From contig NC_081384.1 of NCBI RefSeq assembly GCF_030684315.1, positions 26,822,818 through 26,886,817 of the forward strand: DNA of 64,000 nucleotides, given 5' to 3'. The notes under the pieces were generated by a model. That model worked only from the letters and a program-made list of their open reading frames with translations, was not told the origin of the DNA and made no database searches. The stretch is from Stegostoma tigrinum (Eukaryota). Made by a program: the position numbers and the translations under genes. Shown here piece by piece: positions 1-64,000 of this stretch; within the stretch, counting starts at the first letter, position 1, and each line of letters starts with the position of its first letter.

Positions 1-1697
1 GTGCTAAATGATTATTTCTCGTCTGTTTTTACTGAGGAACAGGAGAATATTGTAGAGAAGATGACTGAGTTACGGGCTACTAGAATTAAAAGGATTAAGA
101 TTGGTAAGGAAGAGGTGTTATTAATTCTAGAAGGTGTGAAGGTAGATAAATCCCCTGGGCCAGATGGGATTTTTCCAAGGATGGTCTGGGAAGCTAGGGA
201 GGAGGTGGCGGAGCCTTTGGCCTTGATCTTTGAGTCCTCGTTGTCTACAGGTTTAGTAACAGAGGACTGAAGGATTGCAAATGTTGTGCCCTTGTTCAAG
301 AAGGGCAATTGAGATGACCCAGGTAATTATAGACCTGTGAGCCTTACGTCTGTTGTAGGAAAAGTTTTGGAAAGCATTATAAGAGATAGGATTTATAATC
401 ATCTTGCAAGCAACAATTTGATTGGAGATAGTCAGCATGGATTTGTCAAGGGCAGGTCGTGTCTCACAAACCTCATTGAGTTTTTCGAGAAGGTGACCAA
501 GCAGGTGGATGAGGGAAGGGCAGTTGATGTGGTGTACATGGACTTCAGTAAAGCGTTTGATAAGGTTCCACATGGTAGGCTATTGGGGAAAATACAGAAG
601 CACAGGATTGAGGGAGATTTAGCAGTTTGGATTAGAAACTGGCTTTCTGTAAGAAGGCAACGAGTGGTGGTTGATGGAAAATATTCAGCCTGGAGTCCAG
701 TTACTAGTGGTATGCCTCAAGGATCTGTTTTGGGACCACTGTCGTTTGTCATTTTTATAAATGACTTGGACGCAGGCATAGTTGGATGGGTTAGTAAGTT
801 TGTAGATGACACTAAAGTCAGTGGAGTGGTGGACATTGTGGGAGAATGTTGCAGGTTGCAGGGACACTTGGATAAACTGCAGAATTGGGCCAAAAGTTGG
901 CAACTGGAGTTTAATACGGATAAATGTGAGGTGATTCACTTTGGGAAGAATAATAGGAAGGCAGAATACTGGGTGAATGGAAAGATTCTTGGTAGTGTAG
1001 ATGTGCAGAGGCATCTTGGTGTCCATTTACGTAGATCCCTGAAAGATGCCACCCAGGTTGATAGTGCTGTTAAGAAGGCTTATGGTGTGTTAGGGTTTAT
1101 TGGTAGAGGATTGAGTTCCCGAGCCGTGATGTCATGCTGCAACTGTACAAAATGCTAGTGCGGCCTCATTTGGAATATTGCATGCAGTTCTGGTTGCCCC
1201 ATTACAGGAAGGGTGTGAAAGCATTGGAAGAGGTGCAGAGGAGATTTACCAGGATGTTGCCTGGTCTGGAGTGCAGGCCCTATGAAGAAAGGCTGAGGGA
1301 CTTGGGTCTGTTCTCATTGGAGAGAAGGAGGCTAAGAGGGGATTCAATAGAGACATACAAGATGATCAGAGGATTAGATAGGGTGGACAGTGAGAGTAGT
1401 TTTCCGAGGGTGATGACTTCAGCTTGTACAAGGGGGCATAGCTACAAATTGAGGGATGATAGATTTAAGACAGATGTCAGAGGCAGGTTCTTTACTCAGT
1501 CAGTGGTAAGGGTGTGGAATGCCCTACCTGCCAATGTAGTTAACTCAACCACATTAGGGGTATTTAAATAGTCCTTGGATAAGCATATGGATAATGATGG
1601 GATAGTGTTGGGGGAGGGACTTAGATTAGTTCACAGGTCGGTGCAACATCGAGGGCCGAAGGGCCTGTTCTGCACTGTATTGTTCGATGTTCTATGT
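1..1697 (+). mobile_element. CR1-clade (HER1-like) LINE, 3' portion with dead RT ORF2 and 3' tail
   Basis: ORFs contain KSPGPDGI, SQHGFVKGRSCLTNL, VYMDFSKAFDKVPH, SGMPQGSVLGP, FVDD (degenerate YADD) and LERRRLRGD. Stops at 268-270 and about 310, frameshift about 1110. Ends GGGCCGAAGGGCCTGTTCTGCACTGTATTGTTCGATGTTCTATGT. Runs off the left edge of the window. Confidence 0.97.
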
Positions 1698-1813
1698 AAA
1701 TGGACTGCAGTGGTTTAAGTAGGCAACTCACCATATTTTCATCAGCAACTAAAGATAGGCAATAAATGCTGACCCAGCCATGTCCCATGTCCCAGCAATG
1801 AACTTAAATAAAA
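1698..1813 (+). mobile_element. 3' tail of an older, different LINE family, directly abutting the CR1
   Basis: ATGGACTGCAGTGGTTTAAGTAGGCAACTCACC...GGCAATAAATGCTGACCCAGCC...AATGAAC; related tails close SINEs at about 26.7, 41.6 and 51.3 kb. Confidence 0.7.
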
Positions 1814-2734
1814 ACCTTTACCTGATGTACAATTGTAGGGTGCAGTTGAGCCCCATCTTGTCATTGTCCACCTTGGCAGATGATTAAAATGAAGAAGCTT
1901 AGTAGAGGAGTAAATTGGGAAAACACGCTGCTTTACTAGAAGCAGATTATTTCCATTTGCAAGTTCAGGCTAGGGTTATAGCTACATTAATGTGATGGGG
2001 AATAATAAATGTTAGGTTTTCCTAAATCAATACACATTGCAGATAAACATTATGAAATTAAAGGTCTTAAAGTGGAATTTCTCATACCTTCGTTCGAGTT
2101 GCTGATCTTTTCAGATGTTTTGTTTTGAAAAATTCCCTCCCTTCACAAATTTAAACATCTTATATTTGTAAAGATGAAGGACAACTGTGCTGGAGAGTGA
2201 GACTCTGAGGTCTCAAATATTGAGCTCTCAACCAGATTCAGAAATTGTTAAATAAGGGAGTTTGCTCAGAGTCTAAGGTAGAGGTCAGGCCAGCTGCAGG
2301 CTGCCAAAATAAGCTTACTTCAGATAAAAGTTAGTAATGTTCCATTTCATTTTTGCACTGGAATCTCATCAAATTTCATTCTGGATTTGAAGGTCCTCAT
2401 GAATAAAGTTGTTGATCGCTTTCACAGCAGTGATCACTCTGCCTTTGTGGAGTGCCTGTTTAGATTACAAAGGTTTACTGTGTTTTCCTCTTTGTTTCAC
2501 AGAATGGCTAATGGGTAATGGCTAACTACCCGCCCTACCCCACCAACATCCAAGCTACACTGAAACTGGGAGGTTCACAAGCAAATCACTGTTTTCAAGA
2601 TTTGGAACATGAAAAAAGTAAGACTGTCGCGAAGAGGTTGGCAGAGTTAAGTGCTAAAATGGAGCCCTTCTTCCTCAAAATTTCACCCTATATCCCCTGA
2701 AGCTTGTTGCACTCATTGAGTTCTACCTTTTTCA

Positions 2735-2953
2735 CACAGGGAGAGGTGCACGTACGGAAAGAGCTGCCAGAGTGAGTGGTTGAGCCAGTACACCAACAAC
2801 ATTTCAAAGCCATTTGGACGAATACATGGATACGAAAGGTTTAGAAGGATATGGACCAAATGCAGGGAAATGGGAGCAGCGTGGATGGACATTTTGGTTG
2901 GCATGGACCATTTTGGGCTGAAGGGCCTGTCCCTGTGCTGTAGGACTCTATGA
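2735..2953 (+). mobile_element. CR1 LINE 3' fragment
   Basis: TTCACACAGGGAGAGGTG...ACATTTCAAAGCCATTTGGAC...GGGCTGAAGGGCCTGTCCCTGTGCTGTAGGACTCTATGA. Confidence 0.85.
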
Positions 2954-2954
2954 G

Positions 2955-3735
2955 TCATAAAGTCATGGAGTTGTAGAGTCATACAGCATGCCCTTTCAGC
3001 CCAACTTATCCATGCCAACCAAGTTTCCTAAACGTACCTAGCCCCATTTGCCAGCATTTGGTCCCCTTCCCTCTAAACCTTCCTCATCCATGTACCTGTT
3101 CAAATGTCTTTTAAATGTTGCAATTGCACTCGCACCTCTACGTCCCCTGGCAGCTTGTTTCATACACGCACCACCCTCTGTTTGAAAACGTTGCCCTTCA
3201 GGCCACTTTAAAATTTTTCCCGTTCCACTCGGGTTTTGAATTCTCCTATGCTGGGGAAAAGACCATGGCTATTCACCTTATCTATCTGCCTCATGATTTT
3301 ATAAGCCTCGATTAGATCACCCCTCAGCCTCCTATGCTGCAGGAAAAATAAAATCCCAGTATCTCCTTGTGACCCAAACCCTTTTCTCTTGGTAACATCC
3401 TTGTTATTTTTTTTCTGCACCTTTTCTAGTTTAATAACATTCTTCTGATTGCAGCCTGCCCAGAATTGTACGCAGTGTTCCAAATGTGGCCTTATATGTC
3501 ATAACATGATGTCCCAACTCCAGTACTCAGTGCTCCGACTGATGACCGTAAGTGTACCGCTTGCCTTCTTCACCACCCTGTCTACCTGTGATGCCACTTT
3601 CAAGTAACTATGTCCCTACCCCTCCCTCCCCCCGATCTCTCTGTTTGACAGCATGCCCCAGGATGCACACCATTAACTGTGTAAGCCCTGCCCTGGCTTG
3701 TCTTACCAAAATACAACACCTCACATTGGTGTATA
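2955..3735 (-). mobile_element. CR1 LINE 3' fragment
   Basis: Minus ORF EHCVQFW...RRLRGDLIEAYKIMRQIDKV, and CEVLYFGK. Confidence 0.88.
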
Positions 3736-3844
3736 GTGCCAAAAGCCTCCAGCATCATGTCTGAATAGTCATCTTTCTTAAGTACATTCAACATTTCATT
3801 TCACTAATCTTTCAGACCGGTAACACACAGGGGACTCTAGTCTT

Positions 3845-4320
3845 TTAAAGAATTTATTCTTGGGATATATGTATCGATATGAATCTCTAGCTACCCTTGA
3901 AAAAGATTGTTGAACCCAGCAGTCCATAAAGTGATGCTTCTCCCATGATGTTGATAGATAGGAGGTTCAGGGAATCGACACAGTGATGATGAAGGAACGG
4001 TGGTGACTTCCCAAGTCAGCATGGTGTGTGATTTGGAAGCAATGGTGTTACCTGATCCAGCTGCCAGAGTCCTTTCAGGTAGCAGAGTTTGTAAGTTTGG
4101 AAGATTCTACAAAAGAAAGTTTGGAGGAGCTGTGGCAGTGCATTCAGTAACACTATAGCCATGCTGTGCACGTGATGAAGTGGATGGATGCTGAATATGA
4201 TGCCTTGATTACCACACAATTAGAGTGACTTATCCTGGATGATGCATTAAATGTTGGTGGAACTGCATACATTCAGTCAAGTGGCGAATATGGTATCCTA
4301 CTCTTTTTTAGGTAATGTGC
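3845..4320 (-). mobile_element. Old LINE 3' region, same family as the 1698-1813 tail
   Basis: Reverse complement matches the ...CATCCAGGATAAGTCACTC...CTTCCAAACTTACAAAC...GACTTGGGAAGTCACCACCGTTCCTTCATC pattern of a common shark LINE; decayed. Confidence 0.6.
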
Positions 4321-4459
4321 ATCAGTAGGTGAGCCTTTTCCTACAGAATACCCAGCTTCTGAGCTGCAATTGCCATTATAGTATCTTTGTAGCTTCTCAG
4401 GCTGACTTTCTGATTGGTGATGATGACCACAGTGCTCCTGTTGATGAATTCAATCATGG

Positions 4460-4830
4460 TATTGGTAAATCGTGGGACAAAATAGAGGCCTGGGTAATGC
4501 GGATATTCAGATGTATGCTTAAATTCTATATACTGACCACAGAATAAACAAAAGTGCTTGAAACTGCAAGAACAAAAAAGAACTCTATAAACATGATACC
4601 CAGAAACAAAAATGTCAGTTATTTGGCCATTTGATCAGAGCTGAAAAGCTAAAGTGCTCTTCAAGACAGCAAAGTGGAGGGCAGCAGAAAGAGAGGTATG
4701 TCAAGGCACAGTTGGATGATGGATATCGCAGAGCAATTATGGAAGAGTTACATTGGATGTATGAGGATAATGCAAGAGAAAAGAATGAGTCATACCATGT
4801 CACAAAATCTTTCAGTAGGAGTAACTACAG
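4460..4830 (+). mobile_element. RTE-clade LINE 3' end, frameshifted
   Basis: Across frames: WDKIEAWVMRIFRCMLK...GHLIRAEKLK...KVEGSRKRGMSRHSWMMDI, matching the RTE C-terminal YFGHxxR...GKVEGxRxRGRxRxxWxD signature. Confidence 0.8.
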
Positions 4831-5144
4831 CAATGCCTTGCAATGCTATGGAAAATTGTCAAGAAGGCATTTCCTCCTTAATGGTCATGCTGGCACCATT
4901 TTGTTACATATGTTCCTTAATACTTTGCCACTGAGGTCTGGACATTGTCTAAGGCTTACTGCATGTGGACACAGACATCTTCAGTATCTGAGGTGTTACA
5001 AAAGAAATTGATCAACTGTGAAACCTGCAAATAGCCCCACTTCTGCCCATATAACAGAGAGAAGGCATTAATGAAGCAGTTAAAATTGGATAGACAAAAG
5101 ATATTACCTTGAAAAAGTTATCCAGCGATGGCAAGATATGACAA

Positions 5145-5755
5145 TGTTGTGGCTTTAAATGATGTATTTTGTCCTGGTTTGTTTTGAGAGGAAGATTGAA
5201 CAAGATGTGTTGGGGGTACATGGTAATAATCATCTTGTGAGGCCTTGGGTTTTTTTTATAAGTTGAAATAATGCAAGAAGCGTGGATGGGTGTGGCTAGC
5301 TCTCATAGACCAGGATTTCTAGTTTTCTTTTAGCTTTTAAATTCAGTGGAAGCAGCTCGAGTTTTGAAGATGTAGAAGTGATTCTCCCCCCTCTCTCATT
5401 ATTACTAGTAGCTGGGGTTTCTCTTCCTACTGTGGGAGTTATTTGTGAAAAAAAAATGATTTCTGAATTTGCCAAGAGATGTGTTTTTCAGATGTTGCTA
5501 TATTTGATCAGTTAATTATTATTAGTTATTGTATCTTTTATTATGTGAAGTTTTCTAGTAGAGTTAAATTATTCTGGGTTCTTCTTTCTTTTGTTGTATT
5601 TTAGCTAGCGTTTGAATTGTGTTTACGCTGAATAGTTTGATCTGTCAAATTTCATCTGGAACACATCACTGTACATCTGCCTTTAAAATAAGTAAAAGTT
5701 AGTGTCTAGATTACCTTCTTAACTTGTTTGAGGGGATCTTTTCTGATCCATAACA
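5145..5755. mobile_element. Probable solo LTR (about 610 bp)
   Basis: Starts TGTTGTGG and ends CCATAACA (TG...CA, imperfect 8-bp terminal inverted repeat). Non-coding interior. No clean TSD seen. Confidence 0.55.
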
Positions 5756-6234
5756 AAGAGCTTAGATGATTGACCTCTAACACGTGCAACTATATTCCTT
5801 CCTGATCAGATAGCAGATAGCAGAATTTTCCCGATGTGTATTGATTTTAATTTGGTTAAGGCTTCTTCACACCACAGTTGATCAAATATTACTTTAATGT
5901 CATGTATAGTCAAGCTTACTTATCCCTGTAAGGCAACTTTTTTTATACATATTTGGACAAATGCTCTAAAGATGTTTAGAGTAGAGTGTTCCTGAAGGAG
6001 CCTAGGCTTAGCATTAGTGAGCAGATTATTGGTTATGTATCATGAAAGCACACTTTTGAAAACTCTTATCCATTACACACTTATGAATTAGAGCCAAGAA
6101 TAAACCACTCACTCCTTTGAGACCCACTCTGCCATTCAACAAGATTACGACTGATATATTGCTCCACATTCTCTGCAAACTACATTTAACATTTGTTGAT
6201 CACTGAAAGGAAAACATACAGAAAAGTTGATCCA

Positions 6235-6440
6235 GAGATAGCAGGAACTGCAGATGCTGGAGAATCTGAGATAACAAGGTGTAGAGCTGGATGAACACAG
6301 TTGGCCAAGCAGCAAAAGAGGAGCAGGAAGGCTGGCGTTTCGGGCCTAAGCCCTTCTTCAGAAATCCGAAACATCAGCTTTCCTGCTCCTCTGATGCTGC
6401 TTGGCCTGCTGTGTTTATCCAGCTCTACACCTTGTTATAT
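6235..6440. mobile_element. Fold-back PLE 3'-end insertion with 16-bp TSD
   Basis: Inverted arms GATAACAAGGTGTAGAGCTGGATGAACACAG...GTTTCGG / CCGAAAC...CTGTGTTTATCCAGCTCTACACCTTGTTAT. TSD CAGAAAAGTTGAYCCA at 6219-6234 and 6441-6456. Confidence 0.9.
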
Positions 6441-7009
6441 CAGAAAAGTTGACCCACCTTTTCTTTTCTGAAACAGTGAGCATAATAGATCATGTATAAC
6501 TTGGATAAAGCATTTCATTTCCTTCAAACATTTATTGGGCTTTGAAGGTCCAAACAAAGGCAAAAAAGTTCAAACAATAGGCTCTAAATAGAGGCAATTC
6601 TTGCCTCTGAACCTCAGCAGAATGTTAATTGCTAATTTATTTTAGAGATACACATGCTAAGGTTTATGGATACGTCAAGCTGTCTTTTGAATGCTATTAT
6701 TGCACGCTGTAGCAAGTATGCATTACCATTTTCATTGTTGAACTAAAAGAACTAACTGATCCGGGGGAAGAAATTAATTCATATGGCAGAGCTGCATAGC
6801 ATTAGTATGCTTCCCTACAATGCAAAGTGGGCTGCTGCCTGCACACTGCTTTCTGTTGTTTAACGGCATTGATAAAGAACTTGAAGTGACCCATGAAGCG
6901 AACAGCCTGTGACACTGCTTGATCCAGGCAACCAGCTACCTCCCAATATGACAAGAGATGCTATGAAATAGAATTCCCCTCCCTCTAAGTTGTAGATGAA
7001 TAAATATCT

Positions 7010-7265
7010 TGAGATGATAAGAACTGCAGATGCTGGAGTCAGAGATAACACAATGTGGAGCTGGAGGAACACAACAGGCCAGGCAGCATCAGAGGGGCGG
7101 GAAAGTTGAGATTTCGGGTCGGGACCCTTCTTTAGAAAAATCAGCATTCTTTTAAGATTAAATTTTTTTCTGAAGAAGGGTCCCAACCCGAAGCATCAAC
7201 TTACCAGCTCCTCTGATGCTGCCTGGCCTGCTGTGTTCCCCCAGCTTCACACTGTGTTATCTCTA
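7010..7265. mobile_element. Fold-back PLE 3'-end insertion with 11-bp TSD
   Basis: Inverted arms around a short AT-rich spacer. Plus-strand core CTGAAGAAGGGTCCCAACCCGAAGCATC. TSD AATAAATATCT at 6999-7009 and 7266-7276. Confidence 0.88.
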
Positions 7266-10200
7266 AATAAATATCTATATTGTCATCTGCCATTTTGCCA
7301 GTGCAACATTAGCTCCAGTTCAATTCTAGCCTCAGTAACACACATGATAGATACAATCCTGATAATTTTCAGGATTGCTGTTGTATACAGTTTTAATTTC
7401 AAACTTCATTCATGACTTCAGATAGTTTCCTACCTCCCATATTCCAAGCTGCAAATTTAGAGCTTGCATTCACATCTCACTGCAATGTTCTCATTTAATC
7501 CATGTAAACTCCAGACCTTAATGCAGTTTCTCTCTGTCTTTGGGAATGGATTCATTCTTTGACTGGTATACTTCTGCACTTGGGATTTGTTTTCTTTTAT
7601 ATTTTCTCATTTGATTCTGAAAAAAAATCTGCTTTTGATTCTCTATACAAAAGCTACCAATCTAACAAGTCTTTACCAATTACCTGAAAACTGTTGGCTT
7701 AATAATCAAAAGGCTTGCACTCAAACTGTCTACTTCCTAGCATGATTAACAAAGTGTTCATTTTTAAAACATTCAGTAGGCTTAAGAAGTGTTCTGGGCC
7801 CATTATTACAGCTGTATAGTGAAGGATGTGAATTGTAGATTGTCACATCGCACTCGCAGATATTGCAAATCTCAAAACTATGATGACAGGATGTTTTAAT
7901 TTTAAAAATCTCACTGCGATTGAAAATGTGCAGTGTTCTTGTTTTCCATGAAATTAGGATGCCAGGCCTGAGCCAGGATGGGACCGATATGCAACTGAAG
8001 AAAGTAAACTGTAGGAAATTCAGAAAGATCTGAGTAACTGAAACCACATTGTACAGGCAATGGAATCAAATGTGAGCTGAAATCAGCTTGGAGTTTGAAG
8101 GCTTGGTATATAAAACTAGTGCTGACCATGGTTGAATCTGTACATGAATCTAATGACTTGTTTATACCTGAAGAATAATTTTATACACTCTGTTCATTAT
8201 GTTCAGGAAGTTTGGTGATGGCCACTAACCTCAGTTTTCAGTCAGTTTATGAGCTGCTGTCTGGTGAAATTTCCATGAGAAGCTACATATTCATAAAGCC
8301 TACTCATAAATATAATAATAGTCTTGAACTTACATATTTTTAGTGTAATTTTTAAACTGTCATTAAGATGCATTTCAATTTTTTGCATCTAGGGTATATC
8401 ATAAAACGCGTAGATGCTAAAGAATGAATAATAGGTTTGGAATTTAATCATGGAGTTCATCTAAAACCACTCAAACCTAGAATAAATTACAGCTGTAGTA
8501 TTCATTCCAAATCATCTCATAATTCTATATCTCATTTGCACGCTACACTGCTGCTCATCACGGGTCTCCATCACAGCACACAAAAGAATAAGACAACTCA
8601 TGGTGGTGAAAGTGATCTGTCTGTGCTGAGATTATGGGGGAAAAAGAGACGCAGCAGCAAGATCACACTGAATGTTGCAGTCAGCTGAAATGAGAGACTC
8701 TGGATATAACCAGAACCCCTCTCGAGTCTGATCTTTGTGACAGAATAGCAGCAGAAAGAATGCTATGTGATTGGATATTCTGACACCAAATATTGATGGT
8801 TCACAGGATCCTGAAATACCTCAGCCTTAAGTACACAGATAGCAGTGAGCTCTCAGTCTTTTATCACCACAAACACTGCCGGTAGTTGAGATAATGCTAG
8901 AACTGCACAACAGCTCCTGCTGATAATAATGTTCTTGATCCTGCAAAGTATAAACTGTGTAGTAATTGTCCTGGCATACTTGAAATGGTGGCAGTAGCAG
9001 AAATGTTTGACATTGAGCTTATAATATGATCACATTGCCTGTGGCAAACTGATTTGCTACTTTATGTCTTTTCTAAATACTATTTTCTGTACCTTTGGCC
9101 TTCTCCCTCATTTTAGCTATTGCCACCATATTTCCTTCACTGCTGGACAAATGGAATAATCTTAGTTCCTATAATTTCCACCACTTATCATTGACACGAC
9201 TTTGTGGTTAACCGATAGGAGGAAGACTCTTCTCTGGCACCTTCTTCCCCGAAAGACTTCTTCCTCTTTATGTAATATTGAGCAAGTTAGTCCATGGGTT
9301 AGCCTCTCCTAAAGCCAAAGCACATTCAGTAATGGTTGGTGCATTAAAAATACAGACTGTGATTCCCTGGGTTTGAAGTTCAAGCCTTCACATATGAGCA
9401 CTATCAGGTTGTGACTCTCATTTTTCAAGGCCAAGATGAGTTCGCCATTTGGATTTAGCTTGTCCCTTTGAATGCTTAAATCCTTTGATGTGGGCACTTT
9501 GATATTTTTCTATTTACTTCAAACCTTGAAACAGAATTATCATTTTCTACAGTAGCTCTATTGTGCAATGCAATTTTTTTTCTTATTTTTCATTACATGG
9601 CGTGATGGTACCTTTCATGTGAGGAAATGAAAACTGAAGTGATTGAAATGTAGCAATACTTTGGTAAAATACTGGTGCTTCTGTTTCTGAGATATGTTTA
9701 GAGAACATCAAAAGACTAGGATCAAAGGAAAGGTGATGGGAGAAGGGTGGAATGGGGATTGAGGGAGGGTGACCAAAGCGGTTGCTACATTACTAACAAT
9801 TTCTACTGATCTCTCCCACCCACAATTCCAGAGATAGGCGTCGAGGAACTCACTAAAACAATTTCAAACGGCAAGGAAATTATTATAACTGCAGAGATAT
9901 GAAGAGGCAACCTCCCGAATTCTTTTTCGCTTCCTGTGCACTTTGCCTCCCCTCTTGGCACTAGATCAAATTGGCAAAACATCAAAGGACCACATCAGGA
10001 CAACAATGTTTGCTCATCCTTATTTTAAAAAATTAGTTAGGTTTGGTGGTGGGCATCTGTAGCAATGCTAAAACAGGAGTAGGTTTCTTATTACTTTCTT
10101 GAATACTTCAGGCTTGAAAACCAAAATGAATTTCAAAACAATAACAACTCTCATCTTTTAATGGTCACTCCCGTCAAGCATTGTAAATCGTAACTTTTCA

Positions 10201-10479
10201 TTAGTTACTTCTAACTGTGTGCAGCCTGTGTGCCAGCTCCCACGAGCACTCTGGCTTCAAATTTAATGAAAGCAAAGAACAAGGCTCAATTTAAGTCTGT
10301 AGAAAGTTCACAGTGTTTATCCATGAAACTGCTGTGGAAGAAGAGCAAAAAATGTTCGACAGTTTACCTGTCACAACGAGTTGTATAAAACTATTAAAGA
10401 TGTCTAAGAATTGTCAGTGAACAATAGTCAGTTGGCAGATTATTGCAATACTATTCCTTATTAACTTTATATAGTCTAC

Positions 10480-11210
10480 TATCCAACCACTAGAAATGAG
10501 CCAAAACTCTGCTACCTTCTCTACCCTACTCACACCATATACCCTCCCACACCAGATATAATATCCTCCATTCTCTTATGTCAGGTGGAAGACGCAAAAA
10601 TTTAAACACATTTCAATCAAATTCAGAACAGCTTCTTCCCAACTGTAATTAGACTTCTGAATGGGTGTTTCATATTTTAAATTTAATATTGATCTCAGTC
10701 TTATCTGCAGCCATAACATTGTATTACTCAGGGAGGGTGTTCCTGACGTTTGGTGTGCCCAGAACCAAGGGTCACAGTCCGAGCATTTGGGGTAGACTTT
10801 TTAGGATGGAAATGAGGAGACATTTCTTCACCCAAAGAGTAGCAAGCTTGTGGAATTCATTACCGCAGGAAGTAGTTGATGCCAAAACATTTAATGTATT
10901 CAAGAGGCAGCTAGATATGGCACGTGGGAGGTGAATGAGATCAAAGTTTACGGGGAGAAAGCAGAATTAGTCTATTGAGTTGAACGATCAGCCATGACCC
11001 TGATGAATGATGTAGCAGGCTTGAAGGGCCAAAGGGCCTCCTCCTGCTCCTATCTTCTATGTTTCTATGCTTCTGTTCTATTACCCTAATCTAACGTGTA
11101 TGGCAATGATCTGCCTGCCCTGCATTCAAAACAAACCTTTTCATTGTACCTAGGTACATGTGACAATAATAACCCAAATCAAATCAAATCAAGTTAAATC
11201 AAATCAAAGA
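10480..11210 (+). mobile_element. Rex1/Babar-like LINE 3' end, interrupted by a CR1
   Basis: SGGRRK...KFRNSFFPTVIRLLNG-like C-terminus, and the tail TTTTCATTGTACCTAGGTACATGTGACAATAATA followed by (AAATC)n. Confidence 0.75.
10730..11070 (+). mobile_element. CR1 LINE 3' fragment nested in the Rex1 tail
   Basis: RTKGHS...RRHFFTQRVASLWNSLPQEVVDA; tail CTCCTGCTCCTATCTTCTATGTTTCTATG. Confidence 0.88.
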
Positions 11211-11254
11211 TAATGTAATTACATTGTAGTCACTGATTTATGCAGTACTCTTGA

Positions 11255-11790
11255 AGCAACACCTTAAATTTGAATTTCTCTTCCTTACTTTGAAATTTTC
11301 TATGTTCTTGTCCCTCCCTATCTCTTCTCCAGCCTCACGACACTCTGAAATATTTGTGCTCCTCCAATTTTGGTTCCTGATCATCCCTGACTTTGATTGC
11401 TTCATAATCGTCAACCATACATTTAGCAGCCTAGGCCTAGAGACCTGGAATTCCCACCTTAAATGTCCCCTAAACATTCAGTCCAAGCTGCATTGATGCA
11501 ACGAAGTTGCCCACATTGGCGTGCCGATGTATGACTTGCGGAATTTAAAGGGACCAAGCAGCAGCAAGAAAAATGACAAAGGAATGTTGTTCTCTGTCCC
11601 TGCACCTCTCTTCCTTTTTTAAAGACCCTAATTAACAGTTACCTTTTTGACCAAAGCTTCCTTGTTAATCTCTAACTCTGATCCCATTTCATATGGGTCT
11701 GCACCAAATTTGGCCTTATAACACTCATCAGAAGCATTTTGGAATGTTTAACATTGTTTGCAAGCTTTACATAAAGAGAAAGTGTTGTAG
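11255..11790 (+). mobile_element. L2-clade LINE 3' end, decayed, with an internal insert
   Basis: FSSLGLETWNSH (AFSxxxPxLWNSLP-like) and CTTTTTAAAGACCCTAATTAACAGTTACCTTTTTGACCAAAGC, then an L2-type tail. Confidence 0.6.
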
Positions 11791-13539
11791 ACCAGGCCTC
11801 TCTCCAAAATCTACTGCACTACCTGTGCTGCTCGACAATGAAGTAAGTTCAGAAGTGGAAGGGTATTTTTCCAGAGCAAATAGACCTTCACATATTCCTA
11901 GCAACCACAATATTGATGCCAATAGCAGAGACAGTTGCTTCATCATTTCATCACTTAATAGATTGACTAGACAGCGTGAATATTTCTCTGTGCCTTACTT
12001 TGAGATACTGGGAAAAATAGATTTTATTTATTTGAAAATTTTGTGTCACACAATAGCCCATGAACATGAGTGAGTTTCAATTGAGCATTACATGGTATGC
12101 AAAAAAATTCAATAATTCTATGGATTTATCCTTGTTTAGATTTAGAATTGTGTAACCATCTTATTTTATGCAGCAATTGTTTACCTGTATAGTCAAATGT
12201 TTGACTACTTGAAGCCCCAGCATTGTTTTCAAAGCAGTTAATATTTACCAAGGGCCTAAACTGATATTAAACTCCTATCGGCCCCTTTGCCCCCTTGGGG
12301 AGGTGGAGGGGAAGAGTGATAAGGACTGTGATGGAGGTGAGGAGCTCAAGGAGAAAGGTGCTATGCAGAACAGTAGCAAAGAACAGTAATCGGCAGGAAG
12401 GAGTCATTGACTGTGACCACCACTGCAGTCTCCACAGGGGCTGAGTAAAGGAGCAAACTAGCATCATCATCATTAAGTAATGTCGGGTTGGAGAAGCTCT
12501 AAGGACAGTTGTAGGCAGAGGAAATGGGCTGTCTGGGTACGTGAGGTAAAAGATGGTAATGGAGGCTTGGAGAGGGGGTTGTCACCTGGTGACCAGGTAG
12601 ATCCTGGTGCTCACTCCGTCCATCACAAGCTGCAATCTCAGCCATCACTTTCCCTTCTCAAGATGCAAAGTGCTAATGGAAAATGGCAGGACCATTGCCC
12701 AGTGTGAGTGGTACAGGTGTTAGTTTGATGTGAGAAAGTGCAGCTTCCACGTTTTCTGGATTCAACTCATCATAGCAACCAAAAAAAATACAAGGGAGCA
12801 GCCTTTTGCGAAGTGCAGCTACATTTCATCTACAATCATTTCAGGAACGTCTTGCTACCCATGCAAAAGGGGCGCTTAGTGGTCAGATGATGGTAAAAGG
12901 TGACTTTCAATAGGTTGTTGCTGCTTGTGAATTGAACTTGGCTATTTCAACGAGGCTGATGTTAGCAGTGATGACACATCAAAAGGCCAAGGCTCACTTA
13001 CATCCAACTTCCAAGGATCCTGTGCGAGCCTCATATCAATTCATCATCTGTCATGTAAGTACAACAATTTGTTACAACTGTGCTGAATGCAGTGAGGAAT
13101 TGAGCATTTGATATGGGTTTGGGGTCAGAGGACCGCAGACACTTCCATCTCGATGGCATTGGATGGCCATTTAATCAACATGACTCCTAAATAATGTTGC
13201 TGCACATTCTGAGCCTGAATGTAGTTGAATGATGGAGATATGTCTTTTGTTGTCAGGATATAGTATGTCTCACTGTGTGGGGGTGCTATCACAGCCCTCA
13301 TCTGCATTATGTTCCATCAATGACTATTCTGAGGACTAAGAATCAGTTCCCCTCCTTCTATTCCTAATTTAGGGCCTTTCCACTAAGACTCCGGGTCCTG
13401 TGTCTGGTGGAATCTTGGTCTGTCTGTGCTGTCTCTAGCCAATGGCAAGCCCAGGAGCAGAGGCAGCAACTGGCCAGCACAGAGGGTGAGAAACACCCGG
13501 CTCAGGGAGAGGTCACAGCAGCAGAGTCCCTCAGGAGGG

Positions 13540-14250
13540 ATGTGCAGGAGGCCCAGAGTTTTCTGGCCACTACTCCATTTCCTAGCGTTGAACAAGACGC
13601 AGCACCAGCACAGTCCCCAGCTGCAGCACTGAATGTCTGCATGCCTGGCTCTTTCCAGACAGCAATGGGTGACCTGTGTGAGATATCTCTGTTGAGCACC
13701 CACAACTACATCAGGATAGTGCCCAATGCCATTTGTGCAAGATCACAATGGTTTATTTCATTCCATCATTGCAAGTCCAGCTGCCATCACTTCTACATTC
13801 GGGAGAACTCTCGTGTAGCTGGTGTGTTTGAGTGTCCAGGGGCCTTACATTGCTGGTTTCTAGGGAACAAGGGCTACCCACGGTGACCATGGCTGACACC
13901 AACTTCATACACCCCCCTGACTGATGTGGAGCTCAGGTTTAATGCAGCCAATACCACAATCAAAGTTTGGTGTTGTAGAGCACAGGGCAGCTGAAGAGGT
14001 AATTCTATTGCTTGGACTGGTCTGACCTGACCAGACAGAGCATGCTGCATAATCCTGGCATGCTGTGCTGTACAAATTTGTAGCTGCAGTGAAGTGATGC
14101 TGAGTGCTAAGGAACTGGGGGAGTGGGAGCACACCCCTGAGGAGGAGGATGAGGACATGGAGACAAAGGAGCTGTCATTGTCCATGATAAAGCTCCGCTG
14201 GAATGGACACTACAAGCCAGACAGAACCTGACTTCCAATAGAAAAGAGCA
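13540..14250 (+). mobile_element. PIF/Harbinger transposase relic (HARBI1-like), internally deleted
   Basis: GSFQTAMGDLCEIS, SCHHFYIRENS (PGSxHDxxIL), WFLGNKGYP (LLGDxGYP), ELRFNAA, and ACCAV (ACCxLHN). The IDCTH/NRKG segment is missing. Confidence 0.85.
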
Positions 14251-16769
14251 TTATGCAGCTGACAATAGTAGGCTTTAAAATAATCTTTGATAATGGTGCT
14301 GACATTGGTTAGTGTTGTGTCGGCAATGTTCAGCCTCCATTTGCTTTGTTTGTGTTCCCTTCTGTTTTGTTGTAAATAAAAACTCAAATTTTGTCTTTGC
14401 ATTTGTCTGATTACTCATCTGCATGCGATGTTCCCCCATTGGACAATATCACTGGGGCAAAGTGGCAGTGACTTTCAGAAGGTGATTTGATGGGATGTAC
14501 CTACAGCCAAATGAAGTGTATGGCTGATGGCTAACCAGGAACTACGTTCGGAGAATGGGAATGTAAGCGCATGGGAGTTCCAGCTATGCTGGCTGAGTAC
14601 CATTGCCCGCCTGGGTTTGGGAATGCTCAGTTATGATGTTTCCAGAGAAGGACAACACAAGATTGCCAACGTGTGTCTGGGAGCATGAGGTTCTTTTAAA
14701 GCTGACAAGGATGCCAAGATGCCAGTCTTTTGGCCGATATCCACTGAGTGGCAAGGTCTTATTGGAACAGCATTTGGTAGGATAGGTAGAAATTGGGCAT
14801 GAGGGACACCATAGGGGCATGGTAAGCAATTAATAAGGTGGGTTTGGTAAGACACAGAGAGATAATTCATTAGGTCCTGCAGTGAATAACCCTCTAAAAT
14901 ATTCTGCGCATTTCAGACTTAACTGATGAAAATTTAAATTCAGCTCTTTGTTTCTCGAGTACATTATCTCCCATGCTGTCATTTTGTCAGCTTAATTTGG
15001 AGCAATATTCTGGCATTTTCACATTCGTAACTCAAAATAGCTTAATAAAGCCTGTCTCATCTGAATCTTCTTCTTTCCAGGCTGTGAAGTAATTGCTCCT
15101 TGAAGCTTGTTTCTTTGTGCCTTAGATTACCTTTGTATGAATTTATCAACATTTGAGGAAATAAAAGGTGTTTGGAAGGATTTGTGAATCTACCAGCCTT
15201 CCCTAATCTGGTCTTCGTTTAATTCCAGCCTACAATAATGTGGTTGGTTCTCCATTCCCCTTGGAAATGGCAATAGCAAACCATTCAGTTCAAGGACAAT
15301 TCAGCCAACAAATGGTGGTCTTGCTGTTGAAATGCAAATTTTTCCCATGGAAGAATAAATTTGGATACCAGATGAGCCCAGTACAATCTACAAAAGTATA
15401 ATCACAACTCATTACAATAAGGTTAGGATCAATCCATTGGAATCAAAATGAGTTTTCATTTGAAGAGGCAAGGTTTTGTCCAGCAATGATTCATACTAAT
15501 GTGATCCAAGGTGAGGGTTGTTTGAGATAGTTTGCTGCCACCGATCCTTCTTTGTCTCTACTTTGTCTCGGGCCTATCTAGTGTCTAGATGTAATACCAA
15601 TGCAGAGTCTTGACAGAAGAAGCTCTATTCTTAGGTTACAAGAAGGGTTATTGCATGATGGTAATAGATACAAATACATTTAGTCAGGCAAAATTATTAA
15701 GACTTCAGGGAGCTGGCATAGATACACCAGCTCCCACCGAAAGCTGGAGTAGAACTCTTTTCCCAATAGTCTGTGTGTGGAATTGGCTGAATGGGTGGAA
15801 CCAATAGGAACATAGAAACAGAATGAGGCCATTCAGCTCTTATAGCTTGCTCCACCATTCAATATCACCTACGTCAAAGTAATATTCTTCCACTGCCCCT
15901 CTATCAGTGGATGTTATTGTTATATAAACCTATCAACCTTTGTCTTAAACTCATTTAATGGCAAAGCTTTCATAGCCCTTTGGGACAGGAAATTATAGAG
16001 CGATTTCACTTTGATTTTAACCTTTTGAGAACCATTATCTTATACAATGTTTTCACAATTTGATAACAAAATCTCTTTCATGAGAACAACGGTTAAATCA
16101 GATGCAAACTGTGATTAAAAATATAGATCCACATGAAGATGAAGAATTCAACAAATATAAACATCTCTGACCCACAGTTACACAGTGACCTGCCCAAAGA
16201 TGGGAAAACACAGAATTGATTTCACGCCGAATGCAAGTTCAATTATGTTTCCGCTCATGTGACACGTCTAATGAGAAAAGCCAGCATGGATTCACTATCG
16301 ATAGACACTGGGCAGCAGACCCAGCTGATCAGTTTCCCGAGTCCAGCTCATCTGAATTCCGCTGAGTAGAAAAACAAACCTGGGGCAATGGCCTGACAAG
16401 AAAAAGAATCAAAATGATCTGCAATTTTAATTTTATTTCTAAAAGTCTGTATTGAACCACAGAAAGTTCCTTCTTGCTTGTCAAGCAAGGATGTCAGGAG
16501 GCATGAGAAACTGATATCAACCACAAATAAAGTGTCTGACCTGAATCATAGCTTCCAGATGAATGGTAATGCCTGAGAATGAGCCAGCCAGTGGCTGTGG
16601 TTCACTATCATACAAAGCTCTGGGAAGAGACAGGAGAAACAAACTAAAATCAGGACAAACTCATTGTAATGGCACATTCAAATTATTCCTACACATGTCT
16701 GAATAATGTACAGCACACATAACATGCATTAAGTTTCCTTTGTCTGAAAAACAACATTATTGGTTTATG

Positions 16770-16957
16770 AGTGATAATGGGAACTGCAGATCCTGGAGAA
16801 TTCAAGATAATAAAGTGTGAAGCTGGATGAACACAGCAGGCCAAGCAGCATCTCAGGAGCACAAAAGCTGACATTTCAGGCCGAGACCCTTCGTCAGATG
16901 ATGAAGGGTCTAGGCCAGAAATGTCAGCTTTTGTGCTCCTGAGATGCTGCTTGGCCT
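16770..16957. mobile_element. Fold-back PLE 3'-end insertion with 14-bp TSD
   Basis: Arms meet at ...GACCCTTCGTCAGA|TGATGAAGGGTCTAGGCCAGAAATGTCAGC. TSD ATTRTTGGTTTATG at 16756-16769 and 16958-16971. Confidence 0.9.
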
Positions 16958-17666
16958 ATTGTTGGTTTATGTAAGGTTTTATTTCTGGTGAAGTGATCAG
17001 CAATTTCAGACAAGATGGGTTTTGGTTGTGTTTGTGATGCCTTTTTGTGTTGCATATTTCAAAATGTTCATCTAAACATAATTTGAACTCACAGTCCTCC
17101 TGCAAGCTTTTTGGCAAAGTTTGTACCTCTAACAGTTGCAACATCTATACAAATTCACCAATTCATCAGGGTGCAACAAAGTGTGGAGGTCCATGAGGCA
17201 TACTGTACTGTTATGAAGTCGGGAGCCCCTATTTTAGGAATGAAAGAATTCCATTCAGACCAGTTAGAATCCGAGTTTAAGGTCATGAAGGTGAAATTGA
17301 ACCAGGCAGACAAGTAAATTGGATTGTAGTTCTTTGCTCAGCCATTATGAACTTCAATGATCTTTCTTTCTACTGACTGTGATGACTGGCAGAGTGTGCA
17401 AAAGCTGTGCCTGGTATGGTACAGAACTACGTGGACCCATAAAGTGACAAAGTTAATCCACCCAATGCTATTCGCTGATCGCAGTTTCAGTGGTGGTCAA
17501 GATGCTATGTTGTGATGATACATCACAGCCCTGAAATACTATGAGCATTTTTTAGCTTTTAATTTCAAAATGTGTTTTTAAAAGAGGAGTGCTACAGGCA
17601 ATAAAAAGACTGCAGGTGTAAATTCAATGCTGTCTGGCAAAATCCCGTGAGACCCATATAACATCA

Positions 17667-17838
17667 TGAACACAGCAGGCGAAGCAGCATCAGAGGAGCA
17701 GGAAAGCTGACATTTCAGGCCTAGACCCCTGAAACATCAGGCTTTCTGCTCCCCTGATGCTGCTTGGCCTGCTGTGCTCATCCAGCTCTACACCTTGTTA
17801 TCTCAGATTCTCCACCATCTGCAGTTCATACTATTTCT
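17667..17838. mobile_element. Fold-back PLE 3'-end insertion with perfect 14-bp TSD
   Basis: Arms meet at TTTCAGGCCTAGACCC|CTGAAACATCAG. TSD CCCATATAACATCA at 17653-17666 and 17839-17852. Confidence 0.9.
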
Positions 17839-19117
17839 CCCATATAACATCAGATTTGTAAAATGTCAGGGAAACTTCAAACAGAAAGAGAGAGGGAGGG
17901 GCAAAACAAGGAGATTTAGCAAGGAACAGATACTTTACCATTCTCAACTGAAAGCCAACTTTTGAAAACTGCTTTTTAATTCACCCTCTCAGGGACACAC
18001 AAGAAAAGGTGTAAAAACACAGCAAACAATCCTGTTCTGCGTACATAATGGAAAAAGGTACACTAGTCAATTGAGATTCATGTGAAGTTTGAATATTCAT
18101 GTTATGTGAAAGGCACAACCAAAGAACTATCATCCCTGCATTGCAGGTAAAATTAACCTCTCAATTTGAATGGTCAAAGCCAACTAAGCAGTGAGTCAGA
18201 AGGAGAAAACAAGACAAGAAGTATTATTTTATTCTGAGTGTTTTCAGCTAACCTCAGTGAAATGTAAACAGGACTAAAGTGTTTTAACTAGTCTAGAAAA
18301 AGCCAAGAACCCCAAATTGACCATTCAATTTTCAATGTTCTTTTTTCCACTCTTCACAAACAATCCCGAGACGCTGGTCCATCTTTAGTTCAACTTTAAT
18401 CTTTTTAAGACTAACTCCTAAATCCAAATCTTGCATATGTGAGTTGCATTATTCTTATTTTACACATTTACTAACCAATAAACTCACTCTTTCTTAACTC
18501 AAGAAAGTCTGGTTCTATTGAGTCTTTATAAAGCATAAGTTCAATTGGTCTGAGAGAAGGGCATCCGCAAAAGAGAGAGATTCTTTTCAGATTAACCTTG
18601 TCGCAATTAACCAAGGGGGCTGTAAATGGTAGATGGATAAAAAAGCAGAGTCAGTTCATCTCTCCCTTGCATGGACCTTATCAAAATGGTGTATTTGCCT
18701 CGAATTGTAGTAACTTGGGGAATCTCCCATGGTGTCAAATTGTAACAGCCACCTCAAAAACATGGCTGCATTGGTGGGAGTGAGTTCAACTGGGACTTGA
18801 AATAGCAAAAAATGAAAAGCACATTTAGAAGCAGGCTGCAAAATATCAGTTTGTGGGCTTTACTCAGGCAGAACAAAAAGACAGGTAGATAGGCCCTGAC
18901 AGGAGGTTGGGATTTGGGATATGAAGTGTATTAATTAATACTGTTTGCAGATTGAACTGCAGCCTGGTGGATTTACTTTAATAAATCCGGTATAGTGAAG
19001 ACCGGTATATTTCAGGAAGATGTTCATCCACACATACCCCCACATCCTCTCACAATTATAGACGCCCATCCCTCCTCGAGGTCTCACCCGATAGCAGTGG
19101 GAACTGCTTCTAAATGA

Positions 19118-19160
19118 ACACACCCCCCACCTCCCCACCCCCCACATATATTTAAGAGTT
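19118..19160 (+). promoter_or_regulatory. Candidate core promoter: CACCC/C-rich boxes followed by TATA-like TATATTTAAG
   Basis: CACACCCCCCCACCTCCCCACCCCCCACATATATTTAAG in non-repetitive DNA, about 320 bp upstream of a consensus donor site. Confidence 0.35.
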
Positions 19161-19179
19161 CCAGAGTGGACATTGCCTT

Positions 19180-19479
19180 CCCGCCTCCACAATCAAAGAT
19201 TAACACCCATGCTTTGGGACTGGAATTGGCCATGACAGGCTCTATGTCCTTTGTACAACTGGGGCCACTGTGGGTTGAAATTCCTTCCTTGTCTCTGTGC
19301 CTGTACAACAGCTCCGTCTTTGGGATCGGAAACATCCCCCTAGGCCAGAATCTGGAACTGGACTCCAGCACACAGCGGAGGACCAGACTCCATGGATTTC
19401 TGTACACCAGGATCATAGATTGGATCCCTCCCTGGATCAGGCCTTCAGCCAGTGCTTACAGGCTTCTTGGAAATGGCAG
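19180..19479 (+). other. Candidate first exon of an unidentified transcript
   Basis: Ends at a perfect donor CAG|GTAAGT (19479/19480). ATG at 19232 (gccATG) is open to the donor in phase 2. A second ATG at 19473 has a gaaATGG context. The 5' boundary is inferred. Confidence 0.35.
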
Positions 19480-19974
19480 GTAAGTAGAGGTGGTTAACAT
19501 TGATTTATTAAATGCAAAAGCGAGCTCAAAGGATTACTCTAGTTTTCATATTTGTGTGAGCATCAGACCTACATATCTTGAGGCCAGGCAGCAGTCCCCA
19601 CTCTCAACACTAACAGCAACAGTCTCCTTCCTTGCTCCTGCAGCCAGCTCTCCTGCATGTTCAGCCCAGCTAGAAGCCAGGCCTGTTAATCAAACTATGC
19701 GCTGGCACAGTGGGTCCACACTCTGGAGTTAAAGCCTACAGCATGAAAGTAAGCCTATATGGTTCCTCCACACTACCAGGTTTTCCCCTGGCCTCAATAG
19801 ATTACAAATGTGAAAATTCCTCAAGTGGAAGAACAAACAGCAATTTTTATCCTGACCACAACTCACGGTCTCTTGTGGGAAAATGTTTGTGTATGAATTC
19901 TGTAAATGAGCAGCAACTTGGAGGAAGTCCAAGCCCTGAATCAGAAGAGGCAAATAGGGCCACAAGATTACCGC

Positions 19975-20110
19975 TACATCTGAAAACCATATCACCTCGA
20001 GGGAGTGTGCACCATTGGCATATCAGTCTGGGTTACATGCTCAAACCTGGGGCTGAGCCCATGACCTTCTGACTCGGAGGCGAGAATGCTTCAAAGTGAT
20101 CCAAGCTGTC
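19975..20110 (-). mobile_element. DeuSINE/SacSINE1-like tRNA-derived head fragment
   Basis: Reverse complement CTCGCCTCCGAGTCAGAAGGTCATGGGCTCAGCCCC...TTGAGCATGTAACCCAGACTGA...TTTCAGATG. Confidence 0.55.
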
Positions 20111-20269
20111 TGAGATTCCACTTCAATAACATCACGGGAAGCGACAGCAGGCTGCAATTGCCAATCAGAAGGAATTTGATTCCAATTGCCCGTGGATAAA
20201 GGAGCTGCCTGCAGCACTCGTTCACTATTCAGCTCTTTGATGCTTAAGGTCATTTTCCAGTCATAAAAG

Positions 20270-20525
20270 AACTCTAGAAGATTAATGCACCTTTATTCCA
20301 GTTGCACTTCTGTTCCTAATACGCTGCCTTGCTCAATAGTTATAGCTCAACCAATATTGCTAAACCTATGATCTATATCACATGACCGTTTGTGGTATCT
20401 TGCTGTGTGCAAATTGGCTGCTCTACTTAAGATTGATTGCACTGCCAAAGTTGACTATAAAGCATTTTGAGTCCTGCTGGCCCAGAACATTTTAACAGAT
20501 ATAGCAGAAAAATAAATGTTCCTTT
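20270..20525 (+). mobile_element. DeuSINE/SacSINE1-like body and tail relic
   Basis: GTTTGTGGTATCTTGCTGTGTGCAAATTGGCTGCT matches the Deu-domain region. Confidence 0.65.
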
Positions 20526-20659
20526 TTCACCTGTTTCCCAGTCTTTCCACAGCTGCAAAATGGAACTAGAAATCAAAGGGTTCATGTCCAATATATTCCA
20601 AATTGAGGGACAAGGGCATAGGGCCCCCTGATTTGCCAAGTAAACAGCTCCTACATTGG

Positions 20660-20858
20660 GAAAGCTGGATGCTCATTTAGAAACAAAAACAGAAATTGCA
20701 GGAAAAGCTCAGCAGGTCTGGCGGAATCTGTGGAGAGAAATCAGAGTTAACATTTCAGGTCCTGTGGCCCTTCCTCAGAGCCCTTCACAGATGCTGCCAG
20801 GTCTCTTGAGCTTTTCCAGCAATTTCTGTTTTTGTTTCTAAATGAGCATCCAGCTTTC
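20660..20858. mobile_element. Fold-back PLE insertion whose 19-bp flank is duplicated in inverted orientation
   Basis: GAAAGCTGGATGCTCATTT-AGAAACAAAAACAGAAATTG ... CAATTTCTGTTTTTGTTTCT-AAATGAGCATCCAGCTTTC. Confidence 0.85.
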
Positions 20859-20859
20859 A

Positions 20860-21307
20860 GTCAGAATTCTAGTGGAGTCCACAGACAGGCATTTGGCCAC
20901 TAAATCTTTTGGTCGGCACAACATTGTGGGCTGAAGGGCCTGTTCTGTGCTGTACTGTTCTATGTTCTAAATCAACCCTCACACAGTCTTCTAAAAGAGC
21001 TCAACAAAAACTGAAAGCACTGTGGCTGCTGGAAATCAGAAACAAAACAGAAGTTGCTGGAAAAGCTCAGCAGGTCTGGCAGAATCTGTGAAGAAAAATC
21101 AGAATTAACATTTCAGGTCCTGTGATCCTTCCTCAGAACTCTTCATAGATACTGCCAGGCCTTTTGAGCTTTTCTAGCAATTTCTGTTTTGTTTCTGATT
21201 TCCAGTGCCTGCAGTTCTTTCAGTTGTTATTCACCTCATTTAGAAGACTGTGTGAGGGTTGATTTAGTGGACAAATGCCTGTCTGTGGACTCCACTGGAA
21301 TTCTGAC
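20860..21307. repeat. About 450-bp palindrome: PLE fold-back core plus about 73 bp of inverted non-PLE flank
   Basis: GTCAGAATTCTAGTGGAGTCCACAGACAGGCATTTGGCCACTAAATC..AACCCTCACACAGTCTTCTAAA is mirrored by TTTAGAAGACTGTGTGAGGGTTGATTTAGTGGACAAATGCCTGTCTGTGGACTCCACTGGAATTCTGAC. Confidence 0.92.
20907..20966 (+). mobile_element. 60-bp, extremely 5'-truncated CR1 tail with 7-bp TSD
   Basis: GGTCGGCACAACATTGTGGGCTGAAGGGCCTGTTCTGTGCTGTACTGTTCTATGTT. TSD CTAAATC at 20900-20906 and 20967-20973. Confidence 0.9.
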
Positions 21308-21313
21308 CTTTCG

Positions 21314-21546
21314 TGAAATAACTCCATGAAATCCATATCTTGTTACCAAGTCACCATTTATTAACATGCACAGAGTGCATAACATTGACCAGCTAGCAAA
21401 ATGCTGCCTCCTAGAGTGCACAGAGCTTCTGACACTCCTGTTTATATCTGTCAGCCAGGACTCCCTGATTGGATCAAATTAACAGCCTCAATCAGGGAAC
21501 TCATATTCTATGGATCCACCTAGCTGACCTCATTCCAATCACTACT
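21314..21546 (-). mobile_element. Short (about 233 bp) solo-LTR-like element
   Basis: Reverse complement runs (T)GTAGTGATTG...CCAATCAGGGAG...GATATAAAC...AATAAA...GAGTTATTTCA (CCAAT, TATA, polyA signal, CA end). Related copies at 23697-24790 and 42066-42219. Confidence 0.7.
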
Positions 21547-21769
21547 TTCTGTGAATAGTTTTTTAGGAATGAAATGGGTAGCCAGTTAATGAAATGTTCC
21601 CCATGATACTCCTAACACAAACAATGCATGAGGCCTTTTCCTCCTTACTTTGTACGATACCAAACACTGATATCATTACAACTCTCTTCCTATGACATAA
21701 CAATTTTATTTTGCTTCGCTCTGCGCTGCTCCAATTTTCTTTCATTCTTTCTGTCTTTCTTCTATCTGC

Positions 21770-22300
21770 CTGTAACCTACACACATGTACAGTTCTGGTC
21801 AGCATATTATAGGAAGGATGTGATTCACTGGGGGCACAGCAAAGAAGATTGACTAGGGTGTTGCCAGGGATGGAGCATTTCAGTGTTAAAGAAAGGCTGG
21901 ATGAACTCAGGTTGTTTTCTTTGGAGAAGTGAGGGTTGAGAGGAGACCTGATAGAAGTCTATAAGATTTTGAGGGGCATGGACAATTTGAATAGGCAGCA
22001 GCTGTTCCTCTTAGTCAAAGGATCAATAATAAAGGGGCATCATTTTCAACAGAAAGGTAGGGGATTTAGAAGGCATTTTGGGAAAACTTCTTTCATCTAG
22101 AGGCTGAATGAGGTCTGTAATGCATTGGCAGAGAGGATAGTTGAAGTGGGAAAGCTCACAACCTTTAAAAAAGTGCTTGAGGTGTCAGAACATTCAAGGT
22201 TATGGGCCTAGTGCAGGAAGGCAGGTCTAGTCTAGGTAGTACTGAGAATACAGACCTGATGGGCTGAATGGCCTCATCTGCATTACATGATTCTACGATA
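21770..22300 (+). mobile_element. CR1 LINE 3' fragment
   Basis: VQFWSAYYRKDVI and GAGGGTTGAGAGGAGACCTGATAGAAGTCTATAAGATT; tail GGGCTGAATGGCCT...ATGATTCTACGA. Confidence 0.85.
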
Positions 22301-23289
22301 GCTTCCTCCAAAACAGCTCAGCCTCCAATTTATGTAGTGCTTCGTTTAATTTAATTGTTCCAAATTTTCTGAAATGGTCTCTGCAGGAATCAAATGAAAT
22401 AAACATCTCTTTATTATCTTTCTCTTGTATTTGAGCCATTTATTCACTCCGAAGATTTCACTTCTGATTCCAAATTTCCAGTTCCTTTCTGCACTGTTGA
22501 CTGTGACGTTATGAAGCACATTATCCTTCAATTCAAAATGAACACAATGGAGCTGCACCCATTTTATTATGAAGAGCATAGTACAGACTATTGTAATGAT
22601 GAATCATATGTGCCCATTTTATTGGGTCAGATAGAATGAGTTATTGCCACAGTTGTGAAGTGGTTGGAACATTTTTGCTCGTGGAAAAGATTTGCATGAG
22701 AAGTTTGATGCACTGGATATTTAAGGCCAGTACAGCTGCCACTTCCACTGAGTGATATGCCGAGTGTCAGACCAAGGTATGTAATTTAGGATCCACAGTT
22801 GCTTCACTCAGTACACAGATGGTTAAACAATAGCAATGACAGCAGCTCCTTCGCTGCGAATTGGCCTGAGCAGAGTTTCAGCCAGTGAACAGACATTTCC
22901 CCCAGGGCTCAGCAGTAATAGACACAGTGTCTGCAGTTAGCCACATCCATGGTCTGTGATGAACACATGAGATCAGAGGGAACAGCCACAGTCTCCAAAA
23001 AGGCCACAGAGGCATTTATTACGAAGAGCCTGCTATTTGTCACAAACACAGACATCTAGAGACCTAATCATCTGAGAATGCAGCAATAGAAACATCCCTA
23101 TCATAAAGAAAAATGCTGGCAATGTAAATAATACAAGTAGTACACAGGCAAGCGCTTACATTTTGTTCATGATTCGAGTGGCTGTTTTGCACTGTGTTTG
23201 GATTTAACTGTTCTTTTAACTCACTTTTGTAAAATACAGCATTTTCCAGAATTTCAGTAAGTGATAAAAGGCAAGATTTGCTTTTACAT

Positions 23290-23620
23290 AACATTGATAG
23301 TTATCACTGAATGTCTCAAAGTGATTGGCAGTCAATGCAGTACTCTTGAAGTGTCTTCATTGTTGCAATAATGTAGGCAACACGGCAGCCAATTTATGCA
23401 CAGCAAGCTCCCACAACAGCATAATGATCAAATAATCTGTTTTAATGCTTTAATGACGGTCATTGAAGGATAAATATTGATCAGGATACCTGGAAGTACC
23501 TAGAATCACTTATTTGAAATTATGCTATATGATCGCTTATGCTCACCTGAAAGGCAGCAGATGGCTTGGTGCAGCATCTCATCTGAAAAAGGTACCTCCA
23601 AAATGCAGTGGAGCATTACC
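23290..23620 (-). mobile_element. DeuSINE/SacSINE1-like relic
   Basis: Plus-strand GGCAGCCAATTTATGCACAGCAAGCTCCCACAACAGC...TGAAGGATAAATATTG...CTCATCTGAAAAAGGTACCTCC is the reverse complement of the Deu domain. Confidence 0.75.
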
Positions 23621-23801
23621 CTTTACCTACAACAATATTCTAACCCATTTGTGAGTCTGTCCTGATGATTTTTAACATTAATGAAATGCTTAATATTGAA
23701 ATAACTCCATTGAGGCTGGCCACCAGTCACTCTTTATCTGTCTATGCATAGTACTTGACTTCCTCAGAGCCAGCTCTCAGAGGGAACAGAACCTCTGACA
23801 A

Positions 23802-24493
23802 GATAAAGTGTGGAGCTGGATGAACACAGCAGGCCAAGCAGCATCTCAGGAGCACAAAAGCTGACGTTTCGGGCCTAGACCCTTCATCAGAGAGGGGGAT
23901 GGGGAGAGGGTTCTGAAATAAATAGGGAGAGAGGGGGAGGCGGATCGAAGATGGAGAGAAAAGAAGATAGGTAGAGAGGAGAGTATAGGTGAGGAGGTAG
24001 GGAGGGGATAGGTCAGTCCAGGGAAGACGGACAGGTCAAGGAGGCGGGATGAGGTGGTAGGTAGGAAATGGAGGTGTGGCTTGAGGTGGGAGGAAAAGGA
24101 GGGGTGAGAGGCAGAACAGATTAGGGAAGCGGAGATAGGCTGGGCTGGTTTTGGGATGCAGTGGGGGGAGGGGACGAACTGGGCTGATTTTGGGAAGCGG
24201 TGGGGGAAGGGGAGATTTTGAAGCTGGTGAAGTCCACATTGATACCATTGGGCTGTAGGGTTCCCAAGCGGAATATGAGTTGCTGTTCCTGCAACCTTCG
24301 GGTGGCATCATTGTGGCACTGCAGGAGGCCCATGATGGACATGTCATCTGAGGAATGGGAGGGGGAGTTAAAATAGTTCGCGACTGGGAGGTGCAGTTGT
24401 TTATTGCGAACTGAGCGGAGGTGTTTTGCAAAGTGGTCCCCAAGCCTCCGCTTTGTTTCCCCAATGTAGAGGAAGCCACACCGGGTACAATGG
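23802..24493 (-). mobile_element. Young 5'-truncated Penelope-like element: GIY-YIG endonuclease C-terminus, 3' UTR and hammerhead
   Basis: Minus ORF 24121-24504 HCTRCGFLYIGETKRRLGDHFAKHLRSV...EQQLIFRLGTLQPNGINVDF. Perfect 11-bp TSD ACCTCTGACAA at 23791-23801 and 24494-24504. Confidence 0.95.
23863..23890 (-). ncRNA. Minimal type-I hammerhead ribozyme core, intact
   Basis: Minus strand CUGAUGA-A-GGG-UCUAGG-CCC-GAAACGUC: conserved core, short stem II, palindromic ACGU in place of stem III, GUC cleavage triplet. This matches the minimal hammerheads described in PLEs. Confidence 0.8.
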
Positions 24494-24582
24494 ACCTCTG
24501 ACAATCCTGTTTACATCTGTCAGCCAGGGCTCCCTCATTGGACCAGATTAACAGCCCCAATCAGGGAACTCATATTCTATGA

Positions 24583-24742
24583 CAACTGAAAGAACTGTGG
24601 GTGCTGTAAATCAGAGACAAATATAGAAATTGCTGGAAAGGCCTAGCAGGTCGGGCAGCATCTTTGGAGAGAAACAGAAGTTTTAACATTTTGGATTGAG
24701 TGACCCTTCCCATTGAGCTTTTCCAGCAATTTCTATTCGTGT
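24583..24742. mobile_element. Asymmetric fold-back PLE 3'-end insertion with perfect 14-bp TSD
   Basis: GACAAATATAGAAATTGCTGGAAAGGC / GCTTTTCCAGCAATTTCTATTCGTGTC. TSD CTCATATTCTATGA at 24569-24582 and 24743-24756. Confidence 0.88.
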
Positions 24743-25312
24743 CTCATATTCTATGAGGCCCACCTGGCTGACCTCAGAACAATCACTACAAACACTGTGT
24801 GTGGATTATGGTTAAATGCAATCATCATCTCAGAAAAATGTAACTTAGAACTGAGATAACGTGGTAGGCAGCAAAATATTATTCCACAAATATACTGTCT
24901 GGGCCAACAATTATGCTTTAAGAGAAATTAACATGAGATTGTTTCTTAATATATTAACAGCAGTTCCAATTTATAAGCGTGATCCTTTATAATCCAAAAT
25001 AACTTATTTTTTCTGTATTTCCCATTACAGAGGCCCATGTCAGATGAGTTAGCAATCTTCTGACTTGCTTATTGGACCTTGCAGACTGATAAGAAGCCAC
25101 AGACTCAAACCAGTGGCACGTTGCAAGCTCAGCAAACACCATGGGAACGTTAGTTGACGATAAATTGTTTATCCTTGAGACTGCATTCTCTCCCATCACC
25201 ATAGTCTGCACATCCACTGAGTAATGGAGGCACTTGGATAGTGTGCCTTAGAGAGCTAGCTAACATCAAGGAACTGTATCCATGGTGCAGTCACTACCAT
25301 CAAGAAAGGACG

Positions 25313-25517
25313 TAGAACATAGAACATAGAACATTACAGCACAGTACAGGCCCTTCAGCCCTCAATGTTGTGCCGACCTGTCATACCGATCTGAAGCCCA
25401 TCTAACCTACACTATTCCATGTACGTCCGTATGCTTATCCAATGACGACTTAAATGTACCTAAAGTTGGTGAATCTACTACCGTTGCAGGCAAAGCGTTC
25501 CATTCCCTTACTACTCT
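25313..25517 (-). mobile_element. CR1 3' tail (HER1-like), young
   Basis: (TAGAACA)n tail; minus ORF RVVREWNALPATVVDSPTLGTFKSSLDKH, similar to the end of the 1-1697 element. Confidence 0.9.
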
Positions 25518-26449
25518 TACTAAAGGAGCCAGAGGAAAGGTTTGAAAATAAAAACATTCCATTCCTATAAAAGTGGAAACCTGTGGAGTGGGAAAATCAA
25601 CAATTATTTCACTCTGATGAGGGAATAACTTTTTGTTGGCTGATTTTTTAGCTAACAGGAAATAACTAAATAAACTTGAAATCAGCTGCAATACAAGACA
25701 AGTAATTTACATAGTAGCACAGTAAGCCTATTGGCAATCTAAAGCTGATTAGCATTTCAGTTTGCATGTTATTTTTCTCCTTGCATCAACAAAAATAAGA
25801 GTTTATAAATAAGAGTGTGGTTGGAGAATCATTCTACTGAAAAGGAGTTTCTTCCAAAGAATGTTGAATAAATCATTGACAAGCACTGACTGCCAAAGCA
25901 TTGGCCTGTTTGTACTGTGGCTGATCTTCCAGTAGTAAAAATGACTGTCCCATGTTGGTCTGCCAATAGTGTTAAATCCTGCTGAAACAGTCGCCCACTT
26001 TGCCAAGAAATGCTTGGATCAAGATTCCCCATGGATCAGGGTTTCCATTGACTTCACATAGAAATAACTGATCTCAAATTCTTTGCAGAACATCCAATTA
26101 AATGATTAATTTACGACTCTAGCAAGACAGGAAGTGCTGAAAGAAAAAGAAGCCCAGATCTTCCAAAATTCGTTATTCCTTCTGAATGAAGTAATGGTTG
26201 TTGTCTGACTTTAGAGTGGGGCGTAAACAACAGGTTGATTGTGTAACATTTGATGAAAATAAAAATGTTAATTTTCATTTCAAAGTTATGCCGAGTCAAA
26301 TTTTCAATGGGAAAATGAGCAGAATATGGATTTCCAAATCGATATTCTATGGAAGATCAGAGGAATGGGCTCCAAAATCCTGCCATGCCCTTAATAACGT
26401 AGACTGTCAGAAAATTGAGTGAAGTTAATTAAAAAGAGGCTGACCATGT

Positions 26450-26755
26450 AGAGGTGGTGGCATAGTGATATTGTCAAGGGACGAGTAATCCAGAATCCCA
26501 GCCTTATTCTCTGAGGCATAGATTTCAAGCCCACCATGGCACATTGAATTCAATAAAAATCTAGAAAAGAAAGCTGCCTAATTGTGACAATTATCGACTG
26601 TTGTAAAAATCTGTCTGATTATGAGCTTTCAGGCCTCCTTGTGATTCCAAACCCACAACAATGTGGCTGACTCTTAGCTGCCCTCTGGGCAGTTAGTGAT
26701 GGGTAATAGTTGCTGATGTGGCCAGCAAATACCCACATGCAAAGAAGAAAAAATG
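26450..26755 (+). mobile_element. tRNA-derived SINE with a LINE-type tail
   Basis: Head GGTGGCATAGTG...TTCAAGCCCACCATGGC; body CCCACAACAATGTGGCTGACTCTTAGCTGCCCTCTG. Partial relatives at about 15170-15360, 41380-41620 and 51150-51350. Confidence 0.65.
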
Positions 26756-27306
26756 GCCTGATATTAATGGAGAAATTAGGGTATAGTGGACATAATACTG
26801 ATGCTAAATTGTTACAAATTGTCCATTGCTAAGGTGCCCTAATGTTTTACTATTCTAGACAGGATACTCCAGATCATTATGCTCCTGGGTGAGGAGGGGT
26901 GGACTGGACCCTCCTTTATTTACCCTCACCCTTGATTGGCCACGATAAGATTAATTTTAAAAAGATTCCCTCCCTTGTGGATGCTTTCCTCTCAGACCAA
27001 AGGAATTTATATTTTAAAAGGAGATAATTTAATTAGGTAAATTGAATTATCAAGAAAGTGAGTTTATTAGTTGCTAAATGTGAGAAGAACAATAATGTAC
27101 TTGCATATACCCAGATTAGAAATGAGGAGTGTGTCCAAAAATAAGAGAAATGTAGAAAACAAGATATATAGTTCAATCTTTGGCTTATTTGGCATGACTA
27201 CCCAATGGAATATTCATAGCTGAGCAGTCAATTTTGAGCAGCAAATGAAACATTGATGGCCAGCTTTGAGATCCTTGACATATTTGCAATTGATTAAAAT
27301 TCTTTT

Positions 27307-27629
27307 GATTAGATTAGATTAGATTCCCTACAGTGTGGAAACAGGCCCTTTGGCCCAACAAGTTCACACCGCCCCTTGAAGCATCCCACTCAGACCTATC
27401 CCCCTATAACCCACACACCCCTGAACACTACGGGCAATTTAGCATGGCCAATCCACCTAGCCTGCACATCTTTGGACCGAGGGAGGAAAGCGGAGAACCC
27501 GGAGGAAACCCACGCAGACACGGGGAGAATGTACAAACTCCACACAGACAGTTGCCCGAGGCTGGAATTGAACCCGGGTCCCTGACGCTGTGAGGCTACA
27601 GTGCTACTCACTGAGCCACCATGCCGCCC
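27307..27629 (-). mobile_element. Full-length HE1-type V-SINE
   Basis: Reverse complement GGGCGGCATGGTGGCTCAGTG (A box)...GGGTTCAATTCC (B box), V-domain GTGTGGAGTTTGTACATTCTCCCCGTGTCTGCGTGGGTTTCCTCCGGG, CR1-type tail and (AATCT)n. Confidence 0.95.
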
Positions 27630-29224
27630 TGTTTGATCTGGTTCCTTTTGATAGTGCCTGCCTAAAAGCATTCAGAATGAGCCAGTGCTATTTTTCTCCC
27701 TTTACCAGCAGTGAAGGGGTATTTAATAGTTGTCCAGACCAGCATACCAGTGCACACACTAGAATGACAGACCATCAACACACACAGACTAGGGTTGAAA
27801 TCAGTTTTAAACTGTTTGTCATATAGTCCTAGAAATGTAAAGCATACACATGCTGACAGGAGGTGGCTTCTTTTGAGATACAGTAGACTAGACTCTCATT
27901 ATCTTTGCTTTTCAGTGTTTCTGTCTGAAGTTTCCCTGGCTCTGTACAGGTGTGACATTCCAGAATTCCTTTCCAATCAGCTACTGCATTTACATTGGCA
28001 GTCATCTTTTACCATACATCTTTTTTAAAGAAGAATCATACTTTGCAACTAAATACTCACTATGTCTGTAGGCGATCAGAGTTATGATCCAAGGTCATAA
28101 CATTGAGGACTGATAATTCGACAGGCCTTAATTAATTCAATGGAACGTGACTTAGTTTCCCTCCAAGGCATGTTGAAAAGATAATGGGAGGCATTTGTCC
28201 TACTTGGAGTTAGAAAGAGAGGGGGGAGAAGGTGGAATAATTGGGCAAGTTAACCCTGAGGAGAAACATGTTCACTTTCATCTTCTCTGCAATTGAATAC
28301 TGGACAAGACTTTCTTGACTCACCAGCAATTGAGATTCTTGAATGGTCAATTAATGGTCATTTAAGGGCCTCAACTTGTCACCTGCCTGAATTGTTGCTT
28401 TTCCTTGCTGGCAGGCAATTACCCCAGTATGGGGTAATTGGAGGCATGGATGGTGAGCAAGAGGATGGTCACTGAAGGGCATCCACCTGCCTTTGCTTTC
28501 AATCCTTCAGACTCCCCTTTACCCTTGACAATCAATCTGGTGATCAAAGATAAAAGTCACTTGCCTTGTCTCCCCTAGATCCCACTGGAAAAGCTTTGAC
28601 AGGTGGCCTTTAGGACCCAGAAGCTGCTGCCCTCTAATACCTGTCAGCTCTGAAGAAGCAAATAGGTTGGTGTTGAACCAAATGTTTGTGTTGATGAGGG
28701 TGATGTGTTAGTCGCCACCCAACTCACCTGTACCGCAGCCTTCAAAATAAACGGAAAATCTCAAGTAGTTTCTTTTTCCAAGGCTAGCACCAGAGAAAGA
28801 CACCATGAATCTATCAAAATGTTATAAAAACATTTATAAATAAAAAAAAGTCTATCCTCCTCTAGCTCTGACCTATCTGTCCTCAACTTCCTTCACTGTT
28901 TCAATGAAGCTTAAAAATATCACCTGGTCTTTCAATTAGGTTCTAATGTTGCACTGTGGCGTAGATTCCAGATTGCACAAGTCTGCACCTTTGGGATGCT
29001 TAAATAACATTATAAAATATGACATTCCAGTCTAAAGGTTAGGTTGAGTCTCACCTCATCTCACCTCACCTTCAGTCACTTCCTCTATGTCGTGGGGTCA
29101 GTGTGATGTACAGTAACATTAGTAAGCATAGAATGCAGATTATGTGTATAAATCCATGATGGTGTAGTCTTGAAAACATTTAGTGTTGTAAATAAACTTC
29201 AAGATATCAGATTCTACAGAACGC

Positions 29225-30010
29225 AACTGTTCATGGTACACATATTACTTGATGTTGGAGGAAACACAACACAGACTGGGTGGTCACTTTACAAAATACT
29301 TATCTTCAAAAATCACCCAAGACTGCCACTTTAACACATCATTATGTTCCCTGCCCAACATCTCTGCCTTAGGCTTGCTGCAGTGCTCTAGCGAAGCTCA
29401 GACCCAGCTGAAAAAAACAGCATTTCATTTTCTGCTTGGGGGCCCTACAGTTTTGAGGACTCAATATTGAGTTGACTAATTTTAGGACCTGAGTGCTTCT
29501 CCTATTTCCTAACCCCAACCCAATCACAATCGTGCTTGTCATCACATGGGCCACTACCACAAAAGCAATGCATTGTCAGGCATTAATGGTCCCCATTAAC
29601 AGCTACTGGTTCTCCCAGACTGACCTTGTCTGCCCAATAGCTGGTCTCTTTAAAAATCAAAAGAACTACAGATGCTGTAAATCAAGAACAAAAACAATTC
29701 CTGGAAAAGCTCAGCAGGTTTGGTAGCATCTATGAAGGAGAAAACAGAGTTAACATTTTGGGTCCAGTGATCCTTCCTCCGAACCCTTCTCTTTCTCTGG
29801 GCTCCAGCTCCATGTATCATTTACTCCTCCTCCCAACCCCAGCCTATATCCAGCATATGTATTCCCCTTTTCCTAGCTGCAACCAGTTCTGAGGAAGGGT
29901 CACTGGGCCTGATATGTTAACTCTACACAGATGCTGCCAGACCACTTGTGTTTCTCCAGCATTTTCTGTTTATGTTTCAGACTTCCAACATCTACAGTTC
30001 ATTGACTTTT
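29225..30010 (+). mobile_element. Old PLE 3' region (decayed GIY-YIG and tail) containing an antisense PLE end at about 29652-29785
   Basis: ETQHRLGGHFTKYL...ISALGLLQCSSEAQ. Tail core TTCTGAGGAAGGGTCACTGGGCCTGATATGTTAAC near 29890. Confidence 0.75.
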
Positions 30011-30054
30011 TTTGTTTGTGGTAAATGTTACACAAGCTAACATGTACAAACCTA

Positions 30055-30821
30055 GCGAGTTTTGAGAAGATTTGTAGCTCAGGTTGAGGTTCTGGATGTG
30101 AGTTGCTCGCTGAGCTGGAAGGTTAGTTTTCAGATGTTTCGTCACCATTCTAGATAACATCATCAGTGAGCCTCTGATGAAACGCTGGTGTTATGTCCCG
30201 CTTTCTATTTATCTGGTTAGGTTTCCTTGGGTTGGTGATGTCATTTCCTGTTCTTTTTCTCAGGGGATGGTAGATTGGCTCCAAATCAATGTGTTTGTTG
30301 ATGGAGTTCCATTTGGAATGCCAAACTTCTGGGAATTCTTGTGTGTGTCTCTGTTTGGCTTGTCCTAGGATGGATGTGCTGTCCCAATCAAAGTGGTGTC
30401 CTTCCTCATCTGTATGTAAGGATATGAGTGATAGGACATGATACGACATGACCCACTATCACTCGTATCCTTACATACAGATGAGAAAGGACACCACTTT
30501 GATTGGGACAACACATCCATCCTGGAACAAGCCAAACAGAGACACGCACGAGAATTCCGAGAAGCATGGCATTCCAACCGGAACTCCATCAACAAACACA
30601 TTGGCCCCCAATTAACCTACCATCCCCTGAGAAAAAGAACAGGAAATGACACCATCAACGCAGGAAATGACATCACCAACCCAAGGAAACCTAAACAAAT
30701 AAATAGAATGCAGGACATAACACCAGCGCTTCGTCGGAGGCTCACTGATGATGTTACCTAGAATGGTGACGAAATGTCTGAAAACTAACCTTCCAGCTCA
30801 GCGAGCAAACTCACATCCAGA
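30055..30821. mobile_element. Large fold-back PLE insertion (second family), about 770-bp palindrome with 13-bp TSD
   Basis: Both arms encode HHFDWDxTSILxQAKQRHxxEFxExWHSxxNSINKHI in opposite orientation; centre about 30445. TSD ATGTACMAACCTA at 30042-30054 and 30822-30834. Confidence 0.93.
30745..30778 (+). ncRNA. Hammerhead ribozyme core with one CpG mutation; mirror copy on the minus strand at about 30133-30166
   Basis: CUGAUGA-U-GUUACC-UAGAAU-GGUGAC-GAAAUGUC. The mirror arm reads GAAACAUC, so the ancestor was GAAACGUC. Confidence 0.75.
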
Positions 30822-32989
30822 ATGTACCAACCTATAAATTGCATCATCTTACAGCCTTCAACACTCAACATTGAGTTCAACAAATTCAAATCATAATCAT
30901 TGCCCCATTTTTTGAACAGCAGTTACTGTTAGTAATTCTGTTTTCATAATTTTCAGCTCTTTTATTTATTTTATTGCATCATTACAACATTGTGCCAACA
31001 TAATTTTTTGTCATTTAATCATTGCTGCCTACCACGCTGTCACAAACGTTTCCTTCTGTTCTTTCCACCTCTCCCTACTTTCTCTGCTTTTCTACTTAAA
31101 GCCTATTTCATCTCGATCTGTTTCACATTCTAATGAAAGACACTGACTCGCAACATTAATTGTTTTGGTCTCTCCTTAAATGCTGCTCAATCTGCTGAGG
31201 ACTTCCTGCATTTTCTGCTTTTATTTCAGATTTTCTGCAGAAATGCATTTTTGAATCTCAATTATTATTTGTTTTCTTGGAAGGACTTTATTTCCAGGCA
31301 AACTTTTGCTATGTTCCCTCCCGACAACCCAATACAAAATATTAAGGCCTTTGGGATATTGCACGGGATTTGACAAATGACAGAATGTTCACAACTTTCA
31401 GATGGTGGGAATTTAGCAGCCTACAAAATTTGAACATCTAACCTTCCTTTCAAAACGGTAGATACTGACGTAATTTTGCTTGATAGCAATGTGATCCAAT
31501 TATTGACAATACAGATCAGTGAACTTGGAGACAAAAACAGAAATTGCTGGCAAAACTCAGCAGGTCAGTCAGCGTCTGTGGAGGGAAAGCAGAGTTAATG
31601 TCCAGTGGCTCGACATTAGAATTAGTTAATTCAAAAGAGGTGAACTCAGAGATTTGTGACACCATTCAGAGTGGTCTACCTACTGCTGGAGTAATAAAGG
31701 GAATGGCCGACATTTCCCAGTCAAAAATGTCACTCGCAATGTCAGTAGCTGAAGTAATTCATGCAAGGGAACTTCAGAAAAGGATAAATACACAGCCAAA
31801 AGTACAAATTGTCATTAGCCTCATGAAAATGATGTCTTGTTGTTGGATGGAATCTTCTGGGCCAATGTGAAGCATTTCAAAAGGTGGGAGAGGCAACTTA
31901 ATTGAGTGGGATGCTAAAGTACAGATTCCCAGCATTTTGATTTGAAGCCTCAGAAACTTTCAGGTAGGTCTGCCCAGCACATGGTAACTGTTGAAGACGA
32001 TGATTGCTTTTATTAGTATGTCACAATTACTTATTGACAAATGAGCCAGCTGACGTTATCTTCACAGGAGCAAATCTCTGATGCAAAGGCAAAAAAAAAA
32101 GTTGTTAACCAACTTTTTGTACAATTAACATAGGTGACATGTTTTACTAGGTCGTGCTGATAGCAATTGGTCCTTCATAACCAAAGTTCTTCTTTGCTGA
32201 CACGGTTGAAGCGTAAGGGATTGAGTCTCCATGAGCAATTGATTATAGTCTGTATGATAAAATGAAGCACTCACTTCATCAAAAAGGCTAACAAGCTCTA
32301 GCCACTCATAATGCCAACAAGATCCTGTAAAGCTTTGAACTCTGACATGGAGGAAACATCCCAGATAACAATTTTAGTGGTGGTGATGGTGGGGATTGGC
32401 CTATGATAAGTCATACAGGAATCTTCATTAGCCCACGTATCAGAACCTTGCAGACACAGGGATGAAGCCATCATATATACTGTTGATTCCATGGTCACAG
32501 GCCAGGTCGCAGGGGATAATGAAGATGACCAAGAGTCAAAGTGAGCAACATACCACATGCTTAGAATGCACCATACACTTAAAGCTACAAATTCCTTGCA
32601 CAAGGCTGAATTTGGAAGAGGTCCTCCAAGATGGGCTTTACAGTATTGAGGTGGCTGCAAAGTAGACCTGTGCTCAAGTTTAGAAGCAGCCTAATAAAGG
32701 TTGATTAAAAGCCAGTTTGACTTGGGAAAATTCTCTATAGGAAACAAAACATCTCTTTCTTCTTTTTGTTCACACATCCCTACTTCAATGTAAATTGTGT
32801 GGCTAGCTAAAAGCAACAGTTGCACTGGTTTTATTGCAGCTAGGAAGGAGGAAGAGAGGATGAAAGAATGTTCAGTGCCAACAGCACCATTGACCTGAGG
32901 CTCAGGGACCTCTAAATTTGGAGCATCTAGCAGTGTCTAATGAGGGCAACCAATGTCTTTAGTGCCTTTGAACCATGAGCTGCAAGAGG

Positions 32990-33900
32990 AGTTACTAAAG
33001 GTCGGACAGCTAACTTCAGATAAGTGAATGCCAATGCCTCAGATTTTTTCACATGACTAGGAACACTACCACATCCTGCAAGCAGCAGCATGGCTTGGGA
33101 GGAAGCGCGGTGTCTATAGTGCTGAAGCTCACTGCAAGAATGTACTCACCTGTCATCAGCTCCCTTGAATACCATCTCTCACCCTGCTGCCTGCAACTTC
33201 ATTCATGAGTTCATGATTATCCTTCTTGTGAAAGCAAGTCTTTTTGTGCAGCTCACCCACGGACTCAAAGACAGTCAAGCTGCCCAAGTTGTTGGATTTA
33301 CATTCATCACTGGGTTCCCTCAGGTATAAGGGACCATCGACTTTTCATATGTGGCATGCAGAGTTCCACGGCATCATCCAGCTAGATTCCTGAGCTAGAG
33401 GGGATTCCAGTTTGTTTGCAAACCCAGGCAATAACTACCTCAGGTATGCACCCAATAACCAAAGAGCTTCCACAATGCTTATTATCTGCACAACTCTCAA
33501 ATGCTGCTAATATTGCTCCCCTGAATCTTGTTCAGGCTCTTGGGTAATGAGCTGTATCCCAGAAGACATGGTTAATGATCACCATGCAAATCCCAACATG
33601 ATGCTATAATGTGATACAATGTTGTCCATGCATCAACTAGAGCCACTGCTAAACAGACACCTAGTCTGCTGTTGCCTTTGCCTGGATCGGTCTGGAAGAG
33701 TACTCTAGAACTCACTAAACCAAGTTGCCAGGAAGGTAATTGCTGCCCTCTCAAACCCGGTCAATGTCTTGGTACCTAAGTAGCAGAGGGAGTGACGCAC
33801 CAGACACGTCTCTTCAGATGGGGATACACTTCCTGAGCTGTTCATTTGATAATGATTCAAATGAAATGGTAAGGGAAATGTACAGTTGCTAATCCTATTC
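32990..33900 (+). mobile_element. Second PIF/Harbinger transposase relic, heavily decayed
   Basis: ITGFPQV*GTIDFSYVA (GFPxVxGAIDCTHV), RFLS*RGF (FxNRKGF) and LLGNELYP (LLGDxGYP). Confidence 0.8.
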
Positions 33901-34519
33901 ACTTAGATTGTGATGCCTTCCAGAGAGTATCATGCCTTTTCTATCTACCACTGACAGCAAATTCCAGCACAACATTTCATGGAAGTCAACCAGGCACTGG
34001 CAAGTTTTACTCATGGCACATGCCATTCATTCAGCCACTACATCAAATTCTAAGCCAATGTAATCATGAGTGTAACCAGCATTCAAGACAGAACTCTCCG
34101 CATTATGTATCAATGACATGTCATAGAATTGAACTCTTGCACATTGGTGTCAATGCTTGCATTTTCAAAAGTGCTCAGGCAAGTACATGTTAATGGGCAT
34201 GAGAGTACACTTCAATAATTGTACAGAATCTCTATTTAGTCCTCTGTTATTGATGTTGGGAAGTTGAATGAGTGAAACTTCCTGTTAAACAAAGGTTGGG
34301 CAATAATAATGACTAAATATTAATGACTGTTGTGGTGGATTCTTATGGCACTAGTTTGAAATGACGAATGTATATTTAGCTCTTTAAGTCCTCTTGTGGC
34401 TCATTGAATAGCTTTCTATCCTTCGATTATTGAATTAATACATGGGTTTTGATTCAATCCGCAAATCTAACATGCAAATCGACTGTGTCAATTTTTTTCC
34501 TGCTTTCTCCCTCCTGCAG

Positions 34520-34600
34520 GATTATCCAACAAACTAGGCTGGAATTGATAACGTTACCCAATCAGAAATTGGAGACATTAAAACACTTGGGGTATCTGTT
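34520..34600 (+). other. Candidate 81-nt internal exon
   Basis: Strong acceptor TTTTTTTCCTGCTTTCTCCCTCCTGCAG and donor TT|GTAAGT. Only one of three frames is open (phase 2-2): IIQQTRLELITLPNQKLETLKHLGYL. Confidence 0.45.
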
Positions 34601-36244
34601 GTAAGTCAGAGACAAAGTGCACAAAACGATGAGGCTCAATTTAAAATCTCTCAAACTGCATTGAAACCAGTCTCATGAAATGTTACCTCAAGAGTATTGA
34701 AGCTGTAGCTGTTTTATTAAGTACTTAGGAACTACCCAAGGCAGAGATTAATAAGGTTTGCTTCATTAAGGAGTGAACATAATGAAAGAGCCTGACAATC
34801 CCTTCAGATGGCCCTAATGTAGTCTTCAAGGTTGCTGTGCAACATATAACATTCCAAACTTAATGCATTCTTCAGGACTTATCAATGAGAAAATCAAGAG
34901 ACTTGGTGGCTGTCTGCAGACATGGGCTCTTATCCTTCATTTATCATTGTATTCACTTCCTGTAAATGATTTCCAAGAGATTAGGTTAACATGCAAAGCT
35001 GCAGTTTACTTTTACCAGCTAAATCAACACTATCAGCTCACTTTTGTGACTTCAAAATGAGTAAATCATTCATCCCTGTTTGTTGTCTTGAGTCTAAACA
35101 ATTTGATTATCCTGATGGAAATGAAGAATCCATCCCTTCATTTTTAAAGCAGTTTTGATGGTTTGATTGTTTCTTTTCCCCTTGTTACACATAGCTGCAT
35201 GCTCATGGACTTGGAGATTTCAGAAATTGTTCATTTTCCATTTGCAGCTGTTAGCAATTCACTCACATTGATACTTGTGTTTACTCCTAGTCAGATCTCA
35301 CTCAGATAACTTGGCAATATTTGGCAATATGACCTCAATGTCTTTCTTCCAGCAGCAGAGCAATATAAGAGGAAATTGAGAATTTTTTTTCTTTCTAAGT
35401 GAAGATATTAAGGGACAGGGAGAAAAAGTGGAGTTAAGATGTAGATCAAACATCAGGCAGATAGATGAGATGGTGAATAGCTTCTCCCTGTCCCAATGCT
35501 CCCAAAATAAATCACATGGATATATTCCACTATTTTTTAAAGAAATGTCAGTCATAGCCAACAACTACGATAGTGACTGGGTGTTACAACTCAATGGGTC
35601 AGTTATATGAAAAATGAGTTTGCTACTAAGAATAACAGAACATCTGTTACACCTCAAGCAATGTTTCACAGTTCCTCAACAGCAAAATTGCCACTTCTAT
35701 TGCATAACTGAAAAAAAGCTTGCAGTTCTCGTATAAGAGCCCCGAGAAAATGCAGATTGCAATTTACCTACTGATAATTCCAGTTTAGCATGGCACAATG
35801 CACTTCTGAAACAGTGCAACTTACGTTATGTAATGACTTTAAGTTGAATGCACTGGATTGGAGTGAAAGCTTATCATCAGAAGCTGTTACTTGTGTACTA
35901 GACATTTCAAATTATTTCTAAATATTTTAAGTCATAATTTAGACGTAGTGTTGCAGGTTCACTTGCTGCTAATTAGACAATAATACCATTGAGGTAGGAG
36001 AGGCAGGGCCAACGGAGGAGGGGTCAGAGTTGTAAAATACTAATGCCAACAACTCCTGCATCTGAGAGTCTCACATGGATCCACTGAAGGGATGCCAAAT
36101 GGGACAAGATATGGCATCGCCCTGAGTCATTTGGGTCTCAAGGTCAAATTATGGCTCAAACCTCTTGCGAAAATTGAATTAATTCAATGTGATTCCCATA
36201 TAGGATGTCGTAGGTGTTGCCTCTTACTTCCACGGTGTTACAGA

Positions 36245-36500
36245 GTGGAGCTTTGGTGGTGTAGTGGTAGCGTCAACACCTTTGTGCCAGAAGGCATGGC
36301 TTCAAGTCTCACTTACTCCACAGGTGTATAATACCATCTCTGAACAGGTTGATTATAAAGTATCTCTAATAGATCCCCAGAGGGTTCCTGTGGTGCAGTG
36401 AAAGTGACACTGCCTCTGAACCAGGAACGCAGGTTCAAGTCCCACTTGCTCTAGAGGCGTGGCATGTCATCTCTGGACTGGTTGATTCAAAAAAAGTCTC
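36245..36500 (+). mobile_element. Two tandem short tRNA-derived SINE units (about 120 bp each)
   Basis: GGTGGTGTAGTGG...TTCAAGTCTCACTTACTCC...TCTCTGAACAGGTTGATT, then GTGGTGCAGTG...GGTTCAAGTCCCACTTGCTCT...TCTCTGGACTGGTTGATT. Confidence 0.65.
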
Positions 36501-36504
36501 CAAG

Positions 36505-36835
36505 AACCATAGAATCTCAACTAGGCCATTTGGCTCATTGACTCCACACTGACCCTTTGAAAAGCATCCTATCCAGACACGTACCCCTACTCTCTTCCTG
36601 TAACCTTGCACTTTCCCATGGATAATCCACCTAGTCTATACATCCCTGGACACTGTGGTCAAGCCAACGAATCTGCACAGCTTCAGACTGTGGGAGGAAA
36701 CTGGAACAGCTGGAGGAAACCCACAAAGAAATGGGGAGAAAGTGCAAACTCTACGTGGACTGACAGTGGAATTGAAGCTGGGTCCCTGCTGCTGTAAGAC
36801 AGCAGCACAAATCACTGAGTCATTGTGCCACCCAA
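36505..36835 (-). mobile_element. HE1-type V-SINE, older copy
   Basis: Same layout as 27307-27629, diverged. Confidence 0.8.
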
Positions 36836-37529
36836 ATCCTGGCTCCCTTCCCCACAGCCAGAGGATGTAAACTTCTGTTTCAAATTGCAGAATATCTGGT
36901 GAGTTGACATTTCCAGGTGTGGCGTAAATGTTATATATACCTGCCATTTGGATGGCCTCTGAACCCAAGAAGCAAGTGTGACAATGGGAGTGGGAGACGT
37001 GGAGTGATTGGGACTGGGAGATGAACGGTAGAGATTGGAGGTGGCACTGAAAGGGAGAAGGTGTAGGCAGGAAGTGAGAGCTGTGTGATTCTGGGAATGA
37101 AGACATCAGGCTGAGGTGAGGAAGAAAAATTTGATCCAAATGCTAAAGATATAGTTTAAACATTTTAAATTTACAATGTTTAGAAGTCCATTGAAATATT
37201 CGATTTTCATTAGAAGCTATCTGCTTAATCTTACTTTTGTTTTGGCTAACTACTACTTAAGTCGGTTTTCAGTAGGGTTTCTCACTGTGAGTACTATCTT
37301 ACCTAACTGGCATCATTACATACCCACTCCATGTCCACGGTGCTTCTCACGTTCGATTTCTGCCTCATCTTATCATGCACCCATTCCTGAAACAACAGGG
37401 AATAAATATCAGCTGAAAGACTGGCACTCCTTGTGTCCATGTCGCCTTTAAAATGTTATTGTGTTCCCAGGCCATCACTGGCATGTGAAACTGACCTGTT
37501 TGATCAAAGATGTGTGCACAAGATGTCAG

Positions 37530-38870
37530 AAAAGGAGAATATGGCACAATATTTCCCTGTCAGGTACCTGAAGATCCTGGTTCACTGTGATGTCCTCTTT
37601 CTGGAGGACTGCCAGATGAGGCCATGCTTCCAAACACTGCCAACCTGACCTAAGGTCAACATTCAGGTCAGGGACCATCACCAGGATACAGAGGAATGAC
37701 CATCAATGCAAAAGTAAAGTCAATGATCTCTGGTATGTCAGGATAAGTGCCATAGTCATTTTTCTGTCACCTCACACTCAATCTATCAATGCCATTGCAC
37801 ACATCGCCACAAAGGCTCATCTCCCACAATTCTCACTTTTGCTTGCAGCACCTTTCCTCATCTGCTGTTCCACCTCAACCTCCTACACTCTAACCCTGCA
37901 GTGCCCTTTATGCTGACTCCTCAGGGTTTCAATATATCTGGCTACATTTCTTGGACATGCACCAGTACTAATAGCATCTCACTCGTGCCCCCATTCTTCT
38001 CACCCCAGGAGCAGAGATCCCATAGCAGGGCTAAGGGAGCTAGAATGACTGGTGTTGCTCCTCCCCTACAAAGACGAGGTGTTTTCCCTTACAGAAGAAC
38101 ACTGAGACCATTCATACAGACACTCAGCAACATTCATGTCCCACCAAACGAGTAAGTACATTACTCCACAGCAACTCTCACAACAACCCTGCTGGTTACC
38201 CTCAATCATCACACACCACTATAAAGCATTGGCCGTAACGCCTTCTCTCCATTTCCTGTCACAAGCCTCCTGATGATATTTCTGATGAAGTGACTGGCTG
38301 AAGAAGAATCATTCTCCTGGACGCCAAGCATGTGGACCTGAGAGGAAATATTGGCTACTTCCTGAATCATCCACTAGCCCTTGGTGAGGACTGTATGCTG
38401 CACAGTTTGGTGAAAACCTTGATGCAACAGCTCCATGGCTGGCTTGGGAAGAAATGGCCCAGGCCACTGGCACTCGGAGAACTGCCAGAGACTAGGCGCC
38501 TGCAAGGAGAAGATGCTGTTGTGTTGGTGATCACCGACTTTGTCCACGCATATGGGAGTGTGGAATAGGAGCAGAGGATGCACGTTCCATTACTCCCTAC
38601 AATTGGTCTTTAGGGCTATTGATTTGCCAACTGGGTGATAAGAAACCATGACCCCAGTCTAGTTGATATATTGTTACAAGGAGACATAGCAGTGCCAGGA
38701 GGAACCTGGCCTTAAGCCAGAGGTAGTACTAGACAGATGCCCCTTCACTGTTTCCAAAACGCAGAGGTGAATCCTCCATCCCAATCCTGAATGCCTCCTT
38801 CCAACTCTTGGGAGCCCAAGCCAAGGAAAGCTGACTTGCCTTACTGTTCTTCCAAACCAAGTCCTTACAA
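37530..38870 (+). mobile_element. Harbinger Myb/SANT-like partner ORF relic with retained introns
   Basis: KENMAQYFPVRYLKILV..DVLF..RP..*..QRNDHQCKSKVNDL (trihelix Myb/SANT signature QCRKKxNDL). After a pyrimidine-rich intron ending CCCCAG comes EQRSHSRAKGARMTG (EKxxHNxxExxxTGGG-like). Confidence 0.7.
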
Positions 38871-39600
38871 TAACAGAAGAATATAAGAAATAGGAGCAGG
38901 AATGGGCCTTTTGGCAGTTCAAGATAGGCCTGCCATTCAACCATACCACAGCTGATCTGCCCCAGGCCTTCACTCCTCTTTTGTACCTGCTCAGCATAAC
39001 CTTTAACTCCCTGATACTTTAAAAATCTATCTACCCACTGTTAAAATGTTTTCATTGATCTGGCCTCCTCTACTCTTTGGAGTAGAGAATTCTAACACTA
39101 TTCACTACCCTTGGGGAGAAGAAATTCCTTTGCATCTTAGTTTTAAACAAATGTCTATTTATTCTGTAATGATTTGATTGTTCGATATTCCTCTACTAGT
39201 GGAAACATCTTCTCAACATCTCTCCCTCAGAATCTTACATGCTTCAATAAAATCACCTCTCATTCTTCTAAACCATAATGAGCAACACCTAACTTGTTTA
39301 GCAGTTCTTGATAAGACAATACCTTCATCCTAGAAGCATCCTAATGAATCTGTTTTGAACAGTTTCTAGCATCAGTGTATCCTTTTTAAAATGCAGGCAG
39401 CAAAACTGTACAAAGCACTCCAGGTGCACCCAACACCATACACAGTTGTAACAAAATGTCCCTGTTCTTAAACTCCAATCCCCTCACAATGAAGGCCATA
39501 TTTCCATTTGCCTTCTTAGTATCACCTGCATGCAAACATTTTGTCTTCCAGGTCACCCAGATTCCTCTGCAATACACCTTTTTGGAGTCTCTCTCAATGT
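38870..39600 (-). mobile_element. CR1 LINE 3' fragment
   Basis: Minus ORF KKANGNMAFIVRGLEFKNRDILLQL; tail ATAAGAAATAGGAGCAGGA. Confidence 0.85.
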
Positions 39601-40403
39601 GACAGCATTATTGTATTGCTGGAGCCCAATTTGGCAGCTCTTCAGTATTAACCTTTTCACAACTAAACACCTTTGACAACACTTGCTACTGTTTTTTGGT
39701 CACATTTTCATCATTTGACCTCAGCTAAAGCTGAAATTTCTTAGAAGTAAAGCAGGGGATTCTTTCTCTCTGCAATTTCACACCAAAGCTGCAAGCTTGA
39801 CAAGGGATACTAAAAATAGACAACAAAATTGTTCAGGAAGGTATTAGCTGTTAGGAACCATCATGAATTGTCATGAAGTCAACAATTTATCAGAAAGGAC
39901 TTTCAAGAGACAATCTATTGGACAAGTGTAGGGCATTGATGTCTGCTTAGTACTAATGACTAGAAAAGGAAACTGGTTGAATTTGTCAGTTCTCGCATTA
40001 ATCACAAGGCAAATTCTTTGAAATGTATTAAATCGATGTGAACATCATGTAGTTGGTGCATGTATACACATGTATTTTGCACAGAAACACAATGTGAACA
40101 TAATCTTCTGTTTCTGCAGTAACTGTCCTCACTGGAAATGAATAGTCACGATTTTTAAAATATTTCAAATTTGCGCTTTGAGTAAAACAAAACCGCAAAC
40201 ATGTTCTTTACATTTGAGTTATAATCTTAAGACACAAAGCACATAGAAACTGCTGTTTTTATATTTTAGGGGATGCCCTCTCATGATCTGATACTAAATT
40301 GTGATAGTTGAAGGGCTTCTTAACAAAGATTTAAAGTAGTGTGGTCTATGCCTATTCTAGTTAGTTACCAACGTTAGTCCAGGCTATTGCAATAGTCACA
40401 TTT

Positions 40404-40880
40404 AGAATCATAGAATCAAACAGTACAGAAGAGGCCCTTCAGCCCATTGAGTCTGTGCCACCAAAGATATACCAAATCTATGCTCGTCCCATGTTCCCGC
40501 TCTTGGCCCATAGCCTTGAATATTTCCAAGTGCTCACCCAAGTATTTCTTGCAGGTGTGGCATTACCCACTTCAACTACTCTCCCACGCAGTAATGCTTC
40601 ATGAAAACATTTTTCCTCAAGTCCCCTCTAAATCTCCTGCCTTTCATCTCAAAAGTGTGCCACTTTGCTGTCGACCCTTCAAATAAATGGGACAGCGATG
40701 TTCCATCCACCTTGTCGATGCCCCTCATAATCTTATACACCTCCATCATGTCCCACCTCAACCCCATCTGCTCCAAAGGAAACAACCTGAGCTCATCCAA
40801 CCTCTTTTTGTTACCAAGGTACTCCATCCCAAGAAACATGCTAGTGAAACTCTATTGCACCCCCTCCAGTGTAACCACCT
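40404..40880 (-). mobile_element. CR1 LINE 3' fragment
   Basis: RLDELRLFPLEQMGLRWDMMEVYKIMRGIDKVD; TAGAATCA tail. Confidence 0.85.
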
Positions 40881-42065
40881 CCGAATACAATCACATTTCT
40901 ATTTTTCTCACAAGGCTGGCAATACTTCTTTAGTCTGTTAAACTTGAATTACTATTTAAATAAGCCGTCAAAATTGGCTACTTGGCTTTAGCCAATGTGA
41001 TCATTCGTTGAAGTTTGCCCATTTACAATTCAGATCTAAGTTACAGTCTATATTTCCTTTCAATAGAGTCAGTGCTTTGTAGTCTGCCACCTGTTGCAAA
41101 CTCACATTGTTCCTTCAGATCTATCTTATTTTCTCACAAGCTTTATACAACTCCATTGATTACTGTATTCACTCATTGTCCTTTAAGATCATTTGTAACA
41201 GGGCCTGATGTAGAATAAGGTTTATGTAACCATGACTGAAAACTAACTTCAGAAATAAAAACCTATCGTCCTGGCGTGGGGGAAGAGAGAAAATTTCAAT
41301 TTCTGCGTGAAATGGTCTCACATCCAATTGTGCTGTATGGTGAAATTTTAATTGTTTTGAAGAAAAACTGGAACTAAAAGCTAGACAGGAAGCAGCCCTA
41401 AACTATTATCAATCATCATAAAACCCATTCTGCTTCACTAACATCCTTTAGGGAAGGAAATCCACCCATCTTTACCTGCTCTGACCTACATGTGACTCCA
41501 TACCACAGCAATCCAATTGACCCTTAACTGTCCTCTGAGGTGGCCTAACAATCCACTCACTAGCAAGGCAAGTAGGGATGAGCAATATGTGTTGGCCTGG
41601 TGAACACCATGAACAATTGAAACATAACCTCATCAGAGTGGCCACACTATCTGCTGGACATCAGTGCTCTGTGAACAAACCCTGCTGCTCTAGCCCACTA
41701 GGGAAGGTGAGAAATTAGGCAGCCGTCACCATGACTGGACTGAATAGAGGTGAAAACGGAGCAGAACCAAATCCAGGCCAGAAACGAGTCTACAGTGGTC
41801 TAGTGTTTTCTGAGAGATTTCTGCTGCTCCTTGTCCCGCAGAAATTCTCCTAAAAATTTATTAGATGTTTCCTTGAGCAGCAACCGGCATCCCATTCTGG
41901 ACCACTTCTTAGATTGCTCAACGCTTGGAAAAATGGCTGACATGTCTCTTAACATTACAACTAGAATTCTGCCGATCACGCGGAATCCTGATGTGCATGT
42001 TAAAGCAGCAGTTACATGACTTGCTTGAATCATTAGGATCTTGAGCACCCACGAGCTGAGGTATT

Positions 42066-42219
42066 TATAGTGATTGTAATGAGGTCAGCCAGGTGGACCT
42101 CATAGGCTATGAGTTCCCTGATTGGGGCTGTTAATCTGGCTGACAGTGTCATGTACAATGCTTGTATAAATAAAGGGTGACATGGTGATAGGCTACCAGC
42201 TTTCATGGAGTTATGTCCA
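42066..42219 (+). mobile_element. Internally deleted copy of the short solo-LTR-like element
   Basis: TAGTGATTGTAATGAGGTCAGCCAGGTGGACCTCATAG...GAGTTCCCTGATTGGGGCTGTTAATCTGG...AATAAAGGGTGAC...GGAGTTAT. Confidence 0.7.
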
Positions 42220-42419
42220 TATGCACCTCAATTATCAAGCAAGGATTTATATTTATCATTTGTCATTGTTCATCATTTGGCAGCGTCCAAAGTTTTGGCC
42301 ACTTTGAACTCAATTTTACCTTCTTACCTTCCGCATGGACCAGGCATTCCAATCTGATCTAATCCCATATGCCATCCTTTCTATTAACTAGCAGCCAACT
42401 GGATACCTCCCTGTCCATT

Positions 42420-43020
42420 AAGAAGTCTTTACAGCCCAGAAGTTGGATATCCAGCCCAACAGGCCCACATTGGTGCTTATGCTCCATACAGTCTGCTTCT
42501 TACCTTTCTTCAACAGACTGCATCAAAAGTTCCTTAAATTCCATATGTTAAGGGCTAGTTTGGCACTCCTTAATTACATCACATGCTATTTCTCTTTACA
42601 TCTTATGTCTTATTAAACTTTGTAGCTTCTTTTTGTGTTTTATGTACTGCTATACCTTTTGGCAAAGATTCACATTCTCACCTCTCTGGGTAAAAAGGTT
42701 TCTCCTGAATTCTGAATTGGGTTTTTTGATGACTTTCTTACATTTATGACAGTTCTGGCCTTCAACTTCTCTGCAGTTACTGGAGCAATTCCTTTCATTG
42801 TCTTAACAACTTCTATCAATTCAGCCTTCTCTTTTCTCAGAAAACAGCATCCCCACCTCGTGACTGCTCAAATTTTCCTATCATGTATAATCCCTTGATT
42901 CTGATAATGTTCTAAAACATCTTTTTGTACATTTCCAGCGCTCTGTCCTTTTCATTATATGTGGAATCAACTGTTCATAGTACCTCAGATGTGGTTAGCC
43001 TAAAGTTCTACATAATGAGA
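42420..43020 (-). mobile_element. Old CR1 3' fragment
   Basis: CTCTCTGGGTAAAAAGGTTTCTCCTGAATT and AACTGTTCATAGTACCTCAGATGTGGT (reverse of RPHLxYCxQ). Confidence 0.6.
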
Positions 43021-43099
43021 CATAACAGTAGAGTAGGGGTAACTCAGTCAGTGATGTAACTGATGTTATGTCATCATGATAAAGTGAAAAGCAAAGGAT

Positions 43100-43412
43100 T
43101 TTTTTTTCCTCTAGGATGGGGGATTGCAAAACGAGGGCAGATATTTTTAAGGTGAGAGGAGAAAGATTTAAAACGGGCCCAAGGGGCAACTTTTTCTCAC
43201 AGGGGGTGGGCCGAACTACCAGGGGAAATGGTGGAGGCAGGTACAGTTCCAACATTTAAAAGACATTTGGATAAATACATGAACAGCGAAGGTTTAGAGG
43301 GAAATGGGCCAAATGCAGACAAATGGGATCAGTTTAGTTTGGGAAACTTGGTCAGCATGGACTAGTTGGACCAAAGTGCCTATTTCCATGCTGTATGACT
43401 GTATGACTCTCT
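43100..43412 (+). mobile_element. CR1 3' fragment
   Basis: AAGGTGAGAGGAGAAAGATTTAAA...ACATTTAAAAGACATTTGGAT...CTGTATGACTGTATGACTCT. Confidence 0.85.
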
Positions 43413-43824
43413 GACATAGGGAGTACACTCAAAGGGAAGAGTCTGAGAGGAAGGTTGAGAGAGAATCAATACTTTGTATTTGACTGTAGTAACATATATT
43501 GTGAGAATAGAGAGTAGGAGTTCTGTTGCCCTATTTACATCCAAATTAATCCATTAGCTGATTAGATCACCTAAGGATTACCAACTGGTTAACACTAAAA
43601 GATAAATGTAGTCAAAGGCTAAGGGCAGACCAGGTAACATATCCTGTGTGGTCACATCCATCACCTTCTATTTCCATTATTAACTTCCCTGCTTTTCAAT
43701 TCAATTCATTTTTAAATGTGCCTGCATACTTTTTTTTGGCTTTAACAACCTGTTTAGATATGACACAACACACCTCTGCAGGTATCACATCCTGAGGTGA
43801 GAACTGAACCTAGACTTTCTTGAT

Positions 43825-44263
43825 GGACTGGGGCAGACAAGGTTAAAAATCACGAGACACCAGGTTATGGTCCAACAGGTTTATTTGAAAGCACAAGCTT
43901 TTTGAGCCTCATTCTTTCTTCAGATGTTAGTGAGAAAGGTAGCATCAGACACAGAATTTAGTCACCTCTGGTATACTGATAAAGCCTTTAGTTATCATGG
44001 GACAGTGACTTGGTAGAAATTCTGGTTATTGCATATTAATCAATTGAAACTTGCATCTCCTTTCTAGCTGATTAAAGATTTAACATCCATCTTAGGTTTT
44101 TTCAATACATTTGCTCAGTTCTATGACTCTTTGATCTTTTACTTATAAGTTCTGTGTTTGATGCCATCTCTCTCACTAACACCTGAAGAAAGAATGAGAC
44201 TGTGATGGCCTATGTTTTCAAATAAACTTGTCGGATTATAACCTCGTGTTGTGTGATTTTTCA
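43825..44263. mobile_element. Fold-back insertion of a third PLE family, inside a SINE head, with 16-bp TSD
   Basis: AAAAATCACGAGACACCAGGTTATGGTCCAACAGGTTTATTTGAAA is mirrored by TTTCAAATAAACTTGTCGGATTATAACCTCGTGTTGTGTGATTTTT. TSD CCYAGACTTTYTTGAT at 43809-43824 and 44264-44279. Confidence 0.8.
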
Positions 44264-44669
44264 CCCAGACTTTTTTGATCAGAGGTAGGGACATGTCAGT
44301 GCATCTCAATGCCCTAAGCCCCAGTAACATGCTTGCTTTCGCTACAGCCTCATTAGCCATTGTAGCTACCTATTCTGTTTATAATATTTACATCCATAGG
44401 TTACCCTGCTTCTTTGGCCATTTAGGCACTTATTTTCCAAGGAGTATATAATCACCTTATCAAAACAAATTACTTCATACTTATCTGTATCAACATCCAT
44501 TTGTCAATTATTCACACTCTCCCTGTTTATTAGTTGCTACCTACATTGTGTTGTCTGCTTCCTCTGTATTATTTGTAATTCCCTGATAATTGTCTACCAA
44601 CTAATACTACTATATTCCCATTTGTATCATGGACTTTGATTTCATATAAAGATGAATGAAGATATTTTC

Positions 44670-45110
44670 TAGTGCAATGGTTAGTTCCTTACCTCTTAAC
44701 TAGGATCTTCAGCTTCACATTCCATTCTAGAATGTGGCATTCTTAATAAGGTTGAGTACCAATTCATCTATCCTCCCAGTTGAGGAACATAGAGAGAGAG
44801 AAGTTTCTGATCGATTGTACAATGGAATGAAATTGGAACCTTTACTATCATTATCTACTGCTCCATAAGCAATGTACAACATAATATGAGAAAGTGCATG
44901 TTGTTACAGCAACTCATTACCCAGCTTGGGGCCTGGTTGTCTCAGTTTGCTGAACAGTTGATTTTGATCAAATTGCTGCCAACAGCATGGAGGTGGATTC
45001 CTGTCCTGTGGGGTAAATTCAGAACCTGCCTCATTGCCCTATTTGTGATGGAGATCATGGTGATGTGGGTTGGTCCTGCCTCTGGACAGAACATTCAGGG
45101 ACAAGAATAG
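44670..45110 (+). mobile_element. Two adjacent decayed tRNA-derived SINEs
   Basis: Heads TAGTGCAATGGTTAG...CCTTACCTCT (about 44670) and GGGGCCTGGTTGTCTCAGTTTG (about 44927). Confidence 0.45.
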
Positions 45111-45704
45111 CTCATTAAACTTATATGAGATCCAGGTGGGCAAAATCCTCTGCCTCTCTTCCACTTTCTAGATCTGCCATGCCTTCGAGAAATCAAATAA
45201 AGTAGATAAGTGTGGTCTCCCATTTCTTAAACAATCTCAGCGTTCTTAACACACACCTCATGCCATATCCTGTTATATGATCATTAATATTTCCAACCAC
45301 ACAATGATAATTTTGGAAAGGTAGGAGATCATTTATGATCAGAAGAAACCAATAAAATGGCAAATATCACAGAGTTAAGGAAGGGAAATCAGTTAAACTA
45401 CAGTTTAGTGTAAAAAAGGCATTAAAACAATACTGGAGAAACTCAGCAGGCCTGCCAGTGTGAGTGGAGAAAAACAGAATTAATGCTTTCAGTCCAAAGA
45501 CTCTTCTTCAGATTAAAAAGGAATGTTTGCAAAAGATTTCGGAAGTAATTATGTTGGTGATAGAAAGTTCCAGATCTTAAAGTTGGATTTGGGATCTGAA
45601 GGTTATTTTTACAGGAATTAAGCGTGGTAAGTAAGAATGGGGAACAGGAGTGAGAGAGACAGAAGGGCAAGTGCAGTGGGGAAAAAGAGAGAGACACACA
45701 CAGA

Positions 45705-46025
45705 GATTATTGAATCCCTATAGTGCAAATAAAGGCTATTTGGCCCATCAAGTTTTCACTGACACTCTGAAGAACATTCCACCCCATCCTATCCCTTGTA
45801 CCTCCCACATTTTCCAAGGCTAATCCAGCTAGCCTACGCATCTCTTAACACTACAGGGTGAATTAGTACAGCCAATCTGGAAACTGGAGCACCCAGAGGA
45901 AGCCCATGAAGTTATGGGGAGAATATGCAAACTCCACACAGACAGCTGTCTGACGCTGTAGTTGAACCCAGGTCCCTGGTACTATAAGGCAGTACTGCTA
46001 ACCACTGAGCTACTCTGCCACCCTA
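45705..46025 (-). mobile_element. HE1-type V-SINE
   Basis: GGGGAGAATATGCAAACTCCACACAGACAG...TTGAACCCAGGTCCCTGG...AACCACTGAGCTACTCTGCCACCC. Confidence 0.85.
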
Positions 46026-47944
46026 GTGACAGCTTCCCTCCCACCATCCAAGCTACACCAAGTATCTCTTGCCTTAACCCTGGCCCTGAGATGATCCCCT
46101 GGCCTGGAGGAAGCAACAACAGTGACGGAATCAGTTGCCTTCGTGGAAAAATAGCAGAGGAGGGTATGCAGCAGATTGATCCTGAGGCAGCAGAGCCAGG
46201 AAACAGTACCAGCAGCACTGTATACTAAGGCAGCGGAGGAGGTGGTTACAGATAGAGCAGACAGTGAGGAGGCCAAGGTACAGGAGCTGGAAGAGATTGA
46301 GAAAATGAATTGAACAAATAAGAATGTTCATTTTTGAGGGTTCACAATGGACCACCACACACACAAAATAAAGAGTCCAGTACTTAGTGAGTTGAAGTTG
46401 AACCATAACATTGGACTTGTTGGGCCGAAGGGCCTGTTTCCACACTGTAGGGATTCTATGATTCTATGAACAGCTACTGCCCAGGATCCAGAACTTTCTA
46501 GGGTCAAGTAGTTGGACGCATGTAGCTAATTAAGGACTGATGGGGATCTGGGTTCAGATTCTTTCTATGGTTTTCATCATTTTTGTAGTCTTCATAAAAT
46601 TTTATAGTTCTCATCATTTTTACTATTTATTACTTTGTATCTTTTTTTGCTTTGTAGGCTTTATGGCATGGAGATTGGAAAGATATTTTGCACTAAATGA
46701 AAAGATCAATAAATTCAGATCTTTTTGTGATAAATTTCCTTGCTTTTTTAAAAAATTCATACATTGCTGAATGCAGTTGATGTTAATTTGATACCTTTGT
46801 GAACTTTCTTTTGATGCAGTTGAGATATGTTATTTAATGCTTTTGAGAAGCTCCTTTTGATGGCTTTGGGGGTTGTATTTTGAAGACTTCAGATGCTTTC
46901 CAAAACTTTTTTTACATTTTGAGTTCCTCATTTGGTCGAAATGAGGAGATTTGATGACGTTTGAAAATGGTGTGTTTTTTTTTCTTATTATGCTCAGAAG
47001 AAATGCAACTACATTGTTTACAATTGCAAATTTAAAAATGTTCATTTAAAGTTAAAAAAAATTGTTATAGCTAAGAAATTAATAAGGGGAAATGGGAAGT
47101 AAGAACATGTAACTGTGAGAGTGAAATTAAGTTTAAATAAGTTGCCATTAACATTATGTTAAGTATACACTTTAACCCTATAATGTTAGCATCAAAGGAG
47201 TTATATAATTAAAGACATATACATGCCTGTTGTATAATAATTATGCCACTTTCTGTGTCCTAGCAGATAAATTGAAATCAGTGAAATCTAATCACAGGGC
47301 ATCCACATCTTTAAGCATTCATAAACTTTCAATACATTGCTGAACCAGCTAACTTTCTGCAATTTGTAAAACTCAAGCAAATAAAGATTTGGTAAAAGAA
47401 TCTGACATAAGAAAAAGAAGTTTGCTTTCAAATAATTTAAATTCAAAGCCAAAGCCAGTTATTGCAGAGTGTGTCATTACCTAACAGAATGTCGGTGCAT
47501 GTCGAATAAATTTCTACTCAGGACTTTGAAGTGTGCAGCAATGACCCAATGTCTCATGTAATCCCTGTAGCATATCTTGCAATAGATTGTCTGAATCACA
47601 GCACCTGAGGCAATGACGCCACAGAACTATGGTGCATACAGCCAAAAATATTCAAAAAACCTTCTAATTTATCTGACACATTGGAAATTGAAGTGTCAGC
47701 ACTGGCAGCTGCTTAGACTGTCAGGAGATCAGAGACAATAGGATTTTCTTGTCATCAACATCATTATCTATTAGTTTAATGGACGCCCTCTGGAAGCTGA
47801 ATAAATGGATATCATAAGAGCTGCACAAACATTACTGATTTTGAAAATGAAACATGGTCAGCAAACAATCAAGCTATGTCAGTGGGAGGACATTGTCTTC
47901 TAAGCTTCAGTGTGTTGAAACTTTAGATACAATGGTGCCGTTTT

Positions 47945-49695
47945 GGACTGGGGTGGACAAAGTCACAAGTCACATGATACCAGGTTATGGTCCAACAGGT
48001 TTATTTGAAACCACAAACATTCAGAGGACAGCCCCTTCATCGAGAGGGAAGAGCACACAGATGCACATTTTATAGGCAGAGAGATCAAGGGCTTAGAAAT
48101 CAGGAGATGATACAACTAGTGTGAGTAGAGTATCGAATAAGAAGTCTCAGCTGGTGACCAAAAGTCGTAGACAGTGTGAGTAAAGTGTCAACAGCTGAGT
48201 AACAAGTGAAGGGATGACCTATAATCCAATTAAATGAGGCAGAGAGATAGTTACAAAAAAAATTAAAGATAACGTGTGTGCTAGAGATAAACTAAATGAC
48301 TGGAATAATATATGTGTAAGAGTCGCATGCCAAGTGGCTAACCAAAGTAATAAGTAATCCAAAACTGTGCAAAGTAACGAGAGTAGAGAGGTGTTAACAA
48401 GTTACCAAGATGATGGTGTCAAAACAGGACAGAACAGTGTGGTAGGGTCACATGTCACGTGACATGAACCCAAGATCACAGTTGAGGCCACCCTCGTGGG
48501 TACAAAACTTGGCTATCAGTTTCTGCTCAGTGATTCTGTGTTGTAATGTATCTTGAAGTTCACCTTGGAGGATGCTTACCTGCAGATTCAAGACTAAACG
48601 TCCTTGACCATAGAAGTGTTTCCTGACTGGAGAGGGAATATTCCTGTCTGGCGATTGTCGTGCAGTGCCCATTCATCCTTTGTCATAGCATCTGCACGGT
48701 CTCACTGACGTACTATGCCTCGGAGCATCCTTGCCTGCAGCCGATGAATTGTCAACATTGGCTGAGTCACATGAGCATTTGCCATATCCATGGTGGGTGG
48801 TGTTCCCACATGAGATGGTAGTGTCCAAGGCGATGATCTGACATGCTTTGCAGAGTTTGCCATGGCACGGTTTTGTGGTGTTGTAGCCAATGTTGTTGTG
48901 GATGCTGGGTAGTTTGCTGCAAACAATGATCTGTTTGAGGTTTGGCAATAGTTTGAAGGTGAGAAGTGGAAGAAAATGCTGTCAATGTGTCTGGTATAGC
49001 ATTGGTCGGAGGTCCTGTGCAGCAAAGATGTCTTGATAGAATGTGTGCATGAAAATGTTGGCATATTGGGGTATAGATTGCTCCCCATGGTTACAACTCA
49101 TGTCTGGACGAAGAACTGGTTGTCAACGATGAAGAAGTTGTGGCCGCGGATGAGTTGTAGGTTGACAGGTGTTGGTATTGAGTACTGTCGTAGCAGTGAT
49201 CGCATCGTGGGTGATGCTGGTATAGAGTGGTGAAACATCCATCATGATGAGGAATGTTCCTGATTTGACAGGTCTGTGAGTGTTGCGTTTCTGTAAGAAA
49301 TTTGTGGTGCCGCAACAGACGCTGGGAGTTCCCCGTAAAATGGGTTTCAAGCTGCTCTCAACATAGCTGGAGAGGTTCTCGCATAGGCTGATACAATGGA
49401 GTGACCAGGTATGTTAGCTTTGTGTATCTTTGGAAGGCAACAGAAGCCTCATACTCAAGAAGTACGCAGGATGAGAGTGCTTGGAAGATCAAAGGTCTTG
49501 ATCAGTCTGTTGAGTTGATGGGTGTGTTCTTTGGTCGGATTGGCAGGCAGTTGTCTGTAGTGTTCCTGGTTACTCTTTGCACTAATCTATTCTATTCTCC
49601 ATGATGATGGCTCCTGCTTTGTCCGCTGGGCTTGATGACAATGTTACAATCGGTCTTGAGGGCCTGCATAGCATTGCGTCGTGCTTGGGTGACAT
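47945..49695 (-). mobile_element. Long decayed Penelope-like element (RT, GIY-YIG, 3' end); same family as 43825-44263
   Basis: GTFLIMMDVSPLYTSI (RT motif A), CKACQII...SCDSANV and EQKLIAKFCTHEGGLNCDLGFMS. Many frameshifts. Confidence 0.9.
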
Positions 49696-51530
49696 TCTGC
49701 TGCTGTTCCTTTTATACCGTGACCTACAACTTTCCTCATTAGTCTGTTGTGAGGCAGCGTATTAAACATGTTCTGGAAATCCACATCAGCAATAATACCA
49801 TCATCGAGCATTTCTGTTATCTCTTCATAAAACTCCACCAGGTCAATTCAACACAATTTTCCCATTAGAAATCCATCCTCAAACGTCTTAGCCAACCTGC
49901 CCATTTTCCCTGTCTTGATTATTAATTCTGTCTTGAATCATTGTTCCTAGATACCTCTCCCCGATTGAAGTTGAACTGACTGCTTTATAATTATTGGGAT
50001 TATCCTTAGAGCCTCCTTGAAAATAGATGTGTTGTTTACAATGCTTCAGTCTTCTAACACGTTCCCTGTGTACAGTCAGGGCAGAAAGATAATGGCCAAT
50101 GCCCTCACAATTTCCACCCTTAATTCCTTCAAAACCCATGAATGCATCTCATCCATTTCAAGAGTCTTGTCAACTTTAAGCACCAACTGTCTATCCAAAC
50201 TTCTTCAAATAAAAACTGACAGAACTGTAGATTCTGTCAATCAGGAACAAAAACAGAAGTTGCTGGAAGAGCTTAGCAAGTCAGGCAGCATTGTGAAGAA
50301 AGAAAACAGAGGTAACGTTTCGGGTCTGAGTTCAGAGGTCTGAGGAAGGTCTGGACCGGAAACATTAACTCCAATTTTTTTTCTTCACAGATGCTGCCAG
50401 ACCTGCTGAGCTTTTCCACCAACTTCTGTTTTTGTTCTACGTTATTCATTTTGAATGCTTTAGTGACAGAGTTTCCTTTTCTACCAGCACGCCCTGGGCT
50501 CCATTCTCCTCATTTTCAAAGACAGATCCAAAATATTCTTTTAATATCTCTGCAACACATCCTGCTTCCATTTGTAAATCCCCCTTTGATTAAACCTCTT
50601 ACATGCCTCCTTTAAACACCCTTTTTACAATTTATGTGCTGATAGAAAACGTTTAGATTCTCTTTTATGTTAGTTGCTACATAATTCCTCTTGGATTCTC
50701 CAAATTGCTTTTTCACCTGCCCTTGAAACCTTCAGCATTTCTCTTTGCTCCCAATGGTATTTTTTTTCCTTGCACCTGTTATGAGCCCACTTTTACTTTC
50801 TAATGTTAATTGTTACCTCCTTTGTCATCCAGGGAGCTCTGGATTTGTTTGCCCTACCTTTCCCATTTGACGGAATCTACCTTGACTGTACATGAGCCAT
50901 CTGCTCTTTGAAGATGGCCCATTGCTCAGCTGCTGTTTTTTCCACCAAGCTTTTGTTCCAGTCAATCCTGCCAGTTCTGCTCTTACCCCACTGAAGACAG
51001 CCCTCTACCAAATGATTTTTCTCATTTTTGAATGTGAATGTTATTCCCCAATATTGCGCCTCAGACTTCGACAGTGTGACAGGAATGTGAGACGTGACAG
51101 GATGCTGGATCCCTGGAAGGATCGGTCTTTCCTTCACTGTACCCTGAGCCTTATGGTAAAATGTCCTTCAGGGAAGAAAATCTGCTATCTTCACCTAGTC
51201 TGGTTTATATGTGACTCCAGACCCACAGCAATGTGGTTGATTCTCACTTGCCCTCTTAAATGGCCTGGAAGGCCATTCCATTTAAAGACAGGCAATAATT
51301 GCTGGCCGGCCAGCAATGCCCACATTGCACAAGTGAATTACAAAAAAATCACTGCCTGCTAAATGTTTCCCTTCTGTCACTTTATCCAGTTGGCACACCT
51401 CATTGCCAAGTGGCAGGTCCAAAAATACATGCTGTCTTGTCAGGCTAGACACATACCGCTTTAGAAACTCTCCTGAACATAATCTGGCAAAGGTACACCT
51501 CCCTGCCCTTACTCTACCTCTGTCCTAGTC
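49696..51530 (-). mobile_element. Fragmented old CR1 ORF2 (endonuclease-RT) with several nested inserts
   Basis: DFQNMFNTLPHNRLM, GSKDNPNNYKAVSST and IDWNKSLVEKTAAEQWAIFKEQ. An endonuclease-like segment resumes at about 51350. Confidence 0.8.
50210..50438. mobile_element. Fold-back PLE 3'-end insertion inside a CR1
   Basis: GAACAAAAACAGAAGTTGCTGGAAGAGCT / AGCTTTTCCACCAACTTCTGTTTTTGTTC; centre GTTTCGGGTC...CTGAGGAAGGTCTGGACCGGAAAC. TSD not convincing. Confidence 0.85.
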
Positions 51531-51825
51531 AGAGTGGGTTTTAATTGATATATTTATTCAATTCGTTCACTGAATAAGTACAAACTCTTGTTTATCTTGT
51601 AACCTTCAACTACTAGTGAATTAACATTCATCGATAGAGTCTTTTAAATATTAATGGCTTCCTCTTGCCACACCTGTGAAGAGGACCTCACTCCTCTCCC
51701 TTATGATACTCCACTTTAGATCCGAGTCAGCATTGATGAAGTGAAGGAAAGACCGATCCTTCCAGGGATCCAGCATCCTGTCATGTCTCATATTCCTGTC
51801 ACACTGTCGAAGTTTAAGGCACAAT
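51053..51825. repeat. About 86-bp inverted repeat pair (51053-51138 and 51740-51825)
   Basis: ACTTCGACAGTGTGACAGGAATRTGAGACRTGACAGGATGCTGGATCCCTGGAAGGATCGGTCTTTCCTTCACT occurs on opposite strands; both give the peptide MKERPILPGIQHPV in the ORF track. Confidence 0.95.
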
Positions 51826-52329
51826 CAGTAGATATCTCACTCAGGCCAAAAAGCTGTAGCTTTGAGGTCTGCCTTGCCAATGACCACTTCATCCATCCTG
51901 CCTCCATTTTTATCCCCATTGACTCTATGTGAACTGGTATCCTAACACTATAGCATCTAAAGGCTAACCCCAGTGAAGACACTGTTAAGACATTTCCCAC
52001 CAGAGGTGGGTTCCTGACCTAGGAACAAACAAAGATCCTATTGCCCACTAACACAATGAAACTTTAGCTCAACATTGAATGGACAGGCGTGCCAGTTCCA
52101 AAATGGTAAAGATTACCTCTGTTGTTGATGTTGGGAAGTTGAATGTGTGCATAAACTTGTTAAGCAAAGTACGGGCAATAAAGAATGACTCGATATTAAT
52201 GATTATCCGCTGTGGCAGAGTTTGAATAGCACAATATGAAGTAGTGGGCCCGCTCATAGCACTAGATACTGCCATAGCTGCTGAGTATTTGCAATATTTC
52301 CTGCTTTAGTTCAGATTTCCAGGGATTTT

Positions 52330-52540
52330 TTAGAAGTAGAATTGTCACATGAACTCACATGATTACAGTGAAAAGTTTACAAGTCACCAGTTATGGTATT
52401 ATCTTAGGTACTAAGGTACCGAGGTACAGATTCTTAAGTACAAATTCTTAGGGGGAAAAATGAGAAAAATAAAGAAACAATACGTTCAGCATTACAGAAT
52501 GTAAGAGACATTAGAAAACAAAGAAATAAATATGTTCTTC
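52330..52540 (-). mobile_element. Rex1-like LINE 3' tail
   Basis: ATTGTCACATGAACTC...TACAGTGAAAAGTTT is the reverse complement of the TTTTCACTGTA...CATGTGACAAT tail motif. Confidence 0.55.
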
Positions 52541-52569
52541 ATTTCCAGAAAACTTGCAAATGTGGACAA

Positions 52570-53180
52570 TAATTTTAAACTTTCAAAGTCAGATGTCACA
52601 CAATACCAAGTTATAGCCCAACAGGTTTATATGAAATTACAAACTCTCAGAGTGCAGCCTGTCTTCAGGTGAAGTAGGAGAGAAGAGCACACAGACACAG
52701 AGTTTATAGGCAGGGGAGATCAAGGGCAGAGAGATCAAAAGAACATACAAATAGTGTGAGTGGAGTGTTGAATAATAAGTCTCCACAGGTGATCAGAAGA
52801 GTCAGACAGTGTGAATAAAGTGTCAACAACAGAATAACAAACAAAGGGATGACCTGTAATCCAATTAAATGAGGCAGAGAAATAATCACAAATAAAACCA
52901 ATTGACAGGAATAACATGATAGGTATAAGAATCACATGCTGAGGGTCTAACCAAAATAATGTGATCTAAAACTTACAAACTAATTAAGGTAGAGAGATCA
53001 TTACAATTGGTTGCAAGGTGATGATGTCAAAACAGGACAGGAAGGAAGATTTTACAGATACTGAACAGTGTGGTATGGTTACATGTAGCACTACGTGAAC
53101 CCAAGATCACAATTGAGGCTATCTTCACGGGTACGGAAATTGGCTATCAGTTTCTGCTCAATGATTTTTGCGCTTTTGTG
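52570..53180 (-). mobile_element. PLE 3' fragment (third family)
   Basis: Collinear with 47945-48540 (GGGATGACCTRTAATCCAATTAAATGAGGCAGAGA; TGAACCCAAGATCACA; TTGGCTATCAGTTTCTGCTCA). Confidence 0.88.
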
Positions 53181-53309
53181 TGGCTGTACACTTCAACCAA
53201 ATGAAATTGAAGTTCTCAGCTGAGGACTCAATTTCTGCCCCACCACCAAAACGGACCCCACTTGTCTTGCAGCAGACACAGAGGAATTTATCAGGTGAAC
53301 GAGGGTCCA

Positions 53310-53770
53310 GGAATTAATCCAAAACCCCAAGATGTCAGCAGCGAGCCCAATGAGATAACCAATGAGTATGGGAGTATGGTCAATGGATTTTTTTTGGGCT
53401 GTTGGAAGGTTTGTAGTGGAACTTCAGAGGGGCCAGTATTGGGGTCCTTTTCTTCAAAAATGTTAATAATCCGGATCTTGGTATGCAGGGGCAAGTTCAA
53501 AGCTTGCAAGTGGCATGAAGCTTGGAAGAATTGTAAACTGTGAGGAGGACAGTGTGGCACCCCAAAAAGACACCGCCAAGTTGGTGGAGTGGGCAGATAG
53601 CTGGCATATGAAGTTCAGTGAAGGCAGGTGTAAGTTGATGCACTTTAGTCAGAAGTGCGTTGAAAGACAATGTGAAAGAAAGGGCACCAATTCAAAAGGG
53701 GCTGCAGGAACAAAGGGACGCAGGTGTTAAGTGCACAGATCACTGAAGGTGGCAGGGTAAATGGTAAAAG
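53310..53770 (+). mobile_element. Decayed CR1 RT fragment
   Basis: KLGRIVNCEEDS...KLVEWADSWHMKFSEGRCKLMHF. Confidence 0.8.
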
Positions 53771-54714
53771 ATATTGTCACCATAGTCCCAAAGGACCATA
53801 GAGCTGCTCTCATTAGAGAGAGATGACTGTCGGTGGTTTAATCTGAAGGTCACAATGATGCAGGTGAGGGGAAGGGTTGAGAAAGAGGGCACTTCATAAC
53901 CACAGCCAGATCCATTACTGAACCTAGAACATTTTCACCACAATACTTGATCACTAATCTACACGGTGATCAACATTTTCTCTTTCCTTTTTATATTTAG
54001 TATTAAAGACATCTTTTACATAAGTTATTCATGTGAATCATTCACAAATCAAACTGAATGCTTTTATTAGGAATTGCAGAACATGGGGGGAATTATTACA
54101 GTGCTTAAATTCTAAGCATTACCCTTGTAGCTGGTAGCCATTATCATATAAAGTGGCTAGTGGATATTTTTGGTGATGTGATTGGAAACAAACTTGAAAT
54201 TGAAATCGAGGAATATTTTACAGTCTGATTGGTGATTAAGGAAAGTAGAAATCTGCCTAAAATAACCATTTGAAAGGCAAGTGAAACAAATTCTCAGTCA
54301 ATGAGGAAGAAGTAAAGTCCAGATTTCTGCTTGTTTGTGATTGTACATGAAACAAAAATTGTTCTGAAAATCTTTCGGAAACTTCCTTCTCAGATTTTCC
54401 AACATGAACAAACTTCAGCTGCATTCAGCCTGTCAATCAAGGGAATACTTGCCTTGCAGTGTATAAATATTATGACTTAGTAATACGTATTAAACAAGGC
54501 CAGTCTGCCAAAAGTTCTTTTGACATTCTTTATAGTTTGGGAATCACTAGTGGCTCAGTGAAACTTCCTGCAGGCTGTAAACAAATTTAAGATATCTTCC
54601 ACAGTGTTTCTTTACTGACATCAAATTCTGTGGCTTAATAATTTTAAAACAATCACTCAAAGCTGGAGGTTAAATCCATATATTCAGATTCCAACATCAG
54701 ACAATCATGGACTC

Positions 54715-55200
54715 AATAAGGTAGAGAAAATTATGTTGGCTCCCTATACAGCAATATAATCAGTCCTCTTCCCTGTTCTATCCCTGTAATCCTGTAGGTT
54801 TATTCTTCTCAGATGTCCATCCTATTTTCTGTTGATATTATTCATTCCCTCTGCTTCCATCACTCTTAAATGCATTGAGCTCCAAATCTTTACTACATAA
54901 AAAGGCTTATCTTAAAACTGTGTTCTCAAGTCCTTGTACAATCGACTGATGGAAATACATTTTCTTTGTCTGCCTGATTCTGGTTTAACATAATCTTTTA
55001 TACCTCTAATCAACCAGGGCAATCACTATTGCTCCAAGGAGACTAACCCCAGCTTCTCCAAACAAACATTGTGTTTACCATGACTCATTCTGATCAATTT
55101 CATCTGTAACCTTTTAAAGAGACCTCATGCCCTTCCTGAAGTGGGGTAAGCACAACTGGCTGGAATGCTGGTGCTGTTGTATAATCAGAGCCTTATAGAG
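54715..55200 (-). mobile_element. Old CR1 3' fragment
   Basis: TTTATACCTCTAATCAACC...CTCCAAGGAGACTAACCCCAGCTTCTCCAA (reverse of LEKLGLxSLE). Confidence 0.65.
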
Positions 55201-55269
55201 AAGCAGTAAACTTAGATTAACCACTAGTACAAATTAGTTTAATGGAGGTTTGATGAAAAAGACTAATTT

Positions 55270-56440
55270 TGTAGAAGCATTTTGTGTTTCACTGATCAGG
55301 ACAAATTAAGGACAAATCAATATTTATACTGCATGAAGAAGAATGTTGAATGCCTGGCAGGTAAACTTTGACTGGGAGAAACCATAGAAAATGCATAAGT
55401 TAATGATGACTGACAGTTAACTGCTAGGCTTTGTTTAAATTTTGATCTGATTAGTCAGGGTAAAGCCCTGTGAAATGAACCAGAACATGGCTAATGCCCA
55501 GTTTGTTTGCGTTGAAACAGACGTAGTACATGGATATATCTTTTTTTATCTGTCTGCAAACAGCAGGGCCCTGTACTAACAAACATAGCTTCCAGAACAT
55601 ACAAGTACACCACTCTGCAAACCCAACAGATAATCCTAAGTTGGTTGTTAGCACAACTCTTCACACACCCATATTTCAAGTACATATTGCCCAAAGTCGA
55701 ATCACATTTAATGTTAGACATAGTGTTGTAAGTGTTAGAAGTGTTGGTTGGATATGGTCAGTAAGTTGCTTGCTGAGAACTGCCAATGGGGTGTACTGCT
55801 TGGTACAATTCAACAGTCTCCCAGATGTAAGGCTTACATACCTGGCATCACACTGGTATTGAAATTCATAGACCACATTACTCGTTAGTGTGATAGACAG
55901 AACATCTTTTTGGTTTGAAAGTAGCATCTTGTTAGTGGCAAACATCGCTTGTGTTTCTACCTCACAGCAGTAGAGTGAAGCATCTAAGTTCACTTGCTGC
56001 TCAAAACTTTGAGATAATTTACCCTTATGGGGTAATCTGAGTTAGACTGGGCACTTTTCAAGATCAAAAGTAATGGCCCCTAGGGCTGGTTATGAGCATG
56101 CACAGTACAGGGCAAGTACTGATTTGATCAGATTTTATCCTGCAGTATGGCTTTGATGCACCTTTTTCAATGTTGAGTTTAAGTGATGAATGAATGGTTC
56201 TAATTACAAAATTGTTGATAAGGCCAATCTTGTAGCGCATGGAGCTGTGGATGTTCCGATGACCAAATATACTGACCAGAAACAGTTGGTAGGATTTCCC
56301 TTAAATTTGTATTTTTGAAAATTGTCTTGATAAATTTAAAACAAAATGCTTTGATAAATTATATTTTTTTCGGTAACATGCAAGTCCTGTACTACAAATG
56401 AAGAATTGGGAATTGTTTCATCGTGGTAAGGAGAAGCTGA
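55270..56440 (-). mobile_element. Decayed Penelope-like element, fourth family (RT C-terminus and GIY-YIG)
   Basis: Minus ORF KDVLSITLTSNVVYEFQYQCDARYVSLTSGRL, and later VLEAMFVSTGPCCLQ (LEA...PxLCxQK-like). Confidence 0.8.
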
Positions 56441-56585
56441 AAGTTAAACAGTTAACTGTATCTCATAATCCTTGTTCTTTTACATCAGTGAGGAGTTCAC
56501 CAGCCATGGAAACACATCGATGTGTTCTAGTTTCCAAAGCAAACTAAAGCAACATTTTCATCTTGTACTCTCTCTCTCTTTGTAG

Positions 56586-56644
56586 AGCCACATTCCACTA
56601 GACAAAGTGAACAGGACCTTGATGTATAGCAGCAACACCCCAAG
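56586..56644 (+). other. Candidate short exon
   Basis: Acceptor CTTGTACTCTCTCTCTCTTTGTAG; weak donor AAG|GTTAAG. Confidence 0.2.
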
Positions 56645-57139
56645 GTTAAGGAATTGGAATTTGCTCCAATTCAATTGTGCATTGATCCCTGGTAAACTTA
56701 CCACTGTTTATTCAGATAGAATAGCCCTACTCATTAGACTACTGACAGGTGCATCAGCCACAATTAAAAATTCTTTAATTGCATAATATCCCCAGCATTT
56801 CTGTCATTCATGTTAGACTGCACAATATATTGTGCACTATTACAGACATGAATCAACTTAAAATTAGTGCAGAATACAAATTATATTGAAATATTAAATG
56901 TAGAGTAATGGATTTCTCAGTGCACAACATACAATATGACCCAGTAAAGAAAATGCCAACAATAGAATCTCTTTCTAGGTATTATGCTAATTTTTATTTT
57001 CCTTGAATAGAAATCAATGTCCTTTATGTCCGAACCTGCTGTATATTATTTGAAAGTAGAATTGTCCTGTTGAAATCCAGCCTTATATTTATGCAATGTT
57101 CACAAGCATATACATTTAGAGCTACGGCAGGTAAGATGA

Positions 57140-57470
57140 TGGTGAATCTTTCCCAAACTCAGTAATCTCCTCGGAGTAAACTCTATGAGATACCTTTGCT
57201 TCTTTGATTCTGGAGTCATGGGCTTCCCAGTTTTAACCATTCCACCAATGATGACTGTGCCTAGGTCATGACCTCAAGAAATTCTCTCATTAAACTTCTC
57301 AATTTCTTTACCTGTTTTCTTACATCAGACTCTCCTTAATATCTACGTCTTTCATTAACCTATTGATCATCAGCTTTAATGTCTGCTTGTATGGCTCAGA
57401 GCCATACTTTGATCAATGATACTCCTGTGAAGAACCTTGGGATATTTTATTGCATAAAAGGGAAGAACCC
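57140..57470 (+). mobile_element. L2 3' end relic
   Basis: GACTCTCCTTAATATCTACGTCTTT...ATACTCCTGTGAAGAACCTTGGGATATTTTATTGCATAAAAGG. Confidence 0.55.
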
Positions 57471-58355
57471 TTTCTGCCAATCCTTGGAGTCAGGTGAGTT
57501 AAAACATCCTCTCTATACTGCATAAGAGAAGATGACTCAGGTTGAGTATAAAATTAAAGTAACACCTCAGAGCAGGCTAAACTCTCTGACACATCAGAGC
57601 TCATTAACTGTGTACACTCCAAAATTAGCATTTTCACATTTGCTGTATTTTTCATAGAATATAAAGTCAGCCCATACATTCATTTTTCAATGTCAGTCAC
57701 ACCATAATTCAGACCTTTGACTGTGAACGTATATGTTGTATAAAGTACCATTATTAAAACAGTTATTTTTTTCCTGAGAGATAAAATTTCAATGCAGCAA
57801 TCCGACTGTGTAACATAAACATTTTGAATGGCTCTGTATTTATGCCATGACATAAATTAGCTACCACACCAAGATAATTGCCTCTTCAAAGAAACAGACA
57901 CTTAGAGAATATCGAAGTAGCAAATGAATGGTTAATATAAATTGTCAGACATAGAGATATTGTGGCACGTGGCTTTCTTAAATAGTTTGCTATGTAGTTC
58001 CATATAATTTATGTTACAGCTTTGGCATTTTAGTTTGGATTCATATAATTATTTAGTGGCGGCCTAGTGCAACCATCTCAGAAGTTTAGATTCTTCCATC
58101 ATCGTTATCCACAACGCCAAGCCTGACATTTTGTCACAGTCCTTAACTTTGCTGCTTAGTGCCATTCTATGAGTGTCCACTAGGGGATGTGAGAGAGCAT
58201 CCAGGAACCTGGGAAGAGTTCTCTACATCCAGCTTTGCTTGATGAAAGTCATAAGATATTTTGTTACAATTCATCAAGTTTGAAATTGTTGTATAACAAG
58301 TTGAACATGTGCACAAAAGCAAACCTGAGAAGCTAAAATTAAAGTGTTTTTCCTG

Positions 58356-58356
<1 letters not shown>

Positions 58357-58388
<32 letters not shown>
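58357..58388. repeat. (TG)16 microsatellite
   Basis: Perfect dinucleotide run. Confidence 0.98.
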
Positions 58389-58391
<3 letters not shown>

Positions 58392-58679
58392 AGTAAACTT
58401 ACAGTAATGTATATGCAAGTCAGGTGCTTTGCTGCCTCTAGACTCACATGATCAATAAGCAACTCTGCGAATATCAGGGAAAAGAGGGAGTATGTGTAAC
58501 AGCATTGGAAGAGCAGAGGCATTGGGTTGGGGTGGGGTAGATCAAGAGCTTAAGCTGACACCACATCGAGGAACAAAAACAGAAGTTGTTGGAAAAGCTC
58601 AGCAGGTCTGGCAGCATCTGTGAAGAAAAGAATTCCTCAGGACTGAAACACATTGAGGCTTCAAATTGATACATTGAGG

Positions 58680-59170
58680 GCAATCGACTTGTATTTTCTA
58701 CAAACGCAAGTAGAACATAAAAAAAGTAATTCATTTTGGTGGGACAATCAAGTAAGTGTGAAAGAGGATGTATCAGCTGTGGGAATTGGGTGCATGTGTA
58801 GATGTCATTGAAAGTGGCAGAGCAGATTGTAAGAATGGTTCATAAAGTGAACAACATCCTGGGCTTTACTAATAGGGGCATAGAGTACAAGAGCAAGAAG
58901 GCATGTTAAACGTGACTAACACCCTTGTTTGGAGTATAGCATTCAGTTCCTTATGCCACATTTTGGAAACATGTGAAAAAATAACAGAAGATGCAGAAAA
59001 GATTCACAATAGCAGTTCCAGGCCTGAGGAGCTTCAGTTATGTAGATAGGATGGAAAAGTTGGGTCTGTTCTTTGTGGAGTATGGGAGGTTGAGTCGAGA
59101 TTTACCGGGGTATTCAAAATCTTTGAGAGCCAAGACAACGTAACAAGGGAAAATCTGTTCTAACAGGTGA
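58680..59170 (+). mobile_element. Old CR1 fragment
   Basis: ATCCTGGGCTTTACTAATAGGGGCATAGAGTACAAGAGCAAG (ILGFxNRGIEYKSK). Confidence 0.75.
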
Positions 59171-59199
59171 AAGCATTGATAATGCTGATATTGTAAAGT

Positions 59200-59460
59200 G
59201 GAAATGCAGCAACTAAATTGTGTGCAGCAAACTCATACAAACAACAAGGTGATAATGGCCAGATAATGTATTTTTACACCATATGTGGTATAACAATTGG
59301 ACAGGGACCAGGCAGAACACAGTTTGTCTTTAAAATATCACCACAGTTTCTGTTAGATCCATCTGAGAGGCCCAACATGCTCAAATTAAATCAAAAACAG
59401 CACCTCTGACAGGGCAACATTCCCTCAGTACTTCACTGGACACTGAAATCTTTATGCCCA
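59200..59460 (-). mobile_element. DeuSINE-like relic
   Basis: GGAAATGCAGCAACTAAATTGTGTGCAGCAAACTCATACAAACAAC...GGCCAGATAAT...CAGCACCTCTGACAG...TCCCTCAGTACT. Confidence 0.6.
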
Positions 59461-59466
59461 GCTTTA

Positions 59467-59822
59467 GGGGGTGAATTTACTGAAGGTGCAGGGGAGTACT
59501 ATGGGCAGGAGGGAATGACAGCACAACCATCAAAATCATTGGTACTCCCTCCATCTACACCCCCGGTTGCCCTCCACAAGAAATTCATTAAATTCCATTA
59601 AATTCCACTCCTGACAGCTGTCAGCTATTTGAAGGTCAACTACTCTCTGTAACTGGCGATGCCAGTAAACTTTCTGACTGGGACATAATCAGTGGGAGGT
59701 AAACATGAAGCTGGGATCGTATCGCTGCAGTCTCCCACTCTGTCAAACAGCAACTACCATTCCTCCACCACCACCTCAATCAAAACTCACCTCAGGCCTG
59801 GGGGAGACATTAAATTCCAGCC
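59467..59822. mobile_element. Possible Harbinger-type MITE
   Basis: Imperfect terminal inverted repeats GGGGGTGAATTTA / TAAATTCCAGCC; non-coding. Confidence 0.35.
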
Positions 59823-60254
59823 TATGAGTGAATCTTGGCCCCACAACATTCGGATGCAAAATCATGCAATGCTTGCAACTGAGATATAGTTGAAGATGTC
59901 AGGAAAAGGAGTTTAGACGAAATATATATTCCAATTTAAATTGTGTGCTTTATTCTTTTGTTCAGGGACCAAACAAATATGGTGAAATTTTAATATTAAG
60001 TTAAAAATGTAGCTCTTTTGAGTACTCTGGCATCAGCATCATCTGTATTAATTGGGATATGTGGAAATAATGGAAATAGTTAGAGATACCATACCTACCT
60101 CGTAACAAACTGAATCGTAACAAAGTTAACAGAACTCACATCTGGGAAGCTTGCTGATTTTCTGTCATTCATGTCACACTACTAAAAAGTGATCCCCTTT
60201 AAATCTATTAGTGCACTTTTCTAAATTAGACAAACAAGTCTAAAATCTTAATTT

Positions 60255-60590
60255 GAGACTGTGCCACATTATAGTGGGCATTGGTGTGGAAAATGGAAGA
60301 ATTAAGAGGGCATAGATTTAAAGAGAGCTGCAAACGAAGCCAAGATGAAGAGGGGAAAACATTTTCATTCAGTGAGTAGTTAGCTTATGCGTGCACTGCC
60401 TGAAAGTGTGGTGGAAGAAGGTTCAGTTCAGCTATTCAAGATGGCATTCCAAATATTGTGCAAAGGTAGGGGAGAAAGCAAGTCATTGGCATGAGCTAAT
60501 GATGCTCATTTAATGAACTAGCGCAGGCCTGGTGGGCAAAATGGTCTCCTTCCTTGCCATATCATTTCCAAGATTCTGTGGAAACATATC
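60255..60590 (+). mobile_element. Old CR1 3' fragment
   Basis: AGAGGGCATAGATTTAAAG...GCACTGCCTGAAAGTGTGGTGGAAG...GGGCAAAATGGTCTCCTTCC. Confidence 0.7.
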
Positions 60591-61369
60591 CAAGGTGGAT
60601 TCTATGAAGCTGAGCTGCACAAAGCAGAAGGTTCCCAAGTTCAATTCCCAGTCTGTTCTGAAGCATCTGATCTCTGGCAGAGTGGAGGGACTACTGCTAT
60701 GGTGGGTTGTCAAGGTCAATTCCTAGCTGGGCCCCTTCTGCTGATATGATCAAATGGCTCCTGATAGAAAGTGGTTTGATGATTTAATTTGGCTCAATTC
60801 GGTGGTGGTCCATGGGAATAAAAGGCTTGCCCATAATCACTGGTGAGTGTTGTATGAGAGATGTGTCGCTTGGTTTATATACTAATGAACTCTCAGATGA
60901 AAAGGAATTGTAACAGAGAGAATACCATGGAGATGTGGATAATATTAAAATAGAATACTTTGTTTTATCATTGTGAAGGTAAAATAACCTTTTTTTAACT
61001 AAATAAATGAAGTTTAAAGTGAAAGTTTATAATTTTCCTTTTTATGTGCAGTAAAAATAACCCCCGTATGGTTCCAATATCCATGCTTTACTTTGTACCT
61101 GACAATATTTAGTCAAAATCCCATTAATCACAACTGACATCCAATCCTTTAACAGTTTGCCCTGAAGATCAAATGAGTCTCCTCATGTACATGGGAATTA
61201 GAACTAGAACTCACATAAAACATGTCTTCATGTCTGACTGAAAAGATAGCATCTAAAGTATTCACAACTGTTTGCCAGCTTTTAATCTGATTTAGATAAA
61301 TGAAGCTGCTGAGGGAACTCTACAAAGCAGCACTGAGCCTGGAGAAGAATTGATAAAAACTGGGAAAGA

Positions 61370-61570
61370 GAACAGCCATGTCTTCAACATATCAACTAAT
61401 ATTATTAAAAACAGATGATCTTGTGGTCACTCACACATTGTTATTTGTGAAAATTTGTTGTGTACAAATAGTCTGCCAAATCTCCCTCTATTACCGCATT
61501 GTCTCCAGTTCAAAAGATGTTTTGAACTCTTACAAAATGCTAAATAAATGCAAGTTCATTTTTTTCCTTC
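61370..61570 (+). mobile_element. DeuSINE-like tail relic
   Basis: AAAACAGATGATCTTGTGGTCACTCACACATTGTTATTTGTG...AAATAAATGCAAGTTC. Confidence 0.5.
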
Positions 61571-63344
61571 TGTAGAATTAATGGTCTTAAAGTAACATTA
61601 CATTCTCCGGAAATGTCTGCTCCAAATCGGTATCATTATTTTAACAGGTATTTAATAGCAGAAGAGAAACAGATACACCAGGCTTTATTGAGAGGAATAT
61701 CTCAGTCTTTAGCTGTGAAAAAGCATGTATTTCCCCAGTCGTTTGTTTTTAGAAAGATAAAATTCAGCAAACACCATTGCAGACATTTTGCTCTGTTTGG
61801 AATGTTAGCTGGGAAATTTCCATAGGCCAACGTGTAGGAATAATTAGCTGAAGATTACTGTTACTGTTTCTTATCCATTCTCACCCTCCACCCCCACCCT
61901 GAGGCACTTTGGATGATAAGACAGTAATGAAAAGACATGACGATATTACTGGAATTTTGAAAGTGCTGCATTCTTCAATGAAGATAGATATATAGATAGT
62001 TAACCCGCAGGGTAAATGAGACAGTTAAAGATAAAAGGCAATGAGGCTCTTAGTGTAGTATAGAGAATTAGGGAAAGAAACAAAATTGCTTGAAGCTTGA
62101 ATGGTATGTGCCTTGAACAATGTAATTTTGAAGATAACATTCATTATATTTCTGTCCACATGTGCCTGAAAAATGTCATCAATATTTTCAGCAGGGGAGA
62201 AGAAGTATTACCCGTCATCTGTCTGAAGGAGAAAATATGTGTTCTAACTTAAAAAGGATCATCAATCATTTAAAGTGCTTCATTCAATTGTCTGCCATTA
62301 GCAAGAAGAGCCAGAAACAAAGTGTGAGGTCTGTGCACTGCTAAACTATTGTAACAAGTTTTACAAGATGGCTGTGATCAACAAAGTATAGACAAATCTG
62401 AAAGGTATCAGCAGACATTTGTACTCAAGAGTTTGCAGTGACTAAGGCTCCCCTCTCAGATACATTTTCTTTCATACTTTCTCATTCTGATTAGATTCCC
62501 ACTCTTACCCCTCTAACTTGTTCAGTGTTACTACTCAGTTTGTCAGTTTTAATTGGGTATATTCTTGGAGGTTTCATCAGCTCATGATAAAACACCTCTT
62601 CCCAAGTGCCTCACTTTGGTGCTGCATGTACTTGTTGTTTAAAGTGTTTAGATTCCTGGAGTAACATCAGTTGGAAAGCCAACAGACTCATTTTCTGTAT
62701 GTATGATTCTTGACTATCAGTCTAACGACATTTTCGTTCCTAACGCCATTAACTTTATAATATGTGTTAAAAAAATTTCTTTTTCAATGTCCCTATAATT
62801 TTCCTCTTGGGTTCCTACCTACAGTGTCCTTGAGGTAATTAGATACAGCCCATAAAGAACCAGAGGCATCTTTTAAAGAGAAACAATTGTTTATAAAACA
62901 TGAAAGGGGGCCACTCCATGTCAAGCACAGATCTAGTCAAGGAGGCAACCCAGTGTGAGTTGAAACATGTGACTAGTTGCTCTAGCCATGAGAAAGACCT
63001 TGCTTGACTTCTCATGTCTTTCTCTTATATTTCTCACTATAGCCCATGTCTCTCATGATCTGGGAAAATTCCATGTGATGTCTAATACACCAACGGAATT
63101 TGTACTCGATTGCTAATATGCAATAAACTGTAGTTGTTTAAGTCAAGAGCCTCTTCTTGTAAAACTATGAAAAGCTTTCTTCCACCACTCTTGAACAGTC
63201 AGGCCCTTTAGATCCCAAACACAAAAGAGAATAGAAATGAGGATCCATCATAAAACATGCAGATCTTACAACATTAAGCTGACATGTAGTTGGGGGCATT
63301 TGCTGATAGATGAAAACATATGTGACTGTCTGGTGATGTGTCAA

Positions 63345-63572
63345 TCAAGTTACCATAGACTTACCAGACCGTAGGGCTACTTTTCCATTAGAGAGAGAGA
63401 GACAAGTGGTGGTGATTTAATATGAAGGCCACCACACCTCAGGTGATGGAAGAGGTTGTGAAGGAGAGTCCTCGATAGCAACCTCAGCCAGAGATAAAGA
63501 ATTGAACACACACTGTTAGCATCACACTGCTTCAGAAACCAACAGTCCAGCCAACTGAACTAAGCCAACCAC
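63345..63572 (-). mobile_element. tRNA-derived SINE; partial relative at about 53775-53915
   Basis: Reverse complement GGTTGGCTTAGTTCAGTTGG...TGTTCAATTC...CACCTGAGGTGTGGTGGCCTTCA...CCCTACGGTCTGGTAAGTCTATGG. Confidence 0.65.
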
Positions 63573-64000
63573 AGATTATGTATACTGCCACAGAGCAGAA
63601 AGAAGAGGTGGAGAATAGTGTCATGTTGTTAAACATAGGTCACCATGTTGTATCAAAGAAAAGGGAATGTGACGGGAGCCTTGTGTTTGAGTTCTTTTTG
63701 TGCACTTACAGTGCTTCATTTTCTGTTCCCTTTTGATGAGCGTCTCACTCCCTGGCCACATTGTCTCGTGAGTCACTGGGTTGTTGAAATAGCCAACATC
63801 CACTTAAAGAAGTGAATACTGATTTAAAAATGAGGGGATGACAATTCTGTTTGTTAAGTAGGAAAATTAACAACTCTCCTCTTGCAGCAAGCCAGTTTTC
63901 ACATAGAATTATGTAAAATGCATCACACAAAAATGAATTCACATCAGGATTTATGTTCCTTGTGAGCCTTTAGCTATCTCAGCTCATTAACATTAATTTT

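What the first reader, a model, noticed from the sequence alone, without database searches (positions are those of the whole stretch)
6219..50438. Population of hammerhead-bearing, fold-back mini-Penelope insertions with long TSDs
Seen: about ten insertions (6235, 7010, 16770, 17667, 20660, 21000, 24583, 30055, 43825, 50210) consist of a PLE 3' end followed by its own reverse complement, with both 3' ends pointing outward. Usually one arm is complete and the other shortened. Seven have 11-16 bp TSDs around the whole palindrome, so each went in as one event. At least three distinct PLE families do this. Established: PLEs often form inverted pseudo-LTR arrangements and carry minimal hammerheads. 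Inference: these roughly 200-bp non-coding, MITE-looking hairpins are a high-frequency PLE retrotransposition product in which the RT template-switches or snaps back. They may instead be a non-autonomous ribozyme-carrying class moved in trans. If transcribed within introns, each would give 60-370 bp of dsRNA.
Basis: partly seen in the sequence, partly recalled or inferred. Interest (0 to 1): 0.8.

Follow-up and report, generated by a model that had tools for sequence, protein, structure and literature searches.

The report
Twin-primed head-to-head Penelope insertions
The small DNA hairpins are real, very common stumps of Penelope-like jumping genes, apparently built when both cut DNA strands at the landing site each prime a separate copy of the element's end and the two copies are joined back to back, which gives testable clues to how this poorly understood class of element integrates.

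Summary
Observation confirmed: ten fold-back insertions of PLE ends; seven have 11-16 bp TSDs; one has empty paralogous sites. Two are 442 and 767 bp, and six of ten keep an intact hammerhead core. They are the short end of a continuum of head-to-head pairs (85 bp to 3.9 kb), with 8,218 exact junctions for one young subfamily alone. The hairpin does not propagate (38 junction types in 50 loci). Snap-back fails: exactly one arm carries the ~33-nt tail (49/50, 19/19, 8/8), yet the tail-less arm often reaches further 5' (5 of 8 long pairs), and some pairs join two subfamilies. Best model: both nicked target strands prime separate cDNAs, which are joined at their 3' ends. Short arms stop at a wall 4 nt before the hammerhead core, with an extra G there (52/71 versus 5/42 at the ribozyme cut site), read as a capped transcript start; a smaller pile-up sits at the predicted cut site. 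Inverted pLTR plus TSD is published; these rules were not found in my searches. Expression and the start site are untested. The scan noted similar elements before on two other genomes.

The parts
6219..6456 (.). Family A pair: tailed arm 6235-6364 (-) with intact hammerhead core, tail-less arm 6365-6440 (+) starting at +19; TSD 6219-6234 / 6441-6456
6999..7276 (.). Family A (older) pair: tailed arm from 7010 (-), about 20-nt untemplated spacer, tail-less arm to 7265 (+); TSD 6999-7009 / 7266-7276 (11 exact)
16756..16971 (.). Family A (young) pair: tailed arm 16770-16898 (-), short arm 16899-16957 (+, +2 to +60); TSD 16756-16769 / 16958-16971 (14 bp, 1 mismatch)
17653..17852 (.). Family A pair: tail-less arm 17667-17728 (-), tailed arm 17729-17838 (+); both start inside the hammerhead; TSD 17653-17666 / 17839-17852 (14 exact)
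20660..20858 (.). Family B pair 20679-20839, both arms tail-less, flanked by a 19-bp inverted copy of flank instead of a TSD; local duplicate of the 21000 pair
20860..21307 (.). Family B pair 20996-21239 (both arms tailed) inside an inverted duplication of about 68 bp of locally unique flank; the left flank copy is interrupted by a LINE-like 3' end at 20907-20969
23789..24504 (-). Single-arm, 5'-truncated family A copy 23802-24493 with the GIY-YIG end of the ORF, 3' UTR and tail-less end module; TSD 23789-23801 / 24492-24504. Links family A arms to a coding PLE
24569..24756 (.). Family B pair: tailed arm 24583-24712 (-), 30-nt arm 24713-24742 (+); TSD 24569-24582 / 24743-24756 (14 exact); empty paralogous sites at 21470-21550 and 42060-42140
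29652..30011 (.). Unlisted older family B head-to-head pair with a longer right arm; no TSD found
30042..30834 (.). Family C pair, 767 bp: tailed arm 30055-30434 (-), tail-less arm 30435-30821 (+), both with intact hammerhead core and ORF-end remnant; junction far from the hammerhead; TSD 30042-30054 / 30822-30834 (13 bp, 1 mismatch)
43812..44279 (.). Family D pair, 442 bp: short tailed arm 43825-43960 (-), longer tail-less arm ending 44266 (+); degenerate hammerhead; TSD 43812-43824 / 44267-44279 (13 bp, 1 mismatch)
50208..50438 (.). Family B pair: tailed arm (-) starting at +18, tail-less arm (+) with intact hammerhead core; no TSD found

Best explanation
These are ordinary-frequency integration products of endonuclease-bearing Penelope-like elements, made by double (twin) priming. 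The PLE protein cuts both strands about 14-16 bp apart (the TSD). Each 3' end primes its own cDNA on element RNA: one at the outer start site (arm with the ~33-nt tail), the other at the inner, AU-rich site (tail-less arm, usually with 1-4 nt of microhomology). The two cDNA 3' ends are then joined head to head, often by microhomology or a few added bases. When priming takes place in the 5' pLTR of the transcript, the RT runs off the capped RNA 5' end, 4 nt upstream of the hammerhead core, after 100-130 nt, which gives the ~200-bp palindromes; priming at the 3' pLTR gives long arms. A minority of templates were already cut by the hammerhead. Shown: single event, de novo junctions, one-tail rule, independence of arm lengths, the -4 wall, the extra G. 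Inferred: dimer and nick geometry, that -4 is a Pol II start and the G is the cap, that the +29 pile-up is ribozyme cleavage.
For: One tailed and one tail-less arm in 49 of 50 young short pairs, 19 of 19 TSD-flanked family A pairs in 400 kb of evenly spaced genome samples and 8 of 8 long pairs. Tail-less arm longer by 160-2,700 nt in 5 of 8 long pairs and further 5' in 19 of 50 short pairs. Arms differ at 2 or more of 6 subfamily columns in 7 of 47 pairs; L162 joins two common haplotypes. No arm of 100 passes -6 although the pattern allowed -18; 28 of 68 family A arms at risk stop in -7..+6 against 1 of 40 in the next 12 nt; family B 16 of 20. A full-length copy (L156) starts at the same edge. 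Untemplated base before -4 is G in 52 of 71 against 6 of 26 at +19, 5 of 42 at +29 and 7 of 23 at +43 (tests). In vitro a PLE protein nicks and extends both strands, uses two start sites that bound the tail, and is modelled as a dimer (PMC11167929). An extra G marks full-length L1 5' junctions (PMC11702581).
Against: No transcript start or cap was observed directly. Family B shows only a weak G excess (17 of 38, p 0.11) and has a possible splice acceptor at the same edge. Family C shows no pile-up at the hammerhead. Arms of one pair share a haplotype more often than random arms (33 of 47 against 650 of 2303), so two independent RNAs are not the rule; one RNA primed twice, time-linked subfamilies or later conversion could all do this. 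In vitro the two strands did not differ in start site, so the one-tail rule has no biochemical explanation yet. 19 of the 52 G cases can be explained by partner-arm microhomology (33 of 52 remain). Only 38 of 101 family A arms in the samples were in detectable TSD-flanked pairs, and single-arm insertions with TSD exist (23802). 20660 and 21000 break the one-tail rule and have inverted flanks.
Confidence: 0.66

Rival explanations
1. Snap-back or self-priming: one cDNA (or an antisense template, as proposed in PMC3846280) folds back and is copied to make the second arm.
For: Arms of a pair are more alike than random arms (89 mismatches in 3,314 sites against 7,846 in 162,347; 3 of 31 rare variants shared). 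The tail-less outer end is variable and has microhomology with the TSD in 29 of 38. 20660 and 21000 have inverted copies of flank, as read-through after a fold-back would give.
Against: The copied arm cannot hold sequence that the first arm lacks, yet each arm has something the other lacks in 5 of 8 long pairs (tail on one, 160-2,700 extra 5' nt on the other), in 19 of 50 short pairs and in window pairs 30055, 43825, 50210. Two-haplotype pairs exist.
Confidence: 0.1
2. The -4 wall is not a transcript start but a pause, splice junction or processing site at the 5' edge of hammerhead helix I; the G comes from terminal-transferase bias or an upstream exon.
For: In D. virilis the intron ends at the 5' end of helix I (PMC4209133). 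Family B has CAG just there. Helix I complementarity gives microhomology that favours such joins.
Against: About 60% of family A arms that reach the edge read through it into the 3' UTR (40 of 68). Family A has no AG acceptor there and no shared upstream sequence follows the G. G is not enriched at +19, +29 or +43.
Confidence: 0.15
3. A non-autonomous hairpin (MITE-like or retrozyme-like) family that is copied as a whole.
For: One junction form recurs at many unlinked loci among the best matches to 16770. 20660 and 21000 share a junction and arm-specific variants.
Against: That search selects for the junction, and the recurring junction sits on different subfamily backgrounds whose two arms co-vary. 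38 junction types in 50 loci; family B junctions nearly all different; 20660/21000 are neighbours with locally unique flank; TSDs are 14-16 bp, and sizes run on to 3.9 kb.
Confidence: 0.05
4. Two arms inserted separately, or chance inverted neighbours.
For: Copy number is very high (168,433 copies of one 15-mer).
Against: TSDs enclose the whole pair; empty paralogous sites for 24583 and for 9 of 61 tested loci; 25 close head-to-head pairs in 400 kb of samples, against 2 tail-to-tail neighbours (both cross-family) in samples plus window.
Confidence: 0.01

Closest known systems
Inverted-pLTR insertions of EN+ Penelope-like elements (Penelope/Poseidon, Neptune, Naiad; PMC3846280, PMC8557442, PMC2377424)
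   Same: Head-to-head inverted 5'-truncated copy, whole unit flanked by a TSD, 30-40 nt tail often at one end only, minimal type I hammerhead in the pLTR.
   Different: Here both arms are often only the end module; TSDs are 14-16 bp (8-10 bp in the rotifer paper); the tail is on exactly one arm; short arms end at a fixed edge with an extra G; the published proposal is self-priming on an antisense template, which these data contradict.
PAc (Poseidon of Anolis) in vitro reaction (PMC11167929)
   Same: Both strands nicked and extended, two internal RT start sites that bound the tail, uncleaved RNA as main template, modelled dimer.
   Different: No strand bias in start site was seen in vitro, no joined head-to-head product was reported in the part read, and no reads ended at the hammerhead cut site, whereas genomic copies here pile up there about fivefold.
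L1 twin priming (5' inversions; passages in PMC11702581; original model recalled)
   Same: Second nick primes a second cDNA; inversion junction resolved by end-joining; discrete TSD; extra G at capped 5' ends.
   Different: In L1 the inverted piece is a different, upstream part of the same RNA and a minority outcome; here both arms copy the same 3' module, so a true palindrome results, and two templates can be used.
Non-LTR (animal) retrozymes (bioRxiv 10.64898/2026.07.22.740005)
   Same: Short, non-coding, PLE-pLTR-derived, type I hammerhead.
   Different: Retrozymes are defined as direct tandem repeats with a hammerhead in each unit; these are inverted pairs, and their 5' ends lie mostly upstream of, not at, the cut site.
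MITEs
   Same: Short palindromic appearance with TSD.
   Different: Unequal arms, variable centre, 14-16 bp TSD, retroelement origin; resemblance only.

Membership tests
EN+ Penelope-like element insertion | End module linked to an ORF with RT and C-terminal GIY-YIG endonuclease | tested here: met
   Family A: RVT_1 (E 8e-6) and GIY-YIG (E 0.001) hits, both below Pfam cut-offs, in 817-869 aa frames ending before the module. Family B: tblastn to the family A ORF directly upstream (E 6e-24, 8e-35). C and D: motifs by inspection only.
EN+ Penelope-like element insertion | pLTR made of element 3' end plus ORF-proximal 5' part, with optional 30-40 nt tail | tested here: met
   Module plus tail runs into the ORF start (ATG at about +168); L156 has the module at both ends.
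EN+ Penelope-like element insertion | Minimal type I hammerhead in the pLTR | tested here: met
   CTGANGA-stem II-GAAA-short palindromic helix III-NUH on the sense strand; intact in 6 of 10 window insertions; Rfam negative; folding z-scores not significant; cleavage not testable.
Neptune clade | CX2-5CxxC motif in the RT-EN linker (PMC8557442) | tested here: met
   C-x3-C-x2-C before the endonuclease in the family A frame; no tree was built, so the clade name is provisional.
Non-LTR retrozyme | Direct tandem repeats with a hammerhead in each unit | tested here: not met
   The insertions are inverted pairs; TRF finds no such array in the window.
Propagating non-autonomous hairpin or MITE | Fixed internal structure shared by dispersed copies | tested here: not met
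   38 junction types in 50 loci.
Twin-priming product | Two cDNAs primed from opposite target strands, shown biochemically | not testable with these tools
   Only genomic signatures.
Capped Pol II start at -4 | Capped RNA 5' ends at that base | tested here: inconclusive
   Indirect: wall and extra G; no RNA reads were laid.

The most novel reading that the evidence does not exclude
Double priming by an asymmetric PLE dimer is the normal integration route: one subunit starts at the tail end, the other at the inner site, and they can hold different RNAs. The ~200-bp palindromes are fossil strong-stop products that map the capped start 4 nt before the hammerhead, and the smaller pile-up at +29 without a G is genomic evidence that a minimal PLE hammerhead cleaves in vivo. 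With an internal promoter each short arm could itself be a template, a SINE-like cycle in which the hairpin is rebuilt at every landing, leaving on the order of 10^5 hairpins in this genome.
Probability: 0.4. Interest if true: 0.78.

Novelty: new variant of a known kind. Interest (0 to 1): 0.57.

Why it matters
The origin of PLE inverted repeats and tails is named as an open problem (PMC8557442), and the one explicit proposal that I read is self-priming on an antisense template (PMC3846280). Thousands of young, precisely bounded copies give rules that any model must meet: one tail per pair, 14-16 bp stagger, independent arm lengths, occasional two-template pairs, a capped-looking 5' wall. All are testable in the existing in vitro system. 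In practice, the elements would be mis-annotated as MITEs, and an extrapolated 1-2 x 10^5 short inverted repeats are a large potential source of dsRNA and cruciform instability.

Tried and rejected
Rfam scan of the window: nothing at gathering score. Folding single hammerheads: no significant z-scores. Pfam on the window's own endonuclease fragment: no hit. Sequencing runs: no RNA holder listed, which says nothing about expression; no reads or contigs were laid, so start sites, dsRNA, editing and orthologous empty sites stay untested. No relatives of this genome are held. Cap-G test in family B: not significant. Microhomology at the tailed end: my reference differs at one tail base from many copies, so those numbers were not used. 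A DPE-like element at +28 from the proposed start: checked by eye against a recalled consensus, no match. The idea that the inverted flank of 21000 is a MITE end: the stretch matched only its own two places (that search can skip common words). Earlier notes near this window: none. PMC9004415 held nothing relevant.
Full report
Observation. Self-alignment shows local inverted repeats at all ten listed places and at 29650. In each, the left arm lies on the minus strand and the right arm on the plus strand of the element, so the 3' ends point outward. Direct repeats of 11-16 bp with at most one mismatch enclose seven of them; random position pairs reached 11 exact bases in 1 of 300 trials. The 24583 pair landed in a repeat whose two other copies in the window hold the 14-bp sequence once and no element; among 61 young loci from elsewhere with an exact TSD of 12 or more (of 79 examined), 9 had such an empty paralogue in the sequence I held. 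So the pairs are single events with true TSDs.

Identity. Four end modules share no significant similarity beyond a weak A-B match. Family A is the end of the coding fragment at 23802-24493; longer copies carry 817-869 aa frames with RVT_1 and GIY-YIG hits below Pfam's cut-offs and a C-x3-C-x2-C linker as described for Neptune elements (PMC8557442). Family B modules lie directly behind PLE ORF remnants. C and D were assigned by motifs read by eye; the label Poseidon-like for C rests on its ORF starting in hammerhead stem II as in PAc. Positions below count from the C of CTGANGA (+1). The module runs to about +93, the tail to about +128, and the ORF starts at about +168. The predicted ribozyme cut is between +28 and +29.

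Scale. An exact 30-letter junction pattern for one young family A subfamily has 8,218 matches (control 0) among 168,433 copies of the half pattern. Forty evenly spaced 10-kb samples held 25 close head-to-head pairs (A 20, B 4, C 1), the window 7 by the same rule, and 2 tail-to-tail neighbours were seen in all. That extrapolates to 1-2 x 10^5 in 3.2 Gb; the window is not special. TSD-flanked family A pairs in the samples run from 85 bp to 3.9 kb (19 pairs, 38 of 101 arms; control 1 of 210), so the mini forms are the short end of a continuum.

Does the hairpin propagate? No. The first 50 pattern matches on contig C1 show 38 different oriented junction middles, none more than three times. All 67 matches of a family B pattern modelled on the 21000 junction were listed and nearly all differ. 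The junction of 16770 recurs among its 30 best matches, but on several subfamily backgrounds, as expected of a hot spot found by a biased search.

Does one cDNA snap back? Not as a rule. Exactly one arm bears the tail in 49 of 50 short pairs, 19 of 19 sampled pairs and 8 of 8 long pairs (these 8 came from 12 loci that I picked for long frames or opposite-strand neighbours, so they are not a random set; 7 of the 8 show a TSD by inspection). A snap-back copy cannot contain what the first strand lacks, so the tailed arm would have to be the longer. It is the shorter in 5 of 8 long pairs, by 160-2,700 nt, and in 19 of 50 short pairs (23 longer, 8 equal; ambiguous bases credited to both arms). At six subfamily columns the arms agree in 33 of 47 pairs against 650 of 2303 cross pairs, but 7 differ at two or more columns; L162 joins two common haplotypes and in L156 the short arm differs from both ends of the long arm. 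Three of the seven are older copies where mutation may contribute, and later conversion cannot be excluded. The same logic applies to self-priming on an antisense template (PMC3846280).

Why are so many about 200 bp? Their 5' ends hit a wall. None of 100 arms passes -6 although the pattern allowed -18, and 18 of 50 tailed arms end at -4. In the samples plus window, 28 of 68 family A arms at risk stop within -7..+6, against 8 of 76 in the 12 nt before and 1 of 40 in the 12 nt after; family B 16 of 20. The other 40 read through, so it is no absolute block. A full-length copy, L156, begins at the same edge. Where AT-rich foreign sequence precedes -4, the next base is G 52, C (templated) 29, T 12, A 7 in the first 100 of 1,760 matches (counted by eye). 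Among untemplated bases G is 52 of 71, against 6 of 26 at +19, 5 of 42 at +29 and 7 of 23 at +43; leaving out the 19 cases that partner-arm microhomology could explain, 33 of 52 against 18 of 91 pooled (p 2e-7). An extra G is the mark of a reverse-transcribed cap in full-length L1 insertions (PMC11702581). Family B gives 17 of 38, not significant, and family C shows no wall. The bases around -4 resemble initiator motifs in A and B (recalled consensus, not tested). D. virilis Penelope has an internal promoter with its start in the pLTR (PMC2377424). Such 5' ends occur at about 0.52 per Mb at -4, 0.015 at +19 (undercounted by CpG decay), 0.12-0.13 at +29 and 0.023 at +43. The fivefold excess at +29, without G, fits templates cut by the hammerhead, though a palindromic AGCT there may inflate joins.

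Mechanism. Exact TSDs are 14-16 bp in 32 of 38. With both cDNAs primed outward-in, the geometry needs a staggered cut leaving 3' ends on both strands, each extended on RNA. The tail-less end has 1 or more nt of microhomology with the TSD in 29 of 38, as for a second primer annealing inside the RNA. PAc protein nicks and extends both strands, starts at two sites bounding the tail, prefers uncleaved RNA and is modelled as a dimer (PMC11167929). I therefore infer twin priming, joining of the two cDNA 3' ends, and run-off at the capped 5' end when priming is in the 5' pLTR (confidence 0.66). Unexplained: why the tail goes to exactly one arm even in two-haplotype pairs; the excess concordance of arms; single-arm insertions with TSD such as 23802; and the inverted flanks of 20660/21000, which are more alike (96-100%) than the arms (about 86%) and may be later template switches at the hairpin.

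What is known. Inverted pLTR, tail and TSD are published features of PLEs. Eight paper searches found no description of module-only palindromes at this scale, of a strict one-tail rule, of twin priming for PLEs or of a cap signature; the library lacks most subscription journals, and Repbase, Dfam and the 2005-2006 PLE reviews could not be read. Read: PMC11167929 parts 1-2 of 4 (its supplementary figures on genomic ends were not read and may bear on the tail rule); PMC3846280 passages and Discussion; PMC8557442 passages and one section; bioRxiv 10.64898/2026.07.22.740005 part 1 of 5 and passages; passages of PMC2377424, PMC11702581, PMC6155905, PMC4209133, PMC9004415. The original L1 twin-priming model is recalled. 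Two earlier notes of this scan on other genomes describe similar elements, the 5' clustering and de novo mirror halves; I had formed this reading before seeing them, and they are not independent support.

Verdict. Real, abundant, a new variant of a known PLE insertion structure. The value lies in the mechanistic rules. Interest 0.57.

Noticed in passing
L136, L140, L147/L148, L138, L144, L150, L155 (G000 C1): Internally deleted short family A units (ORF start joined to 3' UTR) in partial tandem; L136 and L140 share one deletion junction, and in L147/L148 both inverted arms carry the same deletion: a possible non-autonomous, retrozyme-like lineage.
   Followed up: partly
window 20660-21307: Two near-duplicate family B hairpins, each extended by an inverted copy of local flank that is more alike than the arms are; suggests secondary template switching at hairpins.
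   Followed up: partly
window 51053-51138 and 51740-51825: 86-bp inverted repeats, 94% alike, about 600 bp apart, not PLE modules; possible DNA transposon ends.
   Followed up: no
window 2729-3188: Old inverted pair of LINE-like 3' ends (70% alike); no TSD found.
   Followed up: no
G000:C10 18.27-20.39 Mb: The same rare junction recurs about every 95 kb at 20 or more places: a very long-period tandem array.
   Followed up: no
L124 (G000:C624): Open frame of over 1,000 codons with repeated endonuclease-end segments and an inverted copy upstream.
   Followed up: no
window 47944-49300, 52584-53166 and 55500-56300 (minus strand): Decayed PLE coding remnants of family D and of a further family.
   Followed up: partly
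window 313-1571: Broken LINE reverse transcriptase (RVT_1, E 1e-35).
   Followed up: no
family B junctions: Helix I complementarity makes a cDNA ending at -4 complementary to one ending at the cut site, and many junctions use exactly that 4-nt overlap.
   Followed up: partly

Follow-up and report, generated by a model that had tools for sequence, protein, structure and literature searches.

Short copies of Penelope-like elements (PLEs) in Stegostoma tigrinum stop sharply a few nucleotides upstream of their hammerhead ribozyme core, about 30 nt after a TATA-like box, and transcription probably starts at this stop. The short fragments are probably run-offs at the RNA 5' end, and each head-to-head palindrome probably consists of two such copies, one primed from each strand of a single cut. 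Breakpoints were counted in about 1.5 Mb of genome, comprising the window (the whole 64,000-nt stretch analysed) and 15 blocks of 100 kb; a triplicated stretch of C14 was left out. Within the elements, positions are numbered from core nucleotide C3 (= 0), which places the predicted cleavage of family A after +27.

A sequence-only reading of the window had proposed that fold-back points cluster at the hammerhead core. All seven short palindromes that it named exist, and in six of them one arm or both end 1-4 nt upstream of the core (Table 1). Plotted against the family numbering over the 1.5 Mb, breakpoints were peaked rather than uniform, at -7 to -1 in both families A and C: 66 of 206 at-risk family A arms ended in this stop zone, that is, 1-7 nt upstream of the core, as did 58 of 78 in family C. 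The end rate in family A was 4.6% per nt in the stop zone versus 0.36 upstream and 0.69 downstream; in both families ends were 10-25 times as frequent at the stop as upstream of it, falling off as a cliff on the upstream side and as a shoulder on the downstream side. Among copies of at least 85% identity the counts were 46/155 (A) and 22/27 (C), the latter being the safer figure for family C, where several solo calls at -5 to -7 are old copies with divergent upstream sequence. The clustering of ends was thus confirmed, but "fold-back" proved too narrow a term for it, since solo copies ended there as often as palindromic ones: 23/76 versus 43/126 in family A (p=0.64) and 33/72 versus 25/57 in family C (p=0.86), the solo class including some arms, such as that at 16898, that had lost a shortened partner to filtering.

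Table 1. Features in the window (arm ends in element numbering; plain positions are those of the window)
Feature	Positions	Strand	Remarks
Family A palindrome	6234..6444		minus arm (6234-6365) tailed, end at -4; plus arm (6365-6444) tail-less, start at +17
Family A palindrome	7011..7263		both arms end at -3 (7138, 7167); unrelated 28-nt spacer; one arm tailed
Family A palindrome	16771..16962		tailed minus arm ends at -1 (16898); plus arm 16899-16962, 3'-shortened, begins at about +1 (manual reading)
Family A palindrome	17666..17838		arms meet within hammerhead stem II; both fall short of the stop zone
Family C palindrome	20679..20857		arms -1/+43 (20779); outer flanks partly duplicated, inverted
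Family C palindrome	21011..21205		arms -4/+44 (21140); inverted flank duplication
Long 5'-truncated family A copy	23805..24495	-	reads through the stop zone; GIY-YIG C-terminus, pyrimidine-rich 3' UTR, TATA-like box, hammerhead
Minimal type I hammerhead	23863..23890	-	core, 4-bp stem II, palindromic 4-nt stem III; predicted cut between 23863 and 23862
Inferred transcription start (-4)	23894..23894	-	centre of the family A stop zone
TATA-like box TATTTATT	23917..23924	-	first base at -34 from the core
GIY-YIG endonuclease fragment	24190..24495	-	Pfam PF01541 E=0.18, below curated cut-off
Family C palindrome	24602..24750		minus arm ends at +5
Family C palindrome	29675..29984		arms -3 and -98
Family D palindrome, counter-example	30098..30814		turns >200 nt upstream of its core
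Family F1 inverted arms, counter-example	43841..44265		both run past the core
Solo family C copy	45433..45512	-	ends at -1; no inverted partner
Family C palindrome	50216..50437		arms +17 (tailed) and -4 (tail-less), 50336

Simulated uniform truncations gave flat calls, and only 1 of 595 true ends at or upstream of -25 was miscalled into the stop zone (family A only), which rules out an alignment artefact at the pyrimidine tract as the cause of the family A stop. Of the other explanations named beforehand, the pLTR boundary fits the breakpoints best; the pyrimidine tract as a barrier to reverse transcriptase (RT) was rejected, the end rate within it being low (0.36% per nt). The position of the stop differed between families, with median ends at -3 (A), -4 (C), -6 (F2) and -7 (F1, from 5 ends), the F families being shifted against A and C together (p=5e-5). 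Family D, which a DNA search missed and which was located by pattern search (6,050 exact matches), has its stop 17 nt from the core: 1/100 arms ended in -7 to -1 versus 8/100 in -20 to -14. On fresh loci, with the prediction noted beforehand, 0/45 arms fell in -7 to -1, while 3/45 were called at -16/-17 and a fourth was placed there by hand; the D stop is weak, comprising 7 loci with two arms corrected by hand.

Family A belongs with the EN+ PLEs. Its single ORF joins an RT to a C-terminal GIY-YIG domain; in the C11 copy (3.45 kb, frameshifted), RVT_1 (E=1e-5) is followed by GIY-YIG (PF01541, E=0.0013), both short of the Pfam curated cut-offs. A DKG motif lies upstream of the RT in the C11 and C28 translations, and each keeps two of the three cysteines at the place expected for the CX2-5CxxC linker between RT and EN, a Neptune trait. 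The inverted 5'-truncated partner, the 30-40 nt tail and the target duplication of EN+ PLEs all occur among the 75 family A pairs. Sequence of the pLTR precedes the ORF start, as the C3 copy runs from ribozyme through tail into a match to the C11 ORF N-terminus (59% amino-acid identity). The sample yielded no intact young full-length copy. Families C, F1, F2 and D are putative EN+ PLEs, assigned by pLTR anatomy (hammerhead, tail, inverted partners). The RT with DKG and the C-terminal GIY-YIG are as in Neptune-clade elements (PMC8557442), the cysteine linker partly so, and the inverted 5'-truncated partner, the 30-40 nt tail at one end and the pLTR hammerhead are shared too; the sections of that account drawn on describe no abrupt truncation site linked to a TATA-like box. 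Short copies are dense here, with about 210 family A arms per Mb.

The ribozyme has the conserved core, stem II, palindromic stem III and short stem I of a minimal type I hammerhead. Rfam gave no hammerhead match at E<=1, only hairpin matches below cut-off, and the predicted fold of the monomer at 23863..23890 is an inactive hairpin. Copies were correctly said to span the predicted cleavage site (275/317 A arms, 121/145 C arms), and a mostly uncleaved template, as had been suggested, is borne out by the same family A count. There was a weak bump at +28, the predicted cleavage site, made of 7 arms at 6 loci, where the simulation itself snaps about twofold; in family C, 2/145 ends lay within 1 nt of the site. 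The ribozyme appears mostly uncleaved and passive. An uncleaved template is already published: in sections of PMC11167929, unprocessed RNA is the dominant template of PAc, a Poseidon element of Anolis. Minimal PLE hammerheads and non-LTR retrozymes, as described in parts of PMC4209133 and bioRxiv 10.64898/2026.07.22.740005, share with the ribozymes here the extra base before stem II, the dimer-requiring palindromic stem III and low expected activity; the same parts note opposite-strand pairs and propose a circular template. Tandem units each with a hammerhead are a trait of non-LTR retrozymes, whereas copies in the window are head-to-head or solo; the palindromes need no circle signature, and circular templates, though still conceivable, are not required.

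A TATA-like hexamer sits at a fixed place in each family: -34 in A (42/50 long copies), -33/-32 in C (3/10), -37 in F2 (5/9), -39 in F1 (11/25) and -47 in D (26/35). The pattern was relaxed after D was seen, and the three matches in C are among ten old copies. The box lies 29-31 nt before the stop in all five families, the predicted start being itself deduced from the stop. Measured against the general initiator consensus, an initiator-like YYA occurs at the predicted start in C, F1 and F2; young family A copies are without the initiator A at -4. One old copy, beginning at about 0, extends across the tail as far as the start of the ORF. Of three copies with both ribozyme and ORF start, two extend upstream past the stop, thus some templates began further upstream. 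Pooled, the ends showed no enrichment of a cap-derived G (41/146 versus 55/182, p=0.71); a post hoc count of G at the predicted start gave 18/38 (p=0.007 against genome background, p=0.14 against other ends) and failed in family A (3/16). For assembled RNA contigs, whose library type was guessed, no start pile-ups were reported. In another organism, loose ends of 16 contigs cluster at 23891, but the hint is weak, since older subfamilies mismatch there too. Elsewhere, pLTRs of A. vaga carry a putative TATA/initiator (PMC3846280). According to parts of PMC2377424, transcription of D. virilis Penelope also begins within the upstream pLTR, with the start 46 nt ahead of a 75-nt intron; that promoter is TATA-less and internal, whereas here the TATA-like box is upstream of the inferred start.

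The palindromes themselves are asymmetric. Exactly one arm was tailed in 72/75 family A palindromes, and the 3' ends of arms formed two modes, near +92 and +127. Target duplications of 10-17 bp (counted at a length of at least 10 bp) flanked 42/75, and inverted flank similarity was seen in 1/75. The two arms of a palindrome mostly share one variant: at polymorphic columns they differ in 8% of cases, random pairs in 37%. A shared variant is also predicted by one template or by a fold-back. In LINE-1 twin priming, inversions arise from two primings off both target strands, and each arm derives from a different part of the RNA; here one segment underlies both arms, which are offset by the 35-nt tail. 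In vitro, PAc protein has both strands cut and extended, and two internal RT starts bound the tail (PMC11167929, in part). The PAc ORF starts inside the ribozyme, whereas here the first ATG of the ORF start lies about 175 nt downstream, and the sections of that paper drawn on hold no map of genomic 5' ends.

Several other origins of the stop were weighed. The sequence-only reading offered, as one option, a stall of RT at the folded or dimerised ribozyme that would trigger the fold-back making the second arm. One junction in the window (17729) does exploit stem II symmetry, turning within the stem at a GGG/CCC microhomology; microhomology overlap occurs at 29/75 family A junctions, arms mostly share a variant, a few loci have inverted flank duplication, and self-priming was proposed in PMC3846280. 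Yet a stall should load the entry (3') side of the ribozyme, where ends were at background (16 A arms in +28 to +34); the pile-up is on the far side, after full read-through, solos share it, and the D stop is 17 nt away. Moreover, the tail-less arm reaches further 5' in 33/55 asymmetric family A palindromes, so that a single fold-back is insufficient without later deletion, and in 19/22 of family C, where tail calls are less reliable; both arms end at the stop in 10/75 A pairs, and 3/41 pairs differ at four or more diagnostic sites. We therefore consider the stall very unlikely, and the results argue against the mechanistic tie between ribozyme and inversion that it implied. A greater, still low, probability goes to the idea that RT coming from the downstream repeat terminates just past the structured ribozyme domain, for instance by release of a cDNA hairpin, which would make the stop a structure edge and not an RNA end. 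It needs no promoter assay, and predicted RNA structure has its 5' edge 0-4 nt from the stop in all families, D among them with a predicted hairpin that begins at -17; it leaves unexplained the constant 29-31 nt spacing from the TATA-like box in otherwise different upstream sequences, F2 copies end 2-3 nt beyond their 4-bp helix I, and 140 of 206 family A arms pass the site.

Long palindromes are unstable, and long head-to-head insertions could have lost their centres later, short survivors piling up at this length; microhomology at many junctions would fit. However, the same end point is seen in solos whose upstream flank is unique, and deletion would not yield a 7-nt peak whose upstream cliff shifts between families, which makes such loss highly improbable. 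There is also only a slight chance that RNA processing sets the stop, with a 3' splice site or a branch point located where helix I begins (its 5' end): part of PMC4209133 maps the end of the Penelope intron of D. virilis there, family A has a long pyrimidine tract upstream and family C a CAG at -5 to -3, but AG is absent at the stop in A, F1 and F2 and usually kept in C copies, and 30 solos at the stop have no common upstream sequence fit for a first exon.

If the stop is a transcription start, as we favour, the 3' UTR of an upstream copy would be the source of the TATA/initiator promoter. The RNA would start a few bases before the ribozyme and run through RT start sites, ORF and 3' UTR to a second ribozyme. 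The element's protein would cut both DNA strands and prime internally, at +127 on one strand and at +92 on the second. A cDNA primed in the upstream repeat would have only 100-130 nt of template before the RNA end, while one primed in the downstream repeat would read through into the ORF and become a long copy; the two cDNA ends would be joined head to head via short microhomology or filler bases. Run-off copies would be without the TATA box, and this would account for activity being confined to partial tandems. A partial tandem is likewise required by D. virilis Penelope and by the HeT-A tandem promoter, as treated in parts of PMC2377424, where the 3' UTR of an upstream copy serves the downstream one.

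More speculatively, and less likely than not, the template may be a capped mRNA whose TATA promoter puts the hammerhead at its very first bases, with a dimeric protein priming twice, 35 nt apart, on the two strands of one break; the hundreds of thousands of fragments would then be a fossil map of the start and, in the minor +28 peak, of rare decapping by the ribozyme. Our search of the literature by titles and abstract openings found no report of this stop. Parts of PMC8557442 and PMC2377424 leave open the origin of PLE inverted repeats, the role of the hammerhead and the need for partial tandems. The base-precise genomic stop, together with the TATA-like box, predicts an RNA start for five families, and the tail asymmetry of the palindromes links the in vitro two-start result to real insertions. 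If the capped-mRNA scheme is true, it would cover palindromes, one-sided tail and partial-tandem requirement at once, and the ribozyme would be a cap-removing switch, not a circle-maker.

The palindromes of the window are 3' ends of Penelope-like elements (PLEs) paired head-to-head, and a relative on contig C11 (3.45 kb) encodes a reverse transcriptase (RT; RVT_1, E=1e-5), a DKG motif, a putative cysteine linker and a GIY-YIG domain (E=0.0013), both Pfam scores lying below the curated cut-offs. Five families carrying a pLTR hammerhead were labelled A, C, F1, F2 and D; the ORF evidence covers family A alone. The sample comprised the window and 15 blocks of 100 kb from the same 3.2-Gb genome, the C14 block past 48.3 kb being left out because it is triplicated. 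The 5' ends of arms were called with BLAST, using natural long copies as the reference and excluding self hits, and are given relative to core nucleotide C3 (0); rates omit arms whose 5' end lies at +60 or later. For families F1, F2 and D, copies were retrieved by searching the same genome with the core and 3' part, which makes their downstream rates unsuitable for comparison. When 1,500 uniform truncations were simulated for family A, calls were flat and 1/595 far ends landed in the stop zone; the calls snapped about twofold to -1, +20 and +28.

The sequence-only reading had placed the fold-back points at the hammerhead core, and in 6 of the 7 palindromes it named, the 5' end of an arm indeed lies 1-4 nt upstream of the core; the palindrome at 17729 turns within stem II. 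In family A, 66/206 at-risk arms end in -7..-1 (4.6% per nt), compared to 25/140 over the 50 nt immediately upstream (0.36% per nt) and 109/315 in the 50 nt downstream (0.69% per nt). The corresponding counts for family C are 58/78, 4/20 and 62/140; some old solos (copies lacking an inverted partner) are probably miscalled there owing to differing upstream sequence, and at an identity of at least 85% the stop zone retains 22/27. Family F2 shows 24/40 arms ending in -9..-3, and family F1 5/35. The clustering of copy ends upstream of the core is real and general.

Where exactly copies stop differs between families: within -12..-1, median ends are -3 in A (n=48), -4 in C (n=22), -6 in F2 (n=21) and -7 in F1 (n=5), the F families differing from A and C (p=5e-5). 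A TATA-like hexamer occupies a fixed place in long copies, at -34 in A (42/50), -33/-32 in C (3/10), -37 in F2 (5/9), -39 in F1 (11/25) and, with the pattern loosened so as to admit it, -47 in D (26/35). Family D is the sharpest test of what the stop follows. Its first set had 5/55 arms ending in -20..-14 and 1/55 in -7..-1; 40 fresh stretches, taken after the prediction had been noted, gave 3/45 at -16/-17 and 0/45 in -7..-1, and one further arm, called at -27, was read by hand as -17. With two hand corrections, the family D total is 10/100 arms at 7 loci. In C, F1 and F2, an initiator-like pyrimidine-pyrimidine-A start lies 29-31 nt past the box; young family A copies lack this start. An old copy on contig C3 has its 5' end near 0 and continues across the tail (the segment between +92 and +127) into the ORF start, hence the same sequence heads the transcription unit. 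We therefore consider, with moderate confidence, that the stop is most likely the RNA 5' end behind a TATA promoter rather than a product of ribozyme action. Penelope itself starts in the upstream pLTR from a TATA-less promoter (PMC2377424), and putative TATA/initiator elements are described in rotifer pLTRs (PMC3846280).

Several results weigh against an RNA start. Copying to the RNA 5' end can leave an untemplated G derived from the cap, and a pooled test showed no enrichment of such a G (41/146 vs 55/182). Post hoc, G was found at the predicted start in 18/38 cases (C 9/15, F2 5/5, F1 1/2, A 3/16; p=0.007 vs the genome, p=0.14 vs other ends). Moreover, every stop lies 0-4 nt from the edge of a predicted structure, the family D hairpin beginning at -17, and 2/3 copies with both ribozyme and ORF start reach beyond the stop, which means that read-through or circular templates exist. 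The proposal that the folded ribozyme stalls RT and triggers the strand switch was not supported: RT would enter from the 3' side, yet just 16 family A ends fall in +28..+34, near background, and the stop is as frequent among solos, some of which had their partner removed by filtering, as among palindromic arms (A 23/76 vs 43/126; C 33/72 vs 25/57). The stop could also be an intron end, as placed at helix I in D. virilis (PMC4209133), but an AG is missing from the stop in A, F1 and F2, and the sequences upstream of 30 solos have nothing in common.

Copies do cross the predicted cut (after +27), as had been claimed: 275/317 family A arms span it. Unprocessed RNA was already shown to be the dominant substrate (PMC11167929), and this hammerhead class has low activity and depends on dimers (PMC4209133). 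The young family A monomer is predicted to adopt an inactive hairpin in 84% of the ensemble. Seven arms at 6 loci, all palindromic, begin exactly past the predicted cut, at +28, where simulated ends snap about twofold; they may derive from cleaved RNA, or reflect snapping at a self-complementary 4-mer.

The 3' ends form two groups, near +92 and +127, corresponding to the known tail. Exactly one arm is tailed in 72/75 family A palindromes (60/174 solos have the tail). Target duplications of 10-17 bp flank 42/75, and inverted flank similarity, itself element sequence, occurs in 1/75; each family A palindrome is thus one insertion. Had one fold-back made both arms, the tailed arm would have to extend further 5', as it does in just 22/55 asymmetric pairs. 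Junctions comprise 29 overlaps, 5 blunt joins, 34 fillers of 1-31 nt and 7 longer ones. In family C, 25/38 pairs have one tail, though tail calls are less reliable and some pairs spurious. The family A one-tail counts, pair of 3' ends and junctions fit a mechanism in which both strands would be primed, at the two starts known in vitro. Alternatively, fold-back followed by deletion may make the second arm, in line with arms mostly of one variant: two arms differ at 35/436 polymorphic sites (37% in random pairs), and 3/41 pairs show at least 4 diagnostic differences, so a single source usually supplied both arms. Palindromes with inverted flank duplications (window 20640-21307 and locus L184) may form a true fold-back or repair class. 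Long self-inverted stretches kept in the assembly indicate that long palindromes are tolerated in this genome.

Coordinates of PLE features and of other repeats in the window and sampled blocks
Feature	Position	Strand	Remarks
GIY-YIG fragment	window 24190-24495	minus	encoded protein
Internally deleted mini-elements	C4:+66375; C6:+51723, +81717; C10:14707, 34716, 79252 (100-kb block offsets); L241		
Two family C palindromes	window 20640-21307		outer flanks duplicated inverted (26-47 nt), unlike most; likewise L184
3' half of a LINE	window 313-1571		RT ORFs with frameshifts; presumably CR1-like
Inverted arms	window 51053-51825		86 nt, 94% identity, 601 nt spacing; no kinship to PLE palindromes; possibly a DNA transposon derivative
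Segment in three copies	G000:C14:30027583-30097054 (contig C14)		~24 kb, >99% identity
Near-perfect self-inverted stretches	C2 58127-59616; C28 62832-64173; C24 87778-89846 (block offsets)		1.3-2 kb

Inverted partners, one-sided tails, pLTR hammerheads and circular-template ideas are already published (PMC8557442; PMC4209133; bioRxiv 10.64898/2026.07.22.740005); our literature search, outside which lay subscription papers and supplements, found no report of a promoter-linked truncation point or a counted tail asymmetry. At about +130 to +175, right before the first ATG, ORF-start copies have what may be a branch point and a 3' splice site, which suggests that an intron of the 5' UTR may have been retained, as other PLEs do; a donor was not found in these copies. 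In the mini-elements, a piece of the ORF start (about 120 nt) is joined with the 3' UTR tract; they resemble retrozyme precursors, and some are longer than one unit, as expected of a tandem or circular template.
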